The notes under the pieces were generated by a model, which was given only the letters and a program-made list of their open reading frames with translations, was not told the origin of the DNA and ran no database searches. A stretch of DNA of 60,008 nt from IMG/VR virus record IMGVR_UViG_3300027874_000001, positions 1-60,008 of that record. One strand, 5' to 3'. The stretch comes from a virus (taxonomy: Duplodnaviria; Caudoviricetes). Made by a program: the position numbers and the translations under genes. This document shows, piece after piece, positions 1 to 60,008 of this stretch; within the stretch, counting starts at the first letter, position 1, and every line of letters starts with the position of its first letter.

Positions 1-99
1 CTAACCGCCAGACCAAGGCTCAGCTGGTGAAGCTGCTTCTCGGCAGCGAGCCCAAGGCTGCGAAGCGCAGCCGCAAGGCCACCAAGAAGTAGGCCAAGC
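1..99. repeat. 99-bp direct repeat identical to 59910-60008 (circular-assembly overlap)
   Basis: Bases 1-99 (ctaaccgcca...aggccaagc) match 59910-60008 exactly and lie inside the 3' end of CDS 59375-60001. Confidence 0.95.
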
Positions 100-101
100 G
101 T

Positions 102-143
102 AGAAGTAGGCCCCTGCCCAGCCAGGGTGGGGGCCTTCTTCTT
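102..143 (+). terminator. Probable intrinsic terminator after the 59375-60001 gene (read across the circular junction)
   Basis: Stem AGGCCCCTGCCC/GGGTGGGGGCCT with two G-U pairs, followed by TCTTCTT, 10-50 nt after the TAG at 90-92. Confidence 0.6.
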
Positions 144-900
144 ACCCCTGGGGTAGAACCCGCCGTCTGATTACCTAGCCCCGAACCCCTACCCTTCCAT
201 ACCCCACCCTTCCTTACCCCCACCCTGGTACCCCGAACGTTCCTCCCTACAGTTCAGTACAGCGAACGTTCTATCAAGCCGTCTGAATAAAGGAAGGTTC
301 GTATATACCGAGGCTTCTATAATAGGGAACGTTCATATAAGGGCGGGCGATCGGACCGTCTGAATAGGAACGTTCGTATATACGGGGGCTCGTATATAGG
401 GGCTCATATATAGGGGCTCGTATATAGAGCGTTCTATATAGGGCTACGTATAGAGGCGTACCTATAGAGCGTAGTAGTAGAGCGTTCGCTATAGGGCTGA
501 GCCTATAGGTAGAGGGCTGAGGGTAGAGGGGTAAGGGTAGAGCCCTATATGTAGAAGGGTATATGTATGAGGGTAAGGCTCTGTGTATGTGATCGTTCGT
601 GTTGGTATGCGAAGCTGTAATGCGAGAATTAATATTGATTAATCATTATTGTTCTCGTGTTACTGAAGCTTCATTGTTCTTGTGTATGTGAAGGTTCGTT
701 GCCAGTATGGAAGGCTGGGATCGGGCCGTCTGATTTGTGCGGGAGGGTGGTACTATCTCGCTGCGCCGCTAAATGCGAGGGGGTGCCCCCAGAACGGGCG
801 GGGCGGCGGCGGTCCCACCCCTTCCATATATTTCTCCCTACACTCCCTTAGCACACCCCTTAGAACCAACACGAACCCCACCCGCCGGGTAGACTACCTA
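144..900. repeat. Non-coding repeat-rich region; candidate replication origin or genome-end/packaging region
   Basis: CCGTCTGA at 163, 279, 356 and 726; GAACGTTC at 235, 264, 327 and 368; a degenerate ~14-16 nt GG..CTCRTATA(TA) array at ~290-510; an AT-rich patch at 627-653; no credible ORF. Confidence 0.6.
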
Positions 901-955
901 CGTAGTACCGCTTCAGCCAGAAGTGAATTCCAACCTAGAGATCCAAGGAGGATCA

Positions 956-1177
956 ATGCCTAGGAGAAACAACCGCCAGAAGGGTGCACGCATCCCGAGC
1001 GCCCGTATTTACAGCTCCGCTTGGGGCTCGGATGGCGAGCTTCATCCCGTCAACCGGAACAAGAAGGTCAAGTGGCCCACGGAGACCCGCACGCTCATCC
1101 ACCCGCACGGGCGGCTCACCCGTAGCGTGCTCAGCCCACAGGAAGCTAAGAAGCTCAAGCAGCAGCTAGGAGGTTAG
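956..1177 (+). CDS. Small basic early hypothetical protein
   Basis: AAGGAGG RBS before ATG 956; R/K-rich, 73 aa. Confidence 0.7.
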   Translation: MPRRNNRQKGARIPSARIYSSAWGSDGELHPVNRNKKVKWPTETRTLIHPHGRLTRSVLSPQEAKKLKQQLGG

Positions 1178-1183
1178 TACCAG

Positions 1184-1600
1184 ATGCAAGTTCCAGAAAT
1201 GCCACAGATCCCCAACCCACCCGAGCCCAACACGTTCTATCTCACGGCAGTTCGGCAGCCCAACCGGGAGCACGCCGATCTTGACTACACCGAAGTGGTG
1301 TACATCACAGAGGACGGTTCGGCGATCTACATGACCGATCCCGCCCGCTACGGTCCGGGAGAATGGCTCGAACCAGACCACCCCGTCGAAGGCAAGCCTC
1401 TCACCCCAGAAGAGGCCCGCCAGGAAGTCATCGCCTTCGCAGAGGGGATTGTCTACGGCTTGAAGGACGGCCAAGGGAGCCCAGGGCGGGTGTTCCTGCG
1501 CCTGAGCGAGGCCTACAATCCAGGAGGCGAGCTGCACCACGATACTGATGGCTACGACTTCGTGCCCCACCCCTACTACGGATCCAGCTACACGGAATAG
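1184..1600 (+). CDS. Hypothetical protein
   Basis: AGGAGG RBS; 138-aa ORF with phage-like codon use. Confidence 0.75.
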   Translation: MQVPEMPQIPNPPEPNTFYLTAVRQPNREHADLDYTEVVYITEDGSAIYMTDPARYGPGEWLEPDHPVEGKPLTPEEARQEVIAFAEGIVYGLKDGQGSPGRVFLRLSEAYNPGGELHHDTDGYDFVPHPYYGSSYTE

Positions 1601-1607
1601 GAGAACC

Positions 1608-1862
1608 ATGCCCATCAACTTCCGCTGTCCGATCCACGGATCGCAAGAGGGCGAATCCCCGTACCAAGAGCCCACACAGGAGGAACTGATCGAGGAACTC
1701 GTGGCCCATCTCAACGGTCACGAGCATCAGCCTCCCACTGTTGATCCGATGTGCGGCTACTGCTACGAAGAGTGGGAGGTGCGCTCACAAGGCCAAGAAT
1801 CCGTGAACCTGTACGACGACTACCTCAACAACCTGATCAAGGAGGAATGCCTGTGCGAATAG
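1608..1862 (+). CDS. Small Cys/His-containing hypothetical protein
   Basis: AGGAG RBS before ATG 1608; CPIH and CGYC motifs. Confidence 0.65.
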   Translation: MPINFRCPIHGSQEGESPYQEPTQEELIEELVAHLNGHEHQPPTVDPMCGYCYEEWEVRSQGQESVNLYDDYLNNLIKEECLCE

Positions 1863-2128
1863 GGCCACCCCACACAACAAGAACCAAGAAGGGCGGAACA
1901 CCGCTACCCATCAGCAACTCCACGTATCAGAATTGGGGCTGCCGCTGTAACGGATGCCTGCGAGCGAACCGCCGATACAGAGCTGACCTAAAGCGACGGA
2001 AGGAGATGTGCATAGAACTGCATTGCCGAGCCAACCGGCGAGAACACAAGTACGGGAGCCCAGGTTGTGATTGGGTTCTGATTGACGGAGGAGTGTATTC
2101 GAAGCATGAAGTTAGAACTGGACGATGA
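1853..2128 (+). CDS. Putative Zn-binding protein (STYxNWGCRCxxC type)
   Basis: GTG 1853 after AGGAGG; STYQNWGCRCNGCLRAN motif like small actinophage Zn-binding proteins. Confidence 0.6.
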   Translation: MRIGPPHTTRTKKGGTPLPISNSTYQNWGCRCNGCLRANRRYRADLKRRKEMCIELHCRANRREHKYGSPGCDWVLIDGGVYSKHEVRTGR

Positions 2129-2471
2129 CGAATTCCAATCGGAATGGTACCCAAGCTCTTTCGATCGGACCACGCCCGAGAACCAGTACCTCGCCCACTG
2201 CCGGCAGATCATCGGGCAGGACATGAAGGAGCAGATCGACACCCACACAGAAGGAGATCACATCTACACACTGATGCCCAATCCTTACACGATCCTCGAC
2301 CCCGCCTCTAACTCGGCAGAGGAAGAGATTCGTAGAGCCACCCATTCTCCCACGTGGAACTTGGACAGCCCGTTCACCGTGATCGGGATGTGGGAGGATG
2401 ACTTTGAATGCTGCGCCCCCATGGGCTACACCCGCAACGATCCCAGCCATCTGCTCGTCTTGTTTGAATAG
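2106..2471 (+). CDS. Hypothetical protein
   Basis: Acidic ORF with GGAGG upstream, in a contiguous + strand gene string. Confidence 0.65.
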   Translation: MKLELDDDEFQSEWYPSSFDRTTPENQYLAHCRQIIGQDMKEQIDTHTEGDHIYTLMPNPYTILDPASNSAEEEIRRATHSPTWNLDSPFTVIGMWEDDFECCAPMGYTRNDPSHLLVLFE

Positions 2472-2552
2472 ACAACAAGAACGAGTGAGAAGCCCCGCCA
2501 CCTAGTAGCCTACCAACAGGCAGGCCCAAAGAAGAGAACCAAGGAGGTTCCC

Positions 2553-2723
2553 ATGAATGAGAAGCAAGCCTTCGAAGCGGAGGAGGCCATCAGCCGGGGA
2601 GAACCCTGCCCCAGCTGCTTCGCCTACTGGATCAAGGCGCCAGAGGGCGCTGGCTACCACGCCCAGCTCACTCACAACGAGGGATGTGAGTTCTGGGCTT
2701 ACCGACAGAAGGAGGGACGTTGA
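2553..2723 (+). CDS. Small hypothetical protein (56 aa, CPSC...H...C); not in ORF track
   Basis: Manual translation MNEKQAFEAEEAISRGEPCPSCFAYW...KEGR*; strong AAGGAGG RBS. Confidence 0.7.
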   Translation: MNEKQAFEAEEAISRGEPCPSCFAYWIKAPEGAGYHAQLTHNEGCEFWAYRQKEGR

Positions 2724-2902
2724 CCACGCAAGAGGATCCGCCTGCGGGCTACATGATCGTCCACCATCGGGCCGCAGGATCTTCCAGCCTGTACTTCGGC
2801 CCCTTCGCCGGAAAGGCAGAGATCAAGGATTGGGCCGCAGCCCATCCGGACGTAACAGGAGCCATAGTTCCGCTGTACCGAACAGTAGATTGGAGTAGAT
2901 AA
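2720..2902 (+). CDS. Hypothetical protein
   Basis: TTG start overlapping the upstream TGA; AGGAGG RBS. Confidence 0.6.
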   Translation: MTTQEDPPAGYMIVHHRAAGSSSLYFGPFAGKAEIKDWAAAHPDVTGAIVPLYRTVDWSR

Positions 2903-2905
2903 GCA

Positions 2906-3202
2906 ATGGCTGATTGGCAAGGCAACGCCGAACCGGAGGAGTACGCCGACTCGAGGAACTACTGCGAACACGGCACGTTCGTCGGAAACTGGGCCACGGG
3001 TGATTACCTGTGCGGCTGGTGCGAAGACGGCACGCCGTGGGAGGAGTACCAGGCGTACTGCATCCACCAAGAGATCCACGCTCTTCGGCGCAATCTGCTG
3101 GCCACGGTGTTCACCGCTCTGAGCGACTGCACCATCGGCGGCACTCCGTACGAGGCCACGGCAGTAGGGATCTTCACCGGGCTGGCCTACAGCCTGCGCT
3201 GA
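2906..3202 (+). CDS. Hypothetical protein with CEH...CGWC motif
   Basis: ORF track; GGAG RBS. Confidence 0.7.
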   Translation: MADWQGNAEPEEYADSRNYCEHGTFVGNWATGDYLCGWCEDGTPWEEYQAYCIHQEIHALRRNLLATVFTALSDCTIGGTPYEATAVGIFTGLAYSLR

Positions 3203-3223
3203 CCCATAGAAGAAAGGAACACA

Positions 3224-3373
3224 TTGGAGGAAGAACCACTACAACAGCAAGAAGAGTACGAAGTGATTCGGGATCTGCCCATGGGCTGCCTGTACGCAGG
3301 CTTTGCGCTGATCTGCGTCACCATCGTCATTCTCATCATCTCCATAGTGCGGTTCAACCCGCTGCAACCCTAA
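3224..3373 (+). CDS. Small single-pass membrane protein (49 aa); not in ORF track
   Basis: TTG after AGAAAGGA; hydrophobic stretch LYAGFALICVTIVILIISIV. Confidence 0.6.
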   Translation: MEEEPLQQQEEYEVIRDLPMGCLYAGFALICVTIVILIISIVRFNPLQP

Positions 3374-3397
3374 CCACGAACCACGGAGGTTCACGCA

Positions 3398-3583
3398 ATG
3401 AGATACGACAGAGTTCAGCGATACCAGCAGCAAGCAGAAGACGCCACCAAGAAGGGCGGCGACCCCACCGTCGCCACCGTCTTCGCCTTGCTGGCCATCT
3501 CCGAGGCCATTCTCGTTACCGAAGCCGATAACGAGCTGACCGTCAATCTTGGCGGCAGAGTTGGCGTAGATGTGGACAAGTAG
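3398..3583 (+). CDS. Hypothetical protein
   Basis: GGAGG RBS; ORF track. Confidence 0.65.
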   Translation: MRYDRVQRYQQQAEDATKKGGDPTVATVFALLAISEAILVTEADNELTVNLGGRVGVDVDK

Positions 3584-3584
3584 C

Positions 3585-3806
3585 ATGACCAACTTCGGAG
3601 ATTTCAGTCTCAGCCTTACGGCAGATTGGTCCAAGATCAAGTGCCAGATGTGGAGCCACCACTATCATCCCACGCAGAACTTCACGGAGCACGTACAGTG
3701 CGGCTGGCATCACAACATTCGCACGCAAACCAGCCTAGACACCACTGTTCAGATTCTATTCCACGCCTGGGAAGATCATAAGAAGGAGAAACACGAGGAT
3801 GCGTAA
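3585..3806 (+). CDS. Hypothetical His/Cys-rich protein
   Basis: ATG directly after the upstream TAG; fills the gap in the gene string. Confidence 0.5.
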   Translation: MTNFGDFSLSLTADWSKIKCQMWSHHYHPTQNFTEHVQCGWHHNIRTQTSLDTTVQILFHAWEDHKKEKHEDA

Positions 3807-4140
3807 GATTGCGCTGTACGAGGACGGGGAAGAGACCATCTACCTCAACGCTCGCTGGGCCATATGCTCTCGCTGCCACGGCGATGGCACCCACGTGAAC
3901 CCGGCGGTGGATGGCAACGGCATCAGCCCGGAAGAATTCGCAGAGGATCCAGACTTCTTCGAGCAGTACATGGCGGGTTGGTACGATGTGCGCTGCGAGG
4001 AATGCGACGGCTCCGGTAAGATAGCGGAGCCAGATCCTCACAACAACCCGCCCGAACTGCTGGAAGCCTGGGAAGCATTCCAGAAAGACCTGGCGGAGAG
4101 CCGAGCCATCGAAGCACAGGAAAGGAGGATGGGTGCGTAG
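3799..4140 (+). CDS. Hypothetical protein with DnaJ-like CxxCxGxG motifs
   Basis: CSRCHGDG and CEECDGSG. Confidence 0.75.
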   Translation: MRKIALYEDGEETIYLNARWAICSRCHGDGTHVNPAVDGNGISPEEFAEDPDFFEQYMAGWYDVRCEECDGSGKIAEPDPHNNPPELLEAWEAFQKDLAESRAIEAQERRMGA

Positions 4141-4384
4141 AGACACCCTCAAGCGGCGCACACCGCACCCCAACATCAAGATGGACCCATGGCTTCACAC
4201 CCACTGGAGCGAGACTTTCTACCAACGAGCTCTACCGAGAACCAGCCCGTTCCGTCTGAAAGACATCGCCCAGCCCAGCGAGCGAGAGGTCGCCAAGCTC
4301 TGGCTCAAGACACTAGTAGAAAGGGGAGAGTTACGACGCAGAATTCGTGACCACGTCTCATGGTATTCATGGATAAACGACTAA
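4133..4384 (+). CDS. Hypothetical protein (possible winged helix)
   Basis: GTG after AGGAGG, overlapping the upstream stop. Confidence 0.55.
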   Translation: MRRDTLKRRTPHPNIKMDPWLHTHWSETFYQRALPRTSPFRLKDIAQPSEREVAKLWLKTLVERGELRRRIRDHVSWYSWIND

Positions 4385-4407
4385 CTGCACCCCGAAGGAG
4401 TGACAGC

Positions 4408-4656
4408 ATGATAGAAGGACAGAAGTACCACGTCATCACCAACCGCATCCCCGGTGTCTGGAACAAGCCTCGGGAGTTCCTGATGCCATTCGCTGGCTAT
4501 GGGCCGGGTGAAGGTAAGCACCAGATGATCTTCTTCAACGGCACGCCCGCAGGCGTGGGATCCAACCAATCCATCGAGCGTGGCTGGATTGCTAGAGCCT
4601 CCATCGCCAACCACGACGCCAAGTGCTTCCCGCCCAGGATCTACCGTGGCCCTTGA
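4408..4656 (+). CDS. Hypothetical protein
   Basis: AAGGAG RBS before ATG 4408. Confidence 0.65.
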   Translation: MIEGQKYHVITNRIPGVWNKPREFLMPFAGYGPGEGKHQMIFFNGTPAGVGSNQSIERGWIARASIANHDAKCFPPRIYRGP

Positions 4657-4993
4657 TGCCTGGGGTCTGCCTGGGTTCCTGTACATGTACCACTTCCGTC
4701 ATCGGCTAGGAGGAACAGGCCGCAACGGGGCAGAGCACTACGTAGGATTTGTGCTAGGGAACGACCCCCAGGCCGTCATCGATCGGCAGAAGGCGCACAA
4801 GATCGGCTCCGGCGCCAAGATAATGAAAGCGGCGTTCGACCAGGGGTGCGATCCTGTGCTCTGCCGAGTGTGGGTCGGTACTCGCAACGATGAAAGGAGG
4901 TTCAAACGGTCCGGTCACTTTGACCGAGCCTGTCCTGTATGCAAGAACGGTGGCGACACGCTACCCTTACTGGTAGGCAGTACTCAACCATGA
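4646..4993 (+). CDS. GIY-YIG-like nuclease
   Basis: FLYMYHF...HYVG...R..H..GSGAK...ERRFK...CPVC pattern typical of small phage GIY-YIG proteins. Confidence 0.6.
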   Translation: MALDAWGLPGFLYMYHFRHRLGGTGRNGAEHYVGFVLGNDPQAVIDRQKAHKIGSGAKIMKAAFDQGCDPVLCRVWVGTRNDERRFKRSGHFDRACPVCKNGGDTLPLLVGSTQP

Positions 4994-5008
4994 ACCAAGG
5001 AGGTTCAA

Positions 5009-5257
5009 ATGAAGTACGAATTCGACATCACCCTGACCCACGAGATGCTGGCTACCATGAGTCCGGAAGAGGGGAAGGTGTACGTCTTCGTCGAGCCCAC
5101 TCCGAAGATCATGGACTTCTTCAGCTTGGGCAAGCCGGATGAGGTAGACGGTCGGCGTTGCGTCAGCTTCTACTTGGAGCAGCAGGAAGCCGTCGATCAG
5201 TCGTTGCTGTTGACCAAGGTGGCGCTCCTGGCCCACCAGGGAGGAGGAGAAGGGTGA
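5009..5257 (+). CDS. Hypothetical protein
   Basis: AAGGAGG RBS. Confidence 0.7.
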   Translation: MKYEFDITLTHEMLATMSPEEGKVYVFVEPTPKIMDFFSLGKPDEVDGRRCVSFYLEQQEAVDQSLLLTKVALLAHQGGGEG

Positions 5258-5688
5258 AGCACGAACTGACAGCAAATCACAACGGGCACTGGGAGCCCGA
5301 GCGTGAGATCCCCGAGTTCATTCGGCAGGCGTTCGAGGCCAACCAGGAGCTCGACTCCATGGAGGTGATGATAGGAGAACAGGAGGGCCATTGGGTGGTG
5401 CATCGTGGCTCCGTCAAGCCCGCCATGGATCTGCTGAAGATGGACACGAGCTACATGAACCACTCCATGATCTTCAAGGCTCGGGACGTGGCGGAGGACC
5501 TGCGGGAAGAGAAGGCAGAGCCGGAGGACGCCGTCAATCAGTTGGGCGACCTGATCGTGGCGCTGGTGTTCGAGATGTACGCCTTCCACGAGCCCAACTC
5601 CACCAGCCCGTTGGATGTAGTGGGGGCGATCGCCGATAACGTCGAGGCTCTGGTCACCACCAAGCAAGCATTGGAGGCAACTACATGA
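5254..5688 (+). CDS. Hypothetical protein
   Basis: GTGA overlap with the upstream gene; GGAGG RBS. Confidence 0.7.
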   Translation: MKHELTANHNGHWEPEREIPEFIRQAFEANQELDSMEVMIGEQEGHWVVHRGSVKPAMDLLKMDTSYMNHSMIFKARDVAEDLREEKAEPEDAVNQLGDLIVALVFEMYAFHEPNSTSPLDVVGAIADNVEALVTTKQALEATT

Positions 5689-6047
5689 ACAAGGAAGACA
5701 GAAGGAAGGTAGTGCTGGAACTGATTGAGAACTCGGTCAGCATGCAACGGGAGATCGAGGCTTTGTACGCTCAGGCTGTGGAGATGGACAACTGGGACCT
5801 GGCGACGGCCTACGCCGCCAAGCTGCACGAAGGCACCGAGTTCCTGTTCGAGGCGTCCGGCCGCATGGCCTGGGCCGGTATGGTGGAGGAGGAGGTCCAG
5901 ATCCTGGGATTGGAGTTCGACCAGGAGGGCAATCCCTACGCCGTGAACATGGCCGTGTACGAAGCCCGAGATATGATCAACGAACGGTGCGCTCGGCAGC
6001 TTCTCAAGATCGACCAGCTCATGGCGGAGGCGGACAATGCCAGCTGA
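5685..6047 (+). CDS. Hypothetical protein
   Basis: ATGA overlap; GGAGG RBS. Confidence 0.7.
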   Translation: MNKEDRRKVVLELIENSVSMQREIEALYAQAVEMDNWDLATAYAAKLHEGTEFLFEASGRMAWAGMVEEEVQILGLEFDQEGNPYAVNMAVYEARDMINERCARQLLKIDQLMAEADNAS

Positions 6048-6390
6048 GATCGTACCGGCTTGGTTCTGCGCCGACTATTGGAGCGAGTTCGAGGTGATTG
6101 GCTCCACTGGTGACAAGTACATCGTGCACTGGTACGGAGCAGAGAGCCAACCTAGCTGCTTCAATGTGACGAAGCAGGAGTTCTGCAAGGGAATGCAGTA
6201 CACGGGCGAGTGCCGCCACGTCACCGCTACCTTCCGCAAGGGCTGTTTCTGGAATCCGCAGTGGTACGAAGGAGGAACAAGAGAGCTCAAGCCCGTCAGT
6301 AAGCCGCCGGATGCCCATAGGAATGCCAGGAAGAAGCTGTGGTGCCCCAAGTGCCATGGCCCCGTCGTGGGAGTGAGGATTGCAGTATGA
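6037..6390 (+). CDS. SWIM-like zinc-finger protein
   Basis: EVIGSTGDKYIV...SC...C......CRHV, plus C-terminal CPKC. Confidence 0.6.
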   Translation: MPAEIVPAWFCADYWSEFEVIGSTGDKYIVHWYGAESQPSCFNVTKQEFCKGMQYTGECRHVTATFRKGCFWNPQWYEGGTRELKPVSKPPDAHRNARKKLWCPKCHGPVVGVRIAV

Positions 6391-6656
6391 ACGAAGAGAA
6401 GTACGAAGAGATGATCACCGACATTGAGAAAGGAGTGAGTGATTGTCTAGAGGACAATCCGCAGATCAACAGCGACGATGTCTTTCACGACATAGCGGAA
6501 GGAGTATGCATCAGCAACTACACAGAGTTCCCAGCAGAAGTGAACGAGGTTTGGCGGCGTAACTTCGGAGAGACCTGGGACGAACGGCAGCGAGAGATCA
6601 GGGCAATGCAGATAGCCCTCGGAAGGGAGAACAATGGCCCAGTCGGATCTGAATGA
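6387..6656 (+). CDS. Hypothetical acidic protein
   Basis: ATGA overlap; GAGG RBS. Confidence 0.65.
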   Translation: MNEEKYEEMITDIEKGVSDCLEDNPQINSDDVFHDIAEGVCISNYTEFPAEVNEVWRRNFGETWDERQREIRAMQIALGRENNGPVGSE

Positions 6657-6870
6657 CTGTGTCCTCACCGACAAGCAGATCAGCACCATTCGCCGCCTGG
6701 TGCTACGAGAGCTGAGGGAGGTGGAACACCGCATCGCCAAGCGTACAACAGACCATCGCAACATCAAGGACAGCCAATGGCTCAAGGATCGGCAGGGTCA
6801 GATTGAGAACCTGCAATCGGTGCTGAGCGCCATTGAGCTGGAACCAACAAGAACTCCGGCTGCAGGGTAG
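6634..6870 (+). CDS. Hypothetical coiled-coil protein
   Basis: GGGAG RBS; ORF track. Confidence 0.6.
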   Translation: MAQSDLNDCVLTDKQISTIRRLVLRELREVEHRIAKRTTDHRNIKDSQWLKDRQGQIENLQSVLSAIELEPTRTPAAG

Positions 6871-6905
6871 ACTGGGGTGTCAGCACAACAAGAAAGGAAT
6901 GGTCG

Positions 6906-8063
6906 ATGAGCGACCAACAGACCAGTAGCCAACGCCGGGAAGATCTGCTGCGCCGAGTGCGAGGCCTGATCGATACGGCCGATAGCTACGAGGAAACCGG
7001 CAACAGTGAAGCCGCTCAGACATACCGCAACAAGGCAGATGAGTTGATGACCATCTACGCCATTGAGGAATTCGAGCTAGCTTTCAACACTGGTACGGAG
7101 CGGCAGAGGCCGGAGCTACGGACGTACGAGTATGGTGATGCGCCGTACGAGGTTCAGGATCAGCTCAGCAGCTTGTTCTACTCTCTGGCAGAGCACTGCC
7201 GAGTGAAGATCGGCTGGTGGGGGTGGCAGAAATCCAAGATCGTCGGCTATCCCGCCGATCTCGAGTACCTGGACGTTCTATTCACCAGTGTACGGATTCA
7301 CATGTCCTCCCAGGTCCGCCCGCATGCCTCCAAAGCACTGGGGTACGAGGAAAGCCTGGCGGTCCTGAAGGAGTCCGGCCAGAAGTGGGCCGACATCTAT
7401 CCGGCTTTGCTTCGCACCTTTCCAGAGAGGTTCGAGCGCACTCGCAGTGACCACAAGTCCAACAAGAAGTTGGTTCCTGGCTACAGCTACTGGCAGGAGA
7501 AGCAGGAATTCGTTCCGACAGACGAGGACTTCGAGAAGGACTACCGCTGGACGCAGGTCAATGAGAAGTGGTACCTGAAAGAGATGCCACGGCCCATTGG
7601 CGTTCGCTTCACCAAGGAGTACACGGAGTTCTGCAAGGACACGGATCGCAAGCGCATCTACAGCGACCCCAAGACCTACCTGCGTAGCTTCATTGATGGG
7701 TACGTGAGCGAGGTTCGTACTCGGCTGTGGAAGATGCAGAACGCAACCAGCGAGGCCACCACTGGTAAGGAGCTAGTCCTCAAGTCGATATTTGAGGACC
7801 TGATGGAGTTCTTCTATGAGAACTTCCCGGAGAAGCGACCTCATCCCGCCACTTGTGATTGTGATGTGTGCCATCGCTGTAATGATCCTAAGTGCCAGCG
7901 CCCCAACTGCGTCGCTCGCCGGAAGCCGGTACGCTATCGCAAGATACAAGAGCGAGCCTACAGCGCTGAAGGGGCCCAGCGAGGACGGCAAGCAGGAGCT
8001 AATGCCGATCTGACGGGGCGTGGCCGGGGTGTTGGAGGCTCCCGGCCCAAGGAGCTTGATTGA
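6906..8063 (+). CDS. DUF2786-like domain protein with Cys-rich insertion
   Basis: N-terminal LLRRVRGLIDTA...EAAQTYRNKADELMTIYAI resembles DUF2786; CDCDVCHRCNDPKCQRPNC near the C-terminus. Confidence 0.7.
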   Translation: MSDQQTSSQRREDLLRRVRGLIDTADSYEETGNSEAAQTYRNKADELMTIYAIEEFELAFNTGTERQRPELRTYEYGDAPYEVQDQLSSLFYSLAEHCRVKIGWWGWQKSKIVGYPADLEYLDVLFTSVRIHMSSQVRPHASKALGYEESLAVLKESGQKWADIYPALLRTFPERFERTRSDHKSNKKLVPGYSYWQEKQEFVPTDEDFEKDYRWTQVNEKWYLKEMPRPIGVRFTKEYTEFCKDTDRKRIYSDPKTYLRSFIDGYVSEVRTRLWKMQNATSEATTGKELVLKSIFEDLMEFFYENFPEKRPHPATCDCDVCHRCNDPKCQRPNCVARRKPVRYRKIQERAYSAEGAQRGRQAGANADLTGRGRGVGGSRPKELD

Positions 8064-8317
8064 CGGATACTAAGGCTGAAGCCGAGATGGCGCTACGGCA
8101 GGCGATCGTGCAGCACGCTCAGGCGTTTGAGGCTGACTACCCAGAAAGTCTTCTGAGTGAGTTCGCAGTGATTGCATGTTGGACGCCCATGAACGAATCA
8201 GACTCATGTGAATACAGCGTTCACTACCACACAGAAACAGTAGCGGAGCATGTGGCAGTGGGATTGTTCACTATGGGAGTGGACATTGCCATGGCTGACG
8301 ATGAGGAGGAAGAATGA
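8060..8317 (+). CDS. Hypothetical protein
   Basis: TTGA overlap; AAGGAG RBS. Confidence 0.65.
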   Translation: MTDTKAEAEMALRQAIVQHAQAFEADYPESLLSEFAVIACWTPMNESDSCEYSVHYHTETVAEHVAVGLFTMGVDIAMADDEEEE

Positions 8318-8637
8318 CAGAAATGAAGTACCAACAGATAGACATCACCGCACCAGAGTACGGGGTGCAGATCGACGTGAGAGAGGACAGCAAGGTCGTT
8401 TGGATCACGGTGGACGGAATGACAGTTCTGCGCATCTGTCAGATTCCGCACCTGGAACTGAGCCTGCCCGGTGCTAAGAACTGGGTGGTCAGCGAGAAGA
8501 CCAAGGCGTTGCAGAAGCTCTACGGGCTCTATCGGCAGTTGGAAGATCGCAAGGCGGAGATCGAGAACTGGGAAGACATCGCCACAGGCGAAGGTGCCAC
8601 GGAGGAGGAGATTGATGCCGTCAAGCACTCCCCGTAG
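8314..8637 (+). CDS. Hypothetical protein
   Basis: ATGA overlap; GGAGG RBS. Confidence 0.7.
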   Translation: MTEMKYQQIDITAPEYGVQIDVREDSKVVWITVDGMTVLRICQIPHLELSLPGAKNWVVSEKTKALQKLYGLYRQLEDRKAEIENWEDIATGEGATEEEIDAVKHSP

Positions 8638-8866
8638 CGTGTGGTCCGTAGCGGCCTCGCCTCGCTGGTGGCAGGAATGCGCTCGGGAGGCCAACAGGAC
8701 ACTGGAGCAGGACGAAGTGTTGGAGCGGCTGCGGTCCAAGTTCGGAATCAGCAGGCACTCTTGGCGCATCATGTGTGGGCTGATCGCCATGAGAGGAGCA
8801 GAAATAGCAGTGAAGAAGCTGTACGCAGAGCTACATAACCCATTCCCGGAGGAGGAACATGGCTAG
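8615..8866 (+). CDS. Hypothetical protein
   Basis: ATG after GGAGGAG; fills the gap between neighbours. Confidence 0.5.
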   Translation: MPSSTPRSVWSVAASPRWWQECAREANRTLEQDEVLERLRSKFGISRHSWRIMCGLIAMRGAEIAVKKLYAELHNPFPEEEHG

Positions 8867-9221
8867 TGGTCATGCGTTTGATAAGTTCCACGGATGGAAG
8901 GCAGGGGAAGCTCCGGATCTGGTCGATCCATATGGGATCTGGCAGGCGGATATTCTTGGCAACCTTGTCACGTACGAGGAAGAGCTCAATAGCGAGTTCG
9001 GTGACACTTGGAAGCTCAGTCCAAATCCAGATAAAGATCACCCTTGGGAGATCATCCTGACCGTCGGCGGCGGCAGTCCAGAGGATGAAACAGGGTGGCA
9101 GTTCCGCTGCTACATGAGCGATCACCACGCTGACGCTCGGCTGATCGTCGACGACTACGTGCCAGAGTTCTCTGGTGGGATACCGATCGAAGATGACCAG
9201 GCGCCGACAGTTCAAGAGTGA
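8859..9221 (+). CDS. Hypothetical acidic protein
   Basis: GGAGGA RBS. Confidence 0.7.
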   Translation: MASGHAFDKFHGWKAGEAPDLVDPYGIWQADILGNLVTYEEELNSEFGDTWKLSPNPDKDHPWEIILTVGGGSPEDETGWQFRCYMSDHHADARLIVDDYVPEFSGGIPIEDDQAPTVQE

Positions 9222-9393
9222 CGTCATCGGGCAGGTGGCCTGGTTCATAGATGAACAACCGAAGAAAGGAGAGCACATACTGAACTGGTGCGTGCTCTGT
9301 AACGGCGGGCTGCACCACCATTGCGAGAGAATGCAAATGCGCTTCTGCCAATGCAGGTTGGAAGGACACCCAACTAGTACAGTAGGGACGTAA
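9175..9393 (+). CDS. Small Cys/His-rich hypothetical protein (start uncertain, possibly 9193)
   Basis: CVLC...HHHC...CQC...H motif. Confidence 0.5.
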   Translation: MGYRSKMTRRRQFKSDVIGQVAWFIDEQPKKGEHILNWCVLCNGGLHHHCERMQMRFCQCRLEGHPTSTVGT

Positions 9394-9418
9394 TACCAAA
9401 TCATACAGGAGGACAGTA

Positions 9419-9787
9419 GTGACCGAACTAGACAATCCCTTCAATCCGTTAGTAGCTCAGCAACCGGAAACAGAGAATCTCAACTGTCCGGAATGCGGGG
9501 CGCTGCAGAAGTCGAAGGGTGGCTTGGCGGTGCACCGTAGTAAGGCGCACGGCGTCGTCAGCCAGGAACCACAGGCCATCGAGCGTAGGAAGAAGCAGGC
9601 CGCTCAGCGCAAGGCAGCTAAGGCCCGTAAGGCGGCAGTCGTCAAATCCTCGGCTGCGGTCGAAGCTGCCCCCAACCCTCAGATAGTTCGGGTGCACCTG
9701 ACTGAACTGTTTCACACCGAAGACGACCGCATCATTCTCATCGGCGACGACGGTGAGCTATGGGGCGCCAGGAGGCTGCGGTTCTAA
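9419..9787 (+). CDS. C2H2 zinc-finger protein
   Basis: CPECGALQKSKGGLAVHRSKAH followed by a K/A-rich helix; AGGAGG RBS. Confidence 0.75.
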   Translation: MTELDNPFNPLVAQQPETENLNCPECGALQKSKGGLAVHRSKAHGVVSQEPQAIERRKKQAAQRKAAKARKAAVVKSSAAVEAAPNPQIVRVHLTELFHTEDDRIILIGDDGELWGARRLRF

Positions 9788-10038
9788 TGGGCTACAGCGT
9801 ACTGATCAACGGTACACGCCCCAGAACCAAGAAGATGGTCCTGGCTATGATGCGGCAGGATCCCGGTGCGGTGGTCTGGGTGAATGACAGCCTCTACGGG
9901 CAGCACGCTGGAATGACGTTCACCGGAACCAATCTGCCGGAAGGGCTGGACGATACCTTCGTCGGGCCGGACCCGCATCGGGAACGGCGTTGGTATGGCC
10001 AGATCAAGGTCAGCAAGGGGAAGGTAACGGTCAGGTGA
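9787..10038 (+). CDS. Hypothetical protein
   Basis: TAATG overlap with the upstream gene. Confidence 0.7.
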   Translation: MGYSVLINGTRPRTKKMVLAMMRQDPGAVVWVNDSLYGQHAGMTFTGTNLPEGLDDTFVGPDPHRERRWYGQIKVSKGKVTVR

Positions 10039-10235
10039 ACGTCACCTATCCAGACGTCACGGTGCAGTTCACCAATCAGGACGGCAACGTGTTCAACCTC
10101 ATCGGCCTGGTGAGGCGAGGTATTCAGACCAAGCATGGAAGGGAGGCTGCCGTCAGATTTGTACAGGAGGCCACAAGCTGTGAGGACTACAGTCAGGTTC
10201 TCCAGCTATGTTTCCGAACAGTGGTGGTGACATAG
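10035..10235 (+). CDS. Conserved small phage protein (QDGNxFx.IG type)
   Basis: GTGA overlap; VQFTNQDGNVFNLIG...DYSQVLQ resembles a common small phage family. Confidence 0.65.
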   Translation: MNVTYPDVTVQFTNQDGNVFNLIGLVRRGIQTKHGREAAVRFVQEATSCEDYSQVLQLCFRTVVVT

Positions 10236-10516
10236 TGGAAGACAGCGACAGTTGGCACATCATTCCGGTTTGCTTCCGAGCACGGGGAGGACCTAATGGA
10301 TTCCCCACCCGGCTACGTGCCACCGAAGGGTTGAGGGCGTTTCTGTCTGGGATACAGGATCAGCCGGAGGCCAACTTCTTCTTCCCGGAGATTTGGTTTC
10401 CCAACGATCCTATTAGCAACTGGGATGGAGAACCCAGGGATCAGTACCATCTGGAATGGGCCCAAGGTCCGATTCCGGAAGACCTAGGAGATAACATAGT
10501 CAGGAGAGAAGAATGA
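10235..10516 (+). CDS. Hypothetical protein
   Basis: TAGTG overlap. Confidence 0.55.
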   Translation: MEDSDSWHIIPVCFRARGGPNGFPTRLRATEGLRAFLSGIQDQPEANFFFPEIWFPNDPISNWDGEPRDQYHLEWAQGPIPEDLGDNIVRREE

Positions 10517-10650
10517 TTATCTTGGTACTACTAGGAGCCGCTGCCATAGCGGGTGGCGCTTGGATTGTCGCTCGATTCGTGATCGACAATAACTTCCCGC
10601 CTTCCGCTGGTAAGCTGGGCGGCGATAAGGGATTGAGGCCCCCACGATGA
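10513..10650 (+). CDS. Small membrane protein (45 aa); not in ORF track
   Basis: MIILVLLGAAAIAGGAWIVARF...; ATGA overlaps at both ends. Confidence 0.6.
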   Translation: MIILVLLGAAAIAGGAWIVARFVIDNNFPPSAGKLGGDKGLRPPR

Positions 10651-11324
10651 GGCGGGTGGTGTTCATACTCCTTCCGCTAGTACTGGTGGCATCGTTGACG
10701 GCGTGCGAGCGGCAGTATCCCTACGACGAGCGTTGGCCCAACGGGATGTACGTTCATCCTCATTTCATGCCTCCGCCTCCGCCGGAGCATGAGCACGAGA
10801 TGGCGTCGTGCTGGATCGGTATGAACGACCTGGCAGATGCGACGGTGTGGTCGTGGCTGAATGATCCCGGCTTGGAGAACGAAGAAGAGTGGTCGTGGTG
10901 GTTCTACTCAGACTTCTTGGGAGGCGTCGCTGATCGGTCATCGTGTCTGGCGGAGTGGCCGTGGGAACGTCAGGTTCTGCGTCACAACTACGCCTGCGGC
11001 TATGCGCTGGTGCCGTACTTCGGATCTGGTACCGAGGGAGATATGCTGTTCTTCCGTACTCACTTCCTGTGTGACGCTACGGCCCACGCTTATCTGCCGA
11101 TATTCTGCGACTGTATCCCCTTCGGATTAGCGGCAGATAGCCCACCAACACCCACGCCGGAGGCGCAACAGGCGATGGCCCTGGGCTTCACTACCATGGA
11201 TCCTACGGGTCAGTTCTTAGTGGATCCGTCCAATCCAGCGACGCCCCAACCATGCACGCCAGATCCCAGAGACACTCGGGTCTGTCTCCCAGCGGGGTCC
11301 GATCCGCCGCCATACGCAGGATGA
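10647..11324 (+). CDS. Cys-rich lipoprotein
   Basis: Signal peptide MRRVVFILLPLVLVAS with lipobox LTAC. Confidence 0.75.
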   Translation: MRRVVFILLPLVLVASLTACERQYPYDERWPNGMYVHPHFMPPPPPEHEHEMASCWIGMNDLADATVWSWLNDPGLENEEEWSWWFYSDFLGGVADRSSCLAEWPWERQVLRHNYACGYALVPYFGSGTEGDMLFFRTHFLCDATAHAYLPIFCDCIPFGLAADSPPTPTPEAQQAMALGFTTMDPTGQFLVDPSNPATPQPCTPDPRDTRVCLPAGSDPPPYAG

Positions 11325-11403
11325 CGGGTTACTCCGTCACGAACTCTAGGGGAGTGATACACTACCCCTACCGGGGACAAGCCCCGGAGAACAGGAGATA
11401 GTA

Positions 11404-12159
11404 ATGCCAGCAGCAGTGAAGCGGTCAAGCAAGAAGGCGTCTGCCAAGAAGGTGGCCGCCAGCAAGAAAGCCGTCTCTAAGAAGGCGGCTCCTCCGGCCA
11501 AGGCGGCGACTCCCAGGGGTGGTAAGGCAGCCACCGTCGATCCCAAGGACGTTGTCCGCATGAGGGACACGGAAGAGCTCAGCTTCAAGGAGATCGGCAC
11601 CCAGGTTGGCTTGGGCCGAAGTCTGGTCGAGGTTCTGTACATGCGAGGCCACCTGGCACCGCAGGACTTCGTTAGCTTCAAGAACGAAGAGGACCTTGGC
11701 GCTAAAGCGGTGCGTATGCGAGATGGTCAGCTTCTTTCCTGGGGCCAGATTGCGGCTCGCACCAACGTGAGCGAAGCCCGACTGCGGACGCTTTATTCCA
11801 AGAGCTCCGGCAAGGACAACATCGGGAATCGGATCGGCAAGGGCGGTCGCTACCCCAACGGTCAGACTCCGCCCAAGGCGGCGACTCCGGTCAAGAAGGC
11901 GGCTAAGGCTTCCAAGTCCACCAAGGCGTCGGCCCAGGAGAACTTGAATCCTGGGCGCAAGCACATCGCCGACATGGATCTGGACGAGCTGAAGACCCGC
12001 ATCGAGGGCCACACCATGAAGGTCGGCCGTAGCGGACGTCCTCGTTCCATGGAAGTGAAGACGGTCCAGAAGCTGGCCAAGGGCGAGCTTCATTTCAGCG
12101 ACAAGAAGGGTGCCGCCCACGCTGTCAAGCTGAGCGACATCGTTCGGGTCTCGGCGTAG
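11404..12159 (+). CDS. Histone H1-like K/A/P-rich DNA-binding protein with tandem HTH-like units
   Basis: KKASAKKVAASKKAVSKKAAPPAK tail; two MRD..LSxxxI helix-turn-helix-like segments; AGGAG RBS. Confidence 0.75.
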   Translation: MPAAVKRSSKKASAKKVAASKKAVSKKAAPPAKAATPRGGKAATVDPKDVVRMRDTEELSFKEIGTQVGLGRSLVEVLYMRGHLAPQDFVSFKNEEDLGAKAVRMRDGQLLSWGQIAARTNVSEARLRTLYSKSSGKDNIGNRIGKGGRYPNGQTPPKAATPVKKAAKASKSTKASAQENLNPGRKHIADMDLDELKTRIEGHTMKVGRSGRPRSMEVKTVQKLAKGELHFSDKKGAAHAVKLSDIVRVSA

Positions 12160-12350
12160 TTCTGGCGTGTCCACCCACGCTGGAAGGAGGAGTGGGGCCA
12201 GCGTCCTCGACTGGCCCCGCTTCTCATTGGGTAGGGGCCACCCCGCCACCCGGGACGCCCCTACCCGCTACCCTAGGGTGGGCCGTAGCTGGTCTGGAAT
12301 TGGGGGCAGGGCCAGTGCTATGTCCCCTGTGTTCGGGAGGCTTAGGGGCC
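12160..12350 (+). ncRNA. Candidate structured RNA (5-6 back-to-back hairpins)
   Basis: Stems at 12160-12185, 12187-12225, 12229-12266, 12267-12289, 12290-12314 and 12324-12348; mismatches in the two longest stems are G-U on the + strand. Confidence 0.5.
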
Positions 12351-12353
12351 AAC

Positions 12354-12548
12354 ATGCTAGAAGACTGGCGCTGTAGAAACTGTGGTCGCTTGGCTTATCA
12401 ACATGAAATCATTCAGGCCACAGGAGGAGTGGAGGGCAGAAGCGATCTGTTACAAGATTGGATGCTGACACTCTTCCAGCGGATCAGACCAGTCCACCCC
12501 TGTACCAAGTTCGAGAGGAACGACCATGGGCCTAGAAGACAAGATTGA
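12354..12548 (+). CDS. Small Zn-binding hypothetical protein
   Basis: CRNC...H...C; ATG 12354. Confidence 0.55.
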   Translation: MLEDWRCRNCGRLAYQHEIIQATGGVEGRSDLLQDWMLTLFQRIRPVHPCTKFERNDHGPRRQD

Positions 12549-12762
12549 AACTGGCACTGATAGCACGTTCGGTGCCTACTGTAACGTTCCTGGTTGTGAG
12601 TGGGAACGATACATGGAATTCGAGGACATGGCCAGAACTCTGACCGTGCTGCACATGGTCACCAAACACCCGGAGGCTTACTACGAACTGACAGGCAACA
12701 ATCCGTACGAAGCACAAAGGAGATACAAGATCATGATCAATGCTTGCAGAAGGTGGTTGTGA
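12526..12762 (+). CDS. Small C2H2-like protein
   Basis: CNVPGC...HMVTKH; GAGGA RBS. Confidence 0.65.
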   Translation: MGLEDKIETGTDSTFGAYCNVPGCEWERYMEFEDMARTLTVLHMVTKHPEAYYELTGNNPYEAQRRYKIMINACRRWL

Positions 12763-13404
12763 ATGGCACTAGCTGACGGAACCACAAGCGAGTGTCGCTT
12801 CTGTGGAATGCTGTGTGTGTGGGAGACAATGTTCCGCTATGACGCACGCACGCCAGACCGGGAAGTGCCAGAAGAAGAACCATGGGCTTACCGGAAGTCG
12901 CAGTACTGGGATCACTTTGCGCCAGTCGACCAGGACCATCCCCAGAATTGTCCTCCTGTGGATATGATGGTGAACGACCATCGCACGAAGTGGAAAGACG
13001 AGATGCGCAGTGTCACTCGGCGCTGCCTGCCCACCGGCTACTGCGGCCATCAACTCACCAGTGACCGCAGCGACTACTATGGCCAACTCTGCAATCGACC
13101 AGTTGTGGACGATGAGCTGTTCATGTGTGGAATCCACGCCGGCAAGGAACGAGAGCGTCAACGTCAGAAAGCGGAAGGTGAGGCTCGCAGAGCACAGAAC
13201 GAATTCTTGGAGGACTACGTAGAGACGGTGGTCAAGCCCAAGCTGTTGGATCTGGGCTTTCCGGGAGAGACGCTGCTGAGCTGGCAGACTTGGAGGGGAG
13301 GAGAAGAGACGAGAGTAATCCTCAACATGGATAAGTTCATCGAATGGCTGTTGGAACTGGAGAAACGACTTGAGAATACCGGAGATAGACCTCAACGAGG
13401 ATGA
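12763..13404 (+). CDS. Cys/His-containing hypothetical protein
   Basis: CRFC and C...C...CGIH motifs; follows the upstream stop directly. Confidence 0.65.
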   Translation: MALADGTTSECRFCGMLCVWETMFRYDARTPDREVPEEEPWAYRKSQYWDHFAPVDQDHPQNCPPVDMMVNDHRTKWKDEMRSVTRRCLPTGYCGHQLTSDRSDYYGQLCNRPVVDDELFMCGIHAGKERERQRQKAEGEARRAQNEFLEDYVETVVKPKLLDLGFPGETLLSWQTWRGGEETRVILNMDKFIEWLLELEKRLENTGDRPQRG

Positions 13405-15319
13405 GAGTCGAATCATACTGAGGTTCGACTACAACACCGCTCTGGTCAACAAGGTGAAGCAGCTTCCTGGAGCTCGCTTCAAGGCAGTTGACAAGGAGCC
13501 GGACAAGGGCGAGATTTACTGGTACTTCAAGAGTGATGTAGAGCTGGCCCGCATGATTCACGACATCATAGAGCCAGACATGACGCCTCGTTTCCGCAAG
13601 TGGGCTAATGAGAAGTTGCGCCTTCATAGGGAATTGTCTGCCCTCAGCACAGGTGACACCGCCACTCTGGAGCGACTGCCCCTGATCAACAAGGATCTAT
13701 ACGAGATGATCCACCTGGGGCCGAAGGGGCCGTACTACACGAAGAAAGAGCGGGAAGAACACCTAGCGGGCGACGCTAGTTATCAGGCAGCGGACGTGGC
13801 TTTCATGGCGTTGGTACCGGGTGTCATCAATGCCAATCATCCCGGTACTGGCAAGACCATCGAGCTCATTGCGGCCATAGAGGAGGGAGAATTGCTGAAT
13901 GGGCCGCATCTGGTGGCAGCACCTAGGAGCTCGCTGTACTCCGTGTGGGAGCACTGGCTGCTAGAGCTACAGCCCCACCCTATCTACATCATGCCGGATG
14001 GGCGGGAACGTCGCATTCGTACCATGCAGGAGGTGATGTGGCTCTGGGAGGAGGACGAACCATTCTGGCTAGTCACCAATCCTGCTACCCTGACGTACGA
14101 CAGCGATTTCGAGCGTTGTGCTGATCATGTAGGCAAGAACGGCATCAAGAAGAACGAGCTCCGCAAGTGCGCTCGTAAGGGTGGCTGTCGGGAAGAGTTC
14201 TTTCCTGTGTTTCCCGAGTTCGAGGAGATTGAGTGGAACAGCTTCACACTAGACGAGTTTCACTTGGCCGGATTGGGAGAGGGCAACACAAGCACTCACA
14301 AAGGTGTGCGGGGTATCACGGCGGACAAGAAGATCCTGATGAGCGGCACGCCTATGGGCGGCAAGATCATCAAGCTATTTGCTGCGCTGAACATCCTGGA
14401 TCCGGATGAGTTCAGTAGCAAATGGCGCTTCGCCGAGATGTGGCTAGACATCGTCGAAGATCATGGCTACAAGAAGATCGAGTCTCTTCGGAAGGGCATG
14501 GAACAGCAGTTCTACTCTATGCTGAGCACACGCATGATACGCCGCACTAAGGACGAAGTATTGCCCTGGCTGCCGCCAAAGCAGATCATCGATATGGTAG
14601 TGCCGATGACTGAGAAGCAGGAGGAGCAGTACACTGAATTCGAAGATATGGCGGAGGTCAGGATTGACGACTACAACCTGAGTGCCGTTGGCATCTTGGC
14701 TGAGTACGCTCGTCTCAAGCAGTTCGCTAACGCTGTGCAGACCGTGAAGATCATTCCTGATCCTGACCCGGATGAGCCACCGTACATAGAGCTGCATCCC
14801 ACCGAGGATAGCCCAAAGCTGCCGGTGATCATGGACCTCCTGGGAGAGCGTGGGATCACGGGAGACGAGGATGCTGCGGGGGACGAACAGGTGGTCATCT
14901 TCACGGAGAGCGAGCGCATGGCTAGCATGGTGTACGAGTACCTTCTCAAACATAAGATTCCCAGCGCCAAGATAACTGGTCCCGTGAGCACCCGGCGCAG
15001 GGCGGACCTACAGGCAGAGTTCCAAGCGCCAGGCGGGCCCAGGGTCATGGTCTGCACCACCACGGCGGGTGGCGTCAGTATCACGTTGGACCGGGCATCT
15101 ACCGCTATCTTCCTAGACGAAACCTGGAACCCGGACGACCAGGAGCAGGCGCTTGATCGCTTGCACCGAGCGTCCCGCATCCACCAAGTAGTAGGGTACT
15201 TCGTACGGACTAACGCCACGATCCAGCAATACATTCAGGAGCGTGTGCTGGATAAGAGCGAAGTCAACAAGAAGGTGCTCGAGTTCCGGAAGCGTGGGTT
15301 CTTCACAGGAAAGAGATAG
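13370..15319 (+). CDS. SNF2-family (SF2) helicase/ATPase
   Basis: Motif I HPGTGKT, motif II DEFH, motif III SGTP, motif VI QALDRLHR; N-terminal HARP-like segment. Confidence 0.9.
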   Translation: MRIPEIDLNEDESRIILRFDYNTALVNKVKQLPGARFKAVDKEPDKGEIYWYFKSDVELARMIHDIIEPDMTPRFRKWANEKLRLHRELSALSTGDTATLERLPLINKDLYEMIHLGPKGPYYTKKEREEHLAGDASYQAADVAFMALVPGVINANHPGTGKTIELIAAIEEGELLNGPHLVAAPRSSLYSVWEHWLLELQPHPIYIMPDGRERRIRTMQEVMWLWEEDEPFWLVTNPATLTYDSDFERCADHVGKNGIKKNELRKCARKGGCREEFFPVFPEFEEIEWNSFTLDEFHLAGLGEGNTSTHKGVRGITADKKILMSGTPMGGKIIKLFAALNILDPDEFSSKWRFAEMWLDIVEDHGYKKIESLRKGMEQQFYSMLSTRMIRRTKDEVLPWLPPKQIIDMVVPMTEKQEEQYTEFEDMAEVRIDDYNLSAVGILAEYARLKQFANAVQTVKIIPDPDPDEPPYIELHPTEDSPKLPVIMDLLGERGITGDEDAAGDEQVVIFTESERMASMVYEYLLKHKIPSAKITGPVSTRRRADLQAEFQAPGGPRVMVCTTTAGGVSITLDRASTAIFLDETWNPDDQEQALDRLHRASRIHQVVGYFVRTNATIQQYIQERVLDKSEVNKKVLEFRKRGFFTGKR

Positions 15320-15320
15320 G

Positions 15321-16313
15321 ATGCCAGAACAGCTAGTAACCATCCGGACCTCGGAGAGAACTTGCTACAAGACCTGTAGGCAACAGTGGTGGTGGTCCTA
15401 CGTGGAGCACCTGAGGCCCAAGGACGTTCGGCCTGCTCTAGGATTCGGAGACCTGGTACACAAGTCGCTAGAGGCGTACTACCCACCAGGCAAGAAGCGC
15501 AGGGGAAAGCCTTCCAAGCATCTGATTCGCATCTATCGCAAGATGCTGGAGGATGGAGCAGAGGAGATCTTCCCCATCAAAGACGACCCCACCATCACGG
15601 CGGAAGATCTAGGGGTGGAGATGCTGGACAACTACGTCGCCGAGTACGGGGACGACGAGCGGTACGAAGTGATCGCTAGCGAGATGACGTTCCAAGTGGA
15701 TGTGTTCCATCCCAAGACAGGGAAGTACCTGTACACTTACGTCGGCACCACCGACGGCATATGGCGAGATCTGTTCACGGGTTGGCTGGTAGTACTAGAG
15801 ACCAAGACTGGCCAGAACCTGGCTCCCTTCGGCGCTCCTACTTGGAACGATGAGCAGGCGGGGAGCTACCTCACATTCGCACCGTTCTGGCTGAAGGCCA
15901 AGGGGATACTAGGGCCGGATGAATTCGTGGACTATGTCCTCTACAACCGCTTGAGGAAAGCGTTCGCAGACCAGCGTCCCATGAATTCAGAGGGACTGTA
16001 CCTCAATCAGAATGGCACCATCAGTGTACGGCAGCCGCCGCCACTGTTCAAGCGAGAGCCAGTGTACCGAGGCGAAGGCGACCGCATCAGTATGCTGAAT
16101 CGTACCTTGGCGGAAGTGCGGGAGATGGCCCTAGCTCGGCAGGGCAAGCTGAAGATCACCAAGACTCCAGGCCAACACTGCAACTGGTGTGATCATAAGG
16201 AGATGTGCGAGGTACACGAGGCTCGTAGCGACTGGCGAGCTATAAGGCGTAGCCTTTACACCACGTGGGAGCCGTACGAAGCCCACGAGATCGAGCTAGA
16301 AAGAAGTCACTGA
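15321..16313 (+). CDS. PD-(D/E)xK RecB/Cas4-like exonuclease
   Basis: SER.CYKTCRQQWWW...GDLVH...GTTD...ETKT...CNWCDHKEMC. Confidence 0.85.
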   Translation: MPEQLVTIRTSERTCYKTCRQQWWWSYVEHLRPKDVRPALGFGDLVHKSLEAYYPPGKKRRGKPSKHLIRIYRKMLEDGAEEIFPIKDDPTITAEDLGVEMLDNYVAEYGDDERYEVIASEMTFQVDVFHPKTGKYLYTYVGTTDGIWRDLFTGWLVVLETKTGQNLAPFGAPTWNDEQAGSYLTFAPFWLKAKGILGPDEFVDYVLYNRLRKAFADQRPMNSEGLYLNQNGTISVRQPPPLFKREPVYRGEGDRISMLNRTLAEVREMALARQGKLKITKTPGQHCNWCDHKEMCEVHEARSDWRAIRRSLYTTWEPYEAHEIELERSH

Positions 16314-16471
16314 TGCCAGCTAGGAGACCATTCCGTAGCAAGGCGCAGGCGAGATACCTGTTCTCGCAGAAGCCCAGTGTGGCTAGGAAGTTCGTCCGGG
16401 AAGCCAAGCGTGTAGGCGTCAAGCATCCCATCAGGAATCTGCCCAACCGGGCTCGGAAGCGGAGGCGCTAA
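16313..16471 (+). CDS. Tiny highly basic protein 1 (52 aa, PFRSKAQ motif)
   Basis: TGATG coupling to the exonuclease; very R/K-rich. Confidence 0.75.
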   Translation: MPARRPFRSKAQARYLFSQKPSVARKFVREAKRVGVKHPIRNLPNRARKRRR

Positions 16472-16668
16472 TGGCGAGGACGAAGAAGCCGCCCAAACCC
16501 AAGAAAGCTAAGAAAGCTAAGAAAGCGAAGAAGGCCAAGCACGTCAAGGGTGGGCCGGTGAAGAAGATCAAGAAGGGCAAGTTGAGCAACTTGGCCGTGA
16601 AGGTCATAGGATCACTGGACGAGAAACACCCTCGGGACGCAAGAGGTCGCTTCAGGAGGAAGCACTGA
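16471..16668 (+). CDS. Tiny highly basic protein 2 (65 aa, KKA repeats, HPRDARGRF)
   Basis: TAATG coupling; GGAGG RBS; 9-bp AAGAAAGCT tandem repeats at 16501-16536. Confidence 0.8.
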   Translation: MARTKKPPKPKKAKKAKKAKKAKHVKGGPVKKIKKGKLSNLAVKVIGSLDEKHPRDARGRFRRKH

Positions 16669-16847
16669 TGGCAAGAGTCAAGAAGGCGCAGGCACCACCG
16701 GCAAGCAAGATCACTCCTCAGACCAACCCAGATTTCAAGACGGCGGGGACTCCCAACACACCGGACTTCAAGAAGCCTGTCAAGACCAAGAAGGGCCGGA
16801 ACAAGAAGCAACCGCCCCAGCCGCCAGCCAACAAGCAAGGAGCCTGA
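16668..16847 (+). CDS. Tiny basic K/P-rich protein 3 (59 aa); not in ORF track
   Basis: TGATG coupling; AGGAGG RBS; MARVKKAQAPPASKITPQTNPDFK...PDFKKPVKTKKGRNKK... Confidence 0.75.
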   Translation: MARVKKAQAPPASKITPQTNPDFKTAGTPNTPDFKKPVKTKKGRNKKQPPQPPANKQGA

Positions 16848-16849
16848 CA

Positions 16850-17053
16850 GTGAAGGCTGCTAGTCGCAAGAAGATTTCGAAGAGTAAGTTCGGTCTGCCG
16901 GGGAGTCGCAAGTACCCCATGCACGATCGCAAGCACGCCGCTAACGCCAAGGCCCGAGCCACGCAGATGCATCGCAAGGGCAAGCTCTCCCTCGCCTCTA
17001 AGAACCGCATTCATGCCAAGGCCAACCGGGTACTAAAGCGAGGCCGCAAGTAG
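16850..17053 (+). CDS. Tiny highly basic protein 4 (67 aa, DUF6582-like FGLP..RKYP..D..HA.NA.AR)
   Basis: AAGGAG RBS before GTG; motif recognised by eye. Confidence 0.8.
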   Translation: MKAASRKKISKSKFGLPGSRKYPMHDRKHAANAKARATQMHRKGKLSLASKNRIHAKANRVLKRGRK

Positions 17054-17131
17054 TAGGGTAGGGTCGTTTGGTTGGTACGGGTCAGGATCGTCTGCGAGGG
17101 CGGTCCTGGCCCACTCAATAGGAGGACAGGA

Positions 17132-17995
17132 ATGGCAAGACCGAAAGCCATCGTGCCGGTGGCGACGGATGACAACTTCGTCAATGTGATGCTGTTCAGC
17201 GAGCCAGGTGCGGGAAAGTCCGTATTTGCAGGAACCAGCGAGAAGGCGTTGATTCTGGCTAGCAATGCGAACGAGACAACGCCGATGGCTATTCACGGCA
17301 GTAAGGCAGAGAAGTGGGTCATGGAAGATCACAATGACCTGTTGGAAGCGCATGAGTATCTACGCCATGGCGGAACGCAGGAGTTCGAATGGGTCTGGTT
17401 GGACAACGGCACCTTGATGCAAGAGCAGGGGCTGGACCAGATCATGGCGGACGTAGCGGCAGCTAAGAGCAATCGCAGCATCTACAGACCAGATAGGCCG
17501 GAGTACGGTGAAAACCAGAACCGGATGGGTCTATGGGTGCGTTGGATGGTAGCGCTGCCGATCAACTTCGGCATCACTGCGCATGTCATGACGGTAGAAG
17601 ACCCAGCGGGCAACCAGCTCAAGATGCCATTGTTCCAAGGTGGAGGCGATAAGTTCGCCCAGAAGCTCTGTGGCTACATGGGAATGGTGGGCTACATGAC
17701 GGTGGCGCACCGCAAGGAGGATGACGTCCGCAAGATCATCCTCACCAAGCGGGCAGGGATCATGGCCAAGAACAGGTTTCATTGTTTGGGGAAAGAGTGG
17801 TACGTCAAGACCGGCAAGAATGGCCTCATTGACCCCACAACCGGAATTCCCGGATGGATGAAGGAGATCAGTAAGGTGTTACCCAACCTTGGGAAACATG
17901 ATGCCCCTGTTGTAAATCTAGAACAGCGCCGCCGTCGCCCCGTCAAGAAGGCGGCGGGTAGGGTAAGGTCCACAACGGCCCGCAAGGCCACCTGA
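17132..17995 (+). CDS. Sak4/AAA_24-like P-loop ATPase (recombination)
   Basis: Walker A SEPGAGKS, Walker B WVWLDN, ITAH and AKNR motifs; AGGAGG RBS. Confidence 0.8.
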   Translation: MARPKAIVPVATDDNFVNVMLFSEPGAGKSVFAGTSEKALILASNANETTPMAIHGSKAEKWVMEDHNDLLEAHEYLRHGGTQEFEWVWLDNGTLMQEQGLDQIMADVAAAKSNRSIYRPDRPEYGENQNRMGLWVRWMVALPINFGITAHVMTVEDPAGNQLKMPLFQGGGDKFAQKLCGYMGMVGYMTVAHRKEDDVRKIILTKRAGIMAKNRFHCLGKEWYVKTGKNGLIDPTTGIPGWMKEISKVLPNLGKHDAPVVNLEQRRRRPVKKAAGRVRSTTARKAT

Positions 17996-18014
17996 CAGAA
18001 AGAGAGAAGACAGG

Positions 18015-18896
18015 ATGCCCACGGTAAAGTTCGACGTCAGCCAGAGCGACCCGGATCGGGCTAAGGGATTCGTCCCGCCCACACCGGGCGTCTATGGCGC
18101 CATCATCCGGGAGTGCAAGCCCGGTTATAAGGCGGACGGCAACGGCAAGCCCGACAAGGACGCTCCCAGATTGGAGATCGTGGTGGAGATCACCCAGTCC
18201 AAGAACAAGCAGTTCAAGGGTGCCCGCCTGTTCGACTACATCAGCTTCAGCGAGGCAGCCCAGTGGAAGATGGACCAGTTCCTACAGGTACTAGGCATCG
18301 CTACCATCAAGAAGCGCAAGGGTCAATTCAAGACGGAAGATGTCGTCGGCATGCCGGTGAAGATCCGGGTACGAGGGGATACCTTCAACGGCGAATACTC
18401 GGCCAAGATCGGCTCCTACCTCGAAGCAGAAGACGAGGATATTCTGGACGACACGGAAGAGGACGAGTACGACGAGGACTTCAGCGCCGACGAGGGGGAT
18501 GAAGACGAGGACGAAGAAGGCGACGAGGACGAAGACGAAGAGGAATCCGAAGAGGACGAGGACGAGGAAGAGTCTGAGGAAGAGGGCTACACCGAAGCCG
18601 ACCTCACCGCTATGGACCTCAACGGCCTGAACGAGATCCTCACGGAGTACGGCGAGGAGAAGCCCAAGGGGATCAAGGGTAAGGCCAACAAGGTGGCCCG
18701 CATTCTCGAGCTCCAGCCGGAGTACTACGCCGCCGAAGAAGAGCCGGAAGCAGAGGGTGACGACTACGACGCCATGGATCGAGCAGCGTTGGTCACCGAG
18801 ATGAAGAACCGTCAGCTCCGAGTCCTCAAGAAGGACGACGAAGACGCTCTGCGAGAGAAGCTGCGGTCAGACGACAACGTAGATCCGTTCGAATGA
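18015..18896 (+). CDS. DUF669-like ssDNA-binding protein with long acidic linker and two HeH/SAP-like C-terminal units
   Basis: PTPGVYGAIIREC...ARLFDYI...DVVGMPVKIRV N-terminal domain; D/E tract of ~55 aa; two helix-extension-helix-like repeats. Confidence 0.7.
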   Translation: MPTVKFDVSQSDPDRAKGFVPPTPGVYGAIIRECKPGYKADGNGKPDKDAPRLEIVVEITQSKNKQFKGARLFDYISFSEAAQWKMDQFLQVLGIATIKKRKGQFKTEDVVGMPVKIRVRGDTFNGEYSAKIGSYLEAEDEDILDDTEEDEYDEDFSADEGDEDEDEEGDEDEDEEESEEDEDEEESEEEGYTEADLTAMDLNGLNEILTEYGEEKPKGIKGKANKVARILELQPEYYAAEEEPEAEGDDYDAMDRAALVTEMKNRQLRVLKKDDEDALREKLRSDDNVDPFE

Positions 18897-18904
18897 ACTA
18901 GGTC

Positions 18905-19110
18905 GGGCGGGAGAGCTCCGCAACGCCGCCGAAGCGTTGAGCTCTCCCGTCCGCCCGCCCAGGCCGTGGGTCAGGCCGTCGGGCTAGCTCCCCTGCTCAG
19001 GGGCACGGCCTGGCTCACGTCAGAATGACAAGACGTTGGGCCGTCCTCAATAGCGGCGATGGACTACGCTTACCCGTTACCGCAAGGGGACCCCCACCCT
19101 TAGCTAGGAG
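18905..19110 (+). ncRNA. Candidate structured RNA or cis-regulatory element
   Basis: 14-bp stems GGGCGGGAGAGCTC/GAGCTCTCCCGTCC and GTGGGTCAGGCCGT/ACGGCCTGGCTCAC, both needing G-U pairs, plus smaller stems. Confidence 0.45.
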
Positions 19111-19115
19111 TATTC

Positions 19116-19391
19116 ATGTCAGCAGCAGAAGCAGCAGAAATGCCTGAGTTTCGCAGCAACGACATGGCTCTAGTGACGTACCTGAAGATGTGTGGGTTTA
19201 GTTGCCAGCGGACAGAATGGGACGGAGGCACATGTTACTGGTACTTCATGAACGGGCCGAGGTTGTTAGAAACAGCCGAGATGTTTGCTACGGGCGAAGC
19301 TCTCGTTGAACCTCGAGAGTACAACAAGATCTTCGGACTCACGAAGCATGAGTTCTACGATAGCGACCCTGATGAAGTCAATCGCAGATAG
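19116..19391 (+). CDS. DUF5659-like protein
   Basis: FRSNDMALVTYL..GF...ALVEPREY pattern; AGGAG RBS; typical position upstream of primase. Confidence 0.65.
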   Translation: MSAAEAAEMPEFRSNDMALVTYLKMCGFSCQRTEWDGGTCYWYFMNGPRLLETAEMFATGEALVEPREYNKIFGLTKHEFYDSDPDEVNRR

Positions 19392-19400
19392 GAGAGGCGA

Positions 19401-22202
19401 TTGCCAGCTGTCACGCCAAGGCAGCTGCGTGAACTCAAGCCGTTCCTCCAGGGTGAGCGGGCGAATATTGATGGAGAATGGGGCATGCACTGCCCTTTCC
19501 ACGACGACAGGACACGTAGCGCCAGTGTAAACGTAAAGAACGGAGTATGGTTCTGCCAAGTTTGCAGGACGGGCGGTCCGATACCAGATCTCATCGAACG
19601 CATGAAGTGGGAGAGTACGAATGGTCACAAGCCCCACACAACTGCCGAGTTCGTCGACTTCGACTCAATATCCGGAGAGGAGTACCTCACAGAAGATTCC
19701 GTCTACAAGCTTCATCGATCCCTTGGGAGGAACAAGGATGCTCTGGCGGCACTACGCAAGGCTCGAGGACTTTCGGTCGATACGCTCAAGCGATATCAGA
19801 TCGGATGGGACGACGCTAATGCCGCCTACACGATACCCGTGCGCTCCCGCCAGGGTGAGATCCTCAATGTCCGCTTCTACAAGCTAGACCCAGGACCGAA
19901 CCGTCGCAAGATCTGGGGTGTGACGGGACATAATGAACCTGTCCTGTATCCCATTGCGGCGATGGAGGATGCAAGCGAAGTTGTCCTGTGTGAAGGAGAG
20001 TGGGACGCTCTTATAACCATCCAGAACGGCTTTCCGGCCGTGACCAGGACGGCAGCTGCTGCTGTCTGGCACAATAAGTGGAATCACTCTTTCCTGGACA
20101 AGGTGGTCTACATTTGCCAGGATTGTGACGACGCCGGAGTGAGTGGTGGTCGCAAGATCGCTGTCGCTCTGCAACGGGACGCCCGAGAGATTCGGTTGGT
20201 TGAGCTTCCGTACCCTCTCTCCCAGAAACACGGCAAAGACCTGACAGACTACTTTCACGTCGACAAGCATACCCCGCACGACTTCAAGGATCTCATCAGC
20301 GCCACCCCAGGGCGCACCAGAGACCCGGAGCTCACTGCTAAGCAACTGATAGACGTTGGAATTCTGGATAGCTTCAACTCTGACAGAGCAGGCGACCGGA
20401 TGCGTATGAATGTCACGGTCAGCGGTAAGCGGTCCGCCATACATCAGCTACCCAAGGAGATTGAATACAGCTGTACTCAGTCCGCTGGAGCCAAGTGCCA
20501 GATCTGTCCCATGAACGACATGGAAGGCAGAGCGGTGCGCACCATTCCCGCCGACGACCGTATGATCTTGGATATGATCGGCAGTCCGGACAGCAAGATG
20601 CATGAGATCATGCGCACGCTGATCAACGCTCAGAAGTGCGGGTTGTTGGATACTGTGGTGCGAGAGTTCCGTAGTGTAGAGGAGTTATATGTCCGAGCCT
20701 CAATCGACCAGCCAATGGCCGAAGGGCACCAACACACCAATCGCCGTGTTATCTCCGTCGGAAGGCATGACACCCTGCCCAACAATACGGTGGAGGTCGT
20801 GGGGACTATATATCCGTCTCCAAAGGACCAACACAACGAGTTCCAAGCTTGGGATGTATCTCCGACGAAGACTAGCCTGGATCTATATCAGTCGTCTCGA
20901 CCGAATGGCTCGATCCTTGAGAGGTTTCGCCCTGAGCCTGGACAATCGCCGCTGGGCAAAGCAGCTGAAATATCCAAAGAGCTGAGCAACCACATCACTA
21001 AGATCGTCAATCGGCCAGAGATGCATGTGCTGATGGATCTGGTGTACCATAGTGTGTTGAGCTTTAGATTCGACAACACTCTGATTACCAAGGGCTGGTT
21101 GGAAGCCCTGATTGTGGGGGACACCCGTACAGGCAAGAGCGAAGCGGCAGAGAGGCTGTCACATCACTACGGGCTAGGCGAGATTGTCAGTTGCGAGAGC
21201 GCAACATTCGCTGGCATAGTAGGAGGTCTACAGCAACTTGGGCAAGGACGAGAATGGGAGATCACCTGGGGTACCATACCACTCAATGATCGAAGGCTTG
21301 TTGTGCTGGACGAGATCTCTGGTCTCTCGAAAGATCAGATCGCCCAGATGTCTAGTATTAGAAGCAGCGGCTTGGCTCAGCTCACCAAGATACGTAGTGA
21401 GAGCACACTCGCACGCACCCGTCTCCTTTGGATGGGAAATCCTCGAAACGCACGTATGGCAAACTACACCTATGGGGTGCAGGCGATTAGGCCACTTATC
21501 GGCAACAACGAGGACATTGCCCGATTTGACCTCGCCATGGCAGTCAAGACTGACGAGGTGGATTCCGAGGCAATCAACGCTTCTCGTGCCGATGTTCCAG
21601 AGCGGCGATACAACTCTGAGGCCTGCCACGAGTTACTCCTATGGGCGTGGAGTCGAGTATCAGATCAGGTTGTTTGGGGACCAGGAGCAGTGGATGCTGT
21701 ACACGCCTCGGCTCTCGCTCTTGGCGGTCGCTATACCGAAGACCCGCCGCTCATTCAGGCAGCTAATGTTAGATTCAAGATTGCGAGGTTGGCGGTCGCT
21801 CTGGCGGCACGTACTTACTCAACCGACCGTAGTGGGGAGTGCGTCGTTGTCCGGAAGACGCACGTGGTGGACGCAATCAGATTCATCGACAGGATCTACG
21901 GGCTGCACAGTTTCGGATATCGCAAAGTGAGCGAGGAGTATTTCGAGGATCTTGCCATCGCCAACAAGGCCAGAGACGATACCCGTAGCTACCTCACCGG
22001 CCAGGTTGGGCTGGCTCGCTTTCTACGGAATATGGAAGGCTCGTTCCGCATGATGGACATGATGGACATGCTGAACATGAGCAGAGAGTCTGCTAACCTA
22101 GTCGTCAAGAACTTGTGGACCTCCAGGATGATCAATCGGGACGGTCCCAACATCAAGATCAGCCCAGTGCTACACGAGATTCTCCGGGATGTAAAGGAGT
22201 AG
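19401..22202 (+). CDS. DnaG-type primase (CHC2 Zn finger + Toprim) fused to MCM-type AAA+ helicase
   Basis: CPFH...CQVC; CEGEWD and DCD Toprim motifs; VGDTRTGKS, LVVLDEI, ARTRLLWMGNP and ARFDL match MCM motifs. Confidence 0.85.
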   Translation: MPAVTPRQLRELKPFLQGERANIDGEWGMHCPFHDDRTRSASVNVKNGVWFCQVCRTGGPIPDLIERMKWESTNGHKPHTTAEFVDFDSISGEEYLTEDSVYKLHRSLGRNKDALAALRKARGLSVDTLKRYQIGWDDANAAYTIPVRSRQGEILNVRFYKLDPGPNRRKIWGVTGHNEPVLYPIAAMEDASEVVLCEGEWDALITIQNGFPAVTRTAAAAVWHNKWNHSFLDKVVYICQDCDDAGVSGGRKIAVALQRDAREIRLVELPYPLSQKHGKDLTDYFHVDKHTPHDFKDLISATPGRTRDPELTAKQLIDVGILDSFNSDRAGDRMRMNVTVSGKRSAIHQLPKEIEYSCTQSAGAKCQICPMNDMEGRAVRTIPADDRMILDMIGSPDSKMHEIMRTLINAQKCGLLDTVVREFRSVEELYVRASIDQPMAEGHQHTNRRVISVGRHDTLPNNTVEVVGTIYPSPKDQHNEFQAWDVSPTKTSLDLYQSSRPNGSILERFRPEPGQSPLGKAAEISKELSNHITKIVNRPEMHVLMDLVYHSVLSFRFDNTLITKGWLEALIVGDTRTGKSEAAERLSHHYGLGEIVSCESATFAGIVGGLQQLGQGREWEITWGTIPLNDRRLVVLDEISGLSKDQIAQMSSIRSSGLAQLTKIRSESTLARTRLLWMGNPRNARMANYTYGVQAIRPLIGNNEDIARFDLAMAVKTDEVDSEAINASRADVPERRYNSEACHELLLWAWSRVSDQVVWGPGAVDAVHASALALGGRYTEDPPLIQAANVRFKIARLAVALAARTYSTDRSGECVVVRKTHVVDAIRFIDRIYGLHSFGYRKVSEEYFEDLAIANKARDDTRSYLTGQVGLARFLRNMEGSFRMMDMMDMLNMSRESANLVVKNLWTSRMINRDGPNIKISPVLHEILRDVKE

Positions 22203-22203
22203 G

Positions 22204-22950
22204 ATGACCAACATCGCAGTACTGGGGTGTGGTCCCGCCGGATTACTAGCGGCCCACGCCGTCGCCATTGCGGGCTACGATCCGCATATCTTCAGCGTGA
22301 AGACCCCGAGCCGTATCGGCGGGGCCCAGTATCTACATAGTGCCATTCACGGGCTCACGGATGTAGAGCCAGATGGCAAGGTGGAGTTCGTCAAGATAGG
22401 TAGCCGTGATGTCTACGCCGAGAAGATCTACGGAGACATCGAGGCGCCAACTAGCTGGGAGGAGTTTGCCCACGGCATTCACGAGGTCTGGAATCTACAA
22501 GAGGCGTACCACAACCTGTGGCAGATGTACCACAACAATGTGATCGACGTCACGGTGGATTACTCCATGGTGCTGGAGCTGAACGCTACTCACAGCCTCA
22601 TCCTCAGCACCATTCCTCCAAAGGGCTACTGCATCACGCCGGAGCACCAGTTCATTCGGCAGCGGGTGTGGATCAGTCAGGAGCTGAAATGTAGAGAGAT
22701 GCAGATCGTCTACAATGGCAACCCCAACCTCAAGTGGTACCGAGCTAGCAACTTGTGGGGCCATACGTTCACGGAGTACGCCTTCCTGCCGGGGCATCAC
22801 CCTGCCGTCAAGGTAGATAAGCCGTTGCGTACAGATTGTACCTGTGGCAAAGATCTACTAGTCAGGCTGGGGCGCTACGGCAAATGGGAGAAACGTCCGC
22901 TGTCCCATGACGCCTACTTTGGAGCGTTGGCGGCCATCAATGCTATGTGA
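22204..22950 (+). CDS. FAD/NAD-binding oxidoreductase, distantly UDP-galactopyranose-mutase-like
   Basis: IAVLGCGPAGLLAA Rossmann motif; C-terminal LGRYGKW. Confidence 0.75.
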   Translation: MTNIAVLGCGPAGLLAAHAVAIAGYDPHIFSVKTPSRIGGAQYLHSAIHGLTDVEPDGKVEFVKIGSRDVYAEKIYGDIEAPTSWEEFAHGIHEVWNLQEAYHNLWQMYHNNVIDVTVDYSMVLELNATHSLILSTIPPKGYCITPEHQFIRQRVWISQELKCREMQIVYNGNPNLKWYRASNLWGHTFTEYAFLPGHHPAVKVDKPLRTDCTCGKDLLVRLGRYGKWEKRPLSHDAYFGALAAINAM

Positions 22951-23596
22951 ACGATGCAGCGCCAAGGTGAAGCCCGTTGTCGTATTCGATGTAGATGGCA
23001 CGCTAGCTCGCTACCACGAAAGCTGTAGCAACTTCGTTCGGACATACTGGGGAATGCCAACGGTCGAATGTGACTGGGATGGAGCGGGCGACTTCGAAGC
23101 CTGGCTGGGGCTAAGCAAGGATCAGTGGCGCCAAGCCAAGCTGGCTTATCGGCAGGGTGGTCAGAAACGCTTCATGAAGGCGTACCATTCAGCCCTTAGC
23201 TCGCTTCACAGCCTGGGCCAACAGGCAGATATCTGGATCGCTAGCAATCGTCCCTGGCAACGGCTAGATAATGTAGACGGTGACACTCGCTGGTGGCTGG
23301 AGCGGCAAGGCGTCCAGTTCAAGGGATTGCTATTCGGGGATGACAAGTATGGCGACCTGGTGGAGATTGTCGACCCCAATAGGATCCTAGGTGTAGTGGA
23401 GGATCTTCCGGACCAGTTCGATCGTGCCAAGGATCTAGGACTGCCAGTGTGGCAGATCGCTCGGCAGCACAATTCACACCCCACTCAAGAACGGAGGCCA
23501 CGGGCTAATATAAACGAGGTACAGATGGGGATTACCCTGGACTTAGTTCGTTGGGATAATGAGACAGGAGAACATAGTGGGATACGATCCGAGTGA
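22940..23596 (+). CDS. HAD-family phosphatase (5'-deoxynucleotidase-like)
   Basis: FDVDGTL motif I, ASNR motif II, K, VVED motif IV. Confidence 0.8.
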   Translation: MLCERCSAKVKPVVVFDVDGTLARYHESCSNFVRTYWGMPTVECDWDGAGDFEAWLGLSKDQWRQAKLAYRQGGQKRFMKAYHSALSSLHSLGQQADIWIASNRPWQRLDNVDGDTRWWLERQGVQFKGLLFGDDKYGDLVEIVDPNRILGVVEDLPDQFDRAKDLGLPVWQIARQHNSHPTQERRPRANINEVQMGITLDLVRWDNETGEHSGIRSE

Positions 23597-23927
23597 CCCA
23601 GAGTGGCCGAAACTTCCGTCTACTTCTGTCAGTCACGCACTGCTACATCTCGACATTGACATGACGCTGGACAACGTGCAGCAACTGATGGTGTTCACCA
23701 GGGCCATGCAGATCTACCAGCAGCGAGAGAAGAAACGGGGCGGTATCTGGAAAGAGTTCGGCCCGGAGGACAAGCTGATGCACCTGCGGGACAAGCTGCG
23801 GCGAGTAGAGCGTGTGTGGGAGAACTCTCAGCACAATGACGACGATCCTGAGCTAGTCGACCTGGACGACGCCTACGATATTCTCAACTACACTGCCTTC
23901 TTCATTCGGCAGATGGAGGGCAAATGA
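23559..23927 (+). CDS. Nucleotide-modification-associated domain 1 (Nmad1/DUF1599)-like protein
   Basis: R.KKRG..WKEFG...DKLRR...DDAYDILNY helical MazG-like pattern. Confidence 0.6.
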   Translation: MRQENIVGYDPSDPEWPKLPSTSVSHALLHLDIDMTLDNVQQLMVFTRAMQIYQQREKKRGGIWKEFGPEDKLMHLRDKLRRVERVWENSQHNDDDPELVDLDDAYDILNYTAFFIRQMEGK

Positions 23928-24091
23928 CTTCTCAGAAGTGCACTCAATGTGGTGCTATTCAACTTACTTTCGGTCCAAACGAGGGCTTCTATCCGTACGC
24001 AGAGACCTACCTATTCGTGACCGGGATGGTCAGGAACAGGTTCACTAGCAGTTGTCCCGCTGGCGGCAGTCATACCTGGGGAGCGAACTAG
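23924..24091 (+). CDS. Small Zn-binding protein (55 aa, CTQC...C...H); not in ORF track
   Basis: ATGA overlap, GGAGG RBS; TAGTG overlap into dnaE. Confidence 0.6.
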   Translation: MTSQKCTQCGAIQLTFGPNEGFYPYAETYLFVTGMVRNRFTSSCPAGGSHTWGAN

Positions 24092-27000
24092 TGGGTGAAA
24101 GCTGCGACAGCATCAAGGGCAACGCCTTCGGGCATGGGCCGGTCGAGGAGGAGAATCACCATGTCTTCAGACAACGTCCGCCGATGCGCTACGTCAGCTT
24201 GCACCATCATAGCACTTTCAGTTACCTGGACGGCTATCAGATGCCTGAAGCTCACGTCCGCCGTGCTACAGAGCTCAACATGGGCGCTCTCGCACTTACA
24301 GAACATGGAAACGTCAGCTCCTGGTCCAAGCTGGAACAGTCCGCCCTGCGAGAAGGAATCAAGCCCATCTACGGTTGCGAGTTGTATACCGGCCTCGTGG
24401 GAGAACGGGCAACACAACGAAAGAACCACCTGACGGTCCTGGCAGAGAATCAGACAGGCCACCGCAATATACTGGAGATCGTCAGCCAGGCGTTCCAGGA
24501 TTTCTACTACGAGCCTACCACAGGCTGGGATAATCTACAAGCGCACCGGGACGGGTTGGTCGTGCTATCGGGCTGTACTGGGTCACTGCTACAGACTAGT
24601 CTGATGGGCGGCAAGAACATTGACCCGGCAGATGCCAGCTACGAGCGGGGGAAGGGGGTGGCACAACGGTTCAAGCGTCTTTATGGGGATAGCTATTACC
24701 TAGAAGTTCAAGCATTCCCGCAGCTTGAGAACATCTGTCGGGTCAATCCCATGCTGGCAGCCATAGGGGACGAGCTCGATATCCCTCTGGTAGCGACAGG
24801 CGACGTTCACTACACCACGCTGCGAGAGAATGAGATGCAGCAGATTCTTCACAACGTGCGAGGCGGCAACAAGCAGACCCTGGAGGAACAGGCTCGGGCC
24901 TGGGGCTACGACGTACCGCTGTGCCCTCCCCTGAGCGACAAGGCTATGGTTGCTCGCTTACGATCGACGGGCTTGTCTCGTAGGCAGGCTGTCGAGGCAG
25001 TCTTGAGCACAGAGGAGATAGCACAGCGGTGTAACGTCACTCTACCGCACCTGCCATTCCTGCGCTATCCATGTGAAGACCCGGTACAGGTATTCAAGGA
25101 CTGGCTACGAGAAGGGTGGGCCTACCGCAAGTGCGATCGTCTCAATCGTAGCGAGCAATCTCGTTACCGGCGTCAACTTACGTACGAGATGTCCATCATC
25201 CAGGAGAAGGACTATGTCGATTACTTCCTCGTCGTCAGCGACATCGTCAAGTTCGCCAAGAATTCTGGAATCCCGGTTGGCCCTGCTAGAGGAAGCGCTG
25301 CAGCTTCAATCGTGTGTTGGTTGCTTAGAATCACCGAGGTCAATCCTATGGTGTTTCCTGGCCTGGTATTCGAGCGGTTCATCGATCTCACCCGGTCCGA
25401 CTTGCCAGATATCGATCTTGACTTCGACAGTGACCGTCGCAGTGAGATCTGGGAATATGCACGTCGAAAGTATGGAGAGGCCTGCGTAGGGTCGATCGGC
25501 ACCTTCACCTTCTACAAGAGTAAGAACTCGCTAGATGACGTCGCCAGGGTGTACCGCATCCCGGTGTACGAAGTGGAGCGGGTGAAGGAACTCCTTCTAG
25601 AACGTAGCTCGGGCGACCTGCGGGCGTCCGCTACTATTGAAGACACCGTCGAACAGTTCGAGGCTGCCGCTGCCGTTGTAGAGAAATACCCAGAGCTCCG
25701 CAAGGCAATGGACCTGGAGGGAAATGTAAAGGGCATGGGGGTACACGCTGCCGGATTAGTGGTGGCGAATGGTCCCCTGACGGAAATCTGTGCCACCTAC
25801 GAGCGCAAGGTCAAGGATGAGCGGGTATCGGTCATCAGCCTGGACAAGGAGGATGCTGAGAAGTATGGCGTCCTGAAGATCGACATCCTTGGCTTGAACA
25901 CAATGAGCATGATCGCTGAATGCCTGCGGATGCTCGACATGCCGTTGGAGGCACTGTATGATATTCCTCTTGACGACCCAGACGTTATTGCTGCTTTCCA
26001 GCGCAATGACGTGGTTGGTGTATTCCAATTCGATGGAAGAGCTATGCGGTCGGTCAATGCTGAGCTCCAACCAGATTCCTTCAAGGAAGTTTGCGATGTC
26101 AACGCTCTTGCTCGCCCTGGCCCTCTGCATAATAACGCTAGTGCTGAGTATGTCGATATCAAGTGGGGGCGTAAGCGACCTCAAAGGATCCACCCACTGT
26201 ACGATCGTATCGCAGAGCAGACTCATTACCAGATCATCTATCAAGAACAGATACTACGTATTGTGCGAGAGATCGGTGGATTTGACTGGACCCACGCCAG
26301 TTACATTCGCAAGATCATAAGCAAGAAGATCGGCGAGCAGGAGTTCAATCGGCAGTGGGGCAAGTTCTGGGAAGGCGCTAAGGAGCGAGGATTAGAGGAA
26401 GAGCAGGCTCGCCGCATCTGGGGTATGTGTATAACGGCTGGCTCATATGCGTTCAATGTGGCCCACTGTGTTTCGTATGGGATGCTAGCCTGGTGGACGA
26501 TGTGGTTGAAGGTCCACCACCCCATCGAGTTCTACGTAGCATCCCTGATGAAGATGCCGGAGGATAAGCAGCTCAACTACCTGCGGGACGCCCACCGCCA
26601 TGGCATCACGGCAGAACCACCAGACCCCAACGCTAGCGGCCTAAGCTGGTCGGCGGTGGATGGGCGGCTACTAGGCGGACTGATACAGATCCCCGGTATA
26701 GGACCCAAGCTAGCGCCCGCTATGGTGAACTTCAGGGAGGAACAGCCGTATGGCGTCCGAGGTTGGAACCATTATCAGGAACTTCGTGGCGTGGGTGAGA
26801 AGAAGACTGCAGCGTGGCAAACCTTCTGCGACGGAGACGATCCCTACGGAGTCCACTGGCTCCAGAGAAGGCTGGACTCTATACGTGAATCCATCGAAGG
26901 AGGCGAGCTCGGGGCGCTTCCGGTTCCTACGCACACGTCGCTAGAGATACCGTACAGCCGAGGCAATGACGAGGCGGTGGTGTGGCTGGGAATGATCCGC

Positions 27001-27294
27001 CACCGCAACCTGCGAGATCTGTTCGAAAGCAACTTCGCTCGCACTGGGGTAGAGCTCAAACCGGAAGAGGTCAAAGACCCACATCTGAATGAATGGGTCA
27101 TCGCCATTGGGGAGGACGAGGACGAGCTCGTCACTATCACGTGGGACCGCTGGAAGTACCCGCACTGTAAGCGGGGCATCTGGGGCATCAAGCTGAACAG
27201 CGACGTGGTACTGATCCAAGGAGTGAAGAAAGGTTGGCAGGCACGCCGAGCGGTATACGTCACTAGATTCTGGGTAATAGATCCCGACACATAG
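24091..27294 (+). CDS. dnaE: DNA polymerase III alpha subunit (C-family) with PHP domain
   Basis: LHHHSTFSYLDG, TEHG and GDVH PHP motifs; GPARGSAA, PDIDLDF, KIDILGL and YAFNVAH. Confidence 0.95.
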   Translation: MGESCDSIKGNAFGHGPVEEENHHVFRQRPPMRYVSLHHHSTFSYLDGYQMPEAHVRRATELNMGALALTEHGNVSSWSKLEQSALREGIKPIYGCELYTGLVGERATQRKNHLTVLAENQTGHRNILEIVSQAFQDFYYEPTTGWDNLQAHRDGLVVLSGCTGSLLQTSLMGGKNIDPADASYERGKGVAQRFKRLYGDSYYLEVQAFPQLENICRVNPMLAAIGDELDIPLVATGDVHYTTLRENEMQQILHNVRGGNKQTLEEQARAWGYDVPLCPPLSDKAMVARLRSTGLSRRQAVEAVLSTEEIAQRCNVTLPHLPFLRYPCEDPVQVFKDWLREGWAYRKCDRLNRSEQSRYRRQLTYEMSIIQEKDYVDYFLVVSDIVKFAKNSGIPVGPARGSAAASIVCWLLRITEVNPMVFPGLVFERFIDLTRSDLPDIDLDFDSDRRSEIWEYARRKYGEACVGSIGTFTFYKSKNSLDDVARVYRIPVYEVERVKELLLERSSGDLRASATIEDTVEQFEAAAAVVEKYPELRKAMDLEGNVKGMGVHAAGLVVANGPLTEICATYERKVKDERVSVISLDKEDAEKYGVLKIDILGLNTMSMIAECLRMLDMPLEALYDIPLDDPDVIAAFQRNDVVGVFQFDGRAMRSVNAELQPDSFKEVCDVNALARPGPLHNNASAEYVDIKWGRKRPQRIHPLYDRIAEQTHYQIIYQEQILRIVREIGGFDWTHASYIRKIISKKIGEQEFNRQWGKFWEGAKERGLEEEQARRIWGMCITAGSYAFNVAHCVSYGMLAWWTMWLKVHHPIEFYVASLMKMPEDKQLNYLRDAHRHGITAEPPDPNASGLSWSAVDGRLLGGLIQIPGIGPKLAPAMVNFREEQPYGVRGWNHYQELRGVGEKKTAAWQTFCDGDDPYGVHWLQRRLDSIRESIEGGELGALPVPTHTSLEIPYSRGNDEAVVWLGMIRHRNLRDLFESNFARTGVELKPEEVKDPHLNEWVIAIGEDEDELVTITWDRWKYPHCKRGIWGIKLNSDVVLIQGVKKGWQARRAVYVTRFWVIDPDT

Positions 27295-27302
27295 GAGGAC
27301 AG

Positions 27303-27641
27303 ATGCACGACGAGAAGTATGTAGTTCTGAAGGCGGACGATGTCTACAAGTTCGTAGAAGAATGTAGAAACGAACCACTCGGAGGCGTAGACGAGGCGGT
27401 GGAAGCTTGGAAGGTAGACGATGCCGTGGTCATTCGTAGGCAGGACGTCTTCAGTCCGCCTGCGCTAGATAGCTATGCCAACTCCATCCTGGCGGCAGTG
27501 GAAGTGCTGCAGAACTCGTACGAGGGTGGACTGCCGCCTGACGTATACGGGACGGTACGGCGGTTGCGTGGAATAGCGGACTACTTCCACAATCAAGCTC
27601 GGGACGCCTGGGCCGAGACGCAGAAGAAGGTCCCTGATTGA
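27303..27641 (+). CDS. Hypothetical protein
   Basis: AGGAGG RBS; RQD..PAL.SYA...K.PD pattern. Confidence 0.75.
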   Translation: MHDEKYVVLKADDVYKFVEECRNEPLGGVDEAVEAWKVDDAVVIRRQDVFSPPALDSYANSILAAVEVLQNSYEGGLPPDVYGTVRRLRGIADYFHNQARDAWAETQKKVPD

Positions 27642-27871
27642 TGGCACATGAACTGAAGAACGTACACGAAGTGCTCGTGCGGCCAGACCACGACGCCATC
27701 ACCATCGTCTACAACAGCGGGTTGATCGAGGTCGTCAAGTGTGAGCACCTACTAGTGCAGTACCATCGCCATACCACCGACCAGGGCCGGGAGCCAAGGC
27801 AATGGGAGGAAATCAACATCACCGGCCATACGGAAGCAACACCCATACCAAAGGATCAGAACAATGGATGA
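27641..27871 (+). CDS. Hypothetical protein
   Basis: TGATG overlap. Confidence 0.65.
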   Translation: MAHELKNVHEVLVRPDHDAITIVYNSGLIEVVKCEHLLVQYHRHTTDQGREPRQWEEINITGHTEATPIPKDQNNG

Positions 27872-28046
27872 GACGTTCACCATCGGAGAGACGGCGGAGC
27901 ACGGGGAGGATACCATCGCCTTCAACGGAGATCAGGGTTCGTATCTCCTGCTCACTCGGCAGGCTTGGAACGACAACAACTGTCCCCAGACGATAGTCGC
28001 CTCCTTCACGGGGTCAGATCCATATAGCACAGAGGAGCCAGCATGA
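27864..28046 (+). CDS. Hypothetical protein
   Basis: AAGGA RBS; overlaps both neighbours. Confidence 0.6.
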   Translation: MDETFTIGETAEHGEDTIAFNGDQGSYLLLTRQAWNDNNCPQTIVASFTGSDPYSTEEPA

Positions 28047-29050
28047 CAGAAGAGCTACAGCGTTGGGGAGATCGTGCAATGTTTGCGGCGGAAGCGCACG
28101 AGACCACGGAGGAATACGGCGTCGTACCACAAGTGTATCTACTGTGGATGACGCCTAGGCCGTTAGCGGCGATCGCTGCTATGACGGAGATGTACAAGGG
28201 GCACGTGATTCATGATCTGGCGGACATCAGCAACGACACCATGTACCAGGCGTTGGAAGACGTTCAGAAGACGCATCTGCGAGCGCCGTTAGAGGCAGTC
28301 AAACTGCACTTCATGCTGGAAGGAGTAGATCGTGCGTTCACGCATCAGCTTGTGCGACAGCGTACTGCGGTTTACGCTCAGGAATCTCTTAGATTTGCTG
28401 TGGTTGAAGATCTGGCTCACGGTACCACGCTCCCGCCAAGCCTCTTCGGGACCACTCCCGCTACCGCCGATCTTACGAGCACCACTCTGGATGAGATGGT
28501 CAGTGAGCCGGGGTTTCAGTTCATCACGGCGAAAGACGGGGAGAGGATGATCTGGGACTATGTGATTCAGACCATTCAGAAGGGCTATAGCCTACTGGTG
28601 AATCACGGCATGCCGCAGGAAGATGCTCGAGGATTACTGCCGCACGCTACTGCTACCCGTCTCAACTACATCACGGATCTCCGCAATCTGGTAGACCACG
28701 CCGGTAACCGGCTCTGTACCCAGGCCCAGTTCCACTGGCGCATTGTGTTCAACCAGATCGTAAATGAGATCCGTAACTACGGCGGCTGGCAGTTCGAAGC
28801 ATTGGCAGATAGTGGCATGTTCAAGCCGGTCTGCTATCAGCTAGGCCACTGTCCCTTCCAAGCATCGTTCGATCGCCCCTGCAAGATTCGGGACCGAGTA
28901 CAGACCTTCGCCAAGTACGGCGTCCCCAGTAGTGAATGGTCCAATGTGGATTTCTCCAGCGAGCACGGCGTGAAGTTCACCGAGAGGGACGTGATTCGTG
29001 ACGAAGAATGGCAAAGGGATCCCGAGGCCGCACGGGTAGTGGCCCACTAG
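28043..29050 (+). CDS. thyX: Divergent ThyX-like flavin-dependent thymidylate synthase
   Basis: PLEAV..HF..EGVDRAFTHQLVRQR....QESLRF; EDARGLLP; RLC..AQ. The canonical RHR is RQR here. Confidence 0.8.
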   Translation: MTEELQRWGDRAMFAAEAHETTEEYGVVPQVYLLWMTPRPLAAIAAMTEMYKGHVIHDLADISNDTMYQALEDVQKTHLRAPLEAVKLHFMLEGVDRAFTHQLVRQRTAVYAQESLRFAVVEDLAHGTTLPPSLFGTTPATADLTSTTLDEMVSEPGFQFITAKDGERMIWDYVIQTIQKGYSLLVNHGMPQEDARGLLPHATATRLNYITDLRNLVDHAGNRLCTQAQFHWRIVFNQIVNEIRNYGGWQFEALADSGMFKPVCYQLGHCPFQASFDRPCKIRDRVQTFAKYGVPSSEWSNVDFSSEHGVKFTERDVIRDEEWQRDPEAARVVAH

Positions 29051-29087
29051 TGGCTAGCTGGGCTACCAGCACCCCACAGCATATGGG

Positions 29088-29174
29088 GCTGACGTGGTCC
29101 CTAATGGTTCGAAGACTGTCCACCTGTGTACGTCACTGTCCAGGACATTCCAGACCATTAGGGACCAACGTAGC
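29088..29174. terminator. Long hairpin at the convergence of the two genome arms (candidate bidirectional terminator or processing site)
   Basis: Perfect 14-bp inverted repeat TGGTCCCTAATGGT (29095-29108) / ACCATTAGGGACCA (29154-29167) with flanking extensions. Confidence 0.55.
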
Positions 29175-29176
29175 AC

Positions 29177-29404
29177 CTACTTTGCCCGCTCCTGGTTCGC
29201 TGCGCCGGTGGGGGTACTGGCCAGAGGTTGATTTCTCACGCCGAACACCGCTCCTACTGCCACAATGACTCCCGCTGGTAGGATAGCCCATTCGGCTGCT
29301 GTGAGCTCTCCGTCAGCGAAAGATGTAGCTAGCCATGTGGCTGCCGCCGTAGCGCCCGCAACGATCGCTTTCCATATCTGACCAACATTACTGACGCCTA
29401 ACAT
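29177..29404 (-). CDS. Holin (2 TM)
   Basis: [16 protein letters not shown]...DGELTAAEW...[11 protein letters not shown]; lysis-cassette position; TGATG start. Confidence 0.7.
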
Positions 29405-29517
29405 CAGCGCCGTCGCATGGCGAATGTGACCAAGGCCACCAGTGCGAGGACGCCTAGTTCGACGATGATCCACCATCCCTGGGTCTCGGTGAGGGGTTGG
29501 TCAACTACTAGGAACAT
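29404..29517 (-). CDS. Small membrane peptide (37 aa); not in ORF track
   Basis: [37 protein letters not shown]; AGGAG RBS. Confidence 0.65.
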
Positions 29518-29526
29518 TAGTTCTCC

Positions 29527-30429
29527 TCATTGTTTGATGCAGGTGAACAATGTCTGTTGCCCACCCGGTGTGTTGATGGTGACCGTCCTGGCTGCGAATC
29601 CAGGAGGACAGGCTAGTCCTGAGGGACCCGGCGGTCCCTGTGGTCCAGTCGCCCCTGGATCTCCCTGTGGTCCAGTCGCCCCTGGATCTCCCTGTGGTCC
29701 TTGTGGTCCTTGTGGTCCGATAGCGCCGTCTGTCCCTGGATCTCCCTTGGGGCCGGCAGGTCCGACGACAGAGCTTCCAGGCGGTCCTGTTGCTCCCGCA
29801 GGACCTGTAGAACCAGTTGCGCCTCCCGCACCCGTTTCTCCCGCTGGTCCTGTCGAGCCTGTCGCTCCTCCCGGGCCACTCGGGCCGACGCCGCCCGTAG
29901 CGCCCGTGCCTCCTGGAGTAGAACTACCCACTCCGTTAGTCCCGTTCGTTCCGTTCTCACCCTTCGCACCCCCTGGTCCTACGGGGCCGGTATCTCCTTT
30001 GGGTCCTTGTATTCCTGGAGGCCCTGGTGGGCCCGGTATTCCTACAGACCCCGGATCTCCTTTCGCTCCTTCCGGGAAGCCTAGAGCAGCCATTCCTAGT
30101 ATGGCAGCAGCAGAGATCAATCCAAGGGAAAGCACCATGAAGAAGGTAGCTGCTCCTTGTTCCCCTCCATTGTTGCTACGGATCTGGAACTTCTTTGTCT
30201 TCTTAGGAATGGGTGCGTCTGCCGGAATGAGCTCGGGGTTCTCCATGCGGATCTTATGCAACACTCTTGCGTAGCCCTCTGCCTCCAGGCGGGATTGGTT
30301 CAAGAGATCGTGGCATTGAATGGATCCTTCCCTCTTGGCCCTACGGATCGCCAAGTAGGCAGAAACGAACCCTCCGATAGCCAGAAGACAGGCGCCAATG
30401 CCTGCCAAATCGAGTACTGCAAGGAACAT
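29527..30429 (-). CDS. Membrane-anchored collagen-like protein in the lysis cassette
   Basis: Two hydrophobic segments, ~150 aa of interrupted Gly-X-Y, C-terminal CPPGF...C. Confidence 0.8.
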
Positions 30430-30435
30430 TCTGCA

Positions 30436-31272
30436 TTACGGCTTTACTACCGGAAGATCATCCACGATGGCCTGCGGCAGTACGATGGGTCCGCCGTCGG
30501 CTGCGGTGGCGTAGATGCCGCCGTTGGCTCGGGTGTGCCAGGCCATGTTGTTGTGCTCTTCGATGTTGGGGATGTAACGTTTGGTCTGCCAGTTGGTGAC
30601 CCACCATTCTCCGGTCTTGTCACCACGGATACAGAGTGCCATGTCTTCGTCCTTTGGTCGTTGTACTGGTGCAGGAACGGGGGCAGTTCCCCCAGGGCCG
30701 GTGCGTAGCAGTTCTGCTACCCGGTTACGGAATCCATCTGCGCCTCCATACAGGCGGCGAGCCACAAAGTCGATCTTGCCTTGGATTGCGCCCCATTCAA
30801 AGTGTTGTGAAGTAAGGGCAGGATTCGGGTTGCTCAGCCCGCTCAGGAAGGCAGCATGTACCCGGCACGAGGTCTCCCAGCGTCGTTGGCTGAATTCCTC
30901 TACCTCTGTGCCGCAGTGCTCTACCTCTAATCCGAAGACGGATTGGTTTCCTCGCAACCCCTGCCAGCTGCCCGGTCCGGCGTGGTTCGAGACTCCAGCC
31001 GCCACCACGTTGACCACGTCATCCCGCTGCTGGTGCACATTGCATAGCGGGCCAGGAAGGTCCGACCGCCCATTGATGCAGACGCCGAGCGAGGGCGCAA
31101 CGCTGCCTTGAGGACCGGCAGTATGGTGATTGACACTTCCGTAGGGATCGAAGATGGCGTAGGTTCTTCCTCGTTGCTGCCAGCCATTGATCTCTCGCAC
31201 CATCACGCCGATCGGATCCAACCAGACGTGAAGTCTACGGGCTAGGTCAAAGTCATGGCCGTACACGCTCAC
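30436..31272 (-). CDS. Endolysin, N-acetylmuramoyl-L-alanine amidase (Amidase_2)
   Basis: HHTAG, NHAG, GLEVE, QHFEW and KID zinc-amidase motifs; GTGA overlap start. Confidence 0.88.
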   Translation of the reverse strand: MSVYGHDFDLARRLHVWLDPIGVMVREINGWQQRGRTYAIFDPYGSVNHHTAGPQGSVAPSLGVCINGRSDLPGPLCNVHQQRDDVVNVVAAGVSNHAGPGSWQGLRGNQSVFGLEVEHCGTEVEEFSQRRWETSCRVHAAFLSGLSNPNPALTSQHFEWGAIQGKIDFVARRLYGGADGFRNRVAELLRTGPGGTAPVPAPVQRPKDEDMALCIRGDKTGEWWVTNWQTKRYIPNIEEHNNMAWHTRANGGIYATAADGGPIVLPQAIVDDLPVVKP

Positions 31273-31409
31273 TTGAACAGTTCCTTCCACATGTCTGCCG
31301 TCTTAGGGTCGCCATCCGGGAACAAAGCTCTGAGCTCGGATGTCTCGTCGTCATCGTCCCCGAAATCTAGTGCGCATCCGTCTGTCTCTTCGTGATCGTC
31401 CATAGTCAT
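31269..31409 (-). CDS. Small acidic protein (46 aa) coupled to the endolysin; not in ORF track
   Basis: MTMDDHEETDGCALDFGDDDDETSELRALFPDGD...; ATGA and GTGA overlaps. Confidence 0.6.
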   Translation of the reverse strand: MTMDDHEETDGCALDFGDDDDETSELRALFPDGDPKTADMWKELFK

Positions 31410-32641
31410 CCCTCTGCTAGGAACATTGTTTGACTAAGGTCAAGATAGCCGTTATTGCCGAAGCCCATACAGACTCGGCCGTCTGGGTACACGTCGATCC
31501 GTGCAGTGGAAGGTGGCATGTTATGGCTTGCTGGAAAGATCTGTTGAAAGCCTGGCCTGAATCCTGCTGGTAAGGTGAAGATAGGAAGTGTAGCGGAGAC
31601 AGTTCCACTCTTGAGCAGTCCTCGTAGATGTACTACGCCGTACTTGTCTATCAGATATCCGGGCGGTGAGTACCAGTTGTCGAATCTTGCCCAACTGTTC
31701 TGCAAAGTGGGAACGGTCCATTTGCTTTCAGCGAACTTGGACCACCAGCGAATACCATGAAGATAAACCTCGTTGTTGGGACCTGCCTGAATCTGGACAG
31801 ATGAACGAGATACGTCTATCCGGTTCTCGGTATAGGCAGTTCCGTTATAGCCACCGTTATTGAAAGTGTGCTTGTAGCGAGTTCGGGCTTGCCACGGCAG
31901 GTCAAGCATGACTGTGCCAGCGGTAGTGGTACCACCTGAAACAGTTCCGGAAAGTTGACAGAGGCCGTCGTCCCGTATGAACACTTGGATGACATTGTCC
32001 GTCAGCGTGAGATCTCCCCAACCGTTCAGTGTCATGCAGTAGTCCCATTGCTCATCTCTACGAGCACCCGCACTCATGAACCTGATGCCGTCATAGCTCA
32101 GGAAGGCATTGGTGGTACCTGCATCTCCGGCATAGGGACCTACGTTGCCGTCTGGCGTGATGGGCATGCGACAGGCGCCATTGGGGTTACCGCACAGGGT
32201 AGAGAAATCCACCTTTCTGTCAGGGGCGTAAGCTGCCGGCAGTGTGAAGCTGGCTAGAAGTATGTTCCCAGTCTTTGACAATCCGCTGAGGTACACCCAA
32301 CCGTCTGGATCTTTGAAGTAGCGAGGCGTGGCGAAGGGAGCACCGTAGGCTGTCCAGGTGTTGATCATGGTTGCTGTCTGCCAGGCACCTACAGTGCCGG
32401 TAGTTTGGGATTGCGGCCTACCGATCACCAAAGGGGCAGGACTGGCGTCTATCCACACGGCTGTGTCGCCTACTCCAAAGGGCGGTGTGATCCCTGCTAG
32501 GAATCTCATCGGCCTGCCATTCACGTACACCAATGGAGGCTGGCGAGACCAATCAACCTGAGTGACATTGCCTAAGCGCAGGTTGTCGTTGGGTTGGTTG
32601 ATATCGGTTGTGGTGGCAGCTAGGTGTGCGAGATCACTCAT
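31406..32641 (-). CDS. Minor tail / receptor-binding protein with three repeated beta domains
   Basis: Three W...L.N.W...DG.V.L.G...LP...RP repeats; follows the tail-tip genes. Confidence 0.75.
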   Translation of the reverse strand: MSDLAHLAATTTDINQPNDNLRLGNVTQVDWSRQPPLVYVNGRPMRFLAGITPPFGVGDTAVWIDASPAPLVIGRPQSQTTGTVGAWQTATMINTWTAYGAPFATPRYFKDPDGWVYLSGLSKTGNILLASFTLPAAYAPDRKVDFSTLCGNPNGACRMPITPDGNVGPYAGDAGTTNAFLSYDGIRFMSAGARRDEQWDYCMTLNGWGDLTLTDNVIQVFIRDDGLCQLSGTVSGGTTTAGTVMLDLPWQARTRYKHTFNNGGYNGTAYTENRIDVSRSSVQIQAGPNNEVYLHGIRWWSKFAESKWTVPTLQNSWARFDNWYSPPGYLIDKYGVVHLRGLLKSGTVSATLPIFTLPAGFRPGFQQIFPASHNMPPSTARIDVYPDGRVCMGFGNNGYLDLSQTMFLAEG

Positions 32642-33864
32642 GCACGACGCTCCCGTGTCTTGATCTGCATAGTTGAAGCCTTGACACTGCCAGACACTGC
32701 CTCTACCAGGTACAAGCCGCTGGCTCCGATGGCGGGGTCAGTGACCTGAATGATGTCCTCCACCTCGATGTAGGGATTGTAGTTGATCTCCATGGTGATG
32801 GTTTCCAGCACTCCTCTCAGCTTCCACATCTTGGCGGTGGCCACCCAGAGAGCCTGTGTGTTATCTACAATGTACTTGGATTGCTCGAAGTAGGGAGATG
32901 CACCAAAGGTGCTAGCGGTGGGATTGGCAGGGTCGTAGTAGGTGGGGCTATTTGGGTCTGTGTTCCAAGCCCTACCCTCTGCCGGTGGTGCGTCGCTTCC
33001 GCTGGATTCACCACGCATGATGACGCCATTGTAGGTCTTCTCGACCGATAGTTGGCGTGCATCTCTTACGATCTTGGTGTCACTGTCTATTCCTAACACC
33101 CATTGTGGCGTGAGACCTGCCACATCGACATCTGGGTCGTGTACGGGAGAAACTATGCAGCGCCCGTAGCTGTCGAACCAGAGTCGGTAGCCCACTGCTT
33201 CCGCTAAACCTATCACGGCATCTAGGTAGTTCGATGTCTCGCTGATGTCGTAGCTGAGCAACGGCGTCTTGTACTGCGTCGGTGTCAGAATGGTAGGGAA
33301 TGTCTTGGTATTTCCAGATGCGACCAACAGGTAGAGAATCGCATCAATGAAGTTCGTGCCCTTGTCAATGGTGAGGGGAGAGGTGAACTTCATGCGCTGT
33401 AGTCGCATAGCCCGATCTAGCCCGTGAATGGTAAGCTTCACGGCACCAGATTCCCTGGTAACATCGGTGACATTGAATCCGAAGATGCCGATGGACGTGT
33501 AGTAGGGAATGCCAGTCTTGGGATCAATGAACCCTTGCCACAGTTGGAACTCTGTGCTAGCAGCGGGTGACAAAGATCCGATTTGGCCTATGGTAAGAGG
33601 CTGAGGACTAGGACCAGGCAACAACTCGGTGGTAGCTGGATCTATCTGCAGCGTTATCTCAGCCTCACTCATGATGCTACGAGTGAAGTCCTGAGACCAG
33701 CTACCATCGATCACTTTGATGCGGACCTTGTGTACGTCGGCAGAAGTGGAGGCGATCACTGTGCCGGCAGCGGAAAGTAGATCCACTCTGGTAGCCACCT
33801 GAGCAGCACCGTGGTCTAGGAAAGTTCTCCCATCTACTCCTCCGATGAGTGCATTGCGAGCCAT
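32638..33864 (-). CDS. Minor tail protein (DUF5047-like hub)
   Basis: LWFDSYG, YNGVIMRGE, NSPTYY..FG motifs; position. Confidence 0.7.
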   Translation of the reverse strand: MARNALIGGVDGRTFLDHGAAQVATRVDLLSAAGTVIASTSADVHKVRIKVIDGSWSQDFTRSIMSEAEITLQIDPATTELLPGPSPQPLTIGQIGSLSPAASTEFQLWQGFIDPKTGIPYYTSIGIFGFNVTDVTRESGAVKLTIHGLDRAMRLQRMKFTSPLTIDKGTNFIDAILYLLVASGNTKTFPTILTPTQYKTPLLSYDISETSNYLDAVIGLAEAVGYRLWFDSYGRCIVSPVHDPDVDVAGLTPQWVLGIDSDTKIVRDARQLSVEKTYNGVIMRGESSGSDAPPAEGRAWNTDPNSPTYYDPANPTASTFGASPYFEQSKYIVDNTQALWVATAKMWKLRGVLETITMEINYNPYIEVEDIIQVTDPAIGASGLYLVEAVSGSVKASTMQIKTRERRA

Positions 33865-36029
33865 CAGACCGAGCCTACGTCAATGAAGTTGATGTCTAGT
33901 TCGTGAGCGTGGCGTACTGGCGTTGTCTCCGTTGGAAGCTTGACCGCCCGGAGCATGGCCCAACTGATGTTGTCGTCTGGTTGCACGTACCACTGTCGGC
34001 CGAGAACGTCTTGTAGCAACAATGTTCTGCCGGAAGAGATCAGCAGCTGTAGGGCAGCGTACTGAGTTGCATTGAGGGAATGAATGGTCCCGCTCAGCTT
34101 GGCAGATTTGACCCCATCATGGCTCATCACGGTGGTGTTGACGTTCGCAGGCCAACTAGTACCCACCGGATAGCTGACCACGTTGGGCTTGGCGTAGGTG
34201 AGTTTGAAGTTATCGATCATGATGGCGATGTTGCGAGTAGAATCAGTAGGATCCTTCAGCCAGAATGAGTTGAAGGTCGGAGCCACCGACACCACAGGAG
34301 ACCAATCGCTCACTACGAAGTTGGCATTCCACGTGGACGATACTCTGGCACGGTAGTAGATCGTCTTGCCACGAGGTATCTCGTACTCGTACATGATGAT
34401 CTGCTGTCCCACGGGCTTCTTCCCGACAAAGGGAGATCCACGCATTGGTTGCCAGCCGCCGATCCAGCCGCCCGCTATGGTACCGGCGCCGGGATCTTCG
34501 CTCCGTTCCACAAACAGATTGTTGATGGAGCTATCAAAGCCACCGGCAAACCAGTTGGTCGAGGTTCCTGGCATCAATCCCATGCGGTCAAATAGGAACT
34601 GTTCGTTGGCAGCCGCTGCCGTGAGGAACCCGACCCTCACACTAGCGAAGGCAGCAGTGCCGGGAGACGTGGCCGTTACCGTCACCCTGGACCAGGCCGT
34701 GGTGGTAGGTTGCACTGTGGTAGAACTGGATGTGGAGATGAACAATCCCGACACCGTCCACCACATGATGTCGACTCGGCAGTTACGAGCGGCGGGTGCA
34801 GTGAGCTGACGGCAATCAGCCATGGCTGTGTACTGTACGTTGGGGAGAACCGGAATGGCTGAGGTTGTCTGCGCAGTGGAGGCCAAAGCATCTCCGGCAG
34901 CGCTAGATTGAACTTGGAGGGAAGCTACACCGTTGGAAGCCTGAGCAGTAGAACGTGACACAGTGCAGTTGCTGAGAACACTCCAGTCTACCACACTGGT
35001 TTCCACACTAGCAGCGTTGGCGCTCAGCTCGTTCTGTAGGTCTTGCACTGTGATGATCAAGCGAGCATTGGCGTCGTCTGCTACCGCCACGACACTAGGG
35101 ACCGCAGGAGGATCCAGGGTCAGAGTGAAGGCAGAGCTAGAGGCCCAGGGAGAGTACTGGGGCCAACCCACAATATCTGGTTGCCAGCACTTGACATACG
35201 CCTTGTAGGTGTTCCCGTTGTTGAGATCGTAGTCAACATGGTCACCGGAAGCGTTGTCCGAGATGGCTCCGGTGTCGAATACGGCAGTGGAGGTATCCGG
35301 ACTGAATCCTGCCCCGCCATAAACAGAAGAGTGGAAGATCTTCATGTTATGCTTCACCTTGGGGTCGTTCTCTGGATCACTGTAGTTCCAAAGAACGTCA
35401 GGCTGGGTTGTGACGATGGTACCGCTGGGCGAAGTGACAGTGACCGCTGGGGCTTCGTTGTACTGTACATCTAGCCTGCACATTGACAATCTAGTTCCAG
35501 TGTCGTATACTCCAGTAGAATCACTCCACAACGCCACCATCACCGCCCACTCCCACCTGCCGCTGCTAGTGGTGGGAGCGGCGTCATACCAGATCCTTAC
35601 TGGCTCCCATGGTTGGCCCGCACTAAGGGTAGATATCCAAGGCGTGGTGTATTCTCCGAACACGTTGGTGGTTGGGATCATGTTGGAGGGTGGATATGGA
35701 TTTGGAAAGGTGTACCAATCTTCACTTGTGCTGGCTGTGCCTTGGATTCCTAGCCAGAAGACGGAAGACGTCATATTCGCTGTAGATCTCGCTACACGAA
35801 TAGCAACCCGCATCTGCTGCAGATGAGCATTGGCCGGGATAGAAGGGTTGGCGAATCCATAGCGCAGGAGTGCGCCGGTGGAGGCGGTGACGCTCTGGAT
35901 GTAGCTGGTGTCGCTGGCGTCCAAGGCAGCCTGAGCGCTGGCAGCACCAGTGATGGTACGACCTCCGGTTCCGGATCCCATACCGACGATGGCTCGCTCG
36001 CTCTGGGGATAAACAGAAACAATGCCCAT
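33864..36029 (-). CDS. Minor tail protein with carbohydrate-binding-like insertion
   Basis: Directly after the tape measure; S/T-rich beta protein with NAASVET...ASNGVASL CBM-like segment. Confidence 0.7.
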   Translation of the reverse strand: MGIVSVYPQSERAIVGMGSGTGGRTITGAASAQAALDASDTSYIQSVTASTGALLRYGFANPSIPANAHLQQMRVAIRVARSTANMTSSVFWLGIQGTASTSEDWYTFPNPYPPSNMIPTTNVFGEYTTPWISTLSAGQPWEPVRIWYDAAPTTSSGRWEWAVMVALWSDSTGVYDTGTRLSMCRLDVQYNEAPAVTVTSPSGTIVTTQPDVLWNYSDPENDPKVKHNMKIFHSSVYGGAGFSPDTSTAVFDTGAISDNASGDHVDYDLNNGNTYKAYVKCWQPDIVGWPQYSPWASSSAFTLTLDPPAVPSVVAVADDANARLIITVQDLQNELSANAASVETSVVDWSVLSNCTVSRSTAQASNGVASLQVQSSAAGDALASTAQTTSAIPVLPNVQYTAMADCRQLTAPAARNCRVDIMWWTVSGLFISTSSSTTVQPTTTAWSRVTVTATSPGTAAFASVRVGFLTAAAANEQFLFDRMGLMPGTSTNWFAGGFDSSINNLFVERSEDPGAGTIAGGWIGGWQPMRGSPFVGKKPVGQQIIMYEYEIPRGKTIYYRARVSSTWNANFVVSDWSPVVSVAPTFNSFWLKDPTDSTRNIAIMIDNFKLTYAKPNVVSYPVGTSWPANVNTTVMSHDGVKSAKLSGTIHSLNATQYAALQLLISSGRTLLLQDVLGRQWYVQPDDNISWAMLRAVKLPTETTPVRHAHELDINFIDVGSV

Positions 36030-39000
36030 TACCGTCGCCTCATGTTGATCTCTCTGGACAAGTTCTTGGTGAAGTCATTCAGACTAGCGGTAGTGGCACG
36101 TTCTACCGCCGCACTGAGGCGGTCAGCATCCACACCGGCATCCGCTTGCACGCTCACAACGATAGCTCCGGGACCAACGTTGACGCCGCCGCTGCCACTG
36201 GTGCTTTCTGGCCGCACTAGTGTCTCTGGTTTGCCGGTGCGATTGTAGACAATGTTGATTCCAGGGGTCAGGGTGCCACCTTCGTCGAATACCTTGGCGG
36301 CATCTGCCAGGAACCCGCCCAGGGCGTAGCCCATGTAGGGGCCGCCACGAGATTTGGAGAGCTCTCCTGGTGTCAGGAACGGAGTACCGTACCGAGCCTT
36401 GATGTACTGAATGGCGGCTGCGGCATTGTCTACCGGATTCCAAATGTCACCGTGGCCCGGGATAGCGTAAGCGCTGAAGGTGCCGTCGATGGTCTGCATC
36501 AAGCCCTTAGAAGGATGGCCCGCCGCTGCGTTGCTATCCGTCAGGTTGATGGCATGAGGGTTACCGCCAGATTCGAACATAGCGATATCCACCAACGGTG
36601 GCAACCAGTTCATGGGGGAGGCAGTGAGGGTGATGGCCTGAACGATCCAGTCTCGTACCGCACCAGGAGGGACATTCCCGATAGGCGCAGCATAGTCCAT
36701 CCATTCCTTGACCCTGTCCCGGATGACCTCGTTGGCGTTGTACATGCCAGACCCGATACCTGGATTGCCCCAGCCCAACAGGCTCTGTGGTGGGTCTGGT
36801 ACGTCTGCCCCGGTAGTGAAGCCTCCTTGGGCGAAGCGCCTCATTGCTGGATTGTAGCCACCTTGGACGAACTTGGTCAGTCCGTAGCCGAAGCTGGTAG
36901 CCACCTGCTCCAGGATGGCCTGGGACCGGCGACGCTTATTCTGGCCAGCCGGGATGAACCACTCCCCACCTGTCTCCGGCTCCGCCCACTGCACCAGTCC
37001 GTTGCCGGACACGGCAGGTTGGAACATAGCCTGTCTGGGAAGGTGGTAACCACCTTCTGCTGCACCGGAGCCAAAGGCCACGTTCAACTCATGCACTGCC
37101 GCCATCGCTTCCGGTCCAGAGAAGTGATGCTCGTACGTGATGCTGATAGGAGGCTTACCTAACGCCGCCAGCACCGGGTTCACGCCGGCAGCAATGGCGG
37201 TGCCGTATTCAGTACCAATCACTTCTACCGTCTGTACACCAATGCCCAGCTTCTCGGCGATGCTGCTAGCGGATTGCTCACCGCCAGTGCGAGCGGCTGC
37301 CGTCACGATTGTCATGGCGGCGTCCATCTTCACGCCAGCATCTGGGCCCATCTGGGCGATGTTGCCCCGAATGGCGTTGGTCATGTTGGCGACTTCCGCA
37401 TCGCTGCCGGTCGCCATCTGGTGCATCAGGTCTACACCCTTGGTTCCCATGCTAGCGATGTAGACCGCAACATCTTCACCCATACGAGCGGTGACCGTCA
37501 CCGTGTCATTCTTCCACTGTGCCAATCGCATGGTCTGTTTGCTGATGGCTTCCGCCTGTTCGTCCAAGCTGAGCTTGACATTGTTGGTCAAGTCGTTGAA
37601 TGCGTCTTTGGTGATCTTACCGCTGTCCAGCGCATTCTGAGCGAAGTTCTTGGTGATCTCTTGCTTGTCCTGTAGCGCCTGCCCCAAGGCATCCAAGGGA
37701 TCACCAATGGCGCTGATACTTTGGCCCAGCATCTTCTGCTGATCAGTCAGCTTGGCTTCGGTATCGCTGAGGCCCATGCTATTAGCCTGCAATTGGATCA
37801 TGGCTTCTTGCTGTTGCTGGGCGGCGGTCTTACCGCTGAGGAAGGCGTCCTTCTTCTGAGCCATGATGCCGATCAGGTCACGCTCATGCTGAGAATACTG
37901 CGTGTTCAGAGCATCCGCCGCTGCCATGGTCTGGTCGAACCGCTGCCGAGCCTGGCCCATGGCATTGGTGTCCACCACGCCGTTGCGCATTGCAGACCCG
38001 TAGCTATCGGCGTGAATGTTGAAGTCAGATAGGATCTTGTCTGTCAGTCCTAGCTGTTGCGCCTGCGCTGCGAACTGGGCCGTGCCTTGATCGGCAGCGT
38101 GGCCCAGGCCGAACATCTGCTCTTGCGTGATGCCTAGCTTGTTAGCAGTTTCTGCGTAGGCATCCCCCACTCGCCATGTATCGCTAGTGAGGTCGATGAC
38201 GACCCCATTCTGGTCCTTGAGATCCTTGGACATGGCGATGATCTGCTCTCTGGACATTCCGAGAGCAGGACCAAGGTGAGCCGCAGTTACATTCAGGGTG
38301 TCTTGCAGCCGGGCGGCACGAGCGATCTCGTCACTGAGGGCATTCAACTTCTCAGCCTGCTTGGCGTAGCCAGACTCCATGAAAGGCATTCCCAGCTTGA
38401 TGCCCTCCCAGGCCATCGAAAGGCCGCTGTACGCCTTCATGTTGTTCTGGACCTGGTGGCCCTCAATCTCAAGCTGGGTGATGTAGCCTTGGATCCCCTG
38501 AGGCGTCTTGAGGTCGGCAGCGCCCCGCAGACTTTCTACGAACTGCTTCCCTTCCTCTCCCGCATTGTGCAGTTCACTACCGATATCTATGGCCGCCATG
38601 GCCGCTATGGTCAGCATGGGACCGATGGTCTTCAATGCCTGCATGGCCTTGCCGGTGAGCTCCGTGGCCACAGCAGCAGCGTGCATGCTAGGAACAAAGC
38701 GATCGATTAGGTTGGCGATCAGCTGGCTAATGAACAGAATCACCTTACCAGTGACTGGAATGAGAGAGCTGAAGCGTTCGTTCAGTTGCCTGGTGGAGTA
38801 CTCCATCAACATCTGCTTGCCCCGCAGCAGCAGGAATGCTCCGCCCAGTGCCAGCAGGACGCCACCAAAGGTACCGATGATCCCGATGACACCAAGAATA
38901 GGCTTGGGAATGTCACTGATCAGGCGAACAACGCCTGTGACCTCAGACACTAGCTGCGAGAATATAGGAACCAGATAGCTGCCGAGCTCAATACGTAGAG

Positions 39001-40054
39001 CGCCGAAGGTAGAGGTCAGCAGCTGCAGCCTCATGGGCAGACCTTGCATCTGCTCGTCGAAGGCTTTCTGGGTAGCACCCGCATTCTGAGTGCTGTCTGC
39101 AATCAGGTGCATGGAGTCTGCGTAGTTCCTACCGTTGGCAGCACCCAGAGCTAGAGCGCCCTGCAATCCTTCGATGCGTGGGAACAAAGCCCGCATCTGC
39201 TCCACGTTGCCACCTGTAGCCTGGAACAACTGGTCCATCACACCTTTGAAGCCCAAGGTCTGTACCGCAGCAGAGCCAGAATCAAACCCCATCTTCTGCA
39301 GTGCCATCCGCATGTCGTCACTTGGGCTGATGATGCTGATCATGGTGCGAGCCAGAGCCGTGTTGGCTTCCGCTGCGGGGATGCCCGCCAATGTCATTGT
39401 GGCTAGAGCGGCGGAGGCATCCTCTAGCGGAACGTGCATGGAGGCGGCGATAGGCACCCAGGCACTCATGCCCTGCGCTAGTTCTCCGAAGGTGATGACG
39501 CCAGCGTTCACTGTCTGGAACAGAACGTCGCTGACGTGACCGGCCTGGCTGGCTTCCATGCCATATGCCTTCAGCACACCCATGATGGCACGGCCCGCAG
39601 TACCGGCATCCGTCAGACCAGCGGCAGCAGCCTTGGCGTTGATGCCGATCATCTTGGTTGCTTCACTGGCGGTGTAGCCAGTAGAAACAACATCATACAT
39701 ACCAGTGGCTAGATCCTTAGCAGAGGTTGGGATCTGCTTGGACAGATCTACCACCTGGTTGGACATGTCACGGAAGCCACCTGTACCCAACTTGGTAATG
39801 GTGTTGACATTCCGCATCTGCTGCTCGAAGTCGCCCGCTTCCTTACCCATGGCGACGAAGGCAGCCGTGGTACCGCCACCTATGCCTACCATTGCCAGGC
39901 CCAGCTTCTTGACAGCTGCTTCTGCTGCCTGGAACATGGACGTGCTGCCGACGACCTTCCGCAACAAGGCATCCTGCGCTGCTTCTGCGTTCTTGAAGCC
40001 GGTGACGAAGCTGCCGGTGTCAGAGGTCAGACTGACCTTCAGCATCTGGTCCAT
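36029..40054 (-). CDS. Tape measure protein with C-terminal lytic transglycosylase (SLT) domain
   Basis: TP901-type N-terminal region; ESGGNP.AIN..DSNA..G.PSKGLMQ...NPVDN..AAI.YI..RYG. Confidence 0.92.
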   Translation of the reverse strand: MDQMLKVSLTSDTGSFVTGFKNAEAAQDALLRKVVGSTSMFQAAEAAVKKLGLAMVGIGGGTTAAFVAMGKEAGDFEQQMRNVNTITKLGTGGFRDMSNQVVDLSKQIPTSAKDLATGMYDVVSTGYTASEATKMIGINAKAAAAGLTDAGTAGRAIMGVLKAYGMEASQAGHVSDVLFQTVNAGVITFGELAQGMSAWVPIAASMHVPLEDASAALATMTLAGIPAAEANTALARTMISIISPSDDMRMALQKMGFDSGSAAVQTLGFKGVMDQLFQATGGNVEQMRALFPRIEGLQGALALGAANGRNYADSMHLIADSTQNAGATQKAFDEQMQGLPMRLQLLTSTFGALRIELGSYLVPIFSQLVSEVTGVVRLISDIPKPILGVIGIIGTFGGVLLALGGAFLLLRGKQMLMEYSTRQLNERFSSLIPVTGKVILFISQLIANLIDRFVPSMHAAAVATELTGKAMQALKTIGPMLTIAAMAAIDIGSELHNAGEEGKQFVESLRGAADLKTPQGIQGYITQLEIEGHQVQNNMKAYSGLSMAWEGIKLGMPFMESGYAKQAEKLNALSDEIARAARLQDTLNVTAAHLGPALGMSREQIIAMSKDLKDQNGVVIDLTSDTWRVGDAYAETANKLGITQEQMFGLGHAADQGTAQFAAQAQQLGLTDKILSDFNIHADSYGSAMRNGVVDTNAMGQARQRFDQTMAAADALNTQYSQHERDLIGIMAQKKDAFLSGKTAAQQQQEAMIQLQANSMGLSDTEAKLTDQQKMLGQSISAIGDPLDALGQALQDKQEITKNFAQNALDSGKITKDAFNDLTNNVKLSLDEQAEAISKQTMRLAQWKNDTVTVTARMGEDVAVYIASMGTKGVDLMHQMATGSDAEVANMTNAIRGNIAQMGPDAGVKMDAAMTIVTAAARTGGEQSASSIAEKLGIGVQTVEVIGTEYGTAIAAGVNPVLAALGKPPISITYEHHFSGPEAMAAVHELNVAFGSGAAEGGYHLPRQAMFQPAVSGNGLVQWAEPETGGEWFIPAGQNKRRRSQAILEQVATSFGYGLTKFVQGGYNPAMRRFAQGGFTTGADVPDPPQSLLGWGNPGIGSGMYNANEVIRDRVKEWMDYAAPIGNVPPGAVRDWIVQAITLTASPMNWLPPLVDIAMFESGGNPHAINLTDSNAAAGHPSKGLMQTIDGTFSAYAIPGHGDIWNPVDNAAAAIQYIKARYGTPFLTPGELSKSRGGPYMGYALGGFLADAAKVFDEGGTLTPGINIVYNRTGKPETLVRPESTSGSGGVNVGPGAIVVSVQADAGVDADRLSAAVERATTASLNDFTKNLSREINMRRR

Positions 40055-40413
40055 TACCTACCCCACTTCCGAACGTAGTAGAAGGCGATGCCCTTGGGCT
40101 GATCTTCCTTGTTGTGCTCGCTCTGCCTCAGCAGAGCTTCTCGCTCTTCTTGAAGATCTACGCATCCGATGCACCGGCGGCTCTTCATCTCGTAGGGCGG
40201 ATCCATTAGGGGGCGCCCTTCCTCGTCTAGCCAATCGCTGGGTATCGTACCGCATCCGCTACACCGGGTGGCTTCTCGTGTCTCATACAGGAAAGCCTTG
40301 TCCCGGTCGTCTTGGGTCCAGCGGTGCGGACCTCCTAGGAAGAAGCTATGCGGAATTCCGTGGGGAACACAGTAGGCCAGCTCACTCAGGAGCTGAGGAT
40401 CCCCATCTAGTCT
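40054..40413 (-). CDS. -1 frameshift extension of the tail assembly chaperone (gpGT-like, ~303 aa total)
   Basis: Open -1 frame RLDGDPQLLSELAYC...CSGC...CIGC...KWGR* from the slippery site to a TAA overlapping the TMP ATG; no upstream start of its own. Confidence 0.85.
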   Translation of the reverse strand, partial: RLDGDPQLLSELAYCVPHGIPHSFFLGGPHRWTQDDRDKAFLYETREATRCSGCGTIPSDWLDEEGRPLMDPPYEMKSRRCIGCVDLQEEREALLRQSEHNKEDQPKGIAFYYVRKWGR

Positions 40414-40964
40414 TTTCCCAGGTTGATGAGATTACTACGCAGGTTGACCTGCACGGCCGCATTGAAGATCTCGGTCATCTCGGCAGAGCTGAACAACTCG
40501 TCGTCGAACATCTGCTTGACGTCTTCTTGACTGAGTTCTGGGTCGATGCAGCAGGCTGAGATCAGCACAATGGGGAATTCTTCCAGGTCCCATCCGAGCT
40601 CTTCCGGATTCTGACCGTTCTGCATGGCTCGCTTGCGGTCAGCATCAGTGGGTGGGTGGGCAGTGCGCAACTGATCAAATCGGTTGCGGCCCAGAGAGCG
40701 AAATACAAACTTGGTAGAGTTGGCCCTCGCCTCCTCCAGGAGTTGTTCCTTCTCCTCCTGGAGGCGAGCGAGTTCCGTACGAGCCCCTTCGTCTTCGTTG
40801 TTGAGCCGTAGCGTGAGCGACGTCTGCAGGTGCTGTTGGGTGACCTGCTCCAGCCGATCGGTGATTTCAGGGTCGTTGGCGAAGCGCACCGTCTTGGTGA
40901 CCGGCTTCTTCGTACTACGAATGTGATCCAGTGTCTGCGGCTTGTGTGAATTCGAAGCGGGCAT
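40407..40964 (-). CDS. Tail assembly chaperone (gpG-like)
   Basis: Between major tail and TMP; ends ...NLGKD with G GGA AAA. Confidence 0.85.
   Translation of the reverse strand: MPASNSHKPQTLDHIRSTKKPVTKTVRFANDPEITDRLEQVTQQHLQTSLTLRLNNEDEGARTELARLQEEKEQLLEEARANSTKFVFRSLGRNRFDQLRTAHPPTDADRKRAMQNGQNPEELGWDLEEFPIVLISACCIDPELSQEDVKQMFDDELFSSAEMTEIFNAAVQVNLRSNLINLGKD
40413..40419 (-). promoter_or_regulatory. Programmed -1 frameshift slippery site GGGAAAA
   Basis: X XXY YYZ heptamer in frame, one codon before the chaperone stop. Confidence 0.85.
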
Positions 40965-40982
40965 CGTATTCCTCCTGTCGTA

Positions 40983-41459
40983 CTAGGTGAGCACCTTGTC
41001 GGTGCCGGGGACTGCCGTCATGGCAAAGCTGACCGTGTACATGGACGCCTCGTTTCCGGCAGAATACCCCCGCACGTTGGAGGCAATCTGAATGGGCCAC
41101 ACGTCACACTTGTCCGCTATGGCTGGAGCCGCACCGGCGACGCCTGTGGCGAAGATGCAGACGAAGCCAACGGTGCCCTTGGCCAGGGCGGTACGAATGG
41201 GGTTGGTGGTCTTGTCCTCGTAGAACTTCAAGGACGAGTCGTCCGCCTTCTCCTCTCCTGGGATGTTGGGGATGAAGGTGGAGCTCATGTCGGGTGTGGT
41301 GATGGGGTTGTTGGCGAATGCGAACCCGCTCACCTCTCCCAACTGTGTATCCAACCTCGTGCCTGCGGTGACCTCGGCCGTTGTCGGAGTCAGTGTGGTG
41401 CTGGCAATGGTGGGAACGAAGTAGAACCTTGTGATTCCCTTCTGCATGAAGCGAACCAT
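40983..41459 (-). CDS. Major tail (tube) protein
   Basis: YFVPTIA...PTTAEV.AG...IPG...DVWP pattern of actinophage tail tubes; position. Confidence 0.8.
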   Translation of the reverse strand: MVRFMQKGITRFYFVPTIASTTLTPTTAEVTAGTRLDTQLGEVSGFAFANNPITTPDMSSTFIPNIPGEEKADDSSLKFYEDKTTNPIRTALAKGTVGFVCIFATGVAGAAPAIADKCDVWPIQIASNVRGYSAGNEASMYTVSFAMTAVPGTDKVLT

Positions 41460-41462
41460 GGC

Positions 41463-41759
41463 TTACCCCTCTTCCTTCTTGCCTCGACCTGGAGACGAGG
41501 GCTGGGTGGATGACTGGGCCAGGTCCGGATTCATGGCGGCACTCAGAGTGGCGGCATCTGCGCCCACTGGCACAACGATGCTGTGTTCTCTGGCTAGGGC
41601 CGCCAGTTCATCCTGACTGGCGTTGCTGTCCGTGACCCGCTGCCAGCCGTTCGGTTCCCATACTTCCGTGAAAGCGGCGAGAGATGTCAAGGTGACACCG
41701 CCATGCACAGAGTGCTTCATGGGGACGAACGTGGTTTGCGGATCAATCTCTTCTGGCAT
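41463..41759 (-). CDS. Hypothetical virion-module protein
   Basis: AGGAG RBS; MKH....AF.EVWEPNGW. Confidence 0.65.
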   Translation of the reverse strand: MPEEIDPQTTFVPMKHSVHGGVTLTSLAAFTEVWEPNGWQRVTDSNASQDELAALAREHSIVVPVGADAATLSAAMNPDLAQSSTQPSSPGRGKKEEG

Positions 41760-41761
41760 GA

Positions 41762-42220
41762 TCACGCTCCTACGTAGATCCGGTACATGTCGTTGGTTTG
41801 GTACAGGTCCACTCCGCCCGCAATCACAGCGCCGACGGACTCGCCGGTGCGACACTGAACTACTGCCGTAAGAGTGGTGAGATTCATCGGCACTACGTAC
41901 CCAGAATCATCACGAGCGGTGAACGCTATGCGTACCTTGTCGCTCATCCACCGAGCCTGGCGGGGATCCTTACCCACGCAGGTCAGTTGGTATACAAGCT
42001 CCCGATCTTCTTCGGGTTGTGCCCACGATCCAGTCGCCAGAGGAGAAGTCATTGGGATGAGGATCGCATACGGGTATTTGAGCTCGGTGCCCCCGAGCTC
42101 ATCCCGATTGTTGTCTGTCGCAGGAATACGGCAGAGGCCGATTTGCTTGCCCAGGGCGGTGGCAAGCCATTCTCGAAGCTCGGTATCTACCTGGTTGTAC
42201 TCAACTATTCCTGTAGCCAC
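41762..42220 (-). CDS. Tail terminator-like protein
   Basis: PYAIL...YQLTCVG..QARWMSDKVR; position before the major tail. Confidence 0.7.
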   Translation of the reverse strand: MATGIVEYNQVDTELREWLATALGKQIGLCRIPATDNNRDELGGTELKYPYAILIPMTSPLATGSWAQPEEDRELVYQLTCVGKDPRQARWMSDKVRIAFTARDDSGYVVPMNLTTLTAVVQCRTGESVGAVIAGGVDLYQTNDMYRIYVGA

Positions 42221-42609
42221 AGTTCTTGCACTCCATTGGCCATGTCCTTGCCGAACTTGTTCACCGTAGCCTGTACCGCTGGGCGTAGATGCGGTCTTGG
42301 GCTGTCATGGTAGCTCCGGCCTAGAGCGTCAGTGCCCACAAAGCCGTACTCTAGCCTATGCGCAGCGGGATGGTCGGACCATACGTCGAAGCCGGAGCGG
42401 CTGCTCGTGTACTGCCAGCTACCCAGATACTCCCCGGTGCGAATCAGATGTACCTCATGGATGTTCTTCTGAACCTCTTCTAACATGAACTTGGCTTCGT
42501 CTTCCATGACCTGCTTCATCTTGGGAGTGATGCCCTCGGACATACGCCGCAGCCGCATCTTCAGTCGATCCCAGGCAGAGGGGTCGAATTCCTCTCCGAA
42601 GATAGGCAT
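42205..42609 (-). CDS. HK97 gp10-like neck protein
   Basis: RTGEYLGSW...RLEYG...PRPHLRPA. Confidence 0.8.
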   Translation of the reverse strand: MPIFGEEFDPSAWDRLKMRLRRMSEGITPKMKQVMEDEAKFMLEEVQKNIHEVHLIRTGEYLGSWQYTSSRSGFDVWSDHPAAHRLEYGFVGTDALGRSYHDSPRPHLRPAVQATVNKFGKDMANGVQELWLQE

Positions 42610-43034
42610 CAGCCTGGCACCGGACGGCGCCACAGACAGCGCAGGTTGTAACACACGGAATAGGTGGCACTGTCCATACCCTGGACAATGAATGACTCTC
42701 CCATGAGCGCCTGTTCCCCTTCTGGGTGAACATCCACTATCACTACTTCATCCTCATCCCAGATGTCCGGCGGTGGATCCTCTAGAGGAATGCGGATGGT
42801 GTAGTAGGTGGCTGTGACCTCAGCTCCGCCACTACGTTCCGTGAATGGGAACGATCCTTGCTGTGTCACCATACATGGGCCGTAGTACAGGATTTGTTCC
42901 GGCGGAGCGACGAAGTCGCCCGTGGTAGTATCCCAGTTGCCCTGCCCTAGCCGTTGTGGCCCCATACGTACAAGACATTCATCCACCATCAGGCTGCTGA
43001 TCATCTTCTCTACCGGCTTGAGGTTGAGCTTCAA
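42609..43034 (-). CDS. Head-to-tail stopper (DUF6093-like)
   Basis: MVDECLVR...WDTTTG...YYGPC pattern. Confidence 0.7.
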   Translation of the reverse strand: MKLNLKPVEKMISSLMVDECLVRMGPQRLGQGNWDTTTGDFVAPPEQILYYGPCMVTQQGSFPFTERSGGAEVTATYYTIRIPLEDPPPDIWDEDEVVIVDVHPEGEQALMGESFIVQGMDSATYSVCYNLRCLWRRPVPG

Positions 43035-43371
43035 CGATCTTCTCCTTCACGATGTCGAGCACTATCTCTACGATGGCTCGGTTGTCGCCCCATCCCATTC
43101 GCTTGAGCGCCTCATCTTCCACTCGCTTCGGATCCATGCGATCTATCAGCTTGCCGAAGTCAGGAGGTTCGTGGTAAATCTCAACGATGCCCTCGCCCGT
43201 TACCACTCCGGTTGGAGCGGCAATGGTGAGCGCCAGCAAGGTGGGTCGGTCGGCATAGGCTGTTACCTGAGCGGCAGTGACACGGAATTCATGCATGAAG
43301 TCAATGTCATTGACCTCTAGCTTAGAAGCCCCAACCTGGTCGAAATGGATCTCGAACTTAGCGGTTGGCAT
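42979..43371 (-). CDS. Hypothetical protein
   Basis: ORF track; lies inside the structural operon. Confidence 0.6.
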   Translation of the reverse strand: MPTAKFEIHFDQVGASKLEVNDIDFMHEFRVTAAQVTAYADRPTLLALTIAAPTGVVTGEGIVEIYHEPPDFGKLIDRMDPKRVEDEALKRMGWGDNRAIVEIVLDIVKEKIVEAQPQAGREDDQQPDGG

Positions 43372-43597
43372 TGAACAATCCTGCCCACATGTTGAAGATG
43401 GACTCGAACCCAGGGATCATCTTGTACACCACGTCGTTGTCCTGGTCGTCTCTGGGCAGTCGGTGATCTGCTCCCAGGTTGATGATCTCACTGGGGATGG
43501 CTCTTGGGTAGGCGTCACAGGTGTAGACCGGATCGTAACCGCTGACGTCATGGCGACGAGCGCAACTATCACAAAGCGCTGGGCCTCTGGTAACCAT
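43358..43597 (-). CDS. Small Cys/His protein; candidate immunity partner of the MuF toxin
   Basis: CDSC...CDAYPRAIPSEI...DHRLP..D, directly downstream of the MuF-peptidase gene. Confidence 0.65.
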   Translation of the reverse strand: MVTRGPALCDSCARRHDVSGYDPVYTCDAYPRAIPSEIINLGADHRLPRDDQDNDVVYKMIPGFESIFNMWAGLFNANR

Positions 43598-43611
43598 GGT
43601 GGTACCCTACC

Positions 43612-46600
43612 CTACCCGTACAGTTCACTGAAGACCCGGCCAATGGCGACAGCTGCCGGTCGAGGATTGTCGGCTACAACGTATTCCATATTCGCCTCTG
43701 CGATCAGCTCGGTCCAGTTGGCGGTGGCATAGCCTCCGATGTTCTCGTGCACCCAGAGCAGGAACGAGTTGCCCAACTTGTATTTGATTTCGTAGGTGTC
43801 GTACCATATCTCTCCTGGAATGTCCGCATCACTCAGATTCAGCAGAGCAATCTCGGAGTTGCTCATCTTTACGCCATCAGCCCTAGCAAGCTGTAGCACC
43901 TTCTTTACAGCCTGCCCCACCTTACGGTCGTACCCTGGATGGTAGATAGAATCGTGGAGAAGGGCATGTGAGTACTCATGCACCATGAGCGGTATGGGTG
44001 TATCGTCGTAGTGCACGAAGGCAGGAGCATGCCATCCGCTTTCCACCTGCGATTGTAGAGAACTATAGGTTGCTCCCGTAGCCATGTAGATCTTTCGATT
44101 GATGGCTATGGAGTCCTCTTCCTGGATGAAGGCAGCGTAGGCGTCCTCGATACTTGTGTTGTCGTCTACGAATTCCCACAACATCTTTGGGCCACGAACG
44201 AAAGCTTGTTCCAACAAGCTCACACCCTTGCGTATCCCCTTCAATACATTCTCAGCCAACGGATCGAACAGTGAAGTAGCTGTTTCTGTGCCGAAGTCAG
44301 GGACGTCATCTCCTACCGTGTGATTTACAGTAGAGAATACATGGTAGTCTGGATAGACCTCTTCTATCTCAGGCATTGCCTCCTCAACCAGGCGGCTATA
44401 GGCAGATCTAGACCCAGCCCCTTCCGTTGAAATCTCGTAGATCTTCCCCATGGGGATGGGGAAGCGGAAGTCCACCGGGCGAGGGTCTGCCGCTACGCCG
44501 AGGAGGTCGTCGATGTACTTGCCCACGGCTTCCGCTACTGGGCCTGGCTTACTCGCCATGTGGTACTCAGTGAACTGCTCTGCCACCAACTCGGTGAACT
44601 TGCTATCCTTGACGCTGTAGAAGCTGAGGCCGTACTTGTTGTTGTAGGTCTCTGCTCCCTTGAGATCTCGCATGATGCGGTTCAGGATACGACCCACCAT
44701 CGTATCTCGGTCTGGTGCGTACTTCATGCTGAGGTGCTCAATGGTGTCAGGGAAGAACTGCCGCACCAGCTGCTGTGCTAGTTCTGCTCGTTCCTCCTCT
44801 GTCATCAGATTGAAGACATGGTGGCCCATCTCATGCATCAGTGTGCCAGCGGGGTTGTGGTTCCTAGGACTAAACCAGAAGATGTCCTCCATGTGGGAGT
44901 TGGTCTTGGTGGCCAGCGTGTCGTAGAAATCGGCGAAGGTGCTGTCAATCTGGATCTGTACTCTGCCGCCCTCCAGCACGGTCATGCCGTAGCGAGCCTG
45001 CACACCGTGGATGATGCCTTCGTCGTCTACCCTGGTTCCTAAATCCTTTACCTCGACGTCGAACTTGTACGTTCCTGGATACCGCTCCTCCATGTAGCGA
45101 ATTGTCTTGCTGATGTCCTTGTACAGCTTGGTGTCTTTGCTGAGCCCCTTGATGGTATGGCCCAACTTGGTGACGTCCGGATCTCCGGTTGTGGCCTCAT
45201 ACGCACCGAAGCGACTCTTGATCTCTGGAACATACTTGCGGTAGGTATTGTTCCACAAGGCTTCCAGAAGATTGCGACCTTCCCGCACCACTGTCTGCCG
45301 AGGTTGGACGAAGACCCGGTCGTACATCTCCATCTGGAGATCACGTGCCAGTGTAAGCGCATCGTTCAATGGGCGGTCGCTAGCAAAGACTTCCGCTATC
45401 CGCTCTCCCGTGTTCGTGATCAAGTCCTGCGCCTTACGCACTACATTCCTAGGAGCTATCTCTGCTAGGTCCCGTCGCAGGATGCGCATGAACTCACGGG
45501 TGTCGAATACCCGCTCTCCCTTGAAGATCTCCAGTAGCTGAGTGGCGGTCTCCTTGACCGGAGTCAGTACCTTCTCGGCTATGCCGTGTAGCCCGAGCTC
45601 GTACAGCTTCTTGGCGTCCTCGTATGACATCCGTAGAATACGAGTGAAGTCCAACCGCCCGAAGCCCCGCAGCTGCATCTCCGTAGCCCAACTGACCAGC
45701 CGTATGTCCTTCAGGTTCAGCTTGCGGAATCGCTCTAGCGTGAGGTTGCGGATATCACTCAGGTTCTTCAACCCCAACTTGCGCAGGTTGATGTTGAAGT
45801 TCATGGAGGGGTTGGCAAACAGCTGGAATAGCTTGCCCTTCTCCCGAGTGATGATCTTGATCTCGCCGCTGATAGACGTGATGCGCCCTGCACCCAGCCG
45901 TTCTCCTACCCGCACCAGGGATGGATCTAATCCCTCTCGGGTGGCGAAGGCCAGGGCTTGGGCCAGGTTGTCCTCCTTGACCAGGAATCCGCCCGCCCGG
46001 TTGAGCTTGGTGTAGATGCGGATTGGTCCCTTGGGGACAATGCTCAAGTTCGGATAGACACTACGGGTACGAGCCTCGATCTCAGCCCCAACCCGGAACA
46101 GCCCATTGCGGAAGATGCGGATGTTGCCTAGCAGGCCACGTTCCTTAGTGGCGGTGATAGTGGCACGCAGGTACTTGTTAGCGGGAGACAGCGCTAGCCG
46201 AGCCTTGCGCCCTGCTCCGCCTAGATTCGGCAGGCTGAAGCGCCCAAACCTGTCATCCCCAAAGTGCGCACCGCCAGTCAGGTCACCAGCGTAATCTAGG
46301 AAGGCTTGCCGCCCCTCAGCCTCTAGTGTCAGCTTGCTGGCAAGATCTCGCAGGCTGATGGCGGCGTTCTCGAAGGTGTTGCGGAAGTCGTCCCAGACCT
46401 CGATTGTATCATTCACAACCCTCTTGGTGGTGTCCTGGGTGAGGCCCATCAGTTCTTTGACGTAACCGGGGACTTCCTCGATGTTGTCCCGTAGGTCCTC
46501 GCCATAACTGAAGATGTGATCGACAATGTCCTGTAGGCTGAACCGTCGCACCGGCAGGCCAGTATTGATGTCGATCACATTAGGGCCGGCAAAGAAATAC

Positions 46601-47562
46601 TGATTGACGTCAGCTTGGAATCGCTGCAGTCTCTGCTCTATGCCCTTAAGAGTGATGTCATGGTCAATGGCCCACTGCGCTGCCTTCTGAATGACCTGAG
46701 CCTGGTCAATAGCGGCAGCGCCCACCAGCACCACATTGGCGGCAGCAGCTATGGCCTGCTGTTGAATGTACTGCTTGGCTTCCTTGGTTATGAGCTGTGC
46801 TAGGAAGCCACCCTTCTGCGGTGGCTCCGTGATGTCGGGCCTGGGCTCGAATGTGCGCACGCAGTATGGGTGACTCAACATGTTGACGGTGGCATCTTGC
46901 TTGTTGACGATGACGCCGTTGGCCTTGTCAGGCGAGTTGTGGCCACTCATACCGCAGTCGGGAGAATCGTGAATCTCCCATGCTACCACACCCTGCCGTG
47001 CAGTAGCCTCGATGGTGCCCCGGTTGAAGGCTTGAGTGCTCTTGGTGTGCAGAACCAGTTCGTTGTAGGTGTCGTGATTCCAAGTCCTGCCGTCACCAGT
47101 ACGCAGCCCACTGTTCCGGTAGTTGGTGAAGTGGACTCGCATCTCTCCTGGTTGGGCATACGGGCTGCCAAGAATGTCCCTGCGCTCTAGCTTCTGGGAG
47201 AGCTGATTGCGGTAGGCATTCTTGAAGTTGTTGTCTATCTGGTCCTTGCCTTCTTGGCGGTAACGACTGATGTTCTTGCGATCTACGGCAGTGAGCTTAT
47301 AGGTGTCCTCTCCTGTGCCGAACATAGCGCCAGCCCGGTACGCCTCTCGGATGTCATCCTTGAAGAAACTAGAGGCTAGGTTGTGCTGGTCTCGCAGGAA
47401 GCTGAGCTGACGCCGGTCGAAGTCATTGCGCATCCGAGCGCTCGTCAGGAACCGTCGGTAGCGGAACCGCATCTCCAGAGCGTCTTCCCTAGCGGCAGCA
47501 CCGCTGCCTCGGATACGGCCTGTGTAGAAGCTGATGAAGTCGTCTGCCGTACTTCCGGGCAT
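43612..47562 (-). CDS. MuF/minor-capsid-like protein with two C-terminal zincin (HExxH) domains
   Basis: N-terminal GRTW...Y.E....T....AFNRG and HPYCVR; HEMGH...ELVAEQF and HEYSH...YATANWTELIAEA. Confidence 0.75.
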   Translation of the reverse strand: MPGSTADDFISFYTGRIRGSGAAAREDALEMRFRYRRFLTSARMRNDFDRRQLSFLRDQHNLASSFFKDDIREAYRAGAMFGTGEDTYKLTAVDRKNISRYRQEGKDQIDNNFKNAYRNQLSQKLERRDILGSPYAQPGEMRVHFTNYRNSGLRTGDGRTWNHDTYNELVLHTKSTQAFNRGTIEATARQGVVAWEIHDSPDCGMSGHNSPDKANGVIVNKQDATVNMLSHPYCVRTFEPRPDITEPPQKGGFLAQLITKEAKQYIQQQAIAAAANVVLVGAAAIDQAQVIQKAAQWAIDHDITLKGIEQRLQRFQADVNQYFFAGPNVIDINTGLPVRRFSLQDIVDHIFSYGEDLRDNIEEVPGYVKELMGLTQDTTKRVVNDTIEVWDDFRNTFENAAISLRDLASKLTLEAEGRQAFLDYAGDLTGGAHFGDDRFGRFSLPNLGGAGRKARLALSPANKYLRATITATKERGLLGNIRIFRNGLFRVGAEIEARTRSVYPNLSIVPKGPIRIYTKLNRAGGFLVKEDNLAQALAFATREGLDPSLVRVGERLGAGRITSISGEIKIITREKGKLFQLFANPSMNFNINLRKLGLKNLSDIRNLTLERFRKLNLKDIRLVSWATEMQLRGFGRLDFTRILRMSYEDAKKLYELGLHGIAEKVLTPVKETATQLLEIFKGERVFDTREFMRILRRDLAEIAPRNVVRKAQDLITNTGERIAEVFASDRPLNDALTLARDLQMEMYDRVFVQPRQTVVREGRNLLEALWNNTYRKYVPEIKSRFGAYEATTGDPDVTKLGHTIKGLSKDTKLYKDISKTIRYMEERYPGTYKFDVEVKDLGTRVDDEGIIHGVQARYGMTVLEGGRVQIQIDSTFADFYDTLATKTNSHMEDIFWFSPRNHNPAGTLMHEMGHHVFNLMTEEERAELAQQLVRQFFPDTIEHLSMKYAPDRDTMVGRILNRIMRDLKGAETYNNKYGLSFYSVKDSKFTELVAEQFTEYHMASKPGPVAEAVGKYIDDLLGVAADPRPVDFRFPIPMGKIYEISTEGAGSRSAYSRLVEEAMPEIEEVYPDYHVFSTVNHTVGDDVPDFGTETATSLFDPLAENVLKGIRKGVSLLEQAFVRGPKMLWEFVDDNTSIEDAYAAFIQEEDSIAINRKIYMATGATYSSLQSQVESGWHAPAFVHYDDTPIPLMVHEYSHALLHDSIYHPGYDRKVGQAVKKVLQLARADGVKMSNSEIALLNLSDADIPGEIWYDTYEIKYKLGNSFLLWVHENIGGYATANWTELIAEANMEYVVADNPRPAAVAIGRVFSELYG

Positions 47563-47918
47563 TACCGCACCGGGTCAGTACGTACGATCTTCGCTACCTT
47601 GAATCCGCCAGTGCCCGCTGTGGCGGCGTCACCTACGGTCCCGCCCTTGGCGAGGAATTCCTTCAATGTCTGCTGTAGTGCTATCAGGTTCTGTCCGAAA
47701 CTGAGAGACAGATCTCCCACGGTGATGCTTGTGGGCTGATCTAAGGTTAGCACGGCCAGCTGGGCACGCAACGATTCTTCAATCGCTCTGTCGAGAGTAC
47801 GGGTGTCTAATCCGTACAGCGCACCCAGCCGGTCGTACCGCTCGCTGAAGACGTCGTCCTCCTCTGTGGTGCCAATCCAGCTCCGTGCTAGGGTGAGTTG
47901 GTCCGACGTCAGGGGCAT
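47562..47918 (-). CDS. Head-to-tail adaptor-like protein
   Basis: Position after the capsid genes; PTSITVGDLSLSF pattern. Confidence 0.6.
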   Translation of the reverse strand: MPLTSDQLTLARSWIGTTEEDDVFSERYDRLGALYGLDTRTLDRAIEESLRAQLAVLTLDQPTSITVGDLSLSFGQNLIALQQTLKEFLAKGGTVGDAATAGTGGFKVAKIVRTDPVR

Positions 47919-47919
47919 G

Positions 47920-48300
47920 CTACGAACCTGCCTCTTGCTGAGCCGTGATGGCGTCGATGATGTCCTGCTTCTTGGTGGCATCACCGAGGTCGATGTTCTG
48001 AGTGGCGGCATGCTGTCGCAGTTCTGGGACGGTCATGTCCTCCCAGTCCTGCTCCTCCACCACTTCCGGCCCGAAGACGTTGTCCGGATCGTTCTCCGGT
48101 GTTAGAGCTGAGTTGCTGATGCGAGCTACCCGCAACAGATCCTCCATGGACTCTACGTCTTCTTCGCTGATCCAGGCGAGGTCGTGAGTGACGAGGGCAG
48201 CATGTTCGTCTGGAACCGTTTCCCCCTCGTTGTACACGTGGAACTCGCCCGTTTCCGGGTCGATGATGTTGATGGATGTGCCGAGCTTGACAATCGGCAT
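47920..48300 (-). CDS. Capsid-associated protein with C-terminal HeH/Rho-N-like domain
   Basis: WEDMTVPELRQHAATQNIDLGDATKKQDIIDAI. Confidence 0.7.
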   Translation of the reverse strand: MPIVKLGTSINIIDPETGEFHVYNEGETVPDEHAALVTHDLAWISEEDVESMEDLLRVARISNSALTPENDPDNVFGPEVVEEQDWEDMTVPELRQHAATQNIDLGDATKKQDIIDAITAQQEAGS

Positions 48301-48312
48301 TAGTTCTCCTCC

Positions 48313-49353
48313 CTACGCCACGACGGCGTCGAGCACGAGGTCGGGGTTCGGCATCGCTGGGAGGGCGATGGCCGTGCCGACGGTGTACGTCTGGACGGGA
48401 TGTTCCGTGTGGGTGACCACGGCGACGACGCCCGGTGCTTCTGTGGCGTCGATGTATCCCTTGGATTGCAGGAGTTGTGCTTCTGCCGTGACGCCGTAGA
48501 ACGTGGCGCCCAACGGCTCGCTCGGAGGCGGCATCAGGAACACCTTGTTCACTGCGAGCACACGAGTCACAGCGCCGTCCTTGCGCACTTGCTCATCGAA
48601 GATCTGGAGCAACGGCAGTCCTTCGTTGGCGAAGACGTCGTTGATAGCAGCTCGATTGAGGCGCTGAGGAACGGTGCCGTTGGCAGCGGCGTAGTTCCGC
48701 ATTTCCACGTTCAGCGCAAGGGAACTGATCCGCACCAACGGAATCAACATGGTGGCGGGCACCATTCCGTTGACGGTGAGGTAGTCCATCTGCCAGCTGA
48801 GCAGATCGCTGAGGGGTGTGGCCGTGGCGGTGGTGGTCCACAAGGTTCCTGCCGTCTTGCGCATGAGCGACTGACGACCGAAGTCTGCCGTGAGAGTGAG
48901 TCCGTTCTCGGCGATCTGGACCTTGCCGTCGTCGATCAGGTCTCCCCTGGCCATCTCGATACGACCCTGAACCGCACGCATCATGCGCTCCGAGTCTTGG
49001 TAGATGGCCTGGATGATCGGATCGTTGTTGCCGGACATGAGGGTCTTGCTCCGCAGGTATTCCTCTTCTCCCAGAGGAATCTGACGGCTGACCGGGCCCA
49101 GAGAACCCTGGATGATGCTGACACCCGGCCGACCCGTCATACGAGCCGGTGTATCCCACGCCCGGTACTCGGCAATGTCCACGTCTTGGAACGTACCCTT
49201 CCGGATACGGAAGTCCAGGTCGTCGGTCAGTACGTTCGGCAGCCACGTATCGAGGTTCCACTGCGCCTGGGGCCGCAGAACCTCGTTGTCGAAGGCACGA
49301 ACGTAGTTGATCAACACCTTGGGGATGATGAGATCGTACAGAATGTTGGCCAT
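48313..49353 (-). CDS. Major capsid protein (lambda gpE-like)
   Basis: 346 aa after scaffold/decoration genes; AEYRAWD, RIEMARG, ADFG and ALPAMPNPD motifs. Confidence 0.88.
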   Translation of the reverse strand: MANILYDLIIPKVLINYVRAFDNEVLRPQAQWNLDTWLPNVLTDDLDFRIRKGTFQDVDIAEYRAWDTPARMTGRPGVSIIQGSLGPVSRQIPLGEEEYLRSKTLMSGNNDPIIQAIYQDSERMMRAVQGRIEMARGDLIDDGKVQIAENGLTLTADFGRQSLMRKTAGTLWTTTATATPLSDLLSWQMDYLTVNGMVPATMLIPLVRISSLALNVEMRNYAAANGTVPQRLNRAAINDVFANEGLPLLQIFDEQVRKDGAVTRVLAVNKVFLMPPPSEPLGATFYGVTAEAQLLQSKGYIDATEAPGVVAVVTHTEHPVQTYTVGTAIALPAMPNPDLVLDAVVA

Positions 49354-49365
49354 GTGTTCGATCTC

Positions 49366-49806
49366 CTAGGTCTCGAAGCGGATGAAGTGGATCAAGTCCG
49401 TCCTGGCGGCGGCATCGATCTTGCCGGTCGTGGCTGCCGGTGCAGGCAGGAACGACTGCTTGATGATGCCAGGACCCCAGTACAGCGGAGCCCCCACCTT
49501 GGCGGCTGTGGCTAGATCCAGTCCCGTTCCGTTGCCGAGCCTGGTGGTGTTGAAGAGGAACCCTGCCGCCGTTTCTCGGCCTGTGCCCGTGGCTGCATCG
49601 TCGTAGGGTCCGTAGAACCCTGTGGCGGTGGTGAGCCCGAGCACGGTGCCGCTGGGCAGCGCTCCGTTGATCAAGTGGTTGGCGGTGAAGAGTGACGGAT
49701 CCAGGGTGATGGACCGATTCTGATTGGTACCCAGGCGGGTGCCGAGCCAGCGCCGGTCTTCATTCCCGAGAAACGGAAACGTCTGCACCGCAACGTCGAA
49801 GCCCAT
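49366..49806 (-). CDS. Head decoration protein
   Basis: ITLD...LPSGTVLG...YGPYD.AA..GRETAAGFL. Confidence 0.8.
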   Translation of the reverse strand: MGFDVAVQTFPFLGNEDRRWLGTRLGTNQNRSITLDPSLFTANHLINGALPSGTVLGLTTATGFYGPYDDAATGTGRETAAGFLFNTTRLGNGTGLDLATAAKVGAPLYWGPGIIKQSFLPAPAATTGKIDAAARTDLIHFIRFET

Positions 49807-49824
49807 AAGAACTCTCCTTTGGGG

Positions 49825-50475
49825 CTATGAACCTGTCGGTGTCTTGCGTGCTAGTTCCGGATGAAGCCGGTGTAGCTGCTCTTGCGCTTGAGCGGCAGCA
49901 TCACTCTGAGGGATCTTGGCAGGGGGTCCGCCCGGATCGCCGTGTACTGGTTTCGGATCCGGTTGCTTCTTCTCTGCCTTGAAGAAGGAGGGCACATCCG
50001 TCTTCAAATCCTCCACCGCCTTGGCGATGGTAGATTGATCCGGCTCGCCGTCGTCCATGGTAAGGTCAAGACTACGGCGGGCACGGTTGAGAATCTTCAC
50101 TTTCTCGGTTTCTTCTGCATCTTCGGGGAAGGCTAGCCCACCCGCCAACAACGCACGCTCCACCATAGCGTCGAAGCGTTCCTGGCTAGCTGCCTTACGT
50201 TCTTGTGCTGCCTCCGCCTTGGCACGGTCGGCAGCTTCTTGCGCCTTCTGGATCTCGGTCTTGGCTCGGTCCTCTTCCTCCTTGGAGCGAGTGACCAGAT
50301 CCTTCAGCTCCTTGAGATCTACGACGCCGAGTTCTTCCAAGATCTCTGCTTCCCGGACACGCTTGCCGTCCTTCTTCTCCTGGGAGCCTACACGGTTGAG
50401 CCGGTCTTGCAGTTCCTTCTCCGTGTACAGCTTCTCCTTGGGATCAGGCTTGGTTTCTTCGTCGTCGTCTGGCAT
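49825..50475 (-). CDS. Capsid scaffolding protein
   Basis: Charged coiled coil, YTEKELQ start, PSFF..GDPGG tail. Confidence 0.8.
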   Translation of the reverse strand: MPDDDEETKPDPKEKLYTEKELQDRLNRVGSQEKKDGKRVREAEILEELGVVDLKELKDLVTRSKEEEDRAKTEIQKAQEAADRAKAEAAQERKAASQERFDAMVERALLAGGLAFPEDAEETEKVKILNRARRSLDLTMDDGEPDQSTIAKAVEDLKTDVPSFFKAEKKQPDPKPVHGDPGGPPAKIPQSDAAAQAQEQLHRLHPELARKTPTGS

Positions 50476-50515
50476 CGTTAGCTCCTATTCCGTCCTAGCG
50501 GTCGTCCGAAGGGTA

Positions 50516-52339
50516 TCACGCCGCCGGGGACGGAGGGAGTTGGGGCGGACTTGGAGTTCCTCCCGGAGGAGTGGGAGGTCGTGGCGGAGCGGCTGCGGGT
50601 CCAGGCGTTGGATTGGGCGGACCAAGGGGGTTGATCGCCGGAGGGATCGGCGGGGGCCCACCCAATCCAAGCCTGCGCCGCACGGCGTCCTGGTCGCCTG
50701 TGGCGTCTGCCAGGGCTTGCGCACTCTCGAAATCATTGTTGTGGATGAGCTTGATCTCGGCAGCGGCATCCTCGATAGGGTAGCCCGCCTCCATCAACAT
50801 GCGGATAGCGGTTTCCAGACTAATGGCGGGTGGCTTGGTGCTGAGTAGTTGCACCACTAGGGTCTGGGTCTCCTGCTTGTCGGCTGGCAGGAAACTGCCG
50901 AAGTGGTATTGAATCTCGCTGGTGACGGTGGCGGCACTGGTCTTGAGACTCATGAATCGAGCTACGAACTTCAGTAGTAGGGAATACTTGCGGCGGCGCA
51001 CCATACGCATCTGTTTGATGGCGCCGCTGTGAGGCGTGAAGCTGAGCGTAAGTGCGATTCCGCTAGGGACCTCGCTCGGCTTGACACGCCCCAACAGCGC
51101 CTCGGGTATGCGCCCGTTTACGGAAAGCCGAGATAACAGCGAGTCACTCAGCTTCATGAGCGCATCCAGGCTGTGGCTCGTATCCAGAATGGTGGCGGAC
51201 CCGTCACCAGATTGGAGAACCGTGCCTGGCCCGTAGGATTGAAGCCGTCCAGAGGAATCAGTAGGGGCGCCCACGCCGCTGAGAACTATGGGAGGGCTGC
51301 CGGTGGTAGCGCTGGCGGCTTGGGTATCGGTGTCGGTACTGACAATGTCTTCCAACAACTGCATCACTGGGGCTAAGGAAGAGGTACCAAAGTGTTCCGC
51401 TCCGGCGATGGTGTTGGTGATGTGAATCACGGGGATGAAGTCGATCTTTAGGTCCTCGTGATCGTGGTCGATGCGCCAGGCATTGGGCCACGTGAGATCG
51501 TCTATGGTGTTCTTGAGATCATCGATGCGCCAGGTAGCGTCCGTCAGAATACAGGTCACCTTGGCGGAGTCGTCCCAGGGCAGCGCCTGCGTGCCGGGGT
51601 CACCAGCGGGAGTGCCGTCGCTACTCAACGGTACCAGTTCCCAGGTGATGCGGCGAACGTACTTCTCCTTGTCCTTGGCGACGTCTAGATCTAGGTCTGC
51701 CTCGAACTCGTAGGCGATGTGAACCTTGTTGGGGAACTCCTGCTCCGGGCGGCTATCATCCCAGACGGGGAAGAAGAAGCCTGGATCCCATACCTGTAGC
51801 CGTGGGCGCTGCAGCTCTTCGTTCCAACCAAGCACGTACACGCCGTCCCCTAGCTTGATGGCGTTGCGCTCGCATTCCACCACCTTGACGTCCAGCTGCT
51901 CCTTGTCGGCCCAATCTAGTAGACTTTGAAGTAGCTTCTGACTGCCAGCGTTGGTGGGAGTGGTACCGATGGCGTCCGGCACGATGATGGATTGGTCGTC
52001 TCCCAGCAGGCTGCTGAGGAACTGTTCCACGATGACGTTGGGGTCACCGTATTCCCGCCGAGTGTCGATGACCTCCGGATCGTTCTCGTTCAGCCAGTAG
52101 CGGGCGCTGTTGCGGCAGAAATCCTCCAGCAGCTTGTAGGCCATCAGACGTCGAAAGTGATCGCCGATCCAAGTAGGGGCCAACGTGCGCTGGGAGGTGC
52201 GGCTGCGTAGGCCATAGGCGAAGTTCGGCTTGTAGTCGAGAAAGGACCAGGCGTCGATGATGTGATGGCGAGGGTCTCGGAAATCCTCGGAAATCTCGAA
52301 CAAGGTCATACGGGCTCCAACGGTATCACCTTCGCCCAC
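50516..52339 (-). CDS. Portal protein (start may be 52309)
   Basis: Follows terminase; LGDGVY...DPGFFFP...HFGTS...PSGIAL; Pro-rich tail. Confidence 0.85.
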   Translation of the reverse strand: MGEGDTVGARMTLFEISEDFRDPRHHIIDAWSFLDYKPNFAYGLRSRTSQRTLAPTWIGDHFRRLMAYKLLEDFCRNSARYWLNENDPEVIDTRREYGDPNVIVEQFLSSLLGDDQSIIVPDAIGTTPTNAGSQKLLQSLLDWADKEQLDVKVVECERNAIKLGDGVYVLGWNEELQRPRLQVWDPGFFFPVWDDSRPEQEFPNKVHIAYEFEADLDLDVAKDKEKYVRRITWELVPLSSDGTPAGDPGTQALPWDDSAKVTCILTDATWRIDDLKNTIDDLTWPNAWRIDHDHEDLKIDFIPVIHITNTIAGAEHFGTSSLAPVMQLLEDIVSTDTDTQAASATTGSPPIVLSGVGAPTDSSGRLQSYGPGTVLQSGDGSATILDTSHSLDALMKLSDSLLSRLSVNGRIPEALLGRVKPSEVPSGIALTLSFTPHSGAIKQMRMVRRRKYSLLLKFVARFMSLKTSAATVTSEIQYHFGSFLPADKQETQTLVVQLLSTKPPAISLETAIRMLMEAGYPIEDAAAEIKLIHNNDFESAQALADATGDQDAVRRRLGLGGPPPIPPAINPLGPPNPTPGPAAAPPRPPTPPGGTPSPPQLPPSPAA

Positions 52340-53693
52340 GGAGGCGATGGTCTCTGTAAGAAGTCTGGAAACTCGCTGGCAATCCGAGCAGTAGTTCGGT
52401 CATGGCCCAGACCATGGCATCCATGCGGTTTGGTGACCAGCTGGGATCCTCATCATAGGCGTCCCAGGTGTACATCTCGTCCTCTAGGTGGCCGTGGGTG
52501 CCGATGTGGTGCACTCGGCCTTGTTCATACTTGGTGGCGATGGGCTCCGCCCGCTTAGACTTTCCCCTGCTGGCGTGCACCAGCTTCACAGGGATGGCAG
52601 GATCTAAGGCGTGGATGTTGACCTTGACGAGCTCGCCGCCATTGTTCTGCTCTGCCACCACGTAGTTGGCCTCGTGATCGTAGTAGGTCTTGATCACGGT
52701 CTTGGCCCATTCTGCCGGATGAGCCTGGCGGGAGTAGTCGGCCAGCACAAAGCCGTGGGGCATGGTGTCGAACTCCATCTTGTCCGGCATCCAGTAGTGG
52801 TTCACCTTGCCACCCACCACGATGCCGCATTCGTCTCCTGCTTCCGTGAGGGATGGGTCTACCCCCACCACTACCGTGTCGTAGTGCTCTGGCTGTAGCC
52901 GGGGGATGATGCGGTATGGCTCTACCATCTGCTCTTCCCAGAGGGCACCTTCTACGTCCTCCAGCACTTCGCCGTAGAGCTCTTGCCGACCAAGGCGGGT
53001 GCCACCGTAGTCCTCGAACAGCATACTACGGATGTGTTCCTGCAGATGAGGATTGTCGTCTGTGGTGGCGTGGGTCATGGCGTACTGTTTGTTGGCCGGA
53101 TCCCTGCACCATTTGATGATGTCCCGAATCAACCTGCGAGCCTTGGGAGTGGTACTGGCTATGGCTCGTGGTTCAGGCCCGATGCGTAGGCCGTAGCGCA
53201 TGTGCTGCCAGGCTTCATCCATGTAGCGCCAGGCAGCCATCTCCTCACACCAGGCAAAGCAGCGGTTACCACCGGAACGTAGGCGTTCAACATCTTCCGG
53301 AGTATGAGCCCCGAAGATCTTCGCCTCTACTCCGTTACTAAGCTTGACGATGGTTCCTCCTGGGGTGACGCTTACCTTCATACCAGGGTCGTGAACTCGC
53401 AAGCCGGAAGGACCGTTGGCACAGCTAGTGACACCGTCACCCAGAGTTGGGGCAATGATTGACATCCAGTGGCCACCTGGAACCCCAGGAACACAGGGTG
53501 GACCAAAGGCATGGTCGTAGAACTCTGCGGCGGCAGCAGCGGTCTTGCCACAACCTCTCCCTCCGAATAGGAACCAGAACATCCAGTCTCCCGGTGGCGG
53601 GTACTGGTGGGGCAGCCGCTTGAATGTACGCTCTGGCGGGTCGATCATGTCGGCCGCTATGGCCCAAGGGCTGCGTACCTCGGCGAAGCTCAT
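52326..53693 (-). CDS. terL: Terminase large subunit
   Basis: GGRGCGKT, WCEE, STTP, VGVDP, SRGKSKRAEP and SPNRMDA motifs. Confidence 0.95.
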   Translation of the reverse strand: MSFAEVRSPWAIAADMIDPPERTFKRLPHQYPPPGDWMFWFLFGGRGCGKTAAAAAEFYDHAFGPPCVPGVPGGHWMSIIAPTLGDGVTSCANGPSGLRVHDPGMKVSVTPGGTIVKLSNGVEAKIFGAHTPEDVERLRSGGNRCFAWCEEMAAWRYMDEAWQHMRYGLRIGPEPRAIASTTPKARRLIRDIIKWCRDPANKQYAMTHATTDDNPHLQEHIRSMLFEDYGGTRLGRQELYGEVLEDVEGALWEEQMVEPYRIIPRLQPEHYDTVVVGVDPSLTEAGDECGIVVGGKVNHYWMPDKMEFDTMPHGFVLADYSRQAHPAEWAKTVIKTYYDHEANYVVAEQNNGGELVKVNIHALDPAIPVKLVHASRGKSKRAEPIATKYEQGRVHHIGTHGHLEDEMYTWDAYDEDPSWSPNRMDAMVWAMTELLLGLPASFQTSYRDHRLRGRR

Positions 53694-53839
53694 GGGGCTG
53701 GCGCTGGTTCTTTGGTGGCTGGAGCCTGGCCGTTGTCGCTGGACTGTTGTTGTTCTCGCAACATGTGGCGCAGGCTCTCTATCTCGATGCGTTGGTCTGC
53801 AATGATGATCAGCAGAGCCGCAAGCTGTTCCGGGTTCAT
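53690..53839 (-). CDS. Small hypothetical protein (49 aa); not in ORF track
   Basis: MNPEQLAALLIIIADQRIEIESLR...; ATGA overlaps on both sides. Confidence 0.6.
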   Translation of the reverse strand: MNPEQLAALLIIIADQRIEIESLRHMLREQQQSSDNGQAPATKEPAPAP

Positions 53840-53997
53840 GCGGGTAGGTCCTGCATTGTCAGTCCTCGGTCCTCCATCTCCTGCGTGAGCGAGTGGAACT
53901 CGTAGTCGTACTCGTGGAGCTTCACCGGGTCGATGGGTTGATCCATCATCAGATCATTGAGTTCCTTCACTCGCTTCAGCAGTTGTTTGTCTGTCAT
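53836..53997 (-). CDS. Small hypothetical protein (53 aa)
   Basis: ATGA overlap; GGGAG RBS. Confidence 0.6.
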   Translation of the reverse strand: MTDKQLLKRVKELNDLMMDQPIDPVKLHEYDYEFHSLTQEMEDRGLTMQDLPA

Positions 53998-56360
53998 ACG
54001 ATTGCTCCCTTTGTGACGGCGAAGCTGAATACGGGTGCTTCCGTAGCGGTACCAGTGAATGCACTGATATTGATGACGCAACTGCCAGCGGCCACGTTGG
54101 TGACGACGGCGCTGTAGGCGTTGGCGCCTGATTTCTGGTGCACGTCTATGATGTCGTTGGCGCCGATGGTAGAATTGGTCAGGGTGAAGGCGGCCCAGGT
54201 GGCGCTACCGGCAGCGCTGAACAATGTGATGGCCCCTGTCGCCTTGTTCAGTGTGACGCCAGTGGTACGAGATGTCGCCTGAGTGACAGCGCCTCCTGCA
54301 CCTGTGGTGAACCCGATCCCACCGGTACCAGCTACTAGAACGCTGGCGGCGCCAGTGGCCTGCATTGTACCCGCTGACTGAATGCCAAGGTTGGCAACGC
54401 TGCCACCGCTAGGGGCGGCGATGTTGACGCCGACGTTGGTCTGGCCTCCGGTGATGGCGTTCACTTGTAAGCCAGTTTGAGTTGTAGTGGCTGCGCCTGC
54501 GGTGAAGCCGTTGAGCCTGATTCCGTACTGGCTGGTGGTACCGGCTCCTCCGGTGGAAGCCCCGAACTCCAGGCCGACGACGGTGACGGCGTTGGTCGTG
54601 CCGCTCAGGATGCGGAAGCCTGAGAACTGGTTGATGGCACCGGCACCGGTGACGACTGGCGTGAACGCACTGAAGCTGGCGTAACCACCCGTCATAGATA
54701 CACCGGCGTCGTTGATGTGGAGCGCCGCCTCGTAGTTGACAAAGTCGGTGATGGCGGTCAGCGTGCCAGTGTTGATGGTGCTGAAGGCCATGTCACTGAA
54801 GTAGTGATTGGTGGCGTTGACGGTCACAGCGGCACCGTCCGCCTGCCAGGTGTCCCGAGCGTCGAAGGCAGCGATGTTGCCGATGGTTATACCGGCAGTG
54901 CCGGGGTTGTTCTTGTAAGTGGCGGCGCTCTTGAAGCCATAGGAGGCTAGGGCGATGGAGTTCTGCTGAAAGGCCAGCGCTCCTCGCCAGCAGTAGATGC
55001 CCTGACCCCCGGCATAGGCGGAGTTGGCGAAGTTGAGCGTCTTGGTGCCTCGAGCCTGGATCATGGCACCGGGATCGGCCGTCAGTGTTTCGTTGGCACT
55101 GGCGGCAACGTTGGTCTCCATCATGTGAACGGGGGCAACAGTGTAGATGTTGCCGAGATGAGATCCAGAAGCTCCAGTTGTATTGGAAGTGTCAGCCCGT
55201 ATGTTCAAGGCAGCGGCAGTAGTGCCGACGTTACTTCCTGTCAGGTTGCCGATGTTGTTGGTGCTCATGGTGTAGGTTTGAGCGCCCGCCTTGCCAGCAG
55301 CGGTGAGGTAGTTGGTGAGATCTATGTCTTCCTGATAGCCGTACCAGGTGGTGCCGTCGTCCAGGGCTAATAGGGTCACTACGTCTACGGCGTTGGGAGC
55401 GGTGGCCAGTATAGGAGCGCTACCGGCCCAGGTGACATTGGTCCAGGTGACGGTGCGGCTGCCTACGCCGTCCTGCTTGAGGAATAGGCGGAAGCGACGG
55501 CAGGTTCCTGTCCAGGTGCCGGTGAGGCTGGGGTTGAAGGTTACGTTCCCGCCTAGGGTGTAGCGTTGCACGTTGCCCTGGCTAGGAGCTAGGCCGAAGG
55601 TGCCAGTGCTGACGGTGCCGTTGTCGACTGCCACTTCCCAACCACCACCATAGCTCCAGATGAAGTCGCTCTGCGCCTGCCAGGCAGCAGAACCTAGTAG
55701 GCTCCAGCCGGCATCGTAGTTGGCAGCTGTGTTCTTTACTAGAACGGTCTGAGTAGCGCCGCCAGGAGGCAGGCCGTGGCTAGCGACCAGACTTTGGGCC
55801 TGGAGGGAGGCGTTGTTAGTGGGGGTGAAGCCTGCGCTACCTGTGCTCACCCAGGTGACGGGTATGCTGAACCAGGTGTTGGCGTTGTTGGTGGGGGTGG
55901 CGCTGATGGTGTACTTGACCAGAGCGTTCAGGTTGCCGGTGACGTACAGGATGAACGTGTCGCCTACGTTCAAGGTGTCCAGTCGTACCACGCCACCGCT
56001 CTGGTCGTACACGCTGATGCTCAGGGTGGTGGCGGCGGTTAGAGTGGCGTTGTTCAGGGAGAGCTTGCCGCTACCGGGGTCGGCCACGGTGGTACCTGTG
56101 CTCCAGCGATAGTTGTAGGCCGGTCCGCCACCACCACTGCCACCCGTGACCGTGCCCCAGGTGGTGTCGTAGTCGGTGGCTGAGTTCTTCAGGAGGGCCT
56201 GGCTGGGAGCGCCTCCCGGGGGAACTCCAATGCCGGGAGGGCCGGTGACACCTACGGTGGTGGCGGTGGCGACGGCGGCGAAAGTGGCGGCGGCGTTCTG
56301 TGTGGTGGGTCCGGCGGCGGCGGCGTTGGGGCGAGTGGGGCCGTTGACGTCGATGTTCAT
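53994..56360 (-). CDS. Virion fibre protein (788 aa, G/T/A/N-rich)
   Basis: Two G.PPGGA..Q.L.KN.A..YD..W motifs; beta-rich body; C-terminal VTQATSRTTGVTLN. Confidence 0.75.
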   Translation of the reverse strand: MNIDVNGPTRPNAAAAGPTTQNAAATFAAVATATTVGVTGPPGIGVPPGGAPSQALLKNSATDYDTTWGTVTGGSGGGGPAYNYRWSTGTTVADPGSGKLSLNNATLTAATTLSISVYDQSGGVVRLDTLNVGDTFILYVTGNLNALVKYTISATPTNNANTWFSIPVTWVSTGSAGFTPTNNASLQAQSLVASHGLPPGGATQTVLVKNTAANYDAGWSLLGSAAWQAQSDFIWSYGGGWEVAVDNGTVSTGTFGLAPSQGNVQRYTLGGNVTFNPSLTGTWTGTCRRFRLFLKQDGVGSRTVTWTNVTWAGSAPILATAPNAVDVVTLLALDDGTTWYGYQEDIDLTNYLTAAGKAGAQTYTMSTNNIGNLTGSNVGTTAAALNIRADTSNTTGASGSHLGNIYTVAPVHMMETNVAASANETLTADPGAMIQARGTKTLNFANSAYAGGQGIYCWRGALAFQQNSIALASYGFKSAATYKNNPGTAGITIGNIAAFDARDTWQADGAAVTVNATNHYFSDMAFSTINTGTLTAITDFVNYEAALHINDAGVSMTGGYASFSAFTPVVTGAGAINQFSGFRILSGTTNAVTVVGLEFGASTGGAGTTSQYGIRLNGFTAGAATTTQTGLQVNAITGGQTNVGVNIAAPSGGSVANLGIQSAGTMQATGAASVLVAGTGGIGFTTGAGGAVTQATSRTTGVTLNKATGAITLFSAAGSATWAAFTLTNSTIGANDIIDVHQKSGANAYSAVVTNVAAGSCVINISAFTGTATEAPVFSFAVTKGAIV

Positions 56361-56689
56361 GGGCGTGTCACATCCGGTGTGGTGGTTACGGAACCAGAGG
56401 CGATGGTGGTGATGTTGCCAGAACCGTCCGTCAGCTGGCAATCCCATACTGCCGTGGCTGGTAAGCTGGAAGAGACGGTGTGGGGAATGGTGAGGTTCAC
56501 GATGTTGGGAGCTGTGATGGACGTGGTCATGGCTCCCAGTACGGAACTGTTGGCGGCAGTGGCGCGAATCTGAGCTGTGGCGGTCTGGCCCGTGATGGCG
56601 GGACCACTGCACGTCAGTGTGAAGGTGAAGTCGTCTCCGGCGTACAGGGTGAGATCGACTTGACTGGGCATGGCACCGATAGCGGTCAT
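56357..56689 (-). CDS. Fibre adaptor-like beta-sandwich protein (paralog B)
   Basis: LTLYAGDDF...AQIR...WDCQL...G. Confidence 0.7.
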   Translation of the reverse strand: MTAIGAMPSQVDLTLYAGDDFTFTLTCSGPAITGQTATAQIRATAANSSVLGAMTTSITAPNIVNLTIPHTVSSSLPATAVWDCQLTDGSGNITTIASGSVTTTPDVTRP

Positions 56690-57009
56690 CGTGTCACTTC
56701 CTGGAGAACTTTGACGGGTCCGTACACGACGGTGGTGATCAAACCAGTGGGGCTGATCAGCTGCAGATCCCACTTGTAACTACCAGCCAGATGTTTGGAC
56801 ATGAAGCTAGGCAGTGTTATGGTGATGGTGGGTGCGTTGGGAGTTATGGTCGGAACTAGGGTGGCGGCTGGCGGTCCAGGGGCGTCGTCTGCGAATCCTG
56901 TACGGATCTGTGCCTGCGCCGTGTACCCGTTCAAGTCCGTGTATTCCGGCAAGGTGATGGCCAGGCTGAAGTCGTCCCCTTGGTAGAGCTGTAAGGGCTG
57001 GAGCTTCAT
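56686..57009 (-). CDS. Fibre adaptor-like beta-sandwich protein (paralog A)
   Basis: LQLYQGDDF...AQIR...WDLQL...G.V.V..EVTR. Confidence 0.7.
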   Translation of the reverse strand: MKLQPLQLYQGDDFSLAITLPEYTDLNGYTAQAQIRTGFADDAPGPPAATLVPTITPNAPTITITLPSFMSKHLAGSYKWDLQLISPTGLITTVVYGPVKVLQEVTR

Positions 57010-57025
57010 GCGGGCGGAGTATAGC

Positions 57026-57982
57026 TCAGGTGGTGGTGGCTTCGGTGGCCTGTGTTTCTAGTGGCAGCGCATAGCCTTGCTGGGCGGGGACCTCGGTGAG
57101 GTACTTGCGTGCGAGCTCTGGCGCTAGTGCCCGTTGTTCCGGTGTCAGGGCTAGGCTGCGGTCCTTGATGAACGCGAGCAGAACGGCGGCGATCATCTTG
57201 CCCTGGCCTTCCGCTAGGCTGATCTGGCGCTCTGCTACGCCCATGGCCACGGCTGCCTTGCAGGCTTGGAGTAGGTGGGTGCGCTCGTGCTGGTACATGT
57301 CGATCCAGACGGAGGGCTTGATTCCCAGGTTGGTCCACTGGTGCAGTACTCGGTTCTCACCTATGGATTTGTTGAGGGTTCCTTCCGGCGTCTCTGGATC
57401 TATGCCTAACTCTTGTATGCGTTGCAGTAGCCATTCAATGTGGCCTGCGGTGCGGTGGATCTCCTGCAGTACGGCGGTGTGCGGATCGATCTTCTTAGGG
57501 CGGCCTAGGGTTGGTTCGAAGTTGTGGAGTAGGGAGAGCTCCTCGTTCAGGGTTTGCCGTAGGTTCTTGGCGCTGTGGCCTTTGGTGTTGCCGCCGTGCA
57601 GCTTGCACGCTCCCTGGCCCAGGTGATCTGTGCCCCACCCTGCCGGCATACAGCAGATACCTGGGCCAGAGGAGCTCTTGCCGGTGCGACGTGCACCGCA
57701 GATCTCAGTATCCTGGCGCTTCCTGTTCTCAGGGGTTGTCGGTACGGGATCTACGTACCCTCTTGGATACCCCTTGAGACTTTCCCCCTTGGCCTTTGTG
57801 CGGCGAGTCGGGGTTAGTTTCTCCGGTTGGCTGGCGTTCGTTGTATCTTCGTTGGCGGGCTCGTTCTTCCGGCGTCTTGACGAGCGGGTTCCGTTTGGGC
57901 TTCGGGGCTCGCTTGGGCTTGGGCTTGGGTTGGCGTGGGGTGAGGTCGATGAGATCCTCGATGAGCTCTTCTTGCGTGGCAT
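57026..57982 (-). CDS. Terminase small subunit-like protein (HGGxSTG-type); start uncertain
   Basis: CGA...C..PAGWGTDH.G.G.CKLHGG and C-terminal ER.HL...K.A...GVAER. Confidence 0.65.
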   Translation of the reverse strand: MPRKKSSSRISSTSPHANPSPSPSEPRSPNGTRSSRRRKNEPANEDTTNASQPEKLTPTRRTKAKGESLKGYPRGYVDPVPTTPENRKRQDTEICGARRTGKSSSGPGICCMPAGWGTDHLGQGACKLHGGNTKGHSAKNLRQTLNEELSLLHNFEPTLGRPKKIDPHTAVLQEIHRTAGHIEWLLQRIQELGIDPETPEGTLNKSIGENRVLHQWTNLGIKPSVWIDMYQHERTHLLQACKAAVAMGVAERQISLAEGQGKMIAAVLLAFIKDRSLALTPEQRALAPELARKYLTEVPAQQGYALPLETQATEATTT

Positions 57983-58532
57983 AGTGAGTCTTAGGGTAGC
58001 GGACCTTGTGTTGAGCCTTGATAATGGCCATGCGTAGGAGTCCTTGCCTCAGAATGTTCTTCCAGTAGGTGACATCCTCTATGGTCACTGGTAGATCTTC
58101 CTTGTAGATATCTATCGTGCGCTGTACGTGGCTGACCCATTCTGGCGTTGGGTAGCAGTGCTGTTTCCAGTGTTTGCACTTGATGCTGACGCATACCTTC
58201 CGGCCGCACCAGCAACATGTATGGATCTTGCGGCCCGAGTGGCAGAGGTAACAATGGTCGCCGAATGTGTTCATGTACATGGCGTACTGTTTCTTGCAGT
58301 GTTGGTCGTGGAAGGGGCTGTTGTTGCCTCTGCGGCCGGGACGGTACTCGAGAGTCTTGACCTGGAGGCAGCCAGGGCAGATACGGAGGTAGCGAGCGGG
58401 GTCGTTCTTGGCTGGTCTACACTCAGGATGCCAGACGGTTGGTTGTTGTACGGGCTTGAGGCAGGTGGGGCAGTAGTAGCCCAACGGGTTGTTATCTGGG
58501 TTGAGTTGCTGTTGTGGCTGTCGTGCTGTCAT
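57729..58532 (-). CDS. Cys-rich basic protein; first gene of the leftward operon (leaderless)
   Basis: Multiple CxxC motifs; ATG 6 nt after a -10 box. Confidence 0.6.
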   Translation of the reverse strand: MTARQPQQQLNPDNNPLGYYCPTCLKPVQQPTVWHPECRPAKNDPARYLRICPGCLQVKTLEYRPGRRGNNSPFHDQHCKKQYAMYMNTFGDHCYLCHSGRKIHTCCWCGRKVCVSIKCKHWKQHCYPTPEWVSHVQRTIDIYKEDLPVTIEDVTYWKNILRQGLLRMAIIKAQHKVRYPKTHYATQEELIEDLIDLTPRQPKPKPKRAPKPKRNPLVKTPEERARQRRYNERQPTGETNPDSPHKGQGGKSQGVSKRVRRSRTDNP

Positions 58533-58538
58533 GGGGCT

Positions 58539-58567
58539 AGGTTATACTACGCTATGGGTTGAGGCAA
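58539..58567 (-). promoter_or_regulatory. SigA-type promoter for a leaderless transcript
   Basis: Minus strand reads TTGCCT-N17-TAACCT-N6-ATG, with no SD. Confidence 0.6.
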
Positions 58568-58578
58568 GTGGCTATTTG

Positions 58579-58704
58579 GAGATGCAGCTAGCTAGGTTTA
58601 GTGGTGTTGTACTAACGAGAGCATAGTAAATCTAGTATAATACTACTTAGAACTAACTAACCTAACGAGAGCATAGACCCAGTAAAGTTAGCTAGCTGCA
58701 TCTC
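58579..58704. repeat. Inverted repeat enclosing two direct repeats, in the divergent intergenic region
   Basis: GAGATGCAGCTAGCTA (58579-58594) / TAGCTAGCTGCATCTC (58689-58704); CTAACGAGAGCATAG at 58612 and 58662; TATAAT at 58636. Confidence 0.85.
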
Positions 58705-58768
58705 GTGAGTATGAGTATAAACGGTGCATAGTATAGACGTGATTCCTATGTATTTGGAGGTGGTTCTT

Positions 58769-59209
58769 GTGTTTCTTGTGGGTGTGGATCCTGGGGGAAC
58801 GACGGGTGTGGCGTGGCGGGATAGGAGTGGAAGGGTTGTGTCGGTGGATGTGGAAGTGGGGTTGGATTGGTCGCGTGTGGCGGATGTGGTAGCTACAGTG
58901 CGTAGGGTGGTAGAGGAGTCGGGGGCTGGTGGCTGGAGTGGGGCGAGATTGTATGTGGAAGATTTTGTTCTAGTGCCTCGAAGTGTGTTGAGTAGGGATG
59001 GTTCGACGCCTCTAGTTGTTATCGGGGCGCTGTATGGCGCTTTCGGCAGGTTGGTATCACTGGGACAGAACGCTGCTCTTGCTAAATCGACGTTCACGGA
59101 TAAGCGTTTGCGAGCTCTAGGGTTGTGGGATAAGCGTTCAGCTCATCAGAGGGATGCTATTCGTCATCTTCTCTTAGCGGAGAGAAGGGAGAAAGGGAGG
59201 AAAGGGTGA
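58769..59209 (+). CDS. RuvC-like Holliday junction resolvase
   Basis: VGVDPGGTTG, YVEDF and HQRDA motifs; GGAGG RBS before GTG 58769. Confidence 0.8.
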   Translation: MFLVGVDPGGTTGVAWRDRSGRVVSVDVEVGLDWSRVADVVATVRRVVEESGAGGWSGARLYVEDFVLVPRSVLSRDGSTPLVVIGALYGAFGRLVSLGQNAALAKSTFTDKRLRALGLWDKRSAHQRDAIRHLLLAERREKGRKG

Positions 59210-59374
59210 GAGTCGGCTGCCGCCCTACTAAATATCTGTTTATTCTAGTAACTAACGTGAAATTCTACGGCCTTCCGCCGGGCGCCCCGTAGTAAGCTAA
59301 CGGGCAAGCCCGTTAGCCGGGCGAACTGATTCGGGCACCTTGCCCGGAACACGGCTCCAAGGAGGGGCCAAATC

Positions 59375-60001
59375 ATGAAGCAGACAGACCCAGGCTTCGA
59401 AGAAGCCATCGCCGAAGCCATCGAGCGCAAGCTCGGCGGCGAGTCGTCCAAGGATGTTCTGGTCACCAGCCATGGCAACCTGAGCCACAGCCAGTTCGAG
59501 CTGGCGTTCTGGCGGCAGGTGCCGGAAGCGCAGGGTGGCCTGGCCGAGCACGTCGGTAGTTCGCCCCGCACGGGCGAGTGGGCCATCGTGTGGCGCGATC
59601 TGGTGCAGGTCAGCTGGGGCCAGATCAGCATCCTGATGGACTGCCCGGAGAGCCAGGTGCGCAGCCTCTACAAGGAGGCCAGTGGCAAGCTCTCCCAGGG
59701 CAAGCGCATCGGCCACGGTGGTCGGTGGTACCTGAACGAGCGCGAGCTGTACGTGGATGGGCTTCAGCGCCCAGGCACGGAGATCCCCAAGGACCACGAG
59801 GGGCGCAGCGTGCGCGAGCAGGCCATCCTGAGCGCCACCGAGCAGAAGCTGATCCACAAGGACATCAGCGCCCTGCGCGAGCTGGCGAAGGCCAACGGCC
59901 TGGCGATCACTAACCGCCAGACCAAGGCTCAGCTGGTGAAGCTGCTTCTCGGCAGCGAGCCCAAGGCTGCGAAGCGCAGCCGCAAGGCCACCAAGAAGTA
60001 G
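59375..60001 (+). CDS. HTH-like DNA-binding protein with C-terminal HeH and basic tail; paralog of 11404-12159
   Basis: RD...SWGQI...E..R.LY...SGK..G.RIG.GGR shared with 11404; ISALRELAKANGL...TKAQLVKLL; AAGGAGG RBS. Confidence 0.75.
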   Translation: MKQTDPGFEEAIAEAIERKLGGESSKDVLVTSHGNLSHSQFELAFWRQVPEAQGGLAEHVGSSPRTGEWAIVWRDLVQVSWGQISILMDCPESQVRSLYKEASGKLSQGKRIGHGGRWYLNERELYVDGLQRPGTEIPKDHEGRSVREQAILSATEQKLIHKDISALRELAKANGLAITNRQTKAQLVKLLLGSEPKAAKRSRKATKK

Positions 60002-60008
60002 GCCAAGC
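59910..60008. repeat. Copy of bases 1-99
   Basis: Exact match. Confidence 0.95.

Follow-up and report, generated by a model that had tools for sequence, protein, structure and literature searches.

Near-complete exclusion of AAAA and TTTT from the genome of a phage of the actinobacteria-infecting kind

Introduction

What would keep a phage genome almost free of runs of four A or T, when runs of three occur in their hundreds? The window, the whole 60,008-bp stretch of DNA analysed here, is a complete phage genome (GC 57.3%) of the actinobacteria-infecting kind, and word and run counts against shuffle and Markov expectations show nearly all AAAA/TTTT to be excluded along its full length (positions 1–60008). 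One survey of dsDNA viruses counts AAAA, TTTT, GGGG, CCCC and CGCG with the words most often under-represented, whichever of the three frames is considered; AAAA and TTTT lead among the 4-mers, and ribosome slippage is proposed as the cause (PMC7320823). The 4-mer AGCT is reported to be absent from pandoravirus genomes (bioRxiv 10.1101/712018).

Results

The A/T runs that remain

An exact count over the whole window gave one A4 run (17511–17514), two T4 runs (40413–40416 and 58963–58966) and, throughout the 60,008 bp, no A/T run of length at least 5. The original prediction had listed these same three runs, with every position right; its hundreds of A3/T3 runs amount to 410 of length exactly 3 (222 A3 and 188 T3), and the roughly one hundred A4/T4 runs that it anticipated compare well with the ~104 runs of length at least 4 expected from codon shuffling, against the three found. 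An assembly artefact is an unlikely source of this lack, because the ORFs of our own set cover about 91% of the genome, long genes are intact, and the identical pattern is present in independently sequenced isolates and metagenomes.

Reading of the frames places a G_GGA_AAA slippery heptamer at 40413–40419 (−), where the zero frame runs CTG GGA AAA GAC TAG and a −1 programmed frameshift of the tail assembly chaperone gives a 303-aa fusion ending at ~40054, the start of the tape-measure gene. The G form of the chaperone (40407–40964, −) was assigned from phrog_19248 and from its position between the tail tube gene (40983–41459) and the tape-measure gene (36029–40054), which match Phage_TTP_16 and PhageMin_Tail. 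A GGGAAAA frameshift site had been claimed among the three survivors; it is real, and it lies here, not at 17511. This heptamer is the only clearly required A4/T4 copy, and it is retained. The A4 survivor at 17511–17514 (+) is within an AAA_24/RecA-like gene (17072–17995) and starts at codon position 2; its codons are GAA AAC, so this copy is synonymously avoidable. The remaining T4 survivor (58963–58966, +) falls in a stretch without a confident gene (57983–59374). At 109–143 (+), a real GC-rich hairpin (109–135; −33.4 kcal/mol, z-score −2.76) precedes the interrupted T tail TTCTTCTT (136–143) that had been read as a terminator tail, and the element looks like a terminator made without a T4 run.

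Deficit against null models and across frames

The three AAAA and TTTT words observed compare with 250 expected from base composition, 159 under a first-order Markov model and 36.7 under a second-order model. Across 200 synonymous shuffles made within genes, the expectation was 70.8 ± 8.0 plus 54.1 ± 6.8 (a total of ~125 words), and the lowest shuffle values were still 47 and 39. The second-order Markov and synonymous-shuffle controls are those that the original prediction had called for, and the depletion lies well beyond both.

Sense AAAA is found 2 times versus 83 expected and sense TTTT 0 times versus 41. At codon start positions 1, 2 and 3, the counts are 0 versus 24.7, 1 versus 46.6 and 1 versus 13.0 for sense AAAA, and 0 versus 9.5, 0 versus 21.1 and 0 versus 11.9 for sense TTTT. 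Non-coding A4/T4 occurs once, versus 23 (zero-order Markov) or 15 (first-order Markov), and among the 72 non-coding A/T-only runs of length at least 4 it is present in 1 versus 12.5 expected. These counts bear directly on a cost at the RNA level, for which ribosomes that shift frame at A/U runs, slippage during transcription, termination at U-tracts or an RNase specific for A/U runs might be responsible. The phage itself uses G_GGA_AAA as a genuine frameshift site, and the published under-representation of homo-oligonucleotides in dsDNA viruses is ascribed to ribosome slippage (PMC7320823). A cause tied to translation predicts that non-coding DNA is spared and that non-slippery frames are less affected; here, the frames without an AAA or TTT codon (xAA AAx and xTT TTx, start position 2) make up the largest expected class and are all but empty, A/T-only runs outside genes have been cleared of A4/T4, runs are missing whether A or T lies on the sense strand, and the trait is absent from other phages with the same host and translation system. 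An RNA-level cost is thus very unlikely, and U-tract termination, proposed in the original prediction, is not supported, both senses being lost in all frames and in non-coding DNA.

Strong selection against A-tracts, as originally proposed, is upheld by an A4/T4 deficit far past the codon-usage and Markov controls, and the slippery site is preserved. As the exclusion is independent of codon usage, reading frame, mRNA strand and coding status, purifying selection has very probably acted directly on AAAA/TTTT as a DNA word and eliminated it.

Occurrence in other phages and in host chromosomes

The trait was measured as the number of A/T runs of length at least 4 divided by the number of length at least 3 in 23 phage genomes, including the window, the metagenomic relatives G001–G003, the further relatives G004 and G005, and Microbacterium phages. 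The cut-off is present in 10 of the 23 (the window, G001–G003 and six Microbacterium cluster EF phages), with run fractions of 0.007–0.040 versus 0.081–0.305 in the other 13. Genomes free of the trait include G004, the closest relative, and TinyMiny, which has its genus and lab host in common with the cluster EF phages. The original prediction was open to the objection that ordinary actinophages might be equally depleted; their A4 runs stand at 0.26–0.68 of the codon-shuffle expectation versus 0.02–0.04 in the window, although published cluster EF genomes do share the cut-off. Because the M. foliorum lab strain also supports five phages with ordinary A4/T4 (clusters EA6, EE and EK1, Fizzles and TinyMiny), it poses no absolute barrier. 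The cut-off was not seen in 75 actinobacterial chromosome stretches (pooled run fractions 0.225, n = 40, and 0.217, n = 35; the lowest fraction, 0.059, rests on just 17 runs), and it is not a host signature.

The trait is patchy and independent of the replication module. The DnaE-like Pol III alpha replicase of the window (24052–27294, +) is uncorrelated with it: G004, whose DnaE is 68–69% identical, has 67 A/T runs of length at least 4, and G003, with a family-A polymerase, has 1, so that slippage by the phage DnaE, another of the originally suggested causes, is not upheld. G003 carries PolA with a PrimPol/D5 primase-helicase, and G002 carries PrimPol. No window gene was found to be exclusive to the trait-bearing phages among the compared genomes.

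The virion DNA might carry thymine or adenine in a bulky or substituted form that is poorly tolerated in runs and is made by the ThyX-like/oxidoreductase/HAD-like cassette, and a thymine analogue from this cassette had been put forward. The window does hold a ThyX-like thymidylate synthase gene (28043–29050, +) with nucleotide-metabolism genes nearby, namely two at 22204–23596 (+; 22204–22950 and 22907–23596) for a phrog_8720 protein and a polynucleotide-kinase/HAD-like protein; an "oxidoreductase" is annotated at the matching place, between the primase/helicase and DnaE genes, in the Wollypog and Hiddenleaf records, and G003 has a ThyA-family enzyme. Against this, homologues of both cassette genes, DnaE and the ThyX-like gene are present in G004, G005, TinyMiny, Wollypog and SirHarley, all with ordinary A/T runs, and all save that of 22907–23596 in Sienna, also with ordinary runs; the ThyX-like gene is conserved in depleted relatives as well. 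The nucleotide block and the depletion, which the original prediction had wished to see compared among relatives, do not go together. Pfam and PHROGs searches of the window gave no recognisable hypermodification enzyme, PurZ-like or DNA methyltransferase gene, and heavy avoidance of CGCG and TTAA (below) suggests that general protection of the DNA is lacking. On this gene-content evidence a modified thymine is not supported, and base modification of either kind appears highly improbable.

Within the phage family, the trait appears to track the host-interaction genes, on the basis of three or four genomes. Homologues of the amidase lysin and three minor tail genes of the window (30436–36029, −) are found mainly in the A4-free G001 and G002; G005 has one homologue (of 32638–33864), and G004 has none, with a CHAP lysin in their place.

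Run length and G/C homopolymers

The purge of A/T runs is step-like, with an abrupt onset at length 4: observed counts are 410 versus 549 expected at length 3 (0.75), 3 versus 81 at length 4 (0.04) and 0 versus 16 at length at least 5. The length-3 shortfall is similar in phages without the trait (0.79 in G004; 0.58 in TinyMiny versus 0.57 in Hiddenleaf). G/C runs are also reduced in the window (44 versus ~82 at length 5; 0 versus ~22 at length at least 6), so the original claim, which ruled out general homopolymer avoidance, was only half right: the A/T step is real, but long G/C runs are missing too. G/C-run caps track the DnaE-module phages, in which pooled runs of length 6 number 5 versus ~162 expected, compared with 37 versus ~93 in phages without DnaE; they point to a phage-intrinsic homopolymer sensitivity that could take in A/T runs.

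Homopolymer instability in replication would act through a replisome prone to slippage or misalignment on short runs and working in hosts without MutS/MutL, with runs lost through selection against frameshift load or through an eroding mutation bias. The G/C caps and their greater strength in DnaE-module phages fit such instability, as do the conserved survivors, which are functional sites only, and the homopolymer-specific pattern of Hiddenleaf, with A4/T4 at 1/30 (observed/expected) versus AAATT/AATTT at 9/10. Slippage should be graded by run length, affect other repeats and follow the replicase, and none of these holds for A/T runs: the ratio drops from 0.75 to 0.04 within one base, with a length-3 deficit no greater than in trait-free phages; no dinucleotide repeat in the window is depleted except CG; and polymerase type is uncoupled from the trait. 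Moreover, non-coding DNA is not spared, and a G5 cap is common to TinyMiny and Hiddenleaf, which differ in A4/T4 (20 versus 2 A/T runs of length at least 4). We therefore regard instability as unlikely.

Other excluded words

Besides AAAA/TTTT, the window separately avoids CGCG, TTAA, WAATT/AATTW and G/C runs of length at least 6. Within 923–56500, A4/T4 stands at 2 versus 120 expected, CGCG at 0 versus 213, TTAA at 1 versus 53 and WAATT/AATTW at 0 versus 55. By word count, the terminal segment (56501–60008) contains all seven remaining CGCG words (versus 11.6 by shuffle or 23.6 by base composition), yet it is still A4/T4-poor (1 versus 4.8 or 15.3). CGCG is kept in both relatives that carry a C5-methyltransferase (250/287 and 463/587, observed/expected) and depleted in all four genomes of the phage family that do not (7/214, 5/148, 59/248 and 48/326), and in this family it thus shows the behaviour of a classical restriction target. 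CGCG and TTAA are short palindromes with known enzyme specificities, a feature of restriction sites that AAAA/TTTT lacks.

The W-context words bear on whether the phage evades an agent that reads A-tract structure, either the actinobacterial xenogeneic silencer Lsr2 or minor-groove ligands of actinomycetes, such as distamycin/netropsin-type binders or A-run alkylators; both kinds bind narrow-groove A/T tracts of at least 4–5 bp. AAAA/TTTT, AAATT/AATTT (1 versus 34) and AATTA/TAATT (1 versus 24) are near-absent from the window, TpA-rich W5 words are retained (ATATA 14 versus 21; TATAT 13 versus 21), and unpurged host chromosomes would fit an agent from which the hosts are protected. Lsr2 reportedly favours A-tracts and AATT and disfavours TpA steps (PMC8476142), and the absent and tolerated words of the window mirror this preference; distamycin A is reported to inhibit phages T1 and T2 at host-sparing doses (PMC12360287). 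The components of the pattern separate among relatives: G004 avoids AATTW (2/27 and 1/21, observed/expected) while A4 persists (74/145), and Hiddenleaf lacks A4/T4 and keeps both AAATT/AATTT and AATT (19/26). Avoidance of A4 and of AATTW is thus independent across relatives, and for evasion of Lsr2, suggested in the original prediction, the picture is mixed: the window itself agrees with it, and the components part company in G004 and Hiddenleaf. AAAT/ATTT and AATT are only ~2-fold down in the window. A lone A4 with G/C flanks is expected to suit Lsr2 poorly, and silencers bind long AT-rich stretches cooperatively; silencer evasion is not known to purge single 4-bp sites. We consider an A-tract reader a distinctly unlikely driver.

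Discussion

The exclusion resembles restriction-site avoidance in phages, a subject of published surveys (for example PMC6286503), in several respects: a short word is almost completely lost on both strands, below codon and Markov expectations; the loss is patchy between close relatives; CGCG and TTAA are avoided alongside; and CGCG avoidance alternates with C5-methyltransferase carriage in the family. It differs in the word itself, since AAAA/TTTT is a homopolymer and not a palindrome, and no cognate enzyme is known for it. Like the homo-oligonucleotide bias of dsDNA viruses, the deficit covers all three coding frames; that bias is statistical and attributed to ribosomal frameshifting in coding sequence (PMC7320823), whereas the exclusion in the window is near-total, sets in as a step, takes in non-coding DNA as well and can be present in one lineage and missing from its sister. 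Pandoravirus AGCT is likewise reported as a single 4-mer almost wholly missing from a viral genome, with the differences that the virus is a eukaryotic giant virus and the word palindromic (bioRxiv 10.1101/712018).

Our preferred reading, with a probability of roughly 40%, is restriction-like avoidance driven by a host- or ecology-linked agent that reads A4:T4. A DNA-targeting agent encountered during infection of the presumed actinobacterial host, perhaps a nuclease not yet characterised or some other defence that damages DNA at A runs, would impose a fitness cost on the phage for each A4/T4 site carried, and this per-site cost would lead to erasure of the sites through synonymous and non-coding changes. 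In its favour stand the size of the deficit and its step-like form in all frames and in non-coding DNA, the patchy spread irrespective of replication module, the absence of the cut-off from host chromosomes, the apparent link to host-interaction genes and the restriction behaviour of CGCG. Several points count against such an agent. To our knowledge, no restriction enzyme or defence system recognises AAAA/TTTT, and a literature search for one turned up none; AAAA being non-palindromic, an ordinary methylase could shield one strand only; the M. foliorum lab strain admits phages with ordinary A4/T4; the link to host-interaction genes draws on three or four genomes; the G/C-run caps point to a sensitivity of the phage itself; and no window gene is exclusive to trait-bearing phages. 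A more specific and more doubtful form holds that an undescribed anti-phage agent of actinobacteria or soil neighbours, either a nuclease whose specificity is of a new class or a natural product that damages DNA at A runs, is lethal enough per A4:T4 site to have purged several unrelated phage lineages (DnaE-type, PolA-type and Microbacterium cluster EF), with only the frameshift heptamer kept.

Because the trait is present in cultured, genetically tractable cluster EF phages and absent from their congener TinyMiny, its cause is directly testable. For phage design, recoding or synthesis that ignores the ban could alter the fitness of such genomes. Few features of a phage genome other than its avoided words point to defences that have so far gone unseen, and the abrupt, near-total ban described here, on a homopolymer tetramer that is not a palindrome, matches no known restriction specificity and recurs across phages with differing replication machinery.

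AAAA and TTTT are nearly excluded from the phage genome

The original prediction, counted by eye, held that the window contains only three runs of four A or T. An exact recount found these three and none longer: A4 at 17511–17514 and T4 at 40413–40416 and 58963–58966, alongside 222 A3 and 188 T3 runs of exact length 3. Against the three AAAA or TTTT words observed, 250 are expected from base composition, 159 and 36.7 from first- and second-order Markov models, and ~125 from 200 within-gene synonymous-codon shuffles, the minima of which were 47 for AAAA and 39 for TTTT. As the Markov and codon-shuffle expectations, both proposed with the prediction as controls, far exceed three, neither refutes the observation, and the shuffles rule out codon usage as the cause. 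A homopolymer-compression artefact is also rejected as unlikely, because the genes are long and intact (~91% ORF in our own ORF set) and the same pattern recurs in independent isolates and metagenomes.

The depletion is a step, with A/T runs at 0.75 of expectation at length 3 and 0.04 at length 4. For A runs, observed/expected counts are 222/293 at length 3, 1/47 at length 4 and 0/10.6 at length 5 or more; the corresponding values for T runs are 188/271, 2/40 and 0/6.4. Avoidance is symmetric relative to the gene strand (sense AAAA, 2 vs 83 expected; sense TTTT, 0 vs 41), and all reading frames are purged, including those in which the word holds no AAA or TTT codon (xAA AAx, 1 vs 46.6 expected; xTT TTx, 0 vs 21.1). 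Non-coding DNA is purged too. Random ordering of A and T within its 72 A/T-only runs of at least 4 would leave 12.5 with A4/T4, and one was seen; for the same 5.1 kb, Markov models of order 0, 1 and 2 predict 23, 15 and 4.2. The AT-rich elements are instead made of TpA-containing words, such as TATATA, TATAATA and AATTAATATT, and a strong hairpin at 109–135 is followed by TTCTTCTT in place of a T run. Explanations acting at the RNA level fail both the frame test and the non-coding test, and we consider them improbable. A perfect-stem terminator scan returned one site, and a consensus scan over 20–40 kb returned eight terminator-like sites vs 11.4 in shuffles.

The T4 at 40413–40416 forms, on the minus strand, the heptamer G_GGA_AAA, five codons short of where the chaperone gene ends; frameshifting by −1 at this heptamer produces a 303-aa fusion ending at the start of the tape-measure gene, and the site is a classical tail-chaperone frameshift. 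The GGGAAAA frameshift site that had been predicted does therefore exist, at this T4 and not at the run at 17511, which spans codons GAA AAC and is synonymously avoidable. The T4 at 58963 lies outside any called gene. In G003, one of the window's relatives G001–G005, the single surviving run is again GGGAAAA, adjoining the chaperone gene. In Microbacterium phages of cluster EF, a surviving T4/A4 run, cgatccAAAAtgcgaa on the minus strand, lies ~13–28 bp from the record end (56062 in Hiddenleaf). Four of the six A4/T4-poor EF phages have it in identical form, and Rie18 and Hager carry a variant there; this conservation suggests that a functional element lies upstream of gene 1.

Other words are also avoided

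An unbiased k-mer scan of the window against codon shuffles (observed/expected) returned CGCG (7/225), TTAA (3/56), AAATT/AATTT (1/34), AATTA/TAATT (1/24), G6/C6 (0/29), G5/C5 (44/133), ATATA (14/21) and TATAT (13/21); no dinucleotide repeat other than CG was depleted in the window. Across the 55.6 kb from 923 to 56500, the values are 0/213 for CGCG, 2/120 for A4/T4, 1/53 for TTAA and 0/55 for WAATT/AATTW. An AT-rich element at 627–650, AATTAATATTGATTAATCATTATTG, contains two of the three TTAA words and the only AATTA of the genome. All seven CGCG words fall within 56563–59876, four of them inside the gene at 59375–60001 (GC3 0.89). In the terminal 3.5 kb (56501–60008), CGCG avoidance is nearly lifted (7 vs 11.6 expected), and A4/T4 is still scarce (1 vs 4.8 from shuffles or 15.3 from composition); this segment may have been recently acquired or may be differently exposed during infection.

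C5 cytosine methyltransferase genes were found in two relatives, G002 (L064:146–1450, minus strand) and G003 (L065:17254–18486, minus strand), which retain CGCG at 0.87 and 0.79 of expectation, respectively. The window, G004, G001 (an incomplete contig) and G005 are without a methyltransferase homologue and have CGCG at 0.03–0.24 of expectation, so that among the family members sampled the enzymes occur only in the two with near-normal CGCG. In this phage family, avoiding CGCG and methylating the phage's own DNA seem to be alternative strategies, and restriction pressure on the family is visible in CGCG.

Genome organization and kinship

The window is a complete single-contig assembly of 60,008 bp (57.3% GC) from a siphovirus-type phage. 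Gene coordinates come from an ORF and codon-score caller made for this analysis (79 genes, ~91% of the genome) and are not curated. The early/replication arm, on the plus strand, encodes a sigma-like protein, SNF2 helicase, PD-(D/E)XK nuclease, AAA_24 recombinase-like protein, primase/MCM-type helicase, DnaE-like Pol III alpha and a ThyX-like protein. The late arm, on the minus strand, encodes terminase, portal, scaffold, decoration protein, E-type major capsid protein, tail tube, chaperone, tape measure, minor tail proteins and an amidase lysin. Also encoded in the late region are two proteins of very large size, 1315 and 871 aa (43612–47562 and 53994–56612, minus strand), for which Pfam returned no family and PHROG only fragmentary matches. 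Upstream of the early genes, at 286–440, are about nine TATATA/TATAATA/ATATAA boxes, mostly spaced by 13–17 bp with one ~42-bp gap and accompanied by repeated GGGGCTCG or GAACGTTC words; they could be a promoter array or origin iterons.

No nucleotide-level match to the window was found in the phage collection. The DnaE shares 46% identity with its counterparts in Arthrobacter phage Wollypog and the cluster EF phages, and the terminase 48% with that of Streptomyces phage mu1/6; in IMG/VR the best match to the terminase reaches 51% identity, in a search that may exclude the window's own record. The capsid protein falls within a large metagenomic family (55–70% identity, contigs of 60–66 kb). 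The protein atlas places the phage only as 'Viruses/Actinomycetota'.

The cut-off switches on and off between related phages

Using a GC-robust metric, A/T runs of at least 4 as a fraction of those of at least 3, 23 phage genomes or contigs were compared. Ten show the cut-off, with fractions of 0.007–0.040: the window (3/413 runs; binomial p = 4e-21 vs a rate of 0.13), the IMG/VR relatives G001 (1/124), G002 (1/141), G003 (1/62) and six cluster EF (Krampusvirus) isolates, Hiddenleaf and Krampus (two runs of at least 4 each), Erudite (three), Rie18 (four), and MortySmith and Hager (five each), with ~121–145 runs of at least 3 apiece. Significantly low values were likewise obtained for five of the shorter family loci, L023, L024, L025, L027 and L050. 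The remaining 13 range from 0.081 to 0.305. They include G004, the closest relative found (67 runs; 57% capsid and 68–69% DnaE identity with the window), and TinyMiny (20 runs), which has its genus and lab host in common with the EF phages, as well as G005, Wollypog, SirHarley, Papyrus, Sienna, GRU1, Kimchi1738 and the M. foliorum phages Morrigan, Fizzles, Anseraureola and Unphazed. In per-genome codon shuffles, A4 runs stand at 0.04–0.12 of expectation with the trait vs 0.26–0.68 without it, and the length-3 deficit is equal in the two groups. A mild homo-oligonucleotide deficit is reported for dsDNA viruses (PMC7320823); ordinary actinophages, at 0.26–0.68, therefore show only this known mild deficit, and the cut-off is something beyond it.

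The trait does not follow the replicase. DnaE homologues occur in nine phages without it (G004, G005, TinyMiny, Wollypog, SirHarley, Papyrus, Sienna, GRU1 and Kimchi1738), and G003, which has it, encodes a family-A polymerase with 3′–5′ exonuclease, a PrimPol/D5 primase-helicase and a ThyA-family enzyme; PrimPol/D5 is also present in G002. Slippage by DnaE, one of the causes first put forward, is thereby not supported. Slippage more generally is the main rival explanation, and length-6 G/C runs speak for it: 5 vs ~162 expected from codon shuffles in phages with a DnaE-type replication module (the window, G001, G005, seven Krampusvirus including TinyMiny, Wollypog, SirHarley, Sienna and GRU1), against 37 vs ~93 in those without (Morrigan, Fizzles, Unphazed, G002 and G003). 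However, the A/T cut-off is abrupt, extends to non-coding DNA and is not coupled to polymerase type, making slippage unlikely. G/C runs themselves cut off at 5 in cluster EF, Wollypog, SirHarley and Sienna, as they do in Papyrus judged from raw run counts; the G5-to-G4 run ratio is 0.01–0.11 in phages with this cut-off vs 0.2–0.3 elsewhere.

The proposed link to the nucleotide cassette is not supported either, as phages that show the trait and phages that lack it both include carriers of homologues of 22204–22950, 22907–23596 and the ThyX-like gene. A modified base finds no support and is very improbable. A reader of A-tract structure, either Lsr2, a candidate A-tract reader (PMC8476142), or actinomycete minor-groove ligands such as distamycin A, for which anti-phage activity is reported (PMC12360287), would fit the window taken alone but not the cross-genome comparison, and is quite unlikely: G004 avoids AATTW (2/27, 1/21) yet keeps AAAA (74/145), and Hiddenleaf lacks AAAA (1/30) yet retains AAATT/AATTT (9/10) and AATT (19/26).

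Neither is the cut-off a signature of host chromosomes. It was absent from 40 and 35 actinobacterial stretches of ~20 kb (15–24 kb) around rpoB, for which the fractions pooled to 0.225 and 0.217, respectively; the scarcity of A4/T4 in high-GC chromosomes is due solely to the rarity of AAA/TTT. The first set comprised 40 of 101 genomes and the second 35 of 80 loci, the 45 dropped being non-actinomycete, Coriobacteriia, Acidimicrobiia, other classes or short contigs; Microbacteriaceae were represented by Agromyces (two), Curtobacterium, Gryllotalpicola and Rhodoluna, and not by Microbacterium. Nor does the trait follow the lab host: five other phages grown on M. foliorum NRRL B-24224 have ordinary A4/T4 values.

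None of the 79 window proteins is common to the EF and metagenomic trait phages and absent from the others; three occur only in trait phages, each in one or two of G001–G003. For 16 ORFs from the noisy lists of genes unique to TinyMiny or G004, the sole Pfam matches were to a GT2 glycosyltransferase and to an SDR (TinyMiny) and to CHAP/PG-binding lysins (G004). The family-2 glycosyltransferase of TinyMiny (MZ681513.1, 44837–46111) lies immediately downstream of DnaE and was not found in the six A4/T4-poor EF phages; in Hiddenleaf that place is occupied by an annotated membrane protein. Within the capsid family, homologues of the window lysin and three minor tail genes are largely confined to two trait phages, G001 and G002; of the four, G005 carries one (32638–33864) and G004 none, with a CHAP/PG-binding lysin instead. 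This distribution, drawn from few genomes, weakly points to the trait following host or ecology, not replication machinery. Searched with tblastn against phages, the window lysin gave only weak Arthrobacter and Gordonia matches, and neither it nor the Hiddenleaf lysin had a match in the bacterial genome scans.

Discussion

Homo-oligonucleotide under-representation and restriction-site avoidance are already known. The literature searched, supplementary files aside, did not describe actinophages that nearly lack A4/T4, nor a step-like, near-total exclusion that sister phage lineages gain or lose and that cultured EF phages show; neither 'homopolymer' nor 'tetranucleotide' occurs in the cluster EF description (PMC7302621).

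As to the driver, a restriction-like agent reading A4:T4 is our tentative preference. Four features make it the best fit: the abrupt step, the loss from non-coding DNA as well, the independence from the replicase and the classical site avoidance alongside; each site would carry a cost, and sites would be lost as they are to restriction. Against it, the EF lab host tolerates A4-containing phages, and we know of no enzyme that reads A4:T4.

Selection acts on the DNA word AAAA/TTTT itself, a reading to which we assign a probability of about 0.85. It is independent of translation and codon usage, can be separated from the avoidance of the other words, and is phage-specific and labile in evolution, and the cause of the exclusion is testable.
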